Source: Octopus sinensis (taxonomy: Eukaryota). Taken from it: a DNA stretch of 64,000 bases. Positions within the stretch are counted from its first letter, which is position 1; every line of letters begins with the position of its first letter. Of the stretch, positions 1 to 64,000 are shown piece by piece. A program made the translations under genes and the position numbers. The stretch covers positions 6,820,001-6,884,000 of the forward strand of contig NC_043020.1 in assembly GCF_006345805.1 (NCBI RefSeq), read 5' to 3'. Under the pieces are notes generated by a model. The model saw only the letters and a list, made by a program, of their open reading frames with translations, was not told the origin of the DNA and searched no databases.

Positions 1-1109
1 AAATGTCTACTGCTGTAATCCCAAGATGACCAAAGCCTTCTGAGTGAATTTGGTAGATGGAAACTGAAAGAAGCCTTATTGTACATCATCATCATCATCG
101 TCATCATTTTAATGTCCACCTTTCCATGTCTAGATTGGTCAGATGCAATTCACAGAGGCAGATTTTCTAAGATCAACACCCTTCTTGTCACCAATCCTCA
201 CCTGTTTCCAAGCAAGGTAATACCCCACCCCCTCAGCCAGACGGGCTTTACACAGAATATTGGAAACAAATGACATTCATTTCCAAACAATCATGCAATA
301 TCAAGACTAGGAGGCACAAATACACAACAGGCTTCTTTCAGTTTCTATCTACCAAATCCACACATAAAACTTTGGTCACCCTGGTGCTATATTAGAAGCC
401 ATCTGCACAAGGTACCACACAGTAGGACTGAACCTAGAACCATGTGGTTGGGAAGCATGGGTCAAAGTGGTGAGAAAAGATTATTGTCTCACTAGGAAAC
501 AAACAAGTGTTGGTGATAGGAAAAGCATCCAGCTGTGGAAAAACTCTGTTAAAACATTCTTTTGTCTGACCTCTACAGGTTTGGATAAGTAGACATTAGA
601 ACAACTATGGTGATTCAAGCAAAACATCCTTGCATCTGTTATCTTTTAATTGTTTCAGTCATTAGACTGCGGCCATGCTGGAGCACCACCTCAAAGAAAT
701 TTTAATCAAATGAATTGATCCCCCAGTTCTTTCTCTTCTTTAAAGTCTGACACTTATTTTATCAGTCTCATTTGCTAAACCACTAAGTTATCAGCATCAT
801 CATCATCATCGTTTAACATCTGCTTTCCATGCTGGCATGGGTTGGATGGTTTGACTGAGGGCTGGGCAAGCCAGAAGGCTGCACCAGTCTCCAATCTTGT
901 CTAGCAGAGTTTCTCCAGCTGAATGCCTTTCCTAACGCCAACCACTCTGAGAGTGTAGTGGATGCTTTTTAAGTGCCACCAACATGAGGGCCAGTCAGGC
1001 AGTACTGGCATTGACTGCACTCAAATGGTGGTGGGGGACAAACACATAGACAAAGACACACAGACACACACATATATATATATATATATAATTGGGTAAT
1101 TATCTATTC

Positions 1110-1410
1110 GCAATGGCCCAGTGGTTAAGGCAGTGGACTTGCGGTTGGAGGATCGTGGTTTCGATTCCCAGACCGGGCGTTGTGTGTGTCTATTGAACGA
1201 AAACACCTAAAGCTCCACGAGGCTCCGGCAGGGGGGGGGCCATCCCTGTGGTACTCCTTCGCCCCAACTTTTTCTCACTCTTTCTACCTGTCTTTGAAGT
1301 AACGCTGCGATGGACTGGCGTCCCGTCCAGCTGGGGCGAAGACATACGCCACAGAAACCGGGAGACTGGGCTCATGAGCCTGGCTAGGCTTGAAAAGGGT
1401 GCATAAAAAA
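1110..1410 (+). mobile_element. tRNA-derived SINE family C
   Basis: tggcccagtggttaaggc..ggtttcgattccc (A/B boxes), body aaacacctaaagctccacgaggc, A-rich end. Confidence 0.75.
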
Positions 1411-1572
1411 AATAAAATTATCTATTCATACTCAAAAGAAGCCCAAACACAAACCTGGAAGTACGTATAATACTACCACTGAATAGTACAGGGTGAGGCT
1501 TTATACTGTTCTCTACTACATTCTTAACAGTATATACCATAACTATATATTTATACACACACACACTCTCTC

Positions 1573-1772
1573 TCTTTTACTTGTTTCAGTCATTTGACTG
1601 CGGCCATGCTGGAGCACCGTCTTTAGTCGAGCAAATCGACCCCGGAACTTATTCTTTGTAAGCCCAGTACTTATTCTATCGGTCTCTTTTGCCGAACCAC
1701 TAAGTGACGGGGATGTAAACACACCAGCATCGGTTGTCAAGCAATGCTAGGGGGACAAACACAGACACACAA

Positions 1773-1820
<48 letters not shown>

Positions 1821-1990
1821 TATATATATACGACAGGCTTCTTTCAGTTTCTATCTACGAAATCCACTCACAAGGCATTGGTCGGCCCGGGGCTATAGCA
1901 GAAGACACTTGCCCAAGATGCCACGCAGTGGGACTGAACTCAGAACCATGTGGTTGGTTAGCAAGCTACTTACCACACAGCCACTCCTGC
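1573..1990 (-). mobile_element. tRNA-derived SINE family A
   Basis: Reverse complement of the 22431-22815 consensus: A/B-box-like head, central (TA)/(TG) microsatellite, tail gactgaaacaagtaaaaga. Confidence 0.85.
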
Positions 1991-2897
1991 ACATTGGGCT
2001 TCTTTCAGTTTCCATCTACCAAATCCACTTACAAGGCTATAGTGAAAGACACTCATCCAAGGTACCATGCAGTGGGACTGAACCCAGAATCATGTGACTG
2101 GAAAGCAAACTTCTTACCCACAGCCAAACCTGTGACTATAGAAGTCGAATTTGACAAAACTGAAAATTTAGACAAGCTCAAACAATTCTTTACGCCTGAA
2201 TGACATCATAACGTACAAATAATTATAAATATTTGACAGTTCTTTTAAAATCCTAAACGTTTATCTAAAATTTCATGAATGTAAGAAACTTGATCTTTTT
2301 CTTTTTTTCTTTTTTTTGCTTCAATATGTAACCTTAAATAAACTAGGGAAGAAAAAAGAACAATAATTTTATATTTATTTTTGTTCAGTATATTTGATAA
2401 TCTAGACATAATAGGGTTAATAGCTTTTAAAATAGATGGAGTAACTGATAGCGGAGTTGTGAAACTTGATCAAGGATACAGTTCAATGCTTGAAGATTTG
2501 TCTTGATATTTTTTTTTTTTGTTAATTTTCTTCCTGTCTTCTTCTGTGATTAACTTGGATCAATATTTTTGTTACATGATAACTGAATTTTTCCTGAATA
2601 TGAGAAAGACATTGTAACAATGAGACAGACAGCATGACATATTTCTCATTCTCTGAATGTGTTCTAGTCTAGAAAATGGCTTCTTTGAATCTGTTGCTTA
2701 AAAGTTTTCTTTGAAAATTTTTCTTGCAAGTGTTATACAAAAGTCTCATCCAAAATTCTTATTCAAAAGTGTTATCCAAGAGTATTAGAATGACTATTTT
2801 ATCCCAGTGTTATCCAAAAGTCCTAATTAAAAGTGTCATCTAAAAGCATTGCCAAGTATGTTAAGTGTTACAGGGTTCCTCAAATATGTTTTCCTTA

Positions 2898-2982
2898 AGT
2901 GTTACCCAAAAGGGCTTAGTGTTACCCAAAAGGGCTTAGTGTTACACAAAAAGGCTTAGTGTTACCCAAAAGGGCTTAGTGC
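2898..2982 (+). repeat. 20-bp tandem repeat x4
   Basis: gtgttacccaaaagggctta repeated; degenerate copies upstream. Confidence 0.9.
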
Positions 2983-2997
2983 TATAGTATTAATCAA

Positions 2998-3365
2998 AAG
3001 TGTTGTGGCCGTGCTTCCCAACCACATGATTCTGGGTTCAACCTCAGTGTAGCTTCTTGGGCAAGTGTCTTCTGCCATAGCCTTGAGACAACCAAATCCT
3101 TGTGAGTGGATTTGGTAGATATAAAATGCAAAGAAACCTGTGGTATATATATGTGTGTGTGTGTGTCCGTCTGTCCCACATCACTGCTTCACAACCAGTA
3201 TTCGTGTGTTTATGACCCCTATAACTTAGCAGTTCAACAAAAGAGACCAATAGGATAAGTACCTAGCTTCAAGAAAAAAAATAAACTACTGCGGTTGATT
3301 TGTTCAACTAAAATCCAATAAGGCAGTGCTCCAGCATGGCCGCAGTCTTACGACTGAAACAAGAG
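2998..3365 (+). mobile_element. SINE family A, diverged copy (partner of the inverted copy at 7572-8962)
   Basis: Homology to family A body and tail. Confidence 0.75.
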
Positions 3366-4595
3366 GGAAACAAAAAAGAAATGTTATCCAAATAGTGTTA
3401 CCCACAAGTGACACCTGGAAGTAACTTTGTTTCGAAAACATTATTTAAAAAAGTTTTCCTTCAAAATATTTCATTATAAATCTACTCATGAGATGAAATT
3501 CTTTGAAACTGTTTTCTCTTTGAAAGTAGATGAAAGACACACTCTAAGAACCATCCTCGTCCCATACACATCGCAAACCTGAACCACCCCACCCCACCCC
3601 ACCCCCAAATCCTTGCACTTTCCAAAATATTCTACATCGACAATAATCTTCGTTTATTATATTAATCTTATCTTATCTTTTCTTTTTCATTCCTTCCAAT
3701 TATTTTCATTTGAATATTTTTTTTACAACTTTTTTCTTCCAATTCGATATTTATGTTTTACCCTTCTTCCACATTACAAAATTTTCCTTTTTTTCTTTTC
3801 ATTTAAGAAAACAAATTATCTTTCTTCTTTTAAAGATTTCTTCTTTTAAAGACGTTCCTCCACATATTTCATTATTCATTAAATTTCTTCAAATATTTTC
3901 CAGTTCTTCTCCATTTGTCTGTTGCATGTTCATATTACTATTATCATTATTATCATCATCATTATCATTATTATTATTATTGTTGTTGTTGTTGCTGACA
4001 TATTACTGCTGTCTCTAGTTCCTTCCAGTGCTATTGTTAATCTATCCATTAGCTCTGAAGAGACACCGATAAGGAGAGCAACTGATGTTAAAGCAACGAA
4101 GATACTTTTTCTTTAGTACAGAGCAATAACATCCACAAAGCCAAACGCTTGTATATCCAAACACACACACACAGAACTCTGCATCTCTCTCTCTCTCTCC
4201 ACATATATACAATCAGATGTTTTAAATACATATTTAAATACATACTTATAGTTAAATACACACACATATGTACATGTGTATGTGTGTATGAATGTATGTG
4301 TATGTGTTAGTGTACGTGTGTGTATGTATATATGTGTGTCTATGTGTATATACATATGTGGATATGTGTGTAAACTTATACATACACCCACACACATATT
4401 CACACACATACACAAATACAAACACACACACGCATATATACACACACATACACACATATATATGCACATGTACACATATACACATACACACATATACACA
4501 CACACATATATACACACACACATACATACATATACACACATACACATGCACACACATATATGCGCATACATACACACACACACACACACATATAT

Positions 4596-4650
<55 letters not shown>

Positions 4651-5294
4651 CACACATACACACACACACACATGTGCACGCACACACACACATACCACAA
4701 CTCACAAGAGATCGCTGCCAATATCTAGCCGAGTTCTTTGGATGGAGTTTTCTCTTTTTCTTTCTTTCTTTCTTTCCTTCTTTCTTTCCTTCTTTCTTCC
4801 TTTCTTTCTTTCTTTATTTAATTTTATATTTCGGAACCCTTCAAAGCTGTTTCTCATGCTTCAGGGAACATCGTATGTAGCTGAGCAATTTGTAATGGAA
4901 ACACAGCGAGAGAAAAAAAAAGAACGAGAAGAAAAAACAAGAAAAAAACAACTGCACAAACATATCAGAAAAACACAATTACAATAACAACACAAACAAA
5001 CATACAACATACAACAACAAAAAAAAAAACCAGAAAAAAATATACATGAAAATAACAGGAACAAATGCAAGGAATTATGGTTAATCTGTAATTGACAACA
5101 ACAACAAGATGATAAACATCAACAATTGTATCAATAACAACAACAACAACAACAGAAGTAATAAAGAAAATAGAACAAGAAGAAGAAGAAGAAGAACATG
5201 AAAATTTCTTTTAGTTTTGGGAAATAAGCTCAATACAATCAGAAATTTAAACTATATTCACCAAATATTGCAGTGTGCTAAATATAATAATGAT

Positions 5295-5705
5295 GGGTGG
5301 TGGTGGTGGTGGTGGTGGTGGTAGTGGTGGTGGTGGTGAGGTAGTAGTGGTGGTGGTGGTGGTGGTGAGGTAGTAGTGGTGGTGGTGGTAGTGGTGGAGA
5401 TAGTCGTGGTGGTAGTGGTGGTGGTGGTAGTGGTGGTGGTGGTGGTGGAGATAGTCGTGGTGGTGGTGGTGTGGTGGTGGTGGTAGTGGTGGTGGTGGTG
5501 GTGAGGTAGTAGTGATGGTGGTAGTGGTGGTAGAGATAGTCGTGGTGGTGGTGGTAGTGGTGGTGGAGATAGTCGTGGTGGTGGTGGTGGTAGTGGTGGT
5601 GGTGGTGGTGGTGGTGGTGGCAGTGGTGATGGTGGTGGCAGTGGTGGTGGAGATAGTCGTGGTGGTGGTGGTGGTGGAGATAGTCGTGGTGGTGGTGGTG
5701 GTAGG
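5295..5705. repeat. (GGT)n compound microsatellite with gagatagtcgt interruptions
   Basis: Seen directly. Confidence 0.95.
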
Positions 5706-5727
5706 AGAATTTTGGTGATTATTGTGA

Positions 5728-6147
5728 CAAGCTGGCAGACACGTTAGCGCGCCGGGCCGAAATGCTTAGCGGGTATTTCGTCTGTCGTTACGTTCTTGAG
5801 TTCAAATTCCGCCGAGGTCAACTTTGCCTTTCATCCTTTCGGGGTCGATAAATAAAGTACCAGTTTCGCACTGGGGGGACGATATAATCGACTCAATCCC
5901 TTCATCTGTCCTTGTTTGTCTCCTCTGTGTTTAGCCCCTTCTGGGTAGTAAAGAAATAGGTATTTCGTCTGCCGTTACATTCTGAGTTCAAATTCCGCCG
6001 AGGTCAACTTTGCCTTTCATCCTCTCGGGGTCGATAAATAAAGTACCAGTTTCACACTGGGGGGGGGGGGATATAATCGACTCAATCCCTTCGTCTGTCC
6101 TTGTTTGTCCCCTCTGTGTTTAGCCCCTTCTGAGCAGTAAAGAAATA
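5728..6147 (+). mobile_element. SINE family B (MetaSINE-like core), partly duplicated in tandem
   Basis: gctggcaga..gagttcaaattcc head; core gcctttcatcctttcggggtcgataaa..gtaccag present twice. The Meta-domain assignment is from recall. Confidence 0.75.
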
Positions 6148-7954
6148 CATTGTGACAGTGTTACTGCACACTACACTGTTATAACCTACACTGCCACACA
6201 CACTGACCACACTGCTACATCCCAAACAGCTTTAACTCTACACTGCTGCGCAAGTACACTGTTTCACATTACACTGTGGCTTGGTGGTTCAGGTATTCAG
6301 CTCCCGATCACAGGATCATGAGTTCAATTCCCGGTGGGTGGTGCATTATGTCCTTCAGCAAGACACTTCATTTCACATTGCTCCAGACCACTCAGCTAGC
6401 AAAAATGATTTCTACCTGTGTTTCAAAGGGCCACTCGTTGTCACATTCTGTATCATGCGAAATCTCCCTGAGAACTACATTAAGGGTACACTCATGTCTG
6501 TGGAGTACTCAGCCACTTGCACGTTAATTTCACGAGCAGGCTGTTCCAGTTGATCGGATCAACTGGAACCCTCGTCATCATAACCGACGGAATGCCTATC
6601 TACAAACTACACTAGTACACAGGCTACCACACTCTAAAGACAACCTCAGAAAGATGAACCTTTCGGACAAGATGACAAAGGACTGAGATACCTGGGGCCT
6701 TGCTATACTCAAGAAGACCCTGTCCTTCACAGCAGAAGTGTTAAGGCCGCATCTCCCGGTGAAGAGAATTAGCCTGCAAGAGTTCTGTGTCAGTGCCATG
6801 TGAAAGGCATTTGTGCCAATTCCACATAAGAAACACTCGTGCTGGTGCCACATAAGATGCACTTGTGGTGCCAGTGGCACATTAGAATCACCCGGCACAC
6901 CGTAAAGTGGTTGGCATTAGGAAGGGCATCCGGCTGTAGAAGACCATACCACAACGGACTGGAACTTGGTGCAGCTCCTCCAGCTTGCTAGCGCTGGTTA
7001 AATTGTCCAACCCATGCCAGCATGGAAAATGGACGTTAAAGGATCATGATGGTGATGATGACGATGGTGAGCATGACGATGATGATGATGATGGTAATGA
7101 TGGTAGTGGTGATGATGACAAAGGTGATGATGATGGTAATGATGATGGTGGTGGTGGTGATGAGGAAGGTGATGATGATGGTGATGATAATGGTAATGAC
7201 GGTGGTGGTGATGACGATTGTGATGACTGTGGTGGTGGTGATGACGAAATGATGATAACGATGGTGATGATGGTGATGACGGTGGTGGTGGTCATGATAC
7301 TACCCTGCACCAACGACACTGCCTTGACTCTCTACACTGTTACACATTTCATTTCTACACACCACTCTGCTATGCACCATACTGCTTTCTCTGCTATGCA
7401 CTGGACTACTATACACTGCTAATGTTTACTACTACTACTACTACTACTACTACTACACTACTGCCACACTGCAATTCTCAACACATACACTGCCAGACAT
7501 GCACCCCCCCCCAACACCTTCACACGTACACATTGCCATCCAAGCACATTTATGCAAGTGCACACTGCCAGGCCCATGCTGGAGCACTGCCTTTTTGGAT
7601 TTCAGGTGAACAAATCAACCGCAGGAGTTTATTTTTTTTTCTTGAAGCTAGGTACTTATCCTATTGGTCTCTTTTGTTGAACTGCTAAGTTGTGGGGGTC
7701 ATAAACACACGAATACTGGGTGTGAAGCAGTGATGTGGGACAGACGGGGACACACACATACACACACACACACATATATATATCTCATCATCATCATCAT
7801 CGTTTAACATCCGCTTTCCATGCTAGCATGGGTTGGACGGTTCAACTGGGGTCTGGGGAGCCCGAAGGCTGCACCAGTCCAGTCAGATCTGGCAGTGTTT
7901 CTACAGCTGGATGCCCTTCCTAACGCCAACCACTCCGAGAGTGTAGTGGGTGAT

Positions 7955-8795
7955 TTTATGTGCCACCGACACAGGTGCCAGACGAGGCTGGCAGACGGTC
8001 ATGCTCGGATGGTGTTTTTTATGTGCCACCGACACAGGTGCCAGACGAAGCTGGCAGACGGCCACGCTCGGATGGTGTTTTTTATGTGCCACTGACACAG
8101 GTGCCAGACGAGGCTGGCAGACGGCCACGCTCGGATGGTGTTTTTTATGTGCCACTGACACAGGTGCCAGACGAGGCTGGCAGACGGCCACGCTCGGATG
8201 GTGTTTTTTATGTGCCACTGACACAGGTGCCAGACGAGGCTGGCAGACGGCCACGCTCGATTGGTGTTTTTTATGTGCCACTGACACAGGTGCCAGATGA
8301 GGCTGGCAGACGGCCACGCTCGGATGGTGTTTTTTATGTGCCACTGACACAGGTGCCAGACGAGGCTGGCAGACGGCCACGCTCGGATGGTGTTTTTTAT
8401 GTGCCACCGACACAGGTGCCAGACGAGGCTGGCAGACGGCCACGCTCGGATGGTGTTTTTTATGTGCCACTGACACAGGTGCCAGACGAGGCTGGCAGAC
8501 GGCCACGCTCAGATGGTGTTTTTTATGTGCCACTGACACAGGTGCCAGACGAGGCTGGCAGACGGTCACGCTCGGATGGTGTTTTTTATGTGCCACTGAC
8601 ACAGGTGCCAGACGAGGCTGGCAGACGGCCACGCTCAGATGGTGTTTTTTATGTGCCACTGACACAGGTACCAGACGAGGCTGGCAGACGGCCACGCTCA
8701 GATGGTGTTTTTTATGTGCCACCGACACAGGTGCCAGACGAGGCTGGCAGACGGCCACGCTCAGATGGTGTTTTCGGTGTTTTCTTATGTGCCAC
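7955..8795 (+). repeat. 63-bp VNTR, 13 copies, inside an RTE 3'UTR fragment
   Basis: Unit ttttatgtgccac(c/t)gacacaggtgccagacgaggctggcagacggccacgctcggatggtgtt; 21-aa periodicity in the ORF track. Confidence 0.95.
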
Positions 8796-9699
8796 CGACA
8801 GTTTTCTTTGCATTTTATATCTACCAAATCCACTTACAAGGATTTGGTTGTCTCGAGGCTATGGTAGAAGACACTTGCCCAAGAAGCCACACAGTGAGAT
8901 TGAACCCAGAACCATGTGGTTGGGAAGCACAGCCACAACACTCTTGATTAATACTATAGCACAAACATGTATGAACACACTACCATACACACATATGCAC
9001 GGACGCACGCACACACACACACACACATACTGCCATAGACACATGCATGTTGCACCTGCCATACACACACACACACCTGGTCTTCTCTGTGTCTCTTCTC
9101 TCATCCTCACACACTTTGTAGCTCTAAACTCGTAGCCTCATCAACTTCAGTACCTCTCTCCTTCTTTCTCTCACTCATTCTCCCCCTCTCCTTCTCCCTC
9201 CACTTCATCTCTCCTTCCTTCCCATTCTATGGAAACCCCTAAGGCACTCTATTATATCCCTCCTTCTAAACAATCAATCCCTCTCTAACCCTGCTGGCTT
9301 CTACACCCTGTTGCCCTCAGATGCAACTACATCTCTATCAACTTGTGGCTCACCAAAATAAACTACCTCTACCACCACCGCCACCACCACCACCACTGCT
9401 GCCACCACCACCACCACTGCTGCCACCACCACCACTATCATTACAACTATTCTGTGTGTCGTTCATGTTTTAATTATCACAGCATGCTTTTTTTCGTGTC
9501 TTTGCACATAATTAGGATATGCAATAATTATTGGCATTAGGAAGGGCATCCAGCCGTAGAAACACTGCCAGATCAGACTGGGCCTGGCGCAGGCTTCTGG
9601 CTTCCCAGACCCCAGTTGAACCGTCCAACCCATGCTAGCATGGAAAGCGAACGCTAAACGATGATGATAATGATGATGAATAATCACTGTATCACAATT

Positions 9700-9990
9700 T
9701 CAACCAGGCCATCAGATTCTGTTACACACCACTTGTCACAATGTGCTTCCAGTTTTGTCTTGATTGTGTCATCCTATTCCATCATGACCCAGATTGCTTT
9801 GCCAAATCGTCTTCCCATCATCATTGAGGCCTTCCATGTGGCCTTTTTCAGTTTCTTGGTTACCACTTGGCAACTGCACAGCTCCACCTGTTGTCTGTAA
9901 AACCTTGTAACATGTCCAGCCCTGTGGTACTTGTGCTTTTGGTACTCTGCAATCACACCGTTCGTTCCGATCCATTCTCAAATTATCTCA
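9700..9990 (-). mobile_element. Degenerate RTE-like LINE C-terminal fragment
   Basis: Peptide KYHRAGHVTRF resembles the RTE C-terminal WAGHVAR motif; frameshifted. Confidence 0.5.
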
Positions 9991-10444
9991 TTTCAAAAAT
10001 GCTCTTGCAATGATATTCTTAGCATTCTGGTGGCATGGAAAAAAGCATCCTTCAAACTTCAGGCTTCACAGAGATATTGACCAAGGCCTTTGGAAACAGG
10101 CCATGACTGAGAAGACCCATCAAGGCAAGTGAAATCATATTCGTGGCCAATGCTAGTGCCACATGACTGGCACCTGTGCTGGTGGCATGTAAAAATTACT
10201 GTTTCAATGTTGGGCCTCAACGGAGGCAGTGACAAATGACTGAGGCTTTTGGCGATATACCATGCTTGAGAAGATCCGTCAAGCCAAGTGAGATCGAAGT
10301 TGTGCCTGGTGCCAGTGTTTCGTAACTGGCACTTTGTGCCAGTGGCATGTAAAAAGCACCCACTACACTCTTGGAGTAGTTGGCATTTGACCTTGTTGAT
10401 ACTAGTGCTATGCAAAAAACACCATCCAGTACACTTGGTAAAGT

Positions 10445-11075
10445 GGTTGGCATTAGGAAGGGCCAGCAAACTGTAGGAACCAGGCCAAAGTGCTGGTGTT
10501 AGGAAGGGCCATCCAATTGTAGGAACCAGGCCAAAGTGCTGGTGCTAGGAAGGGCCATCCAATTGTAGGAACCAGGCCAAAGTGCTGGTGCTAGGAAGGG
10601 CCATCCAATTGTAGGAACCAGGCCAAAGTGCTGGTGTTAGGAAGGGCCATCCAATTGTAGGAACCAGGCCAAAGTGCTGGTGCTAGGAAGGGCCATCCAA
10701 TTGTAGGAACCAGGCCAAAGTGCTGGTGCTAGGAAGGGCCATCCAATTGTAGGAACCAGGCCAAAGTGCTGGTGTTAGGAAGGGCCATCCAATTGTAGGA
10801 ACCAGGCCAAAGTGCTGGTGCTAGGAAGGGCCATCCAATTGTAGGAACCAGGCCAAAGTGCTGGTGTTAGGAAGGGCCATCCAATTGTAGGAACCAGGCC
10901 AAAGTGCTGGTGTTAGGAAGGGCCATCCAATTGTAGGAACCAAGCCAAAGTGCTGGTGCTAGGAAGGGCCATCCAATTGTAGGAACCAGGCCAAAGTGCT
11001 GGTGCTAGGAAGGGTCATCCAGCTGTAGAAACCAGGCCAAAGCATTGATGTTAGGAAGGGCCATCCGGCTGTAAA
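10445..11075 (+). repeat. 46-bp VNTR, ~13-14 copies
   Basis: Unit tgctggtg(t/c)taggaagggccatccaattgtaggaaccaggccaaag (10491, 10537, ...). Confidence 0.95.
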
Positions 11076-11621
11076 ATCCTGTGCTGGTGGCACCCACCTG
11101 TAGAAACCATGGCAAATCAGATTCGAACCTTGAGCAGCATTCCAACTTACCAGTTTTCAGTCAAACCATCCAACCCATACCAGCATGGAAAATGAATGTT
11201 AAATAATGATGAACTTTCCAAGGCTCTCTGCATCATATCTAATTGATTTTTTATGCTCTTCATAGCAGACCACATCCCACATGTGTGTAAGAGCACATGT
11301 AGGATGTTGCTACTGAAGAGTCTGGCACATAATGGTATTGTCTAGTTGTTATTAGACCCAGGGTGTTAGTTGGGGTTGTCACCGAGCTGAGATCTCTGAA
11401 CGTAAAGAATCACACGTGAACACATGAATATTATTTGGGATAAACTTTCTATAAAAGGATATCACATGACAATAAGTGAAAGAGTCCTGTCCGACCCCTT
11501 CTAACCTACTGGCACCTTAAAATGGACTCTGCCACAACCGATTTTTTTTTTTTTAATATGCAATATTGAATCTTTGGTTCTGAGTATCACATTTCATCAT
11601 CATCATTTTATTTGTCATTAC

Positions 11622-11962
11622 ATTGTGGCCATGCTGGAGCACCACCTTTAAGAACTTATAGTCAAATGAATTGACCCCAGTTCCTTTATTTATTTTTAAG
11701 CCTGGTACTTATTCTATCGATCTCTTTTGCTGAGCTGCTAAGTTACAGGGATGTAAACACACCAACACCAGTTGTCAAGCAGTGGCGGAGGACAAATACA
11801 GACATACACATACACAACAAGCTCCTTTCAGTTTCTGTCTACCAAATCCACTCACAAGGCTTTAGTTGGCCTGAGGCTATAGTAGAAGACACTTGCCCAA
11901 GGTGCCACACTGGGTGACTGAACCCGGAACCATGTGGTTGAGAAGCAAGCTCCTTACCACAC
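11622..11962 (-). mobile_element. SINE family A
   Basis: Reverse-complement homology to family A. Confidence 0.75.
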
Positions 11963-12270
11963 ATCATCATCTAATGTTTGTATGTGGGTTAGATGGGTCA
12001 CCAAAGTATAAGTCCTTCAGAATTTACTATTACCACTACTTCAGCCCTTTTGCTCCATAAGGAGCACAGACCATCGACAATCTACCATTCTTGACTCAGG
12101 ACTGTCTTTTCTGTTTCTCTGTTATTGGATCCCTGTTTTCTCTGTTCTGCCTCAGTATCCAGCCCCCAGTTATTTTTAGGGTGTCTAATGCCTGTTTTCC
12201 ATGCTGGCATGGATTGGATTGTTTAAGAGGAGCTGGTCAGCCAGAAGTTTGCATTGAGCTATACTACCTG

Positions 12271-12645
12271 CTTTGGCCTGGTTCCTACAATTGGATGGCC
12301 CTTCCTAACACCAACATTTGGGACTGGTTTCTACAGCTGGATGGCACTTCCTAACACCAACACTTTGGCCTGATTTCTACAGCCGGATGGCCCTTCTTAA
12401 CACCAACATTTTGGCCTGGTTCCTACAATTGGATGGCCCTTCCTAACACCAACATTTTGGCCTGGTTTCTACAGCCGGATGGCCCTTCCTAACACCAATG
12501 CTTTGGCCTGGCTTCTACAGCCGGATGGCCTTTCCTAATACCAGCACTTTGGCCTGGTTCCCACAATTGAATGGCCCTTCCTAACACCAGCACTTTGGCC
12601 TGGTTTCAACAGATTGATGGCCCTTCCTAATGCCAACCACTTTAC
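12271..12645 (-). repeat. 46-bp VNTR, ~8 more diverged copies, inverted relative to 10445-11075
   Basis: ctttggcctggttcctacaattggatggcccttcctaacacc repeated. Confidence 0.9.
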
Positions 12646-13808
12646 CAAGTGTACTGGGTGGTGTTTTTTGCATAGCACTAGTGCCAACAAGGTCACCAAG
12701 TGACTTACAAGTCAAAACTTCCCTAACTGAATGATCTTGCAAGGTACCTGGTGACTTCACTGGTGCCTATAGATATATATATTCATACACACACGTATAT
12801 ACATATTCCCACCCCTCATTTCTATTCATATGTAACAATGTCAACTGAACTTGGATGTCTGTTACTACAGACATCTATAAACAATGATGACACGTCACTG
12901 CATTCAGTCTCTGTTGAACTTTTTTAACACAAACAGGCCATTCCCCCTACGGTCCACCCCACCCCCACTTCTTTCTCTGTATATCCCCCCATACACACAC
13001 TCTGTCTCTAGTAAACACACACATTCACAAACACACATACAGACACACTCACACATTCATACACACTCACATTCACATACACACATTCTCTCTCACACAC
13101 ACATACATGTTCACACACATACATTCTCACTTACACGTTCTCACACACACATACACATTTTCATACATTCTCACACACACATACACACTCTCATACACCC
13201 ATACACACATTTTCATACATTCTCACACACACATACACACACACACACACACATTCTCTCACACATACATTCTCACATATCCATACACACATTCTCACAC
13301 ACACACACATATACACACACACATTCTCACACACATACACACTTTCTCACACACATACACACTTTCTCACACACATTCACACATACACATATACATACAC
13401 ACACATTCTCACACACGGATACACACATTCTCACACACGGATACACACATTCTCACACACCCATACAAATATTCTCACACACCCATACACACATTCTCAC
13501 ACACATACATGCTTACGCACACATTCAAGATAGTTTACCTTTCAAAACAACTCTAGTGAAGTGTGAACTGACTCACCAATCACTTGAAGCGGCAAGCAGG
13601 CAGAACCGTTAGCATGCTGAGCAAAACGTTTAGTGGAATTTTAAGTCTTCGTGCTTTGAGTTCAAATTCCACCGAGGTCGACTTTGCCTTTCATCCTTTC
13701 ACGGTCAATAAAATAAGTCCCAGATCAGTACTGAGGTCAATATAATCAACTATTGCTCTCCAGCAAACGTTCAGGTCTTGTGCCTATAGTAGAAAGGATA
13801 ATAACTTA

Positions 13809-14299
13809 CTAGCAGTATCGCCCGGCGTTGCTCGGGTTTGTAAGGGAAATAACTATATAAGCATTTTTAGAGAGTTATAGCCAAAATATAGCAAAAAAAT
13901 GCATTAAAAATGGAAAAAAAAATGATGGTAATTTTTTTTTTAAATCGTTGACTCATCGTAGACATTTTTAGAGAGTTACTTCCCTTATATAATAGCGAAA
14001 AAATGAATTAAAATGGAAAAAAATGATGGTAAATTTTTTTTTAAATCGTAGACTCATCGTAGACATTTTTAGAGAGTTACTTCCCTTATATAATAGCGAA
14101 AAAATACATTAAAATGGAAAAAATGATGGTAAATTTTTTTCTAAATCGTAGACTCATCGTAGACGCGCGCTAATACCCAGAAGGGCTCGATATGAATCAT
14201 GACTATAAGATACCCGGTTTTGGTTAAAATGTGGGAGTAGTTAGGAATCTAAATCGAAGGGGACAGACACTCACACAACTTCACTTTTATATATATAGA
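13809..14299 (-). mobile_element. Non-autonomous Helitron
   Basis: On minus strand: A|TCtatatatataa... 5' end, GC-rich hairpin (cccgagcaacgccggg) then CTAG|T 3' end; no TSD; internal ~100-bp tandem duplication. Confidence 0.8.
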
Positions 14300-14729
14300 T
14301 TACCACTGCCTTCGCTAGGCAGAGGTATTGTTTTTAGTTGTGTTTGTTTGTTTGTTTGTCTGTCCATGGACAAAATATTTCAAGAACCACTGGATGGATT
14401 CGGATGAAACTTTCAGGGATGTTTAGCATTGGGACTAGCAATGAACTGTTTAGATTTTGGGATCGATCCGGTACTGGACAAGGATTCTGGATTATCTTAT
14501 TATACTCTACTCTTTAACTCTACACTTTTACTTGTTTCAGTCATTTGACTGCGGCCATGCTGGAGCACCGCCTTTAGTCGAGCAAATCGAACCCGGGATT
14601 TATTCTTTGTAAGCCCAGTACTTATTCTATCGGTCTTTTTTGCCGAACCGCTAAGTGACGGGGACGCAAACACACCAGCATTGGTTGTCAAGCAATGCTA
14701 GGGGGACAAACACAGACACACAAACATAT

Positions 14730-14760
<31 letters not shown>

Positions 14761-15112
14761 CATATATACGACAGGCTTCTTTCAGTTTCCGTCTACCAAA
14801 TCCACTCACAAGGCATTTGTCGGCTCGGGGCTATTGCAGAAGACACTTGCCCAAGATGCCATGCAGTGGGACTGAACCCGGAACCATGTGGTTGGTAAGC
14901 AAGCTACTTACCACACAGCCACTCCTGCGCCTATCTTTACTGTTTTTTACTTAATTTTTGAAAGCAGTCAGGTTCATTTTTAGCATTCTCATTTATGAAA
15001 GCAGTTGAGTTTATTTCAGATATTCTCATTTTAAAACTCATCTCTGGCTAATTGTTGAGAGGATGTTTGTATTGCCTTGGTGGAGGTTTGCACTCAATGA
15101 GTGCTCTTGTTG
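14300..15112 (+). mobile_element. DINE-1/HINE-like (Helentron-associated) element interrupted by a SINE
   Basis: 5' short inverted repeat, (GTTT)n/GTCT microsatellite, 3' ccttggtggagg...gcactcaatgagtgc palindrome; SINE inserted at ~14526-14932. Confidence 0.5.
14526..14932 (-). mobile_element. SINE family A, full length
   Basis: Near-identical to 22431-22815 in reverse complement. Confidence 0.85.
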
Positions 15113-15661
15113 TTGTTATTATTATTATTAACACTGACAAAGGTGGCGAGATGGCAGAATTGTTTGCATGCCAGACAAAACACTTAGCAGCATTTTGTCT
15201 GTCTTTACGTTCTGAGTTGAAATCCTGCTATGGTTGACTTTGCCTTTCATCCTCTCGAGGTCGATAAAATAAGTACCAGTTGAGTACTGGGGTCGATGTA
15301 ACTGACTTACCTCCTCCCCTGAAATTGCAGGTCTTGCGTCAAAATTTGAACCCATTATTATTATTATTATCATCATTATTATAATTATTATTATCGTCAT
15401 TATCATTATTATTATTGTTGTTATTATTATTATTATTGAAGGTTGTGAACAGGCAGAGCTGTTAGTGTGCCTGGTTAAAAGCTTTCCAGCATTTTGTGTC
15501 TTAATGTTCTGAGATCAAATTCTACTGAGGTCGACTCCATCTTTCATCCATTCAGGGTCGATAAATTAAGTACCAGTTGAATACTGGGGTCAATGTAATC
15601 AACACACACACCCCTTCCCCAAAAATGGCTACCCTTGTGGCAAAATTTGAAACCATTATCC

Positions 15662-15696
<35 letters not shown>

Positions 15697-15868
15697 CACT
15701 AGTGGGACCCAAGAAAATTTCATGGAATTAATGGTAAACTTATTGGTTTATTTCTGAAAACTTTATCCAAAAAACCTGAAAGCATGGCCTGTGTTGTGTC
15801 TGTGTGGGAAGATAGTTGCTCATCTGCTATTCATTGAAGAGGGAAAGAAATTGGAATAGGATGTTTAT

Positions 15869-16098
15869 TTAACCCTTTCATGACTGTATTTATTTTGAGA
15901 TGCTCTGTGTTTCTTTCAATTAATTTTAGATATAACAAAGAATTTAGTAAAATAACTTAGTTACCAATAAGCTAGTGTTAGGAACATAAAATGTGACTAA
16001 GGTTTGATGGAAGATTTTAATTCAGAACTTTTATAAACAAGACATTTGTACAACAGAGTCAGAGCTGGTTTCAGCCGGGTTGGTAACGAAATAGTTAA
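15869..16098. mobile_element. TTAA-flanked piggyBac-type MITE, family M1
   Basis: TTAA|CCCTTT ... right end degenerate|TTAA; near-identical body to 16215-16443 and 38423-38652. Confidence 0.75.
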
Positions 16099-16214
16099 GA
16101 GAAGCTATTTAAGAAAGAAAGAACGATTTTATTGCTGTTGAGGTCATCTTCACCTTTCATATCTTCAACATCAATACTAATGGGACCTGTGGAAATTCCA
16201 CAGAGTGAAAAAGA

Positions 16215-16443
16215 TTAACCCTTTTGTTACCATATTTCTGTTGAGATGCTCTGTGTTTCTTTCAATTACTTTAAATATAACAAAGAATTTAGTAAAATAA
16301 CTTAGTTATCATTCAGCTAGTGTTAGGAACATAAATTGTGACTAAGGTTTGGTGGAAGATTTTAATTCAGAACTTATGAAAACAAGACATTTGTACTTCA
16401 GAGCCAGAACTGGTTTCAGCCAGATTGATCTCAAAAGGGTTAA
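16215..16443. mobile_element. TTAA-flanked piggyBac-type MITE, family M1
   Basis: TTAA|CCCTTTT ... AAAAGGG|TTAA. Confidence 0.8.
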
Positions 16444-16944
16444 TGTACTTTATATATTTACTTTATATACTTTATTCACAATTTTATAGACTTAATACAC
16501 AGCACTCATAAAATAAATATTCACTCTTTTTTTCCCATTTTTCCCCAAGAACAAACAAAAAAAAAATATCCCGTACATAGGATACAACCTTTAGTTTGTC
16601 ATGTAAATAAATACGAATATTTCACGGAATATTGCACTTATGTGTATACGTCAAGTGATATAAACAAACTTAGTTCAATTACAAACAAATACACTTTTCA
16701 CTATCCAGTCATCACTACCACCACCACCATCATCCCTCTCTTCCTCCTCTCTCTTTCTCTCTCTCTCTTTTCCTTTAACCTCACCATCAGAACATCCCTC
16801 TGCTAAGATTATTATGTTCCCCCTACATCACGTCATGGATACTTCTCTCTCTCCCCTTTTCTCTTTCCCTCTTTCTTATTTCTTTATTGCCCACAAGGGC
16901 CTAAACATAGAGGGGACAAACAAGGGGATTAAGTTGATTACCAG

Positions 16945-17225
16945 GGCTTTACTCTCATTCTACCAGGACTTTACTCTCATTCGACACAGTAGCAGGGGCT
17001 GAACAAGGCCTCGTGGCAGACCCCGCACCATATGGCTGGATGTGATTGGGGAAGACCTCCAGAGGCTCAATGTCACCTTGGAGGATACAGAAGGGCAGAC
17101 AAGGGACAGCCAGCAATGGAGAGCACTGGTGGACCTGGTTGGCTTTACACATGATGACATCTCTAGGGCCACTAATCCAGGATGACCCCAGTCCCATCAA
17201 GCGAGAGCATGTAACAAGCAAGCAA
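16945..17225 (+). mobile_element. LINE C-terminal fragment
   Basis: Reads RPRGRPRTIWLDVIGEDL..RDSQQWRALV, typical of non-LTR ORF2 C-termini. Confidence 0.55.
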
Positions 17226-18132
17226 GGAGCATTAGTTAAATACACTTACAAGGCTTTGGCCAGTCTGGGGCAATGGTAGAAGACAGTTGCCCAAGGTGCC
17301 GCGCTGTGGGACTGAACCCAAATCCACATGGTTGGGAAGTAAACTTCTTAATTACACAGGCATACCTGAACTCATTTGTGTGTGTGTGTGCGTGTGCACG
17401 TGTGGTGTGTGCACGTGTGTGTGTGTGCACACGTGTATGTATGTGTATACATATGTGTGTGTATATATGCACATATGTGTGTATATATGCACATATGTGT
17501 GTGTATATATGCACATATGTGTGTATATATGCACATATGTGTGTGTATATATGTACATATGTGAGTGTATATATGTACATAAATATGTGCTTGTATTTAT
17601 ATATGCATTGGTGTGTGTACACATATTTATGAGTGTGTGCATACACACACACACACACACAGGAGTTAAGACCCCACTAATATAGATAACAATGTTCATA
17701 CAAACACAACCACAAATATCTCCTCCAAAATAGCTCCCTTATTACCTGCAGTCGAACCCCTATCCCAGGTGTGTAGACAAGCTTCTCTGCTCTGGGGCCC
17801 TTATATGACTACACACATAACACCTGACTTGCTTTTTTTTCTTTGGTAGGGGGAAGCGGTTTCTTTACAAGCAGTGAGGCATAAAATTTGGTCATGGCCA
17901 TCAGCAAAACACATTGCACCCATTTGCATGCACCACAAAGGCATTTTCGAGCCTACATGCAGCAGAAGGTGACCTCCTTTTCAGCATAAAAACAAAAACC
18001 CATATGTGGTGGTGGTGGTGGTGGCACCGGTGGGGCTACACGTACATAAATGACTTTTTGAGACATGTGATACATCACAATTAACAAAAGCTGGTTTTCT
18101 AAATGCAGAACCACAATAAGTAATACTGATAA

Positions 18133-18195
<63 letters not shown>

Positions 18196-18196
18196 T

Positions 18197-18231
<35 letters not shown>

Positions 18232-18370
18232 GGTCTGTGGCTTCCCAACTACATGGTTCTAGGTTCAATCCCACTGCATGGCACCTCAGGCAAATGTGTT
18301 CCACTGTAGCCTTGAGCTGATCAAAGCCTTGTGAGTGGATTTGGCAGATAAAAAATAAAATAAGCCTGTC

Positions 18371-18404
<34 letters not shown>

Positions 18405-18482
18405 ATAAATATTAGGGAATAAATCCAAATTTACAGGGAAAAAATCAGATTTAGGATTAAATCCAATTTTATAGTAAAATAT

Positions 18483-18805
18483 TATAAAATATTATTAGAG
18501 ACAAAACCACTATTTTGCAAAACAAACAAGGAAAGACTTAATCAATACATAAAATTTTAATAAATAGTCAAAAAAAACCGCCACTACAATTGTTTTTGTC
18601 TTGATCGACAATCTTCAGGTGGACTTCCAATAAGTCAGTTTCAAATTATGAAACTGACTTATTGGAAGTCCACCTGAAGATTGTCGATCAAGACAAGAAA
18701 CAATTGTAGTGGCGGTTTTTTTGACTATTTATTAAAATTTTATGTATTGATTAAGTCTTTCCTTGTTTGTTTTGCAAAATAGTGGTTTTGTCTCTAATAA
18801 TATTT

Positions 18806-18809
<4 letters not shown>
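18483..18809. repeat. Near-perfect palindrome (~161-bp arms, 5-nt loop), Penelope-like terminal repeat in (TA)n
   Basis: Arm 18483-18643 is the reverse complement of 18649-18809, loop aatta; flanked by (TA)n. Confidence 0.92.
18670..18712 (+). ncRNA. Minimal type I hammerhead ribozyme motif
   Basis: ccac-CTGAAGA-ttgtc(gatcaa)gacaa-GAAA-c(aatt)g-TA-gtgg: complete core, stems I and II pair, palindromic short stem III. Confidence 0.8.
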
Positions 18810-18840
<31 letters not shown>

Positions 18841-19064
18841 GTATTTGTGTGTGTGTATCTATGTGCATTCCCCTGCCATTGCATGACAACCAATGTTAGT
18901 GTATTTACGTCCCCGTAACTTAGCAGTTCAGCAAAACAGACTGATAGAATAAGTACTAGGCTTACAAAGAATAAGTCCTAGGGTTGATTTGCTTGACTAA
19001 AAGGTGGTGCCCCAGCATGGCCACAGTCAAATGACTGAAACAAGTAAAAGAATAAAAGAATAGT

Positions 19065-19440
19065 TGCAGGAGTGGCTGTGTGATAAGAAGCTTGCTTCCC
19101 AACCACATAATTCTGGGTTCAGTCCCACTGCATGGCACATCGAGCAAGTGTCCTCTACTATAGCCCTGGGTTGATCAAAGTCTTGTGAGTGGATTTGGTA
19201 CACGGAAACTGAAAGAAACCAATCAAGTGTGTGTGTTTGTCTCCCACCCTACATTGCTTGACAACCTGCGTTGGTGTGTTTACATCCCATGACTTAGCAG
19301 TTCTGCAAAAGAGACCAAAAGAGCGAGTACCAGGCTTTAAAAAAAAAAAAGCTTATGTACCGGGGTCAAGTTGCTCTATCAAAATGCTTCAAGGTGGTGC
19401 TCCAGTATGGCCCCAGTCTAATGACTGAAACAAGTAAAAG
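19065..19440 (+). mobile_element. SINE family A (a preceding copy at ~18235-19038 is split by the Penelope-like palindrome)
   Basis: gcaggagtggctgtgtg head ... gactgaaacaagtaaaag tail. Confidence 0.75.
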
Positions 19441-19551
19441 ATATATATTTGTGTTGTGTGTGTGTACATGTGTGCATATAAACCATATTTGCATGTATAA
19501 CATGTGACCTCATCTGTATCACTAGCGATTTTTTTTTTTCTTCCCTTCTAT

Positions 19552-19586
19552 GTTTCCGACGAAGAGCTCCGCTCGAAACGTCAAAC
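19552..19586 (+). ncRNA. Variant hammerhead-like motif
   Basis: gttt-CCGACGA-a-gagc(tcc)gctc-GAAA-cg-TC-aaac; CCGA instead of CUGA, plus one extra A. Confidence 0.5.
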
Positions 19587-20004
19587 CCTCCTTCTTTCCT
19601 TCTTTCCTGAGCGTCCAATAATACTATATTTGTTCCACGTCCTCGCGTTGTTGTCTTTTCGTTTTTGTTTTCTTGTTTGGATTATATATATATATATATA
19701 TATATATATAATGCATTCCGTTGCCAGCCTCGCCTGGCCCTCGTGCCGGTGGCACATAAAAAGCACCATCCGTTCGTGGCCGTTTGCCAGCTCTGTCTGG
19801 CACCAGTGCGGGTGGCACGTAAAAAGCACCCACTACACTCACGGAGTGGTTGGCGTTAGGAAAGGCATCCAGCTGTAGAAACACTGCCAGGTCAGACTGG
19901 GCCTGATGAAGCCTTCTGGCTTCACAGACCCCAGTAGAACCGTCCAACCCATGCTAGCATGGAAAACGGACGCTAAATGATGATGATGATATACATGTAA
20001 GTGA

Positions 20005-20340
20005 AGGCACATGGCTCAGTGGTTAGAGCATCAGGCTCATAATCCTGAGGTAGTGAGTTCAATTCCCTGACCAGGCTGTGTGTTGTGTTCTTGAGCAAGA
20101 CACTTTATTTCATTTTGCTCCAGTTCACTCAGCTGTGGAAATGTGCTACAATTTCATTGGTGCTAAGTTGTATCAGCCTTTGCCTTTGCCAACATCTGTG
20201 GCATGGAGAAGGGAGGCTGGTATGCATGGATGACTGCTGTTCTTACATAAAACAATCTTGCCCGGACTTGTGCCTCAGAGGGGAACTTTCTAGGTGCAAT
20301 CTCATGGTCAGTCATGATGGAAGGGGGTTTTACCCTTTTA
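20005..20340 (+). mobile_element. tRNA-derived SINE family D
   Basis: tggctcagtggttagagc..gagttcaattccc head then gtgttcttgagcaagacact; relatives at 31695-31870, 6275-6597, 35826-36105 (-) and 52860-53187 (-). Confidence 0.7.
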
Positions 20341-21924
20341 TATACACAAATAAGAACATAAATGCAAAACAAGGCACAGAAAAAATTAGTTCTCAAAAAA
20401 TGGAGTGAAAGTGATACGCCTATCACAACTGTCTGACGGACATGAATGTGAACCACTGAGTCACAGTCTGCGACAATTTTGTGAGCCATCAAGCCAAGTG
20501 GATTTGGTAGACGGAAACTGAAAGAAGCCCATCGTATATATATATATATATATGCATGTTTGTGTATATATATTTGTGTGTGTGTGTCCTCAACATCACT
20601 TGACAACTGATGTTGGTGTGTTTACGTCTCCATAACTTAGCAGTTCAGCAAAAGATACCGATAGAATAAGTACTAGGCTTACAACGAATAAGTCCTAGGG
20701 TTGATTTGCTCGACTAAAGGCGGTGCTCCAGCATGGCCGCAGTCAAAATGACTGAAACAAGTAAAAGAGTAAAAAGAGTAAATGTTTGTGCTGTACATTT
20801 GCTTACTATGTCCATCAAATCGGTGTTACCTGAACAGGTGGATGGTGTACCACAGGTCAGATGTCGAGGCGATTGGTAAGATGTCGAGGCAATTGGTAAG
20901 ATGTCGAGGCAAAAGGTAATGGCGAACTTCTGCTGACTCTTTCGCCACAACTTTCTCTCACTCTTTCCTCTTGCATCTTTCAGCTCACCTGCAACGGACG
21001 GGCATCCCGTCCAGGTGGGGAACCTATATGCCAAGAAAACCGGGAAACCGGCCCTTATGAGCCAGGTATGGCTCGGGAAGGAACAAACAACAACCCTCAC
21101 CAGCTGAGCATCCCTAATCTTGTGGACTCATAGGTGCTGGTGCCATGTAAAAAGCACCGGCGCTGGTGCCATGTAAAAAGCACCCAGTACACACTGTAAA
21201 GTTGCCTGCATTAGGAAGGGCACCCAGCAGTAGAAACCATGCCAAAACAGACAGGGAGCCTGAACAGCCCTTCAGCTGGCCAACTTCTGTCAAACCATCC
21301 GACCCATGACAACATAAAAAAACAGTTGTTGAATGATATTGATTATGAAATCTGAGTAAAAACCACAAGAGTTGTGATGAAGCAGGTTCATTTATAGAAT
21401 GAGGTTTTTATTGCATAAAATATAGGGTCCATAGTAAAGGGGTTGTGTATGTTGTGTTGTGATAAAATGCTTCTGTGGAGATTATCTGATGTGTGTTTTT
21501 TTTTACATCTGTTTTTCCTTGCTAGCATGGGTTAGTTGCGTACATCAGTGAATCATTGTTTTATTGCTGGATGCCCTTCCTGTTGGGTCATATCCAACCC
21601 AAAAGTTTTTACCCGTTTTATGTTCAATCTGGCCAGATCAGACCTCTCACACTTATCCTACAATGTCACTCTAAAAACAAACAATCCCATCATTGAAATA
21701 CCAAAGCTACAAGGTAATGCATGGGGAATTCAGATCAAAGCAAATATAAGCATTACCATTCCACAGAATAATCTAAAATGCTAAAAGGGGGCCCAATTTT
21801 GCATATAGGCCCCAGGGGTTCATATTTTATGCTTTCAAATACAATATACTGATGATGATAATGATGGTGTATCTTAATTTCTTCTAATATTTCTCTGTTA
21901 TTTTCCAGTATCACCACTCCCACC

Positions 21925-21991
21925 ATGACCACCTCCTCCTACCAAATGGATACTAAATTATTACTCTTCCTACTTCTTTTAATCCACCCTG
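21925..21991 (+). CDS. Coding exon 1 (signal peptide) of TSP1-TSP1-LDLa cell-surface protein; exon starts at 21909
   Basis: Acceptor ttttccag|21909, ATG in CACCATG context at 21925, reads MTTSSYQMDTKLLLFLLLLIHP+G, donor g|gtaagt at 21992. Phase 1 joins in frame to exon 33550 (IHP-V-LSVVMTW). Not in the ORF track. Confidence 0.8.
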
Positions 21992-22430
21992 GTAAGTAAT
22001 TAAACCTTTTTTTAATCATAATTAATCCCAAAAGTATTCCAACATTCACTAACAAAAGTCACATGCCTTCCTGTTAGTTTTTTTCGCTTTTGATCCTATG
22101 TTGTTTTGTTTGTGTTCTTTGCTGTTTGTTGCATATTTTGTTTGTTTACTTTGCCTATTTTGTTTAAATCTTATGTCATCGTTTTAGCTTGTGTTATTTT
22201 TGCTGAACTTCTGGCGTTACATAACAAACTTTTATGCAAAGAAAACATCTCCCATATCACTCGCATGTGTACATATAAATACAGACATTCCTTCACGCAT
22301 AACCATACACACACACGAATATATAAATACACTCACGCACACAAACATAAACACACACATACATAAAACAAAAACACACGCATACATACAGGCACACCCA
22401 CGTATATATATATATATGTTTGTATTCATA

Positions 22431-22815
22431 GGCGCAGGAGTGGCTGTGTGGTAAGTAGCGTGCTTACCAACCACATGGTTCCGGGTTCAGTCCCACTGCG
22501 TGGCATCTTGGGCAAGTGTCTTCTACTATAGCCTCGGGCCGACTAATGCCTTGTGAGTGGATTTGGTAGGCGGAAACTGAAAGAAACCTGTCGTATATAT
22601 ATATGGGTTTGTGTGTCTGTGTTTGTCCCCCTAGCATTGCTTGACAACCGATGCTGGTGTGTTTACGTCCCCGTCACTTAGCGGTTCGGCAAAAAAGAGA
22701 ACGATAGAATAAGTACTGGGCTTATAAAAGAATAAGTCCCGGGGTCGATTTGCTCGACTAAAGGCGGTGCTCCAGCATGGCCGCAGTCAAATGACTGAAA
22801 CAAGTAAAAAAGTAA
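22431..22815 (+). mobile_element. SINE family A, full length
   Basis: Head ggcgcaggagtggctgtgtggtaag...ggttccgggttcagtccc (Pol III A/B-box-like), central microsatellite, tail gactgaaacaagtaaaa. Confidence 0.88.
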
Positions 22816-24054
22816 AATACACAATAAAGAAATGCGTTCGCACACATATACAAACATATGTATAAACACTCATGTATATACGGATGATCACACGTGTATA
22901 TAAACATATATACACCCAATATGGGAATACATACATACGCATACAAATACACACACATACATATGTAAATATAAACACACACACATTTCATATAATCTTC
23001 CACATTCTTTGTACGTTTCACAAACATACACACACAACACATTCTATACATCTTTATATACGCTCTCAGTTTCACTACCACACACCATCGCACACTTTCA
23101 ACAAGCTGCATGAAGGCCTCTACATCCACTGTTTCTCATTCCACAGTCCGCATCACATCTACACGCCACACACATATATATACACCTTTATATATACTGT
23201 TATACACTATCGCACGTTTTATACACTCTACATATAGTCCTGTATACACTCTGCCATACATATCACATCTACACACCATATATACACCTAAGTACATTTA
23301 TATATCATTACATAATATACACCAATTGCCTGTAGTCTTGTGTATATATACGATTAAATCAAGGATATAAAGGAATGTTAGCTGATATACACACACACAC
23401 TTCTGTATATCACACATTTTATACACGCCACAAAGTGCTCTGCACTACAAATATTATACACACTGCATCTAGTCCTCAACGTTGACTGTCCGTCCACACA
23501 GCCATCCCCGTTATACACCCACTGCTTGTTGTCCTCTATATACACTAACATACACCACCAAACACTTTCAACACACCGTAATAAGCCTCTACGTGTCTCC
23601 CTTGTAGTTATCTATATACACCGGTCTATACATCCTCACACAATTTCAGTATGCAACATACAGGCCTCTACACCTTATTATATATACCTATACGTTTCTA
23701 TACACCCACACACATCTTCAATATACAGCACAAATATATATTTATATATATACACAGTCACTAATTCTTGAGCAAAGCACTTCATTTCACGTAGCCCTGC
23801 GATCACCCCAACATCTGAGATGTGGTACACCCTTCACCTGTTCAGGCAACACCAATATGATGGGGAGTGTATATATATATATACACGTTCGGAGTTCAAA
23901 TTCCGCGGAGGTCGACTTTGCCTTTCATCCTTTCGGGGTCAATAAATTAAGTACCAGTTACGCACAGGGGTTGATATAATCGACTTAATCCGTTTGTCTG
24001 TCCTTGTTTGTCCCCTCTGTGTGTAAGCCCCTTGTGGGCAGTAAAGAAATAATA

Positions 24055-24107
<53 letters not shown>

Positions 24108-24961
24108 TATATACGCCTCTGCATCCCGCATCCGATACTCACTGCCTGTAATCCTGTCTATATATATACACGGCCCTACACTGCTATATACACATCCTTA
24201 CGCAATTTCAATACGCAGCATAGAGGTCTCTAAATCTTCCCGTAGGTCTCTTATATACATGACTATACGTTACTATACATCCGCCACACATGCCTCCAAT
24301 GCACAACATATGTACACACCTACTTCGTAAACTCACTATCTGCTATCCTACATACATACATACATATGTATATACATAAGTGTGAAACAAGGTGAAAAAA
24401 GAGTACTCGAATATGTATATATATATATATGTGTTTTTATAGATATAAATATATATATATATATATACATACGCACATACACACTACCATACTCTGTCAC
24501 AGATCTTCAATGCCCAGTATAAGAACCTCTACATCTGTCTGCATCTGTCTATATACACTCACCCACGCTACAAATTAATCGTCTAAACTAGCTGACATGT
24601 TCCCCTACAATAAATACTATTACATGACTATGTGTAATAAGTACTCTCTGTCTTGTCTTCTATATATGTAAATATACACACCACCTTGCACCCCTACACA
24701 TCATATAATCACGCACTATATATATGTATACGCACATGTGTATATATATATATATGCATCCCTCTGGTCTACAATGTTCGTAGACAACTTTTGCTAATCG
24801 TGAGCTCGTCACAGTCTGCCACAGACGGGCATTATTGCTTCCATGTTATAGAATCTCTTTTCTAATTAACATTGGTGTAGACTTCTGGCAAAGGGAGGGA
24901 GGGAGGGAGAGAAAGAGAGAGAGAAAGAGAGAGAGAAAGAGTGTGTGTGAGTCTCTATGTG

Positions 24962-25001
<40 letters not shown>

Positions 25002-25099
25002 TATTGAGATCAAGAGATGAAGAGAAGAGGAAAATAAGTCAGAGACGAATACAGAACCGTTGAATGTAGCTTGTTAAGATTTTTGACTGATGCTATGTT

Positions 25100-25288
25100 T
25101 GTGCATGTGTGTGTGTGTATATATATGTGTGTGTATGTTTATGTGTGTGTGTGTGTGTGTGTGTGTGTTATATATGTGTGTGTGTGTGTTTATATATGTG
25201 TGTGTATGTTTATATATGTGTGTGTGTGTTTATATATGGGTGTGTTTATATATGTGTGTGTGTGTGTGTGTTTGTGTGTGTGTGTATT

Positions 25289-25330
<42 letters not shown>

Positions 25331-26585
25331 TATATATGTGTGTGTGTCTGTGTGTGTTTATATATGTGTGTATGTTTATATATGTGTGTGTGTGTTTATA
25401 TATGTGTGTGTGTATGTTTATGTGTGTGTGTGTCTATGTGTGTGTGTGTGTGTGTGTTTATATGTGTGTGTGTGTGTTTATATATGTGTGTGTGTGTTCA
25501 TATATATATGTGTGTGTGTGTTTATATATGTGTGTCTGTGTGTGTGTTTATATGTGTGTCTGTGTGTGTGTTTATATATGTGTGTGTGTGTGTGTGTTTA
25601 TATATGTGTGTATATATACATGGATATGCATGAATGAGTGTATTTGAGCTAGTGTGCAATTATATATATATATATACGAAATATAGGTGCATGTTTACAA
25701 AGATGCACACACGTGTGCATATGCATTCATAGGTGTGTGTGTATGCATGCCTATACACCCAAACGCACACATGTATACATACACACATACACATACATAC
25801 ACATACCTGTACACATGTATACATATACACATACGCACACATGTATACACACACAACCGTACACATGTATACATACACACAAACGTACACATGTATACAT
25901 ACACACATACGCACACATGTATACATACACACATACGCACACATGTATACATACACACATACGCACACATGTATACATACACACATACGCACACATGTAT
26001 ACATACACACAAACGCACACATGTATACACACCCAAACGCACACACGTATACACACACATACGCACACATGCATACATACACACAAACGCACACATGTAT
26101 ACATACACACATACGCACACATGTATACATACACACATACGCACACATGTATACATACACACATACGCACACATGTATACATACACACATACGCACACAT
26201 GTATACATACACACATACGCACACACGTATACACACACATACGCACACATGCATACATACACACAAACGCACACATGTATACATACACACATACGCACAC
26301 ATGTATACATACACACATACGTACACATACATACATACACACATACGCACACATGCCTACACACACAACCGTACACATGTATACATACACACAAACGCAC
26401 ACATGTATACACACACAAACGTACACATGTATACATACACACATACGCACACATGTATACATACACACATACGTACACATACATACATACACACATACGC
26501 ACACATGCCTACACACACAACCGTACACATGTATACATACACACATACGTACACATACATACATACACACACACACACACCTGTA
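25100..26585. repeat. (TG/TA)n tract followed by a ~26-bp CA-rich minisatellite
   Basis: acgcacacatgtatacatacacacat repeated from ~25760. Confidence 0.9.
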
Positions 26586-26829
26586 CACGTCCATGTCTTT
26601 ACTTCTTGCAGTCGGTTGGGGGGTGTGGCCCGAGCCAAACTTGTTACCCACCCCTCTACAGGGACTCCTGATGGTGTTGTTAGTAAATACACTAATGGTT
26701 GGCCCATTGCCCATTCACCAATGCACTTCGCTGTTTTGTCCCGTTCGCGCCCTCCCCAGCCAATCTCTCTCTCTTTCTCTCTCTCTTCTTTACAACTTGT
26801 TCTGCTCCGACCAAGTTCAACCATCAAAC

Positions 26830-27592
26830 AATTCCTCTCTCTCTCTCTCTCTCCTTTTGTCTCTCTCTCTCTCTCTCTTTCCCGTCGTCTCTCTCTCTCT
26901 CTCCCGTCGTCTCGCTCTCTCTCCCGTCGTCTCGCTCTCTCTGCCTTTGTCTCTTTCTTTCCCTTCATCTCTCTCTCTCTCTCCCTTCATCACACTTTTG
27001 CTCTCTTCGTCTCTCTTTCTCTTCCTTTGTCTCCCTCTCTCTCCCTTTGTCTCTCACTCTCTCCCTTTCTCTTCCTTTGTCTCCCTCTCTCTCCCTTCGT
27101 CTCTCACTCTCTCCCTTCATCTCTCTCTTTCTATCCTTTCGTTTCTCTCTCTCCCTTCGTCTCTCTCTCTCTCTCCCGTCGTCTCGCTCTCTCCCTTTGT
27201 CTCTTTCTTTCCCTTTGTCTCTTTCTTTCCCTTCATCTCTCTCTTTCTCTCCCTTCATCACTCTTTTGCTCTCTTCGTCTCTCACTCTCTCCCTTCATCT
27301 CTCTCTTCGTCTCTTTCTCTCCCTTCGTCTCTCTCTCTCTTTCTCTTCATCTCTCTCTTTCTCTCCCTTCGTGTCTCTCTTTCTCTCCTTTCGTTTCTCT
27401 TTCTCTTCCCTTCATCTCTCTCTCTCTCCCTTTGTCTCTCTCTTTCTCTTCGTCTCTCACTTTCTCTCCCTTCGTGTCTCTCTCTGTCTCCCTATTCCTT
27501 TGTCTTTCTCTCTCCTCCTCTCTTCCTATTCCACTGGCTTCTTTGCTCCCCTCAGACCTACTCATTTCTCTCTCTCTCTCTCTCTCCCTCCC
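26830..27592. repeat. ~760-bp CT-rich polypyrimidine/polypurine tract
   Basis: Degenerate (CT)n with ctctcccttc subunits. Confidence 0.9.
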
Positions 27593-27886
27593 CAGAAACT
27601 TCTCTAACCACCACACCCAATCCTTCTTCCCCACACCACTGTCCCTCCAGAACTCCGCTTCCCTACTCACCTACACCTCCCCCCCCATCAATACAAACTC
27701 CAGCAGTTTTGATTGCGTTGAGGATGAGGAGGCAAGATTGCAAAAAGTCACAGGAGTCAATGAATCCACTTCCTAACCACATGGTTCTAGGTTCAATTCC
27801 ACCATGTGGCATCTTGGATAATTGTCTTCAGGTCTCGTGTCATGTTGACCGATTCTTTAGTATTTGGAAAAAGTTTGTAAACATGT

Positions 27887-28280
27887 AGGTGCAGGAGTGG
27901 CTGTGTGGTAAGTAGCTTGCTTACCAACCACATGGTTCCGGGTTCAGTCCCACTGCATGGCATCTTGGGCAGGTGTCTTCTGCTATAGCCTCGGGCCGAC
28001 CAATGCCTTGTGAGTGGATTTGGTAGACGGAAACTGAAAAAAGCCTGTCGTATATATGTATATATATGTGTATGTGTGTGTGTGTTTGTGTGTCTGTGTT
28101 TGTCCCCCTAGCATTGCTTGACAACTGATGCTGGTGTGTTTTTGTCCCTGTAACTTAGTGGTTCAGCAAAAGAGACCAATAGAATACCAGGCTTCAAAAT
28201 AAGTACAGGGGTCGATTAGTTCGACTAAAATTTCTCACGATGGGGCCCCAGCATGGCCACAGTCAAATGGCTGAAAGGAA
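27887..28280 (+). mobile_element. SINE family A
   Basis: Same head, body and tail. Confidence 0.8.
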
Positions 28281-28669
28281 TATCGTCATCATCATTACCA
28301 TCATCATCATCCTTATCACCTTCATCATGATCATCATCATGATAATTTAACGTCCGCTTCTCATGCTAACGTAGGTTGGATGGCTTGACTGGAACTGGTC
28401 AGCTGGAGACCTGTACCAAGTTCCAGTCTGAATTTGGCTTGGTTTCTACAGCTGGATGCCAGTCCTTCCTAATGCCAACCACTCCAAGAGTGTAGTGGAT
28501 GCACAGCAAAATGCCAAAGGTGACGGTCACTTGTCACTGCCTCTGCCAGACCCCCACATTGGAAGATCATGCTTCACCAACTCGTACCATGTCGTCTTTC
28601 GTCTCCCTCTTCAACAGCTTCCCTCCACAGTTAGAGATCAACGCTTCTTTACACAGCTCTCCTCATATA

Positions 28670-30587
28670 CATCATCATCATCATTGTTTAACATCCGTTT
28701 TCTGTGCTAGCATGGGTTGGATGCTTCGACCGGGGTCTGGGAAGCCAGGAGGCTGCACCAGGCTCCAGTCTGATCTGGCAGTGTTTCTACAGCTGGATGC
28801 CCTTCCTAACGCCAACCACTCTGTGAGTGTAGTGGGTGCTTTTTATGTGCCAGGGGAGGCTGGCAACGGCCATGATCAGTTGGTGCTTTTTACATGCCAC
28901 CAGCACAGAAGCCAGTCAAGGCAGCGCTGGCATTGGTCACATTCAGATGGTGCTTTTTACGTGCCATCCGCACAGGTATCACAATTACCATTTGATTTTT
29001 TTATGCTGATGTACTTGACTCAATAGGTCTCCTAAGCACAGCACGTCGCCCTATGATCCAAGGTAAGCACAGCAGGCCGTCCTGCGATCCAAAGCACTTT
29101 GGAAGGGCTGGGGCTTCTATGTGAAGCTGGTGCAGGAAACAGGCATGACCTCACGTTATTTATCGGGTCTTTGCAGTCACAGCATATCTCCAGAGGTCTC
29201 GGTCTTTCGTCATTGCCTCTGTGAGACCCAACGTTCTAAGGTCATGCTTGACCACCTCATCCCATGTCTTCCTGGGACTAACACTACCCCGGATTCCTTC
29301 AACTGTTTGGGAGTGGCACTTCTTCACACATCTCTCCTCATCCATCCATAGTACATGACCATACCAGCACAAACGTCTCTCTTGTATGCCACACCCGATG
29401 CTTCTTATGTCCAGCATTTCTCTAAGGGCACTTACACTCTGTCGTGTGTGCACACTGACATTACACATCCAGCGGATTATCTCTAGCTTCATTTCTTTCA
29501 AGCCTATGCATATCCTCTGCAGTCACAGCCCATGTTTCATTAACATGAAGCATGGCAGTTCACAGACATGCGTCATACAATCTACTTTTCACTCTGGGTG
29601 AGAGACCCTTTGTCACCAGTAGGGGAAGGAGCTTTCTAAACTTTGCTCAGGCTATTCTTATTTTAGTGGTACCACTCTCTGAGCATCCACCCCACTACTA
29701 ACTTGGTCACCTAGGTAGCGGAAACTATCAACTACTTCTAGTTTCTCCCCCAGGAGTGTAATGGAATCTGTTTTCTGAATATCAATGGTGTCTATTGCCC
29801 TGTGCATCGGCCGCACACAAAAACTATCTTCTCGGTTAATTTTCCTTTGATGTTGCTGCACCTCTTATGTGTCCATAGCTTGCACTGGGTACATCTTATG
29901 GAGTTTCTACCTAAGCCTTTTATACTGATCGAGCAGGGCCACCTACCTGAAGGGGTGTGTGGTAAGTTTGCCTTCCTACTTACTAGAACTTTGGTCTTTG
30001 CTACATTGACTCTAAGGCCTTTTGATTCTAAACCTGAAATTTCTTTTCTAGTTCTGGTAGTGATTCTGCTATGAGGGCCAGGTCATCAGCATAGACGAGC
30101 TTCCAGGGGCAACCCATCTTGAATCCCTCTGTTATTGCCTGGAGGACTATGATGAATAAAAGGGGACTGAGGGCTGAACCTTGGTGGACCCCTACTTCTA
30201 CCTGGAATTCTTCACTATACTCATTGCTAATCCTAACCTTGCTGGCAGCCTCTCTGTATAGGGCCTGTACAACCCTTATTAACCATTCGTCAATCTCCAG
30301 TTTCTGCATCGCCCACCAGATAAGGGATTGGGGGACCCTGTCAAAGGCTTTCTCCAACTTCACAAAAGCTATGTAGAGGGGTTTATCTTTAGCTAGTTAT
30401 TTCTCCTGCAGTTGTCGAACCAGGAATGTGGCACCAGTGGTGCTTCTACCTGGCACAAAACTGAACTGCATCTCATCTAAGCAAACTCTCTCCCTAATAA
30501 GATGGGCTATGACCCTCTCTGTGACCTTCATCACCTGATACAACAGTTTAATAGCCCTGTAGTTATTTCTATCTAGAGCATCACCTA
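28670..30587 (-). mobile_element. 5'-truncated, frameshifted RTE-clade LINE (RT, C-terminus, 3'UTR ending in (GAT)n)
   Basis: Minus-strand peptides LEKAFDRVP, GVHQGSALSPLLF, YADDLAL, LEVVDSFRYLG, RRLCWYGHV; contiguous 3'UTR ends at the catcatcat tract near 28670. Confidence 0.9.
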
Positions 30588-30600
30588 GATATGTCTTTGT

Positions 30601-30975
30601 TTTTTACTGGTTTCATTTTTTGATTGTGGCCATGCTGGAGCACCGTCTTTTAGTCAAAGAAATCGAGCCCTGGATTTATTCTTTGGAAGCCAGGTACTTT
30701 TGCCAAACCGCTAAGTTACGGGGACATAAACACACCAACATCAGTTGTCAAATGATGGTGGGGGAACAAACAGAGACACTAACACATAAACACACACACA
30801 CACACACACACACACAGGCTTCCTTCAATTTCTGTCAACCAAAGCCACTCACAAGGCTTTGGTCGGCTCGAGGCTATAGTAGAAGACACTTGCCCAAGGT
30901 GACACATAGTGGGACTGAACCTGGAACCATGGGGTTGGGAAGCAAGCTACATACCACACAGCCACACCTGTGCCT
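30601..30975 (-). mobile_element. SINE family A
   Basis: Reverse-complement homology. Confidence 0.75.
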
Positions 30976-30992
30976 ACAATTTTATATATATA

Positions 30993-31210
30993 TACTGGAG
31001 TAAACACATAAATGTGAAACAAGGTGGAAAAAAATAGTACTCGAATACCAAAGGTAGAGTAATATGCTTTATTTAAAAGCAGCAGAAATATCACAAAAAC
31101 TGTTACTCAGAGTTTCGCGTTACCGTTTGTCCGCCGAACTCTGTCCACCGAACAAGAACATGAAACTCGTAGTAACAGTTTTTGTGATATTTTTGCTGCT
31201 TTTAAATAAA

Positions 31211-31212
<2 letters not shown>
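30993..31212. mobile_element. Penelope-like fragment with inverted arms and a hammerhead-like motif
   Basis: ctttatttaaaagcagcagaaatatcacaaaaactgttact and its reverse complement; same family at 50618-50795, 57600-57730 and 24375-24412, each next to (TA)n. Confidence 0.6.
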
Positions 31213-31264
<52 letters not shown>

Positions 31265-31888
31265 TTTATTTAAAAGCAGCAAATATATATATATATGAAA
31301 GAGAAAGAGAGAATGACAGAAAATGGAATGAACAGCATCCTTTATTTAGAAACACTACAATTGTTTCAATACATTTTTACACGTTTAGTATACTGGTAAG
31401 TGTAATCATTATAATCCATCCAAAATGAAAAAGGTGCCTCCTCAGGTGATTGTTTAAGTAAGTCTTTCATTAGAATGCATGTTCAAAGTGATGTGGCAAG
31501 CAGTTCCATTGTATGATGACAGCAGGTAGCCAATAACTGTGGATGGGCTTTGCATAGCATTCTACAAGAATTTTTACCTGAATCTTATTTAACTATATGT
31601 GTGTGTGTGTGCGTGTGTGTGTGTGTGTTTGTTGTGTGTGTGTGCATGTGCGTGTTTGTGTGTGTGTGTGTGTGTGTATATATATGTATGTATGAAGGTG
31701 CATGGCTCAGTGGTTAGAGTATCGGGCTCACATTCATGAGGAAGTGAGATCAATTCCTGGACCGGGCTGTGTGTTGTGTTCTTGAGCAAGACACTTTATT
31801 TCACATTGCTCCAGTTCACTCACCTGTAGAAATGAGTTGTGATGTCACTGGTGCCAAACTGTATCATAGCCAGCTTTTTACCATACAC

Positions 31889-31950
<62 letters not shown>

Positions 31951-31960
31951 AGGATTCATA

Positions 31961-32815
31961 CAGGGTATGATGGGTAAATTGATGCCATTCCATATTTTCA
32001 ATTTCGTGCATACACCTCGTTTGTTTTTGATTTTGTCAACTACACAGTATAGTAGGGTCAGTTGGGCACTGTCTGTGAGAAAAACAGCACAATGATGCAA
32101 TTCACTCTGCCAGAAATTTGGAAATGACATGCTGTACTTCTTGGCATTCATGCCAGCATCTCCAATATGAACATTTCAGAGTCTTTGGGTGTAAATCTGC
32201 AGACAGAGCAATCTGAGGAGATGTACCGAGAGTAATAAAAATCAAACATCCAGTCAACATCATGGTGTTTGGAGTGATCACTAATGATGGCAATGTTATG
32301 CCTCCATTCATCTTCTCACATGGCCTCAGGCTTGACATGGAGGCCTACATCAAATCCCTGGAGGAGGTAGTACTACCCTGGGTCATGAAGGAAGACCCTG
32401 TGTCTGGCAACAGGACTTTGCATCTTGCCACACAAGAAGGAGAACCTAGTCATGGCTGTCACCCCTAACATCTGACCACCTAATTCCCCAGACTGCAACC
32501 CCTTGATTACTATGTATGGGGCACAGTGGTGCAAGAGACCAACAAAACTCCTTGTAAAACCAAAGATGAGCTGAAGGCAAGGATTATGGCAGCATTCACC
32601 AACCTAAACAAGGAAGCAATCTAGAAGAGTTGCAGGAGATTCTGAAGTCGTCTGGGGGTCATGGTTGAAGCTAATGGAAATTTTACTGAATAAATTTACT
32701 CTTAATATTTCGAGATATTTTTATGCAATTTTGGTAAATGTATCTGTTAAAATGAGATGTCAGTGTTATTTTCATTTTTGTGTAATTTAGAAGACAATTT
32801 ATTCACCACACCCTG
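31961..32815 (+). mobile_element. Tc1/mariner-superfamily (maT/DD37D-like) defective transposon
   Basis: TA|cagggtatgatgggtaaattg ... caatttattcaccacaccctg|TA imperfect TIRs with TA TSD; fragments KHPVNIMVFGVIT..GNVMPPFIF, VWQQD, PPNSPDCNPLDYYVWG. Confidence 0.85.
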
Positions 32816-32875
32816 TATGTGTATGTGTATATATATATATGTATGTATGTATATATGTATGTATGTATATATATA

Positions 32876-33038
32876 GGCGCAGGAGTGGCTGAGTGGTAAG
32901 TAGCTTGTCTACCAACCACATGGTTCCGGGTTCAGTCCCACTGCATGGCACCTTGGGCAAGTTTCTTCTACTATAGCCTCGGGCCGACCAAAGCCTTGTG
33001 AGTGGATTTGGTAGACGGAAACTGAAAGAAGCCTGTCG

Positions 33039-33070
<32 letters not shown>

Positions 33071-33280
33071 GTGCGTGTGTGTTTGTCCCCCTAGCATTGC
33101 TTGACAACCGATGCTGGTGTGTTTATGTCCCCGTTACTTAGTGGTTCGGCAAAAGAGACCGATAGAATAAGTACTGGGCTTACAAAAGAATAAGTCCTGG
33201 GTCGAGTTGCTCGATTAAAGGCGGTGCTCCAGCATGGCCGCAGTCAAATGACTGAAACAAGTAAAAGAGAAAAGAGAAAG
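32876..33280 (+). mobile_element. SINE family A, full length
   Basis: Same head, body and tail; lies ~270 nt upstream of exon 2. Confidence 0.85.
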
Positions 33281-33549
33281 ATATATGACAAGCTTCTTTC
33301 AGTTTCTGTCCACTCACAAGGTTTTGGTTGACCCAAGGCTATGGTAAAAGGCACTTGTCTATGGTGTCACACAGTAGGGCTGAACCTGGAACCATGGGGT
33401 TAGGAAGCAAGCTTCTTACCACACAGCCATGCTCAAGAAAAACAAAAAGTCTGTCTTTGTGTCGTCTTCACTGAATGTCATGTGACTTTCTTTTCTCGAT
33501 CTTTTATAACTGTTTCCTTTTATGGATTTTTTTTTTCTTTTTTTTTCAG

Positions 33550-33717
33550 TGCTGTCGGTTGTGATGACATGGGGTCCCTGGGGATCTCTTTCTGGCTGCT
33601 CGAAGACTTGTGGATTTGGCACTGAAGAAAGGACACGCTATGTTGTCGTCGACGGTAGGGAGGACGAGGAGAAAAAAGAAACTCAAATATCTCAATGTTA
33701 TCTTACACACTGTCCAG
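33550..33717 (+). CDS. Coding exon 2: thrombospondin type-1 repeat 1
   Basis: Polypyrimidine tract + cag acceptor; VLSVVMTWGPWGSLSGCSKTCGFGTEERTRYVVVDGREDEEKKETQISQCYLTHCP (WxxW, CSxTCG, RxR); donor g|gttagt; 168 nt, phase 1-1. Confidence 0.93.
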
Positions 33718-33769
33718 GTTAGTAACTCGTCTTTTGTTACACTACCAACATCTCTCTACCATGCATCAC

Positions 33770-35097
33770 CACCCCTCTATGCCTTATATCACCATCTCTG
33801 TCCCTTTTGACCAATGTCCCTCTTTGCTTTATATCACCATCTCTGTCCCTTTTGACCAATGTCCCTCTTTGCTTTATATCACCATCTCTGTCCCTTTTGA
33901 CCAATGTCCCTCTTTGCTTTATATCACCATCTCTGTCCCTTTTAACCAATGTCCCCCTTTGCTTCATATCACCACCTGTGTCCCTTTCAACCAATGTCCG
34001 TCTCTGAATTATGTCACCACCTTTGTCCCTTTTTAACCCTTTAGCATTCAGATCACGCCGCAAAGTGTAATGTTTATTTATTCAAATTGTTTTGAATTAA
34101 TCTCGCATTATCTTGTAGCTTTGATATATATCAATGATGTGGTTGTCTATTTTAAGAATGACATTGCAAGATAGGTGTGAGAGGCCTGATCTGGCCAGTC
34201 TGAACATAAAACAGGTAGAATATTTTGAGCTGGATATGGCTAGTTTAAACACTAAAGGGTTAACCAATCCCCCTCTCTGAATTATATCACCATCTCTGTC
34301 CCTTTTGAGCCAATACCCTCTTAGCCTTATATCACCATCTCTGTCCCTTTTGAGCCAATACCCTCAGCCTTATGTCACCATCTCTGTCCCTTTTGAGCCA
34401 ATAGCCTCAGCCTTATATCACCATCTCTGTCCCTTTTGAGCCAATACCCTCAGCCTTATATCACCATCTCTGTCCCTTTTGAGCCAATCCCCTCTTAGCT
34501 TTATATCACCATCTGTCCCTTTTGAGCCAATACCCTCTTAACCCTATATCACCATCTCTGTCCCTTTTGAGCCAATACCCACTTAGCCTTATATCACCAT
34601 CTCTGTCCCTTTTGAGCCAATACCCTCTTGGCCTTATATCACCATCTGTCCCTTTTGAGCCAATACCCTCTTGGCCTTATATCACCATCTCTGTCCCTTT
34701 TGAGCCAATACCCTCTTAGCCCTATATCACCATCTCTGTCCCTTTTGAGCCAATACCCACTTAGCCTTATATCACCATCTCTGTCCCTTTTGAGCCAATA
34801 CCCTCTTGGCCTTATATCACCATCTGACCCTTTTGAGCCAATACCCTCTTGGCCTTATATCACCATCTCTGTCCCTTTTGAGCCAATACCCTCTTAGCCC
34901 TATATCACCATCTCTGTCCCTTTTGAGCCAATACCCACTTAGCCTTATATCACCATCTCTGTCCCTTTTGAGCCAATACCCTCTTGGCCTTATATCACCA
35001 TCTCTGTCCCTTTTGAGCCAATACCCTCTTAGCCCTATATCACCATCTCTGTCCCTTTTGAGCCAATACCCTCTTAGCCTTATATCACTATCTCTGC
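33770..35097 (+). repeat. 45-bp minisatellite split by a MITE (~6 copies left, ~18 right)
   Basis: Core ttatatcaccatctctgtcccttttga in every unit. Confidence 0.95.
34033..34263. mobile_element. TTAA-flanked MITE, family M2, inserted in a 45-bp minisatellite
   Basis: TTAA|CCCTTTAG ... CTAAAGGG|TTAA; related partial copies at ~21600-21790 (minus) and ~63650-63862. Confidence 0.8.
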
Positions 35098-35269
35098 AAC
35101 CACACGACTAGATAACTACCATTAACTCTAATGGGCATCATGTTGTGCAATGGAGAGGACATGTTCTCTAGTGGGGGACCATGTAGTATAGTGAGAAGGG
35201 CATTTGGGAAAACATGTAGCTGTCATATAGGGTAATATAATGGGACATGACATACCTTTCCTATGCATA

Positions 35270-35750
35270 CCTTTCCTTCCTGTGACACAAACCCTACTTG
35301 TGAAGACCTGTTGAGGCAAGTGAAAATCAAAATCGAAATCGATCAACATCAATGGAAATTGTAGCTGTGATACCAGTGCCAGTGGTACATAAGAGAACCA
35401 TCCGAACGTGGCCATTGCCAACACCGCCCCGACTGGCCTCTGTGCCGGTGGCACGTAAAAAGCACCATCTGATTGTGGCCGTTGCCAGCCTCGTCTGACC
35501 CCCCGTGCTGGTGGCACGTAAAAAGCACCATCCGATCGTGGCCGTTTTCCAGCCTCGTATGGCACCTGTGCAGGTGGCATGTAAAAAGCATCCACTACAC
35601 TCACGGAGTGGTCGGCGTTAGGAAGGGCATCCAGCTGTAGAAACACTGCCAGATCAGACTGGGCCTGGTGCAGCCTTCTGGCTTCCCAGACCCCAGTTGA
35701 ACCGTCCAACCCATGCTAGCATGGAAAACGGACGTTAAACGATGATGACA
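35270..35750 (+). mobile_element. RTE LINE 3'UTR fragment ending in (GAT)n
   Basis: Reverse complement of the 28670-29050 3'UTR; other fragments at 795-1030, 6730-7050, 7787-8800, 9531-9680, 19715-19990, 21120-21340, 37930-38270 and 47400-47745. Confidence 0.75.
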
Positions 35751-36419
35751 CTGATATGTCAGATGAACAATAACGTGTTTTATGTTACCCTAGGTTAACT
35801 AATGTACCTACCTCTTCTATAAACTGGCACTCCTTTGGTTATGACATTGAGGGTTTGTGCAAGTGGTTGAGCACTCCACAGACACGTGTACCTTTAATGT
35901 AATTCTCAGGGGGATTCAGCATGACAAAGATTGTGACAAAGCTGTCCCTTTGAATTACAGGTACTGCTCATTTTTGCCAGATGAGTGGACTACAGTAACA
36001 AGAAATAAAGGGTCTTGTTCAAGGACTCAGCACTGACAAGAATTGAACTCATGGCTTTGCGCTTGTATGCCAAATATCTTAACCACTAAGCCACGCACCT
36101 TCACTACCTCTTCTATAATATTATTCTAGGTTAACAAGTGACATCTCATTAGTTAACCTAGGATAACACTGTAGAACAGTTAGAAATGTCATAACCTCTC
36201 TATTGTTATCCTAGGTTAAACAGGGCTTATATTCGCCTTTATATTGTTAACCCTAATTTAACTATAGATTTTCATGTGAAATATTTCATTCCTAAACGCA
36301 TTTCTTGTGTTATTCTAGGTTAACATTAAACAACAGACGTGTTATAACCTTTCTATTGTTAGCCTAGGTTAATGAATGTGACAACACCCCATCTCCCATT
36401 GCATAGCAACAATAGCAAC

Positions 36420-36782
36420 GTGTGGTAAGTAGCTTGCTAACCAACCACATGGTTCCGGGTTCAGTCCCACTGCGTGGCATCTTGGGCAAGTGTCTTCTGC
36501 TATAGCCCCGGGCCGACCAATGCCTTGTGAGTGGATTTGGTAGACGGAAATTGAAAGAAGCCTGTCGTATATATGTATATATGTGTGTGTGTGTTTGTCC
36601 CCCTAGCATTGCCTGACAACCGATGCTGGTGTGTTTACGTCCCAGTCACTTAGCGGTTCGGCAAAAGAGACCGATAGAATAAGTACTGGGCTTACAAAGA
36701 ATAAGTCCCGGGGTCGATTTGCTCGACTAAAGGCAGTGCTCCAGCATGGCCACAGTCAAATGACTGAAACAAGTAAAAGAGA
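36420..36782 (+). mobile_element. SINE family A
   Basis: Same body and tail, head slightly truncated. Confidence 0.85.
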
Positions 36783-36827
36783 GATATTTCAATACTAATA
36801 ATAATAATAGTAATAGTAATAATAATA

Positions 36828-37408
36828 AATGCCCTGATGCAGTACCAGGCAGTGGCTCTCATGGCTTCTGATCTTAACTGATTGGAAGTGTTATCATGTA
36901 CATTGTTTTGTCTTGGTATAAAAGATGGGCTACAGCAAATATTCTGCTCAATACCACAGATTTGCTTGTCAGTTGCTTGACCTTAACCAGTTGAGCATGT
37001 CCCTTAGTGGCTGACGATATGTGCATCTCTGATCACGAGCAGAAGTAGTGGGGGAGCATCATAGCCATGTGTTGAGAGGGATTCTTTGGGGTTTGAGTAA
37101 TTCACCTCTGGAAACATGGGTGGTTCTTTCAACATCCTTAAACAACCCTTATTCAGGGACCTTTTGAGCGGGATGGGCTACTCAACCTGAAGAAAATTCT
37201 AACTGGGCCCCACCTGCAAGGTCATGTGCTGTTTATCTTGATATGAGATCACCATGTCGCGCACATATGGTTGTGATGCATGTGCCTGGTGTACCCTTAT
37301 CAGACGGGTAGTCATGATGGGTATATTGGGCTTCGTATATTTTACCCCAGTGTCACTTTGATGGCATGCACTGCTCTCTCACTCAATAATAATAATAATA
37401 ATAATAAA
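36828..37408 (+). mobile_element. Unclassified non-LTR retroelement 3' fragment flanked by (AAT)n
   Basis: ~560-bp higher-complexity block bracketed by (AAT)n tracts; no ORF. Confidence 0.4.
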
Positions 37409-38422
37409 TCTCTTTATGACTGTTTTCATATTCCAAAACATATTTGTGACATTTGTTAATATCCAGTGAATGAGATTACAGACGATGCCAAAACGGCAAA
37501 TAAAATAAATAAATTGGTTTAATTACCTGAGAATTTCTCAGAGATTTGTGTTCAGGTGCGAAAGGATAATGATTCTACTTATGGTATTTCTTGAAACCTG
37601 AGAAGAAATTCCTGTAATTGATAAAAGAAATTATTTCGGTAGCTCAGGTGCATGGCAGCAAAATCTTGCTATTAATTGCAATGGCACTAACAGAGTAAGT
37701 TTTTGTTGTTTTTATATGTGTATTCTTAGATTTTTTTTTAATGATTTTTTTATTTTTACTTTTTTTTTTTTTGGTATTTTGGTAAATTTGAGAATTTTTA
37801 CATCTTTAAAAGCTTCTCAAAATCCAGAATCTCAGATTTGCGTACTGTTTATTATCTCTGCACTCGATTTGACAGTTAAAGGCAAGGAAGTGATGGCTTA
37901 AGATTGTAAAGAAGAGAAAATTAATTGATGCCATCATCATCATCATCGTTAAATGTCTGTCTTCTGTGCTGGCATGGAGAAGATGGTTTGGCAGGAACTG
38001 GCAAATCAAGCAACTGCACAAAGTTCTGCTGTTTGCTTTGGTTTGGTTTCTGTGGTTGGATGCCCTTCCTAACACCAACCATTTCACAGTCTGTGCTGGG
38101 TGCGTTTTATGGAGCACCAGCACCAGTGAGGTCACCAAGTAACCGGTGAGACAAGGATCCCTTCAACTGAGATGGGGAGTAGTATTGAGGGGGTGGGGTT
38201 TATGCCAGGCAATGAAAAATATATGATAAAAGTGATGGAAAAAAGTGTCTTATAGAGAAGATACATTGCAACCCCAGTCAGAGGGAGAGAGAGAGAGAAA
38301 TGTTTAACAGAAAGTTTGTTCATTTTGTTTTAATATTTAATGGGCTGGCTTTTGTGTTTTAATGGGTTGACATTTGTATTTAATGGTTTGATGTTTCTAT
38401 TCAATGTTGCTTAGTTTCATAC

Positions 38423-38652
38423 TTAACCCTTTCGTTACTGTATTTATTTTGAGATGCTCTGTGTTTCTTTCAATTAATTTTAAATATAACAAAGAATTTA
38501 GTAAAATAACCCAGTCATCATTAAGCTAGTGTTAGGAACATAAATTGTGACTAAGGTTTGGTGGAAGATTTTAATTCAAAACTTATGGAAACAAGACATT
38601 TGTACTACAGAGCCAGAGCCGGTTTTAGATGGGTTGGTAACGAAAGGGTTAA
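38423..38652. mobile_element. TTAA-flanked piggyBac-type MITE, family M1
   Basis: TTAA|CCCTTTCGTTAC ... GTAACGAAAGGG|TTAA, perfect 12-bp TIR. Confidence 0.85.
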
Positions 38653-39179
38653 TGGGTTTAACACTTGTTTAGTGATCTTATTTTTTATGTTTAACGGATT
38701 AGCACTTATGCTTAATGGTGTTTGTGTTTTAATAGTACTTGTTTTTAATGGTGTATCTGTTTTAATGGGTCAGTAATTGTTCTAATGGTGTTTGTGTTTT
38801 AATAGCTTGATACTTGTTTATAATGGTGTTTGGGCATTAATAGGTTAGTACTTGTTTTAATGGTGTTAGTATTTTAATTGGTTAGTCCTTGTTTTAATGG
38901 TGTTTGTGCTTTAATAGGTTGGTACTTGTTTTAATGGTGTAAGTATTTTAATGGTGTTAATGTTTTAATTGGTTAGTATTTGTTTTAATGGTGTTTGTGT
39001 TGCAGTGTGCATATATTGGAGTGTTTAGATTGCTGGGTAGATGACCCCAGTGGCGAGATGTGTTTAACCCCTAAACAGTGGGAAAGGGCTGTTTGAATGT
39101 GTGTGCCAACTGGGTAAAAAACAAAAAAAAAACCTTTTTTCTGAAGGATAATTTTTATTATTTTTTATTTATCTATTTA

Positions 39180-39466
39180 TCCACCCTTTTCATGGGCCCA
39201 GTTTCCCAGTTTCTGTGGCATATGTGTTCACCCCAGCTGGACGGGACGCCAGTCCATCGCAGTGTTACTCAAGAAACAGGAAGAAAGAGTGAGAGAAAGT
39301 TGTGGTGAAAGAGTACAACGGGGGTCGCCACCACCCCCTGCTGGAGCCTCATGGAGCTTTAGGTGTTTTCGCTCAATAGACACACACAATACCCGGTCTG
39401 GGAATCGAAACTGAGATCCTCCAACCACGAGTCCGCTGCCCTAACCACTGGGCCATTGTACCTCCA
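39180..39466 (-). mobile_element. SINE family C
   Basis: Reverse complement of 1110-1410; relatives at 53500-53805, 55290-55662 and 20915-21092. Confidence 0.75.
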
Positions 39467-40099
39467 TTACTCATTTTTTACTTCAAATAATTACATAAAC
39501 CCTGGAAATTTACAAACCTCATTATCAAAAAATGCTGTAAAATATTCACTTTCCTTTGCGTATTTAGCAATGAGCATAAATTCATTTGAGACTTCTGTTG
39601 TGTTGGCATCCAACAAATGTACAAATAGTGAAATTTCAGTGTTTTTTCCATCCAGAGTCAATTGAAGCATCAGCTTCTTCTGTGCTGTTGAGGGCAGTGG
39701 TTCAAATCCAGGGTCCATATCTTTCTTTTATTCCTTTTGCATGTTTCAGTCATTTGACTGCAGCCATGCTGGAGCAATGAAACATGTAGCCTGGATTTTT
39801 ATTTACGCCATTCCCTAATTCTTGGATATATATGTGTGTGTGAGTGTCAAGTGTCCCCTGCTAGCACTTGACAACTGGTGTTGGTGTGTTTACATCCCCG
39901 TATCACTAGAAACTGATAGAAAAAGGACCAAGCTTAAAAAAATTAAGTACCTGTTTGACTAAAATTCTTCGAGGCAGTGCCCCAGCATGGCCACAGTCTT
40001 ATGACAGAAACAATTACAAAAATCATAAAAAGAATAATACACTGAATTAACCCATTCCTTTAATAATGTTTCCTTTTTTTTCTTTTATATATTTCACAG

Positions 40100-40273
40100 T
40101 TGATGGCAATTGGACTTTATGGAGCGGATGGTCAGTGTGTACCAAGAACTGTGGTCCAGATGGTGTCCAGAAACGAGTAAGGCTCTGTTCCGCACCATAT
40201 CCTAGCTATGAAGGTAAAGATTGTACGGGACCTTCATCAGAAACTAAGCCCTGTGAAAATGATCCATGTCCCC
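40100..40273 (+). CDS. Coding exon 3: thrombospondin type-1 repeat 2
   Basis: Acceptor tttcacag; VDGNWTLWSGWSVCTKNCGPDGVQKRVRLCSAPYPSYEGKDCTGPSSETKPCENDPCP (6-Cys TSP1, WxxWxxW); donor c|gtaagt; 174 nt, phase 1-1. Confidence 0.95.
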
Positions 40274-40394
40274 GTAAGTTGACACAGAATTCTAAACCAT
40301 TTTCAGAGTTTTCTTTTTCTTTTTTTCTCATTACCATTTCTTCTGGGGCAGAGCACTGAGTTGGGAAAATTTTTAGCTTGCCCCCGGAAATGTG

Positions 40395-41238
40395 CTTTGC
40401 TGCATTTCATCCATCTGTCTTTACATTCTGAGTTCAAATTCTGCCGAGGTCAACTTTGCCTTTCATCCCTTCAAGGTCGATTAAATAAAAACCAGTTAAG
40501 TGCTGGGATCAGTGTAATCTACTAGCGCCCTTCCCTCAAATTTCAGGCCTTGTGTCTATAGAAGAAAAGATTATCATCATCATCAAGGCAGCAAGCTAGG
40601 TGAAATGCTTAGTGGCATTTCATCTGTCTTTACATTCTGAGTTCAAATTCCACCAAAGTCAACTTTGGCTTTCATCCTTTTTTGAGGTTGATAGATTAAG
40701 TACCAGTTATGCACTGAGGTTGATCTAATTGACTTATCTCCTTTTCAGGCTTTGTGCCTATAGTAGAAAGGATTATTATTATTATTATTACTAAGATGGT
40801 GAGCTGGCAGAGTTGCTATGACACCTGGCGAAATGCTTAGCAGTATTTTGGCTGCCGCTATGTTCTGAGGTTCAAATTCCACTATGGTTGACTTCACCTT
40901 AAATCTTTTCGGGGGTCGATAAATTAAGCACCAGTGAAACACTTCGAATTACCCCCCTCCATAAATTTCAGGCCTTGTGCCTATAGTAGAAAGGATTATT
41001 ATTACTACTACTACATAAAGTAGTGGGGGGGGGCTGGCAGAATTGTTAGCACGCTTGATGAAATGCCTGGTGGTATTTCGTCTGCCACTATATGTTCTGA
41101 GTTCAAACTCCACTGAGGTCAATTTTGCTTTTCATCTTTTCGGGGTCGATAAATTAAGTACCAGTGAAACACTGGGGTTGATGTAATCAACTGTCCCCCT
41201 CCCTCAAAATCTGAGGCCTTGTGCCTTTAGTAGACACA
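40395..41238 (+). mobile_element. Head-to-tail cluster of ~4 SINE family B copies
   Basis: Repeated ttctgagttcaaattc..actttgcctttcatcc..gtaccag units separated by (ATT)n/(ATC)n/(ACT)n. Confidence 0.75.
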
Positions 41239-41471
41239 ATTAGTATTATCTAACCTGTAATTATCCTTATCAACAGCATGATCATTGCTGTTGTCTTCAA
41301 AGCCATCATCATCGATATCATTGCTATTATCATAACCATCATCATCATTACTATCACTAAACCAACCTCCACCACCACAACCTTTCACTGCCATCGCCAT
41401 CCTTTTTCCAAGATCTAAAAACCCTACTCATTCAAATGCTTACCTTTTTTTCCTCTTCTTTTGTTTTCCAG

Positions 41472-41701
41472 AAGTACCTCCAGACTTTGACATCAGTGTG
41501 TGTAAAAAAGAAAACAAAAGTATATTTATATGTAATAGTGAGACTCACTGTATTCCGATGACAGAACGGTGTGATAAAATATTACATTGCAACGATGGAA
41601 GCGATGAACTCAGGTGTTGGTTAAAATCTCAAAGTGGTAAGGTTCCTGCAAGTCTTGGCACTTTGCTTCTTTCTGCAGCCTTATTTTCTCTTTCTTTATG
41701 A
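41472..41701 (+). CDS. Coding exon 4: LDL-receptor class A domain; internal donor after 41636, or read-through into hydrophobic tail A ending at TGA 41699-41701
   Basis: Acceptor ttttccag; QVPPDFDISVCKKENKSIFICNSETHCIPMTERCDKILHCNDGSDELRCWLKSQS (6 Cys, DxSDE), then GKVPASLGTLLLSAALFSLSL*; phase-1 donor g|gtaagg at 41637. Confidence 0.9.
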
Positions 41702-41895
41702 CTGGTGACATGCAAGGGAAGATCTGTTTCACCCACCCTAGGCATGGCAAAATACTTGTTGAAATTCATGTGTGTACAAACATATATATTTATATATATA
41801 TGAGTCAACTTGCCATATAACAGCTGTTTGGAAATCTGTTGGCATACATACCTACATAATGTATATGGATGTATTTTTATGTGTATAGTGTTATA

Positions 41896-42299
41896 GGCAC
41901 AGAAGTGGCTGTGTCGTAGGTGGCTTGTCTACCAACCACATGGTTCCGGGTTCAGTCCCACTGCGTGGCACCTTGGGCAAGTGTCTTTTACTATAGCCTC
42001 GGGCCGACCAAAGCCTTGTGAGTGGATCTGGTAGATAGAAACTGAAAGAAGCCCGTCGTATATATGTATATGTATGTGTGTGTATATGTTTGTGTGTCTG
42101 TGTTTGTCCCCCTAGTATTGCTTGACAACCGATGCTGGTGTGTTTATGTCCCCGTCACTTAGCAGTTCGGCAAAAGAGACCGATAGAATAAGTACTGGGC
42201 TTACAAAAGAATAAGTCCCGGGGTCGAGTTGCTCGACTAAAGGTGGTGCTCCAGCATGGCCGCAGTCAAATGACTGAAACAAGTAAAAGAGTAAAAGAA
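41896..42299 (+). mobile_element. SINE family A
   Basis: Same head, body and tail. Confidence 0.85.
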
Positions 42300-43212
42300 T
42301 ATATATATATATATATATATACATACACATACAACCAAACACACAGAGGCATATCTCAACCTATGTTGTTTTTTGACTGTGTTTTTGTTTTCAAGGAATG
42401 AAAAAAATAAACCTAAACTTCTGTCAATTTATTTAACTTTATGTTGGTTTCAGTGAAAATATTTAAAAACAATTTTTTTTTTTTTTTAAATAAAACACTT
42501 AAGAACGAATACTGAAGTGAAAAATGAAATGAAATACTTGTGAGAATATATTTAAACCATTTACTAAAACAATTCGGCTAATAAATTTTTGTGTTATTTT
42601 TCAAGTTAGGTCACATGTCTTGGAACCAATTACTGGCATAATTTGAGGTATATCTGTGTGTATATATGTCTGTATATATGATTAGTAAGAAAGATAGGTA
42701 GACAGATGTATGTGTGTGTGTGTGTATAGTGGACTATAATTAAATATATTCATAAATAAATATATAGTTAGGTAGATGTCTACATGCATAAACTTACTAT
42801 ACACTTACTATATATACATATACATACACAAATGATATACACTTGTGTTTATCATAATTTCTCATACATGTATATAGAGTGAGAAGAAAAATATAATTAT
42901 TAAATTTAATTAGAGGATATGTAAACCTCATAGAAGGATGGTTCCATTCAAGGAAATACTGGTTCAATACCTAGTATTTGGGTGGAATGAATTTCCTTAA
43001 AATAATGGGTATATACAAAAATATATAGTTTACATTCATTGAAAAGAAGAAAAGAAAATGGAGATTAGGAAGTTCATAATTGTTTTTCATTGGTCATCTT
43101 CATTTTCTTTTCTTATATATATATATATACACATATATACACACACACACACACGTGCATATATGTGCATGCATACTTTCATAAAGACATACACTCAAAA
43201 GTACATTACTCT

Positions 43213-43419
43213 TTACTCTTTTACTTGTTTCAGTCATTTGACTGCGGCCATGCTGGAGCACCGCCTTTAGTCGAGCAACTTGACCCCGGGACTTATTCTT
43301 TTGTAAGCCCAGTACTTATTCTATCGGTCTCTTTTGCCGAACTGCTAAGTGATGGGGACGTAATCACACCAGCATCGGTTGTCAATCGATGTTGGGGGGA
43401 CAAACACAGACACACATAT

Positions 43420-43470
<51 letters not shown>

Positions 43471-43626
43471 TACGACGGGCTTCTTTCAGTTTCCATCTAC
43501 CAAATCCACCCACAAGGCTTTGGTCGGCCCGAGGCTATAGTAGAAGACACTTGCCCATGGTGCCACGCAGTGCGACTGAACCCGGAACCATGTGGTTGGT
43601 AAGCAAGCTACTTACCACACAGCCAT
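43213..43626 (-). mobile_element. SINE family A (inverted relative to 41896-42299)
   Basis: Reverse complement, near-identical to the 41896 copy. Confidence 0.85.
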
Positions 43627-43634
43627 ATAATGTA

Positions 43635-44460
43635 TATTGTGTCTCCCATAAATAATGTGGTTTTTTCAATTGAATGAACTTAAAGCTGGAGGGGATAAAC
43701 TACCTGCATCTATTTGCTATAAAAGCAGGTAGTAATTTTACCTTGTACTTATTCTTAGTGCAAGTTCTGAAGAGTGCAGTTCGATTTTAAGTTATTTTTT
43801 CAAAGATATAATGGAAGTGACAAAGGAGCATATTTGGAATAGTTTGCTTTATGATTGCAATAAAGGCAACAATGGAATGGAAAGTGTGGGGAACATTAGT
43901 GCAGTATATGGGGATCAGGCAATAAGCGTAAGCCAGTATCAACAGTGGTTCCAGAAATTCCCAAGTCGGAAACTACAGCCTAGAAGACAAGCCTTATCCT
44001 GGAAGATCTGTAGAGCTCAATGAGGAGGTCCTGCAAACCCTGGTAGAACAAAATGTCATTGTAACTGTTGAGGAACTAGCAGAGAAGCTTGGATTTGGTC
44101 ATTCAATCATTCATCGATTGCTGTGCTTGAAGGAAAACGACCATCTTTGGCTTCAAGACGAAAGGTGTTCCTCCATCAGGATAATGCTCAGCCACATACA
44201 GCAAGGATGGCATTCCAAAGGCTGGAGCAATTTGAATGGGAAACGATGCCCCACCCATCCTGTTTGCCAGACATTGCCCCATCTAATTATCATTTATTCT
44301 GCAGTCTTTAAAATCATTTGGATGGAAAAAATATGAATTCTGTAGATGGGATCAGAACAGTACTGGAAGAGTATTTTTCATCATGGACAAGTGAATTTTG
44401 GAAGAGGGGCCTTGCAAATCTACCAGATAGATGGAAGGGCTTTGTAGAAAATGAAGGAGA
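43635..44460 (+). mobile_element. Degenerate mariner transposon with internal deletion
   Basis: HTH-like EHIWNSLLYD..AVYGDQAISVSQYQQWFQKF; catalytic region LHQDNAQPH..PHPSCLPDIAPSNYHLF (degenerate YSPDLAPSDYHLF); frameshifts and stops. Confidence 0.88.
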
Positions 44461-45595
44461 GAATGAAAGGCAAAGTCGACTTTGGTGGAATTTGAACACA
44501 GAACGTCAGGCTGGGAGAAATGCTGCTAAGTATCTTGCCTGGCATGCTAACGATTCTGCCAGCTCAATAATAATAATTACAACAACAATAATAATAATAA
44601 TAATAATAATGACAAAAAAAATCATCTCTGATGTATTCTAAAAAAAGAATAGGATCCAAGTTCTGTGTTAGCAACAATAAAAACATAAAATGCAACCGTT
44701 GCATCTTCAGAACACACAGAATCGAACAACGGAATTAGGAAGTTATATAACAGTAATTTATAATATTAGGAAAAAAATAAATAAATGTGCCAAGGCCACC
44801 TTGAAGAGGGGAAAAAATTAATTAAGATCACTAATAATATCGTGTTAGATAAAGAAAACGGAGAGATAATGGAATCAGACCAAAACACTAGGAAATAGCT
44901 GGGAATCAATGAACTAGATAGGGTAGAATACGCAAATGGAACAGTGAGGAAGAAATATTGGAGAGGTATCGCTCTGTCGTTTGAGATGGAGTTAATTGAA
45001 AAAAAGAAAAGAAAATGTAAAGTGGTTAAGTGGCTGTATGGTTTAGAAGCTTGCTTCTCAACCACTTGGTTTCAGGTTCAATCCAGTTCCACGTCAAACC
45101 ATCCAACCCATGTCAGCATGGAAAACAGACATTAAATGATGATTGGGTGTGTGTGTGTGTGAGAAGTTTTGATAAACATTGTTTTTGCTGGCCTTGTGTC
45201 AAAATTTGAAATCATTTATTACAAGACAAAGGCACCGAACTGGCTGAACCATTTGCATGCTGGGTAAAATGCAAAGAGGCATTTCATCCGTTTTTACGTT
45301 CTTGGCTCAGATTCTGCAGAGGTTGTGTCTGCCTGTCAATATTTTGGGGTTGATAAAATAAGTACCAGTTGAGTACTGGTGTCAAAGCAATCAATTACCA
45401 CCCTTCCCTCGAAATTGCTGGCCTTGTGCCAAAATTTGAGAGTGTTACTATTATTATAATTATTGAAGGTAATAATTTGGCAAAACTGCTAAAAATTGAG
45501 GGGAAAATACCTTCTGGTTCATGATGCCCCCTTTCCTCTTTCTAAGGTCGATAATAATGTAACAGTCAATTACTGGGATAGATATCTTTATATGC

Positions 45596-45626
<31 letters not shown>

Positions 45627-45658
45627 TATGCACACACACATATACATACATATATATT

Positions 45659-45887
45659 TCTTTACTACCCACAAGGGGCTAAACACAGAGGGGACAAACA
45701 AGGACAGACAAAGGGATTAAGTCGATTATATCGACCCCAGTGCGTAACTGGTACTTAATTTATCGACCCCCGAAATGATGAAAGGCTAAGTCAACCTTGG
45801 TGGAATTTGAACTTGGCACGTAACAAGAGACGAAATACAGCTATGCATTTCGCCCGGCGTGCTAACGTTTCTGCCAGCTCACCGCTT
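45659..45887 (-). mobile_element. SINE family B, full length
   Basis: Reverse complement of 56809-57045. Confidence 0.8.
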
Positions 45888-46049
45888 TAACATACATACA
45901 TACAAATACACACACACAAAAATACATACACACACAAGCAGACACACCTCAAATTTCTCTCTCTTGCACACGCTCAACTCAACACAGACCAATTTTTATT
46001 ACAACTGAGAAAAGTATCTGTTAAACTCACGCTCTCTCTTCATAAATGC

Positions 46050-46665
46050 ATTTGTGTGTGTGTGTATCTGTATATATATGTGTAAATATGTATATATATA
46101 TATGTGTGCATATGTATATATATATATATGCGTATATATATGTATATATGTATATGTGTATATATATGTATATATATATATATATGTGTGTATATATATG
46201 TATATATATATATATGTGTGTATATATATGTATATATATATATATGTGTGTATATATATGTATATATATATATGTGTGTATATATATGTATATATATATA
46301 TATGTGTGTATATATATGTATATATATATATATGTGTGTATATATATATGTATATATATATATATATGTGTGTGTATATATATGTGTAAATATGTATATA
46401 TATGTGTATATATATGTATATATATATATATGTGGTGTATATATATGTATATATATATATATGTGTGTATTATATATGTATATATATATGTATAATATAT
46501 ATATGTGTGTGTATATATATGTATATATATATGATATATATATATATGTGGTGTATATATATGTATATTATATATATATATGTATATATATATGTGTATA
46601 TATATGTATAATATATATATATGTGTATATATATGTATATATATTATATATGCGTATATATATAG
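46050..46665. repeat. TA/TG compound microsatellite
   Basis: Seen directly; similar tracts at 4240-4695, 13010-13520, 17375-17660, 60825-61705 and 62010-63290. Confidence 0.95.
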
Positions 46666-46926
46666 GTTTAGAGTGTTTGGCATTAGGAATGGCTTCCAGC
46701 TGTAGAAACCCTGCCAAATCAGGTTGGAACCTGGTGCAGCTCCCTGGTTTACCATCCAACTCATGCCAACATGGAAAGTGAACATTAAATGATGATGGTG
46801 AGATATATATAATATATATATATGTATATTCATAAACTCACATATACAAATACATTTATATGGTGTATAAACCTGTATGTATGTATATGTATATATATAT
46901 ATATATATATATACGACACACACATC

Positions 46927-46958
<32 letters not shown>

Positions 46959-47242
46959 CATATACCACACACACACATCTATATATATATATATATATGC
47001 CTTGACCGTTTAACTCACACATTTTTTTCCCTCTCCATCTATTTTCTTTCCTCGTCTATCCTTTCTGCAGAAGAGGGTAGGTTTGAAACGTTAGAGACAC
47101 TTTACATTTTTTCTGAACATAGACCTAATTCACTGTTTTTTGCTCTTCATTGGTTTTTATTCTTCATATTTTTGGACCTCATATTCATATATATATATAT
47201 ATATATATGGGAAGGTTTGGAGATGATGTACAGGTATTTTAT

Positions 47243-47380
47243 TTTAGAAGAAATGAGGTACTCAGAAAATCGGATGGTTTATATTTACAGATATTTATTT
47301 GTATAAAAAATGTGATATGCAAATAAATATCTGTAAATATAAACCATCTGATTTTCTGAGTACCTCATTTCTTCTAATAT
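47243..47380. repeat. Inverted repeat (~60-bp arms) in (TA)n
   Basis: tagaagaaatgaggtactcagaaaatc..tatttatttg versus caaataaata..gattttctgagtacctcatttcttcta. Confidence 0.85.
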
Positions 47381-47761
47381 ATATATATATATATATATCA
47401 CTATCATCATCATCGTTGTTTAACATCCACTTTCGATGTTGGCATAGGTTTGACAGTTTGATTGGCAAGACAATTGGCTGTACCAGGCTCCAATCTGATT
47501 TGGCAAGGTTTCTACAGCTGAATGCCCTTCCTAATGCCAACAACTCCAAGAATGTAGTGGGTGTTTTTTACGTACCACCAGCACAGAAGCCTGTGAAACA
47601 GTACAGGCACTGGCCATGCTCAAATGGTGCTTTTTACATGTCACTGGCACAGGTGTCAGTCAAGCGGCACTGGCATTCATCATGCTCAAATGGTGCTTTT
47701 TACGTGCCACCAGTATGGGTGCCAGTCAGACAGCACTAGCGTCACTCACACTTGAATGGTG

Positions 47762-47796
<35 letters not shown>

Positions 47797-48074
47797 AGAT
47801 TGCTGGCCACTAAACCTTTTTCTATTTTCTCTCTGTTTATTTTTTGTGTTCCTTTCTGTCGAACCACAGAATATATATATATACATACACACACACACCA
47901 ATACATACATATATATACACACACACACACCAATACATACATCATGTGACCGACCAGTCCATCAGATGTAGTTACACATCGCTGGTCACAATGCGTTCGC
48001 ATTGCTTTAGCCTTTGAATGACGCCACCCCGCTGGCTAAGCGAGCAGGCCACATACAAATATATACACATATAT

Positions 48075-48122
<48 letters not shown>

Positions 48123-48494
48123 CACACAAATTTATACATAAACATATACACACACACATATAAACACATATATATACACACATGTATATACATATACACA
48201 CATACATATACAAACACACAAATATATATGTACACATATACACACACAAATATATATATTGTTGCTATTTTGAAAAAGTGTTGTAAGTCCAAAACATTGC
48301 TTTTCTTCAGAAAGCGAAAAAATAGTTTCACCATTCCATAGCAAAACCGTTGTACCACACTTTGACAATGTTTGATATTTTGGCATCTGAAGTAGCTGGA
48401 GATACGATAGTTTGACCAAAAGAACTGGCTATTGCAAGCAAAAATATATAATGAAAATTATATATTTGGACATACGACAATTTAACATAGTAGG

Positions 48495-48539
<45 letters not shown>

Positions 48540-49174
48540 ATGATAAATCTCAGAGCGAGTTATAGGGCACAGATAGTGTGTCTATAGCCAGCTGGAGGAG
48601 ATATCTTCCTAGGGCTACAAACTACAGTAGCATCCACCCTTAGGGGTTAGCCATATTCAAATGGCAAATATGCATCACTATATATATATATATAAAGCAG
48701 ATAAGTTAGAGCTTGAAGTCTGTCCAATAGTGCTAAATCAATCTACCATTTCCTTCATCAATTATTATCTCAACAGACCTAGATCCAGAGGAAACATACC
48801 CCAACCATGGATGTTACCAGGTAGCCCAAGCTGTGAACACACTAACTGACATATACCCATTTGTCCAAAAAATTACATATATATATATATATATACACCA
48901 ATTATATACATTTTTATTATTTCTTTGCAATTTACTTAATCATTGCTATTTTATTGTTATTTTAATATTTCTATTATATGTAATTTTCTAGATGGTGTAA
49001 TTTAATTGTTCATTTTCAATAGATAAAAGGTGTTTTTTTCTAATTTTTTTTTGTATATATATATATATATATAATATATATTATATTGTGAAATTTGATT
49101 TAGTATTTCTAAATTGAATTTTTTCCCTGTAAGTTAGGATTAATATTCCCTCAAATAATTATTATATATATATA

Positions 49175-49605
49175 CACAAATATAAGAGAGAATCCACTAT
49201 GTGGATGCTCTTGCGCTAAAAATAGATCCGCAATGATCTCAACCACCAAGAATTGTTCTCAAGAAAAATTAGCACAACTATGAACGTAAATGAGCAGGAC
49301 AAATGAAAAATAACAAAAATGTAGATTAACCCTAGACAATTGTTTCACTGTTTATAAATTATGCAATTTTTTCAGGATTCGTCATGAATATAATTTGTTG
49401 TGTAAGTAAAATTGCATAATTTATTAACAGTGAAGCAATCGTCTGGGGTTAATCTACATTTTTGTCATTTTTCATTTGTCCTACTCACTTACGTTCATAG
49501 TTGTGCTAATTTTTCTTGAGAACAATTCTTGGTGGTTGAGACCATTGTGGATCTATTTTTAGCACAAGAGCGTTCACATAGTGGATTCTCTCTTATATTT
49601 GTGTA
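49175..49605. repeat. Imperfect long inverted repeat (~195-bp arms, ~40-nt spacer), Penelope-like
   Basis: 49175-49369 is the reverse complement of ~49408-49605; embedded among (TA)n. Confidence 0.85.
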
Positions 49606-49983
49606 TTAATATTTACTGAATCCCAGTTCTAATGCGCTAAACCACTTGGTGTTAAATTGGTGTTATTAAATTAATATTCAATTTTTTACCCTTATTTTTG
49701 ATTTTACATATATATATATATATATATCTAATGAAGGATAAAATTTTTTTCGAAAAAATATGTTCCTTTTCAAAAAAAATTTTATCAATGGCCAGCATAT
49801 CAAAAAATACCTTTAAAGGTTAAATCTATAAACAATTCATAATTAAGGGCAAACGAAAACATTTCTAATGCCAGATATGCTGAAAAATTGGACATATTGT
49901 CCATTAACCATATAATTTTTTCACAATATGCACGCTACTTGAAAAAAGGTCGACAGAAATTTCTAAAACATTCCATTATTACC

Positions 49984-50038
49984 ATATCGGACCAATTTCA
50001 GGGTTAGCTTATAACACCCCTCCCTTCGTCAGTGATAC
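49984..50038 (-). ncRNA. Hammerhead ribozyme motif, near intact
   Basis: Minus strand gtatca-CTGACGA-aggg(...)ccct-GAAA-ttgg-TC-cgatat; one mismatch at the base of stem I. Confidence 0.6.
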
Positions 50039-50580
50039 ATGTGGCAAAAGAAATAAATGAGATACTTACTCATACCCATGGAAGAAGCGAACACTAAGTC
50101 ATGAGCACAATTAAGTACCCCAAATACATCCAAAATAGAAATACTCTCGTTTGACCTTAATTATGAATTGTTTATATATATATATACATGTAAAAATGCA
50201 TATTACGTACACAATGACACAATAAAATACGTACAATGTATAGTGAGTGTAGAACTGGATGTGAGACAAGCACAGAACATCCCTAATTCCTCATCAGTTA
50301 TCAACCAGATGGTATTACTCAGTCTCAAACTTTCAATGAAGAAGCTGAGAACCTCCCATGCTGGTGCTGCCCAAACACTTCAGCAATGTAACTACACACA
50401 TGCTGTTGGTGCTTGTTTTATTTATTCATTTATCTTTTCTCTCTTTGGATTTTTCCCTTTCTGACAAAGAGCTAATGCTCAAAACATCAAAGACTCTCTT
50501 TTTACCAAGCATCAAATTAATACAATAAGTGTCCACGTCTTCTTGGTGTTTGTTATTTTTAATTTTCATTAATTGGATTT

Positions 50581-50620
<40 letters not shown>

Positions 50621-50877
50621 CGGAGTAAGCACATAAATGTGAAACAAGGTGGAAAAAAAGACTACTCAAATACCAGAGGTAGAGTAACATGCTTTATTTA
50701 AAAGCAGCAGAAATATAACAAAAGCTGTTACTCGGAGTTTCACGTTTCCGTTCGTCGGGCAGTTCTGTTATATTGCTGCTGCTTTTAAATAAAGTATATA
50801 TATACATACACACACACGTATATACATACATACATACATAATCATGCTAATAATTTTTTTTTTCTTTTCTTTTCCAG

Positions 50878-50960
50878 CTAGCTTCATGTCGTGGCATTTA
50901 GTACAAGGCTTCTATCTGACACTATGGCCAATGTTAACTGCACTCATCCTGGCCAGCTGA
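50878..50960 (+). CDS. Candidate terminal coding exon (hydrophobic GPI-like tail B)
   Basis: Strong acceptor ttttttttttcttttcttttccag; phase-1 join to 41636 gives ASFMSWHLVQGFYLTLWPMLTALILAS* (TGA 50958-50960); AATAAA at 51259. Confidence 0.7.
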
Positions 50961-51680
50961 TTCACCCCCACCCTCCTGCTATTACTACTACTACTACTAA
51001 TACAACTACTACTACTACTGTCTGCATCAAACACCTATCATCTCTCCCTCCCTCTCTCTCTCTTTCTCCCCCTCTTGCAAGCAAAAGTTGCCAGCAGCAG
51101 CAGCAGCGACAACAACAGCCAATGGATAACCAACCAACCAGCAGGAGCAGAAACAGTAATCGGCCAATCAAATCAACCAACCAACCAACAACCGCAGCAG
51201 TAACATCAATTACAACAACAAATATGATAAAATATAAAAAAGAAATAAGGAACTGAAAAATAAAAAAAAAATATCTGATCATTATGCCAGTGATGATGAT
51301 GATGATGATGGTAGTGATGGTGGCCATGGTGGTGGTGACAGCGAAGAGAGACAAAAAAAAATCAGCTATAATAAAAAAAAAATTGTTTTCTAAGACAGGC
51401 TCAAAGCCATGAGTCTCGAACTAAAAATAATAATAATAATAATAGTTTTATCTTTTTGCCACAAGAATCTCTGCAATGGGGTGGGTGAGGGGAGAATCCA
51501 AAATTAATTATGGGAAAAAATATAATTATGATAAATAATAATAATAATAATAATGATATTTTATGAGATTATCTTCAAATCTGAAGACATAATGGAAAGG
51601 AATTTGTTATATTGAATTCTGTTGTTGTTTCTGTGATTATTATTATTATTATTATTAAATATTATCATCATTGTTATCAG

Positions 51681-52165
51681 GGCAGCAAGTTGGCGGAACC
51701 ATTAGCACACCAGAGCAAAAGGCTCAACAAGCATTCTGTCCATCTTTACGGCCTAAGTTCAAATCCTGCTGAGGCCGACTTCACCTTTTATCCTTTCGGG
51801 GGTTGATAAATAAGTATCAGTGAAATGCTCGGGGGGGGGGGGGGTCGATGTAATCAACTATCCCCCACCCTGCCAAATTTCAGGCCTTGTGACTATAATA
51901 GAAAGGATTATTATTAATATTACTACTACTACTACTGCTGCTGCTACCAAGGCAGCAAGCTGGCAGAGTCATTAGCACGCTGGGCCAAATGCTTAGTGGC
52001 ATTTCATTTATCTTTATGTTCTGAGTTCAAATTCCGCCAGGTTCAACTTTGCCTTTTCTCCTTTTGGGGGGTCAATAAAATAAGTACCAGTTACACACTG
52101 GGGTCGATGTAATCGAAGTACTCCCTCCCTTGAAACTGCTGGCCTCGTGCCAAAATTTGAAACCA
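51681..52165 (+). mobile_element. Two tandem SINE family B copies
   Basis: Two head+core units separated by trinucleotide tracts; a similar pair lies at 15141-15656 and singles at 13590-13800 and 23886-24050. Confidence 0.7.
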
Positions 52166-54605
52166 TTATTATTATTATTCTCAATGTAATAAGTTGGGTT
52201 AAGTTTGGGCCAACAATTTTATCCTACTAACCTCGTTAACAATGATGATAATTATTCTAATCATCATCTCCAACACTGGCATAATGTCACAAGTTTTCTG
52301 GTTTTTAATCCTCAAGTGATGGGGTGGGAGATAGGTGAGAGAAAGGAGTGTAGTTGATTTAATTAACTCAAAACAGTTAACGAGTTAATTATCTGCTATA
52401 TTGCTGGTGTATATATAAAATCGACCTCACCTCCTGCTTTCAAACCTATTTCTCCCCCGTCACCACTTCATGCATCTACAAGAATTTTGTAGGGTTTTTT
52501 TACGCGTACGCTGAATATCATTATCACGACTGTTATTTGTTATTGTTGTTATCATTTTTTTTAATAAGGGGGTAATTAAATAATTACTCTGTATGTGAAA
52601 ATAAACAATAATCATAATAAATATGAAACAGAATCAATGATAATTTGTACACTTGGAATGGTAACTGATCAAAATCATCCCCTAAGCATTACTCTACCCC
52701 CAGTCACCCCACCCATAGTACCCCACCCCCTACAGAGTACCTAATAACCAGATTCAAAAAGTCGATGGTTTCTGCAATCATCTCTCAGTGAAATATCACA
52801 AGTTACAACGCAAATGCCACAAGATCACTCCCCAATATTATGACAACTTCAATGACATAACTGGCGCTCCGCCGGTTACGATGACAAATGTTCCAATCGA
52901 TCCGATCAATGGAACAGCTTGCTCGTGAAATTAACGTGCAAGCGGCTGAGTACTCCACAGACATGCGTGTATCCTTAGTGTAGTTCCCGGGGAGATTCAG
53001 CATGACACGGAGTGTGACAAGGCTGGCCCCTTTGAGTTACAGGTACATCCCGTTTTTGTCAGGTGAGTAGAATGGAGCAACGTGAAATAAAGTGTCTTGC
53101 TCAAGGACACAACGTGGCACTAGGAATTGAACTCACGACCTTGTGATCATGAGCCAAATACCTTTACCACTAAACCACATGCCTTCAGCAGCAACAGATG
53201 ATAAAGTCACTAGGTTTATAAAGCCTTAAGAATTAACGCTGTCACTGCCTATGGGTGTAGCAGAGTGGTTAATCCCAGGCAAGGCACTAAGTTGAATCAG
53301 AAGACACCTGAAGACAGCTGGAGCATACAACAGCCAAAACATAATGCAGAGAAAGCAACAATCAAAATGAACTCACCAGTCTGGCTAATGTAAACAGTAT
53401 ACATTATATAAATTTTTCATCTCAGCCTCCCCAAATACAATTACACAGACTATACACAGCACATTCTACGCAGTCTCCTCCCAATACTATATAACACAGT
53501 TTTGTTTGTTCCTTCTCGAGCCACGCCTGGTCCATAAGGGCCGGTTTCCCTGTTTCCTTGGCGTACAGGTTCCCCACCTGGATGGGACGCCAGTCCGTCG
53601 CAGGTGAGCTGCAAGATGCAGGAGGAAAGAGTGAGAGAAAGTCGTGGTGAAAGAGTCAGCAGAAGTTTGCCATTACTTCTGCCAGAGCCACATGGAGCTT
53701 AGGTGTTTTCGCTCATAAACATACACATCGCCCAGTCTGAGATTCGAACTCACGATCCCTCGACCGCAAGTCCACTGCTCTAACGACTAGGCCATGTGCC
53801 TCCACTATATAACACAGTTTACACAACACACATTTAATATAACCACCTCTCAATAGCATAGCACATTTTATACACCATATTTTCTATACAATCACTTCAT
53901 AATACTGGTTATATTTCTAAAAATAGATAAATTATTAAAATTTTTTTTATACAATAATTAATAATTTTGAATTATATTCTTGAGACAATAATTAATCATT
54001 TTTAATTATAAAGATATGATAAGCTATTTTTTTCAAACACTGAATGTTTATTAGGCTCCAGAGTAAAATGGAAATTAAAGGGGTCCACAGGTAAAACTTG
54101 GTTGAGAACCATTGCTCACCACAATCATAAACCCCCATATATATATAAGTAGTTAAATGAATTATCCTAGTATGGATAATTCGGTTAACCGATACCTGGG
54201 TAGCAAATTCACGTCAGAAAAACACGGTTGAAGCTACATGCCAAGGGCAGAGATCACGTGCTTTCATGTGGAAATTCGTGTGTTTTTTATTATAAGTAAA
54301 TGAAAGAATGGAAGAACTCCATTCTTTCATTTATATATATATATATATATATAACTTACACACTACATATTCTGCAAAATTGCTATCTGCCCTCCTCCAC
54401 TATAAAGACTTTCTAAACACACAAAAGAGAAACTATAAATACATGACACAAGACAGTCTCAATTAAATATAATACAAATTCTTTCTCAATATATCATGGA
54501 AATTTGTTGACTCTCTACAATGAAGACATCACGTGGAACCACTGGAAAGACATAATTGTAATGAGAACCGGATTTTGAATGGAAAAGAAAAACAAATCTA
54601 GCAAT

Positions 54606-54980
54606 GGTGCAGGTGTGGCTGTGTGGTAAGAAGTTTGCTTCCCAATCACATGGTTAGAGGTTCAATCCCACTGCATGGCACCTTGTGTAAAGTGTCTTTC
54701 TACGATAGCCTTGGGACAACCAAAGCATTGTGAGTGGATGATTTGGGAGACGGAAACTGAAAGAAGCTTGTCGTATGTATGTGTGTACCCCGCCACCAGC
54801 AAACAATCAGTGTTGGTGTGTTTATATCCATGTGACTTAGCAGTTCAGCAAAAGAGACCAATAGAATAAGTACTAGGTTTTTAAAAAAATAAAGTCTTGG
54901 GGGTCAATTTTCTTCATCTAAAACCCTCCAAAACAGTGTTCCAGCCTGGCCACAGTCAGATGACCAAAAAGATAAAAGAT
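54606..54980 (+). mobile_element. SINE family A, old copy
   Basis: Diverged head, body and tail. Confidence 0.7.
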
Positions 54981-56808
54981 AACAAATTATTGGAGTAATC
55001 TTCCATAGATACAGTCCAGAGGATTGGGTTTTAAGGTAAACATAGACACATCGAAGAAGCTCTAACTTTTACAAATAAAATAAAACCTATTATTAAATCT
55101 GAACTACTTTAGAGCTACAAAAAAGCTACAAGGGGTAGATAGAATGCATGGACCATGAATAGAATAATAAAGGACCAATATCAAAAGGTATTGAGAGGAA
55201 GATAAAGGAAATGGGGAAAGAGGGCCCAGTAGAGCTGTTGCAAAAAGTTTGCTTCTTTGGCACGACCAGAATTATCAGGAAAGTCATGGCACTCTGTCGG
55301 TTATGACGATGAGGGTTCCAGCTGATCTGATTAACAGAACAGCTTGCTCATGAAATTAATGTGCAAGTGGCTGAGCGCTCCACAGACACGTGTACCCTCA
55401 ATGTAGTTCTTGGGGAGATTCTGTGTGACACAGAAATGTGACACGGCTGGCCCCTTTGAGATACAGGTACAACAGAAACAGGAAGAGTGAGAGAAAGTTG
55501 TGGTGAAAGAGTACAGCAGGGATCGCAGCCACCCCGCTGCCAGAGCCTCATGGAGCTTTAGGCGTTTTTGCTCAACAAACGCAACACCCGGTCTGGGAAT
55601 TGAAACCACGATCCTATGACTGCGAGTCTACTACCCTGACCACTGGACCATTGCTCCTCCACTTCAGGAAATTACTAGATAGCTGAAAAGAACAAAAAGC
55701 ATAATAATGTAGGCTGTTGGTAGTAAAACCTTCTGTTCATGCAAGGTTCCAGGAGTTTTCAACAAAACCCGAGTTAAAACAATGATAACAATACAATATT
55801 GTTACCAGTTCAAATATGCTTGTGGCACGTTTGGACTCATAAATAAGCCATTCGTTGTGTTTTGCCATGGAGAAAATTCCTTTTTGTAGACAAATGGTGT
55901 AAATGCACCCAATTCAGTTTGCAGTGCCACCTATTCAGGCTGTGAGTTGCAAGCATTTCAGAGTGGTTATTTCCTCTTCAGTAACAGACACTAAGCATGG
56001 GGGGATGCTGTGAATTCATAAAAGAGATCGTTTCTCTTATGTTATTTCAGTCACCGTTTGGTGGCTCACTGTAAGCAAATTATGGAGGGGGAGCACTCCC
56101 TCACCATAATAATAATGATAATAATAATAATAATAATAATGGCTTCTGATTTAGGCAAAAGGACAGCAATTTTTGAAGGAGTGAGTATATTCAATACCCT
56201 CAGCCAGCAGTAAATTGGTTTGTATTTTATCTTATGTCAACCCTTAATGAATTAGAAAGAAAGTTGGCCTTGGCAGGATTTGAACTCAGAATGCAAAAGA
56301 GCTGGCACAAATACTGTCAAAGCATTTTCCCAATGCTATAACGATTCTGCCAATCTACTTGCTAATAATAATAATAATAATAATCCTTTCTTGCTTTGGC
56401 CAAATGCCAGAACAGTGATGATGATGATGATGATAATAATAATAATAATAATAATAATAATCCTTTCTACTAAAAGCACAAGGACTGAAATTTAGTGGGA
56501 GGGTACTATTTGATTACAACGACCCCAGTATCTCACTGGTACTTATTTTAGCGATGCCGGAAGGATGGAAGTTCAGCCTCTAGTGGGAATTGAACTCAGA
56601 ACATAACAATGAACAAAATGCTTTTTAAACATTTTGCCTGGGGTGGGAATGATTCAGCCAACCCACCACCTTCACAATAATAATAATAATAAAAACAAAT
56701 AATAATGGTAATAATAATAATAATCATAATGATGATGATGGTTTTGAAATTTTGACACAAGGTTAGCTGTTTTGTGGGAGGGTTAAGTCAATGATATCGA
56801 CCCCAGAG

Positions 56809-57045
56809 TACAGGCAGCGAGCTGGCAGAACCGTTAGCACGCCGGGCGAAATGCGTAGCCGTATTTCGTCTGCCGTAACGTTCTGAGTTCAAATTCCGCC
56901 GAGGTCAACTTTGCCTTTCATCCTTTCGGGGTCGATAAATTAAGTACCAGTTACACACTGGGGTCGATGTAATCGACTTAATCCGTTTGTCTGTCCTTGT
57001 TTGTCTCCTCTGTGTGTAGCCCCTTGTGGGTAATAAAAAAAAACG
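56809..57045 (+). mobile_element. Young full-length SINE family B with 16-bp TSD, nested in an antisense family B copy
   Basis: TSD gatatcgaccccagag at 56793-56808 and 57046-57061; A-rich tail. Confidence 0.88.
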
Positions 57046-57747
57046 GATATCGACCCCAGAGCTCAACTGGTACTTAATTCATCGACCCCCCGAAGGGATG
57101 AAAGGCAAGGTCAACCTCGAACGACAACAGTGCTCTTTGGATTTTTGTATATGACAGAGCAAAGAGAAAATATTAGCACACACATAGTTATGTGCTGTGA
57201 CATTAGAGCACGATGTTATGTTTGTGTGTGTGGGGTTTGGTTTTTTGGGGTTTATAAAACATGGTTGGTTAAGCATTTTGATACAAAAGAAAATATTAAA
57301 GGATTTGGTATTGGTTATTGAGATATTTGTAGAGTCTTGCAGATGTCTACATTCAACATACACTCACAAATGTACATGTCTGTGTGTGTGTGAGAGCTTT
57401 TGTAAGGGAAAGGCCGACAGTGGCTTCACAGAATCAACTTACTTGCTGCCATCACACAGCGATAATGGCAAGCAAGCCAAAACATCAAGTCACTATTGTT
57501 AATCATTTGGTTTAATGTTACACTCTTTTTATATATGATTTGACATAAAAATAAAAATATTTATACATACACACACACACACACATATATATATGTACAC
57601 TTTTATTAAAGCTGCAAAAGTTACTCAGAGTTTCACATTCCCGTTTGTCGGAAAGTTGAGTTGAATATTCATTACAACTGTCTGATAAATGGGTATGTAA
57701 AACTCTGAGTAACAGTTTCCGGCTTCTGCTGCATAGTTTCTAGAGAG

Positions 57748-58055
57748 CCAATGAGAGAGCTTGTACTAAATAGTTGCCATGAACAAATGAGAATACTTCT
57801 ACATGGCCACCGTGAACCAATGAGAGGGCTGCTACACACACACTTATAACCAATGAGAGTGCCTCTACCAGAGATTCTCTAAGGAGGACCAATGAGAGAT
57901 TTTCCCATAGTCATGTGAAGTAGTATAGATGCCCAAGCGCCAATGAGAAGACTTGAATACATTGTCACCAAAAGCAACCAATGAGAGAGTGACAATATAG
58001 ATCACATGATCTACTAAATGCAGCAATGTATAAATTCTTGTCTCTGCCCCGCCCC
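57748..58055 (+). promoter_or_regulatory. Cluster of 7 CCAATGAGA(G) boxes with E-box palindrome, TATAAAT and GC box (candidate NF-Y promoter/enhancer)
   Basis: Motif at 57748, 57784 (CAAAT variant), 57817, 57850, 57889, 57940 and 57978; TAGATCACATGATCTA 57998-58013; TATAAAT 58029; GCCCCGCCCC 58046. Confidence 0.55.
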
Positions 58056-58678
58056 ACACTCTGTACTTGGTTCTTGAACATTTAAGAGAACATTTTCTTT
58101 TTTCACCAAGTCCTTGTTATGCTGAACTGGAATGTCCCAAACTCTTCCTATTGGTGACATTTAAAAAGAATAGCATTTTCCATGACACATTAGTAGTACT
58201 GGAGCCATAAAAAAAAACCGAAATACAAAAGGGAGGACCAAGTGCACGGAGGACCCAGTATACGCTGCACAAGGGTTAGGGTCAAAAAGGGCATGATACC
58301 CAGCCAAAGGAATCTCACAAAAGCAAAACACAAGAGCATAACACAACCACCCTCAAACCGTCCAACTCATGCCAGCATGGAAAATAGATGTTAAATGACA
58401 ACGACGATGATGATGATGATGATATCAAGTTTCTTTAGTGAAACAAAAATTAACTAAATCTCAAGTCACGTGCCACTAATTAACACGTCTAATTGTAATT
58501 TGTGATCATAAACATTCTTGTCCGATTGCTCTTATGAGGCTCACTTTAGGCTTCCTTTCTTTGACAGAGCCGACTGAAATAAGTACAAGTCATGTACTGA
58601 GATAAATGTTATTGATTTTCCCCCTCCCCTCAAAAACTACTCGTCCTGTATCAAACTTTGAAACCATTATTATTATTA

Positions 58679-58978
58679 CTAGCTGACCCCATGCCATCAA
58701 AAATGGCAGCTAATTGTAATACTTTATATATAAGGTACATAATAATCACACACGCAAATATTCACATACTTCCCTTGTACACGTACGCACGCACACACCC
58801 ACACACACACACAGAGTTGAAATGCTGATTTTTTTTCACCCCTTCCTTTCTCTCATTGCTATTATTTTCTCTCACTCCCTCTCAGTCAGAGCTATTACTC
58901 TCACTACTTCTCCTTCACTGAATTACTATTTTCTCTCCTCCTCCATGTCCGTCGTAATTCTGGACAATAAATAAATAA

Positions 58979-59015
<37 letters not shown>

Positions 59016-59054
59016 AATATATAAAAACACTACGCTCATTATTATATTTGGAGA
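58679..59054 (-). mobile_element. Probable non-autonomous Helitron relic
   Basis: Minus strand begins A|TC and ends CTAG|T, inserted within an (ATT)n tract; hairpin is degraded. Confidence 0.45.
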
Positions 59055-59067
59055 TTATTATCATTAG

Positions 59068-59525
59068 GGTTGTGAGCTGGCAGACTCGTTAGCGCACTGG
59101 ACGAAATGCTTATCGGTATTTTGCCCATCACTACATTCTGAGTTCAAATTCCGCCGAGGTCGATTTTACCTTTCATCCTTTCAGGGGTCAATAAATGAGG
59201 TACCAGTTACACACTATTGACTATTCCCTTCCCCCAAAATTTCAGGCCTTGTACCTATGGTAGAAAGAAGGATTATTATTATTATTATTATTATTATTAC
59301 TAAGGTGACAAGCTGGCAGAATCGTTACCAATTCAAAATTGTTACCAATGCTAAGCAGCATTTGATCTGTCTTTAAGTTCTGAGTTCAAATTCTGCCAAG
59401 GTCGACTTTACCTTTAATCCTTTCGGGGTTGATAAATTAAGTACCAGTTATGCACTGGGGTCGATGTAATCGACTATTTCTGTCTCACAAAATTTCACGT
59501 CTGGTGCCTTTAGCAGAAAGGATTA

Positions 59526-59562
<37 letters not shown>

Positions 59563-60547
59563 GCTGGCAGTATTGTTACCAATTCAGAATTGCTACCAAT
59601 GCTTAGCGGCATTTTATCTATCTTTACGTTCTGAGTTCAAATTCCGCTGAGGTCGACTTTGCTTTTCATCCTTTCAGGGTCAATAAATTAAGTTGCATAT
59701 TTGAGTTAATCTAATTGACTGGCCCTCACTCCCCAAAAATGTCAGGCCTTGTGCCTAGAGTAGAAAAGGTTTCTATTATTATTATTATTATTATGCTTGG
59801 TGGTATTTCATCTGTCTTTATGTTCTGAGTTCAAGTTCTACGGAGGTTGACTTTGCCTTTCATCCTTCCAGGGTCGATAAAATAAGTACCAGTTGTGTAC
59901 TGGGGATCGAAGTGATCGACTTACCCCTCCACCAAAATTGCTAGCCCTGTGCCAAAACTTGAAATCATTGTCACTATTGTTATTTTGGTTGTTGTTGCTT
60001 TGTTTCAATATGAGCTGTTTCAAGTTTCACCCTGAGACCTCCAGAAACAGCAAGTTTGATTTTTTTACAGTGAGTGATATTTATGGAGAGCAATGATACA
60101 TTTTGGGGGAAAAGAGACAAAAATACTGGAAATTAAGATTTTGTTAAAAGTTTGTTGCAAAATTTACAGATTTTGAAAGAGTTTATAAGATTCAAATATT
60201 CTCAGGTTGACAGTGGTTTTTTTCCCATAAGATGTGGGCTGTACTCACAAGAACAGTTTTCTTTTTTGTTTTGATACACTGGGGTTTCTTGGTGTTGTTT
60301 TCCATTGTTATTATTGTTATTATTATTATTAAGACACAAAGCCGGCAGAATTTTTTGCGTGCCAGGTGAAATGCTTAGCAGTACATTGCCTGTGGCTACA
60401 TTCTAAAATTCAAATTGCACCGAAGTTGACATTGCTTTTCATCCTTTCGGGGTCAATAAATTAAATACCAGTGAAACACTGGGGTCGATGTAATCGACTC
60501 ATCCCTTCCCCACAAATTACTACCCTTGTGGAAAAATTTGAAATTAT

Positions 60548-60582
<35 letters not shown>

Positions 60583-60735
60583 ATTATCATCATCATTATC
60601 ATTATTATTATTATTATTTATTTTTATTAAGGCAGCAAGCTGGCAGAATCACAACGTTGGACAACGTTTCTTGTTGCCTTTGCTACAGTTCTTTGCATAC
60701 TGAGTTCAAATCGTACCAGGATCAACTTTGTCTTT
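59068..60735 (+). mobile_element. Cluster of ~6 SINE family B copies separated by (ATT)n
   Basis: Repeated gagttcaaattc..ctttcatcc..gtaccag units, all in the same orientation. Confidence 0.75.
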
Positions 60736-61264
60736 AATTAAATCAACTGACCCCACCCCCAATACCAAGTCTGTGGCTTTCTGCAACCATATTTCATTCA
60801 ACACTGCCTAGTGCACCTCTAAGACATATATATATATATATAATTGTATATATAAATATACACATATATATACATACACACATACATAATATACATATAT
60901 ATTATATACATATATATATACATACATATATACATACATAATATACATATATATTATATATATATATACATACATATATATATACACTAATATACATACA
61001 CACATACATAATATACATATATATTATATACATATATATATACATACATATATACATACATAATATACATATATATTATATATATATATACATACATATA
61101 TATATATATTATATACATACATATATACATACATAATATACATATATATTATATACATACATATATAGATACATATATACATACATAATATACATATATA
61201 TTATATACATACATATATAGATACATATATACATACATAATATACATATATATTATATACATAT

Positions 61265-61296
<32 letters not shown>

Positions 61297-61418
61297 TATA
61301 TACATACATATAATAAGATTATATACATACATAATATACATATATATTATATCATTATACATACATACTATATATATATATATATATATTATATACATAC
61401 ATATATATATATATTAAT

Positions 61419-61449
<31 letters not shown>

Positions 61450-61637
61450 ATATAATTATATCCGATGTACATAAATAAATACATACAGATACTCATATAT
61501 ACAAAATATACATACAAATATACACACACACACATATATACATACATATATATATATATAATATATATAAAATATATACTTATGTATATATACATATATA
61601 TATATACACATATACATATATATATATACATAACATC

Positions 61638-61670
<33 letters not shown>

Positions 61671-62139
61671 CATGCACACACACGCACACACACACACGTG
61701 TGTATACAAAATATTATCACATCAGAATTTATGCCACTGCATATTCTATTATCGTGATGTATCGTGAATGTTTTGCTCTTGCAGCTGATTTTACCGATAC
61801 AGATTCAAACGATAATGACAATGATGATGATGATAATTGTGATGATGATGATGACTGTGATGATAAATGACAATGAAAAGGATAATAATAATAATAATAA
61901 TAATGATAATAATAATAATAATAATAATAACATTTATTACATATGGTGATATGGTAAAACTATAATGGCCTGTATATACATTAATCTCATCTGGTGAATG
62001 CAATTAATATATATATATATAGTGTGTGTGTGTGTTTTTGTACATTTATACATACATAAATACTTACATTAATGTATGTATGTATATGCGTGTGTGTGCA
62101 TGCATATATATACTCACGCGCACACACATGTATATGCAT

Positions 62140-62172
<33 letters not shown>

Positions 62173-62301
62173 CATATTTGTATTTATCTTGTTAAAAATT
62201 GCATAATAACTATGTCATTATGTATGTGTGTATATGTATATGCATATATATATATATATAGTATGTATGTATATGCATACATATATATATGTATGTATGT
62301 A

Positions 62302-62352
<51 letters not shown>

Positions 62353-64000
62353 ATACATATATATATGTATATGTGTGTGCATGTATATATACATATATGT
62401 ATATATATATATATATGTGTGTGTATATATATATATATATATAATATATATAATGTATGTACATATTTTGAAAATTGTTTTCCACAGTGTGAATACTATC
62501 TCCAACTATACATGAACTATCATCCGCACCTATATCCATCCTTTCAATTATATATTTTTTTAATCTTGTATTTCAGATTTGTTATTTTTTTTTTGTTTTT
62601 TTTTTTTTTTTTTTAATGTAGAACCCATATTTTGGCAGTATAGTAGTCCAGGTGAAACGACAATGCCTCTTGTGCTACAACCTGGAGCTTTAAAAAACAC
62701 CTTTTTTTTTTACTGCCATGAAACTATTTGTTAATCCATTAATGAATATATATACACTATATATACATATATATATATATACATGTATACATACATACAT
62801 ATATATATACATACACACACATATATACATGTATACATACATATATATATACACACACACACAGATATATACATATATGTGTGTGTGCACTCATACACAT
62901 ACGTAGTGTATATATATATATGCATATGTATGCATACACACATATCTGTATATGTGTATAAATATGAGGGTGTGTGTGTACATACATATATATGTATGTA
63001 TGTATAATGATATAATATAAATTTTCACAAACACACACACATATATATGTATGTGCACTCATATGCATATGTAGTGTATATATATATATATGCATATGCA
63101 TGTATGTGTATGTATACACACATATCTGTATATGTGTATAAATATGAAGGGGGGTGTGTGTACATACATATATATGTATATATAATATAATATAAACTAA
63201 TTTTCACACACACATACACACACGTGTGTATATGCATATTCAGTGCTTCATGCATATATATATGTGTGTATATGTGTACAAGTGTGTATACATGATATAT
63301 GCATGGATTCATATGCTTCTGTACTTCTTTAAACTGCAAAGAAACACGTGACCCGAGGTCAATATAAACAGACCAAAGCTATTCCTTCGACCAAACGCCT
63401 CCCCTCCTCCACCAATAACACCCCTGTCCAACCCACCCCCAAGGAAAATGCATATAAATAAACACAGACCTATCCATTTCTAAACTAATTATACTGTATT
63501 GTTTTTGTTTTATTTCTAATTAATCTCCACCCATGCCAATCCCCAAGGAGTGGGTAATTACCAGACAGGAATGGATCCAACTGAAGGCATCTAATGTCAG
63601 AATATCTAATATTAGATGAAAGAGGGTTAACCCCCACCACCACCACCAATCAGATTACTCTGTCTAATTTAATCCTTATTAATTAAAATTGTCCTTAATT
63701 AATTCTGCATTATCTCACAGATTCAAGATTTCAATGACACGACTGTTTTATTCTTAGAATGACATTGTAGGACAGGTTAGAAAGGTTGGATCTAGTCAGT
63801 TTGAACATAAAGCAGGTTGAATGTTTTGGTCAGTAATGGTCAGTTTAAATGCTAATGGGTCAACTAATGAAAAAAGTATGTATGTATGTATGTATTGGCC
63901 TACCCACCTAGCCAGTGAGATGGCATCATTTGAAGGCTACAACAATGTGAGTGCATGCTACTGACAAACCCCAACAACGCAGAAATCCCTATCTAGTAGT

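What the first reader, a model, noticed from the sequence alone, without database searches (positions are those of the whole stretch)
21909..50960. Hidden spliced gene: signal peptide-TSP1-TSP1-LDLa-GPI-like tail, matching the N-terminal architecture of complement C6 but without MACPF
Seen: five small exons spread over 29 kb splice GT-AG in phase 1 into one 212/218-aa ORF; the signal-peptide exon and tail B are not in the ORF track in their coding frames. Established: TSP1-TSP1-LDLa is the N-terminal module order of terminal complement C6, where it precedes the MACPF pore domain. The first TSP1 here has only 4 Cys; WxxW (C-mannosylation) and CSKTC (O-fucosylation) motifs are present. Inference: a small membrane-tethered recognition, adhesion or decoy protein, possibly an undescribed molluscan family. 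The C6 resemblance could be convergent exon shuffling, since all exons are symmetric phase 1.
Basis: partly seen in the sequence, partly recalled or inferred. Interest (0 to 1): 0.75.

Follow-up and report, generated by a model that had tools for sequence, protein, structure and literature searches.

The report
Octopus surface protein echoing complement C6
This is a real, spliced and already annotated octopus gene, shared with cuttlefish and clams, for a small protein predicted to be tethered to the cell surface and likely to act in adhesion or as a co-receptor; its domain order copies the front of the immune protein C6, a likeness that has likely been published already and that the domain-by-domain comparisons here do not single out.

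Summary
Five GT-AG exons joined by phase-1 introns give signal peptide-TSP1(4 Cys)-TSP1(6 Cys)-LDLa-hydrophobic tail. The 218-aa form equals the last 218 residues of RefSeq XP_029650492.1, 'SCO-spondin-like', Octopus sinensis, so the gene is not hidden. Contigs from 4 of 4 probable RNA runs join exon 3 to exon 4 and leave at the donor towards tail B. One copy was found in the genome, with orthologues in Argonauta, cuttlefish and ark clam. The tail keeps a GPI-signal-like layout across these species. Sharma et al. (bioRxiv 10.1101/2022.04.21.489004) already name an O. sinensis TSP1+LDLa 'SCO-spondin-like' transcript, likely this gene, as donor of the C6 N-terminus. My per-module tests give that no special support. 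TSR2 matches thrombospondin-1 far better than C6, and its best C6 match is the C-terminal TSP1. No C6-C9 chain is among the top 60 of 84 LDLa hits. Other mollusc proteins also end in TSP1-LDLa-tail. Best reading: an uncharacterised, mollusc-conserved, likely GPI-anchored adhesion or co-receptor protein whose C6-like order probably arose by convergent module shuffling.

The parts
21909..21991 (+). Exon 1 of the window: short leader, ATG at 21925, most of the predicted signal peptide; acceptor at 21908 joins upstream exons outside the window
   Evidence: the signal peptide is inferred from a hydrophobic core and a V-x-S end, SignalP not run
33550..33717 (+). Exon 2: end of signal peptide and TSR1 (4 Cys, WGPW, CSKTCG; predicted long beta-hairpin in place of the third disulfide loop)
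   Evidence: Pfam TSP_1 34.2 bits; model pLDDT above 90
40100..40273 (+). Exon 3: TSR2 (6 Cys, thrombospondin-1/properdin type)
   Evidence: Pfam TSP_1 50.7 bits; covered by contigs in 4 of 4 runs
41472..41636 (+). Exon 4: PPDFD linker, LDLa module and the start of the candidate omega region
   Evidence: Pfam Ldl_recept_a 29 bits; joined to exon 3 in 4 of 4 runs
41637..41701 (+). Tail A: read-through past the exon-4 donor, hydrophobic end, TGA at 41699-41701; minor or species-specific at best
   Evidence: matches O. bimaculoides models P0003/P0005; contigs in 4 of 4 runs leave the genome at 41636
50878..50960 (+). Exon 5 coding part: tail B, GPI-signal-like C-terminus, TGA at 50958-50960
   Evidence: identical to RefSeq P0002/P0004; homologous tails in Argonauta and cuttlefish; heuristic layout test
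50961..51264 (+). Likely 3' UTR with simple repeats; first AATAAA at 51259
   Evidence: the transcript end is inferred

Best explanation
The gene is spliced into a 218-aa precursor that is predicted to lose its signal peptide and its hydrophobic tail, leaving a roughly 165-aa TSP1-TSP1-LDLa rod likely held on the outer cell surface by a GPI anchor, where it would act as an adhesion or co-receptor molecule. Shown: the exon structure, the exon 3-4 splice, use of the exon-4 donor, the domain content, one copy found in the genome, and conservation from octopus to ark clam. Predicted: two tandem TSR folds like thrombospondin-1 repeats 2-3; C-mannosylation of WxxW and O-fucosylation of CSKTC (motif meanings recalled); cleavage near Ser189-Ser191. 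Inferred: the TSRs bind glycans, matrix or a partner receptor, and any signal passes through a transmembrane partner because there is no cytoplasmic part. The LDLa module is probably a membrane-proximal spacer or altered binding site: the Asp before its fifth Cys is His or Asn, and the aromatic residue two before Cys-Asp is missing in the cephalopods. The C6-like order most likely arose independently by shuffling of phase-1 modules.
For: Splicing and RefSeq identity. Orthologues of 213-218 aa with the same layout in Argonauta (71%), cuttlefish (57%) and ark clam (about 40%). The ark clam protein's best TSR2 and LDLa matches among 44 genome hits both lie in this locus. An Atlas cluster of 64 proteins, mostly Mollusca, carries TSP_1 (100%) and LDLa (97%). 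A small-residue triplet lies exactly 29 residues from the end, followed by a hydrophobic run and no cytoplasmic domain, in 7 of the 10 family sequences tested, although tail identity between octopus and clam is only 3 of 26; the other three are tail A (triplet at 24) and two with non-hydrophobic ends. Best structural match is thrombospondin-1 TSR2-3: Foldseek E 3.4e-11; Z 9.1, rmsd 4.0 over 108 residues. Unrelated long mollusc proteins also end in TSP1-LDLa, 3 of the 4 examined with a hydrophobic tail, so the pairing recurs without C6.
Against: No ligand, tissue or localisation data. The GPI test is my own heuristic without a chance control; NetGPI, PredGPI and SignalP were not run. Clam tails end in KLRR, which could mark a short transmembrane anchor instead. 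C6 does align colinearly over all three modules (E 5.6e-5; profile E 2.7e-13; Foldseek E 4.7e-7, 32% identity over 163 columns, rmsd 10.3). Properdin ranks first or tied first for the family profile and for the clam protein, so a complement-related role is not excluded. The LDLa and tail part of my model is unreliable (pLDDT under 50 at 169-199).
Confidence: 0.6

Rival explanations
1. The gene is a surviving relative of the ancestral TSP1-TSP1-LDLa gene that fused with an MPEG-1/MACPF gene to make the chordate C6 N-terminus, as proposed by Sharma et al.
For: Same module order as C6 and as amphioxus/tunicate C6-like proteins (PMC11312191). CLANS clustering of LDLa proteins put a TSP1+LDLa mollusc cluster near C6-C9. 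Colinear C6 match. TSR1 has no Cys right after its R-x-R strand, and its best single-domain PDB matches are F-spondin and TRAP; from recall, C6's N-terminal TSRs are also of that spondin type.
Against: TSR1: C6 ranks 19-20 of 32, E 0.067. TSR2: C6 ranks 37-38 of 51, E 0.036, and the match is to its C-terminal TSP1 (residues 565-611), against E 1.1e-12 for a single thrombospondin-1 repeat. LDLa: no C6-C9 chain in the 60 shown of 84. The clam orthologue's best C6 stretch is also the C-terminal TSP1. TSP1-LDLa ends recur in other mollusc proteins. From recall, most human C6 introns do not fall at module borders. The family was found only in molluscs here.
Confidence: 0.15
2. It is a surface-bound complement regulator or decoy: a properdin-like binder of mollusc C3/factor B, or a shield against MACPF pore formers.
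For: Properdin is the top or tied-top PDB sequence match for the family profile and the clam protein. Molluscs have C3 and factor B. GPI anchoring is typical of complement regulators (recalled).
Against: The properdin scores are sums over several generic repeats. No CCP domains. One copy found and steady conservation, with no expansion. No MACPF match was seen in this genome (an exon-wise search, so weak evidence).
Confidence: 0.15
3. The tail is a short uncleaved transmembrane anchor, as in nematode MIG-21, or the protein is released into mucus or haemolymph.
For: Best 19-residue hydropathy of 1.2-2.1 in the 8 family sequences with a hydrophobic tail, and clam tails end in basic residues. MIG-21 is a TSR-containing transmembrane protein.
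Against: The hydrophobic run ends at or within 6 residues of the C-terminus, the small-residue triplet keeps its spacing, and the tail sequence is not conserved.
Confidence: 0.1

Closest known systems
O. sinensis 'SCO-spondin-like' XP_029650492.1 / XP_036368912.1, and XM_036513019.1 of Sharma et al. 2022 (bioRxiv 10.1101/2022.04.21.489004)
   Same: The XP records are this gene letter for letter over 218 aa. The preprint's transcript has the same species, name and TSP1+LDLRA content, with mollusc homologues.
   Different: That XM_036513019.1 encodes XP_036368912.1 is inferred, not verified (searches found no paper to check it). The preprint's main text has no 'GPI' or 'signal peptide'. The name is a best-hit label: true SCO-spondins are thousands of residues long (recalled).
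Complement C6 and amphioxus/tunicate C6-like proteins
   Same: TSP1-TSP1-LDLa order after a signal peptide.
   Different: No MACPF, EGF, CCP or FIMAC; ends in a membrane-anchor signal; no module is closest to the matching human C6 module.
Thrombospondin-1 type-1 repeats and properdin
   Same: Best sequence and fold matches for the TSR pair.
   Different: Those are secreted multi-repeat oligomers. Here there are two TSRs, the first with 4 Cys, plus LDLa and an anchor.
C. elegans MIG-21
   Same: A membrane protein with thrombospondin repeats, needed for neuroblast polarity and migration (passages); two TSRs and small size are recalled.
   Different: No LDLa (recalled); transmembrane; homology not tested.
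Long mollusc TSP1n-LDLa proteins (XP_078312808.1 oyster, XP_021367027.1 scallop, XP_076472746.1 Babylonia)
   Same: They end in TSP1-LDLa-hydrophobic tail.
   Different: 11-14 TSRs plus SRCR, VWA or IgGFc domains; their LDLa scores at most 19.9 bits against the family LDLa profile, so they are not shown to be orthologues.

Membership tests
Terminal complement C6-C9 / C6-like | MACPF domain after LDLa | tested here: not met
   ORF stops 31-36 residues after the LDLa SDE motif in all octopus models; Pfam finds no MACPF
Terminal complement C6-C9 / C6-like | TSP1-TSP1-LDLa N-terminal order | tested here: met
Terminal complement C6-C9 / C6-like | Each module closest to the matching human C6 module | tested here: not met
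   (PDB sequences only)
Terminal complement C6-C9 / C6-like | Affinity to amphioxus/tunicate C6-like modules and shared intron positions | not testable with these tools
   no such sequences were returned by my searches; the preprint's figure 3 and supplements could not be seen
SCO-spondin | Giant protein with VWD, TIL, many LDLa then many TSRs (recalled) | tested here: not met
   218 aa, two TSRs then one LDLa
BAI/ADGRB adhesion GPCR | GAIN and seven-transmembrane domains | tested here: not met
   one C-terminal hydrophobic run; no such Pfam hit
TSP1 domain (PF00090) | Score above the curated cut-off, WxxW and CSxxC motifs | tested here: met
   34.2 and 50.7 bits against 21.6
TSP1 domain (PF00090) | Six cysteines | tested here: not met
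   TSR1 has 4 in all 15 aligned family sequences; TSR2 has 6. Only 8 of 1463 pattern-matched repeats in 193 other stored proteins lacked the middle pair
LDLa (PF00057) | Six Cys and D-x-S-D-E motif | tested here: met
   29 bits against 24.1; alignment
LDLa (PF00057) | Full acidic calcium cage and ligand-stacking aromatic (roles recalled) | tested here: inconclusive
   Asp before Cys5 is His or Asn and the W/Y seen in LRP2 repeats is Glu in octopus; binding not testable
GPI-anchored proteins | N-terminal signal, omega site, spacer, hydrophobic C-terminus without cytoplasmic tail | tested here: inconclusive
   layout met by my heuristic in 8 of 10 family sequences; no validated predictor or biochemistry

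The most novel reading that the evidence does not exclude
This mollusc-wide, GPI-tethered TSP1-TSP1-LDLa protein is the living free-standing form of the arm that chordates fused to MACPF to build C6, and it still works on the cell surface as a binder of C3-family complement, making it a testable proxy for the pre-MAC ancestor.
Probability: 0.1. Interest if true: 0.7.

Novelty: already known. Interest (0 to 1): 0.3.

Why it matters
The gene is annotated and its C6 likeness has most likely been published, so the surprise is low. It remains a functionally unstudied protein kept from octopus to clams. New here are the conserved GPI-like tail on its own exon, the rare 4-Cys first TSR, and per-module results that weaken the published idea that this gene donated the C6 N-terminus. 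If that idea held after all, the protein would offer a handle on how the membrane attack complex was assembled.

Tried and rejected
The profile search of 1.84 billion representatives was swamped by multi-repeat TSP1 proteins: 1 of the best 150 was a family member, so the range outside molluscs stays untested. The first fold (15 sequences, pLDDT 39.8) was discarded; for the second alignment I left out P0186, P0211 and P0212 as misaligned and added generic TSP1 proteins. The MACPF family search of this genome gave 0 matches from 6 candidates; this is no proof of absence. No cover on tail A (41639-41790) in 4 of 4 runs: contigs drop rare forms, so tail A is not excluded. No run was on record as RNA; the RNA label is the tool's guess. 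Junctions 21991/33550, 33717/40100 and 41636/50878 were not seen directly in reads and rest on RefSeq/GenBank models, on homologues and on contig lengths. A scan for extra in-frame exons behind acceptors with 17 or more of 20 pyrimidines found no further domain exon, but that cut-off would miss 2 of the 5 real acceptors. Rfam: 0 hits. Earlier scan notes: none. Literature searches with no hit; one search found the module string only in a C6 context. PMC11431876 mentions SCO-spondin-like proteins in octopus mucus, but neither UniProt accession of this gene is in its main text; its supplements were not read. No complex prediction was run, as no binding partner is claimed.
Full report
Observation. 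From ATG 21925 they give 212 aa (tail A, read-through at 41636) or 218 aa (tail B). Pfam calls TSP_1, TSP_1 and Ldl_recept_a above cut-off on exons 2, 3 and 4, and nothing on exons 1 and 5. A six-frame motif scan found no other TSP1 or LDLa exon in the window.

The gene is already annotated. Exon 3 finds one cluster of 6 proteins: O. sinensis XP_029650492.1 and XP_036368912.1 ('SCO-spondin-like'), O. vulgaris CAI9740313.1 and CAI9740314.1, and O. bimaculoides XP_014789123.1 and XP_052832159.1 ('BAI1/ADGRB1-like'). The spliced 218-aa form equals the last 218 residues of XP_029650492.1 and differs from the O. vulgaris protein at one residue. The names are best-hit labels; the protein has neither the size of SCO-spondin nor a GPCR part. 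The longer models add N-terminal residues from exons about 19 and 21 kb upstream of the window. These differ between species and are absent in Argonauta, so they are probably 5' UTR.

Splicing. I laid 4 of the 24 listed runs, from 4 studies, all guessed by the tool to be RNA. In 4 of 4, one contig carries 40100-40273 directly next to 41472-41636 and then leaves the genome sequence at 41636, with 142-440 further letters. Two runs go on for exactly 196 letters, which would end in a CT repeat of the exon-5 3' UTR, and one run has 381 letters upstream of exon 3 against 379 expected from the three upstream exons. This fits tail B but does not show it directly. The other junctions were not seen in reads. 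Tail A occurs in the O. bimaculoides models only, and a Sepia model reads through the same donor into an unrelated, non-hydrophobic end, so tail A is a minor or species-specific form or a model artefact.

Family. Full-length relatives with the same layout are Argonauta hians (71%), a cluster with Sepia pharaonis (57%), a cluster with the ark clam Tegillarca granosa (about 40%) and one unnamed clam-like cluster. In this genome each exon finds only itself at high identity; the next hits are at most 52% identical for TSR2 and E 0.005 or weaker for TSR1 and LDLa. The clam protein's best TSR2 and LDLa hits both lie in this locus. The ESM Atlas has a matching cluster of 64 proteins, TSP_1 100%, LDLa 97%, commonest phylum Mollusca; it may be the protein's own cluster. 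TSR1 has four cysteines in all 15 aligned sequences, a rare state (8 of 1463 pattern-matched repeats in 193 other stored proteins). The range beyond molluscs is untested, because the deep search was swamped by repeat proteins.

Anchor. Tail sequence is not conserved from octopus to clam (3 of 26 identical), but its layout is. A small-residue triplet (SQS, SRS, NAG/NSG, NGS) lies 29 residues from the end, followed by a spacer and a hydrophobic run with no cytoplasmic domain, in 7 of 10 family sequences tested; tail A has it at 24, and two variant ends fail. This is the layout of a GPI signal (recalled), and the intron falls at that site. The test is my own heuristic without a chance control.

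Structure. The second model (45 sequences, mean pLDDT 76, TSRs mostly above 90, LDLa and tail unreliable) matches thrombospondin-1 TSR2-3 best (E 3.4e-11; Z 9.1, rmsd 4.0, 108 residues). In TSR1 a long beta-hairpin (45-73) is predicted where the third disulfide usually sits. In the LDLa module the Asp before Cys5 and the aromatic before Cys-Asp, both seen in the LRP2 repeats, are replaced in octopus, so classic lysine-type ligand binding is likely weakened (roles recalled).

The C6 question. The order matches C6 and chordate C6-like proteins (PMC11312191, passages), and C6 aligns colinearly but weakly (rank 31 of 43, E 5.6e-5; profile E 2.7e-13; Foldseek E 4.7e-7, rmsd 10.3). Module by module C6 is not special. 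TSR1 ranks C6 19-20 of 32. TSR2 ranks it 37-38 of 51 and hits the TSP1 after MACPF, not the second N-terminal one; the clam orthologue does the same. LDLa shows no C6-C9 chain in the 60 listed of 84. Four long mollusc proteins picked also end in TSP1-LDLa, three with hydrophobic tails, so the pairing recurs. In favour of a link, TSR1 leans to the spondin type, which from recall is the type of C6's N-terminal TSRs.

Literature. Sharma et al., bioRxiv 10.1101/2022.04.21.489004 (I read passages, section 12 whole and the first of two parts of section 17), report an RNA-seq-supported O. sinensis 'SCO-spondin-like' ORF, XM_036513019.1, with TSP1 and LDLRA domains, mollusc homologues and no vertebrate orthologue. 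They propose that it fused with an MPEG-1-like gene to give C6-like proteins, and they note that TSP1-LDLRA pairs occur in several mollusc genes. Species, name, domains and accession series suggest it is this gene; I could not verify the XM-XP link. Their figure 3 and supplements, which bear on this and on exon phases, could not be seen, and the journal version was not held. Also seen as passages only: PMC11593599, PMC12439895 on MIG-21, PMC11431876. Searches turned up no functional study of this protein.

Verdict. A real, expressed, annotated gene of a mollusc-conserved family, most likely a GPI-anchored adhesion or co-receptor protein (0.6). The C6 resemblance is real in order, likely already published, and probably convergent. 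Interest 0.3.

Noticed in passing
window 29160-30396, minus strand (intron 1): Broken LINE-like retrotransposon remnant; the 30031-30396 frame matches Pfam RVT_1 (E 2.3e-13).
   Followed up: partly
window 7954-8774: Tandem array of 13 copies of a 63-bp unit, 97% alike; similar units are scattered elsewhere in the window and look like part of a dispersed repeat. Its Pfam Vitelline_membr hit is likely a repeat artefact.
   Followed up: partly
window 43932-44641, plus strand (intron 4): Two overlapping frames that read like a decayed mariner transposase by eye (recalled likeness); no Pfam hit at E 0.01.
   Followed up: partly
window 40385-41240 (intron 3): Several copies of a very abundant short interspersed repeat, with summed contig depth above 100,000 in the laid runs.
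   Followed up: no
P0046, P0061, P0080 (oyster, scallop, Babylonia): Long mollusc proteins with 13-14 TSRs end in one LDLa and a GPI-like tail, suggesting a recurring TSP1-LDLa-anchor cassette in molluscs.
   Followed up: partly
G000 whole genome: No MACPF match at E 0.01; an exon-wise search, so only a lead that octopus may have few or divergent MACPF genes.
   Followed up: no
P0188 and P0190 (cuttlefish-type cluster): Variant C-termini diverge at the same exon-4 donor, one highly charged and without a hydrophobic run; possible soluble isoforms or assembly artefacts.
   Followed up: no
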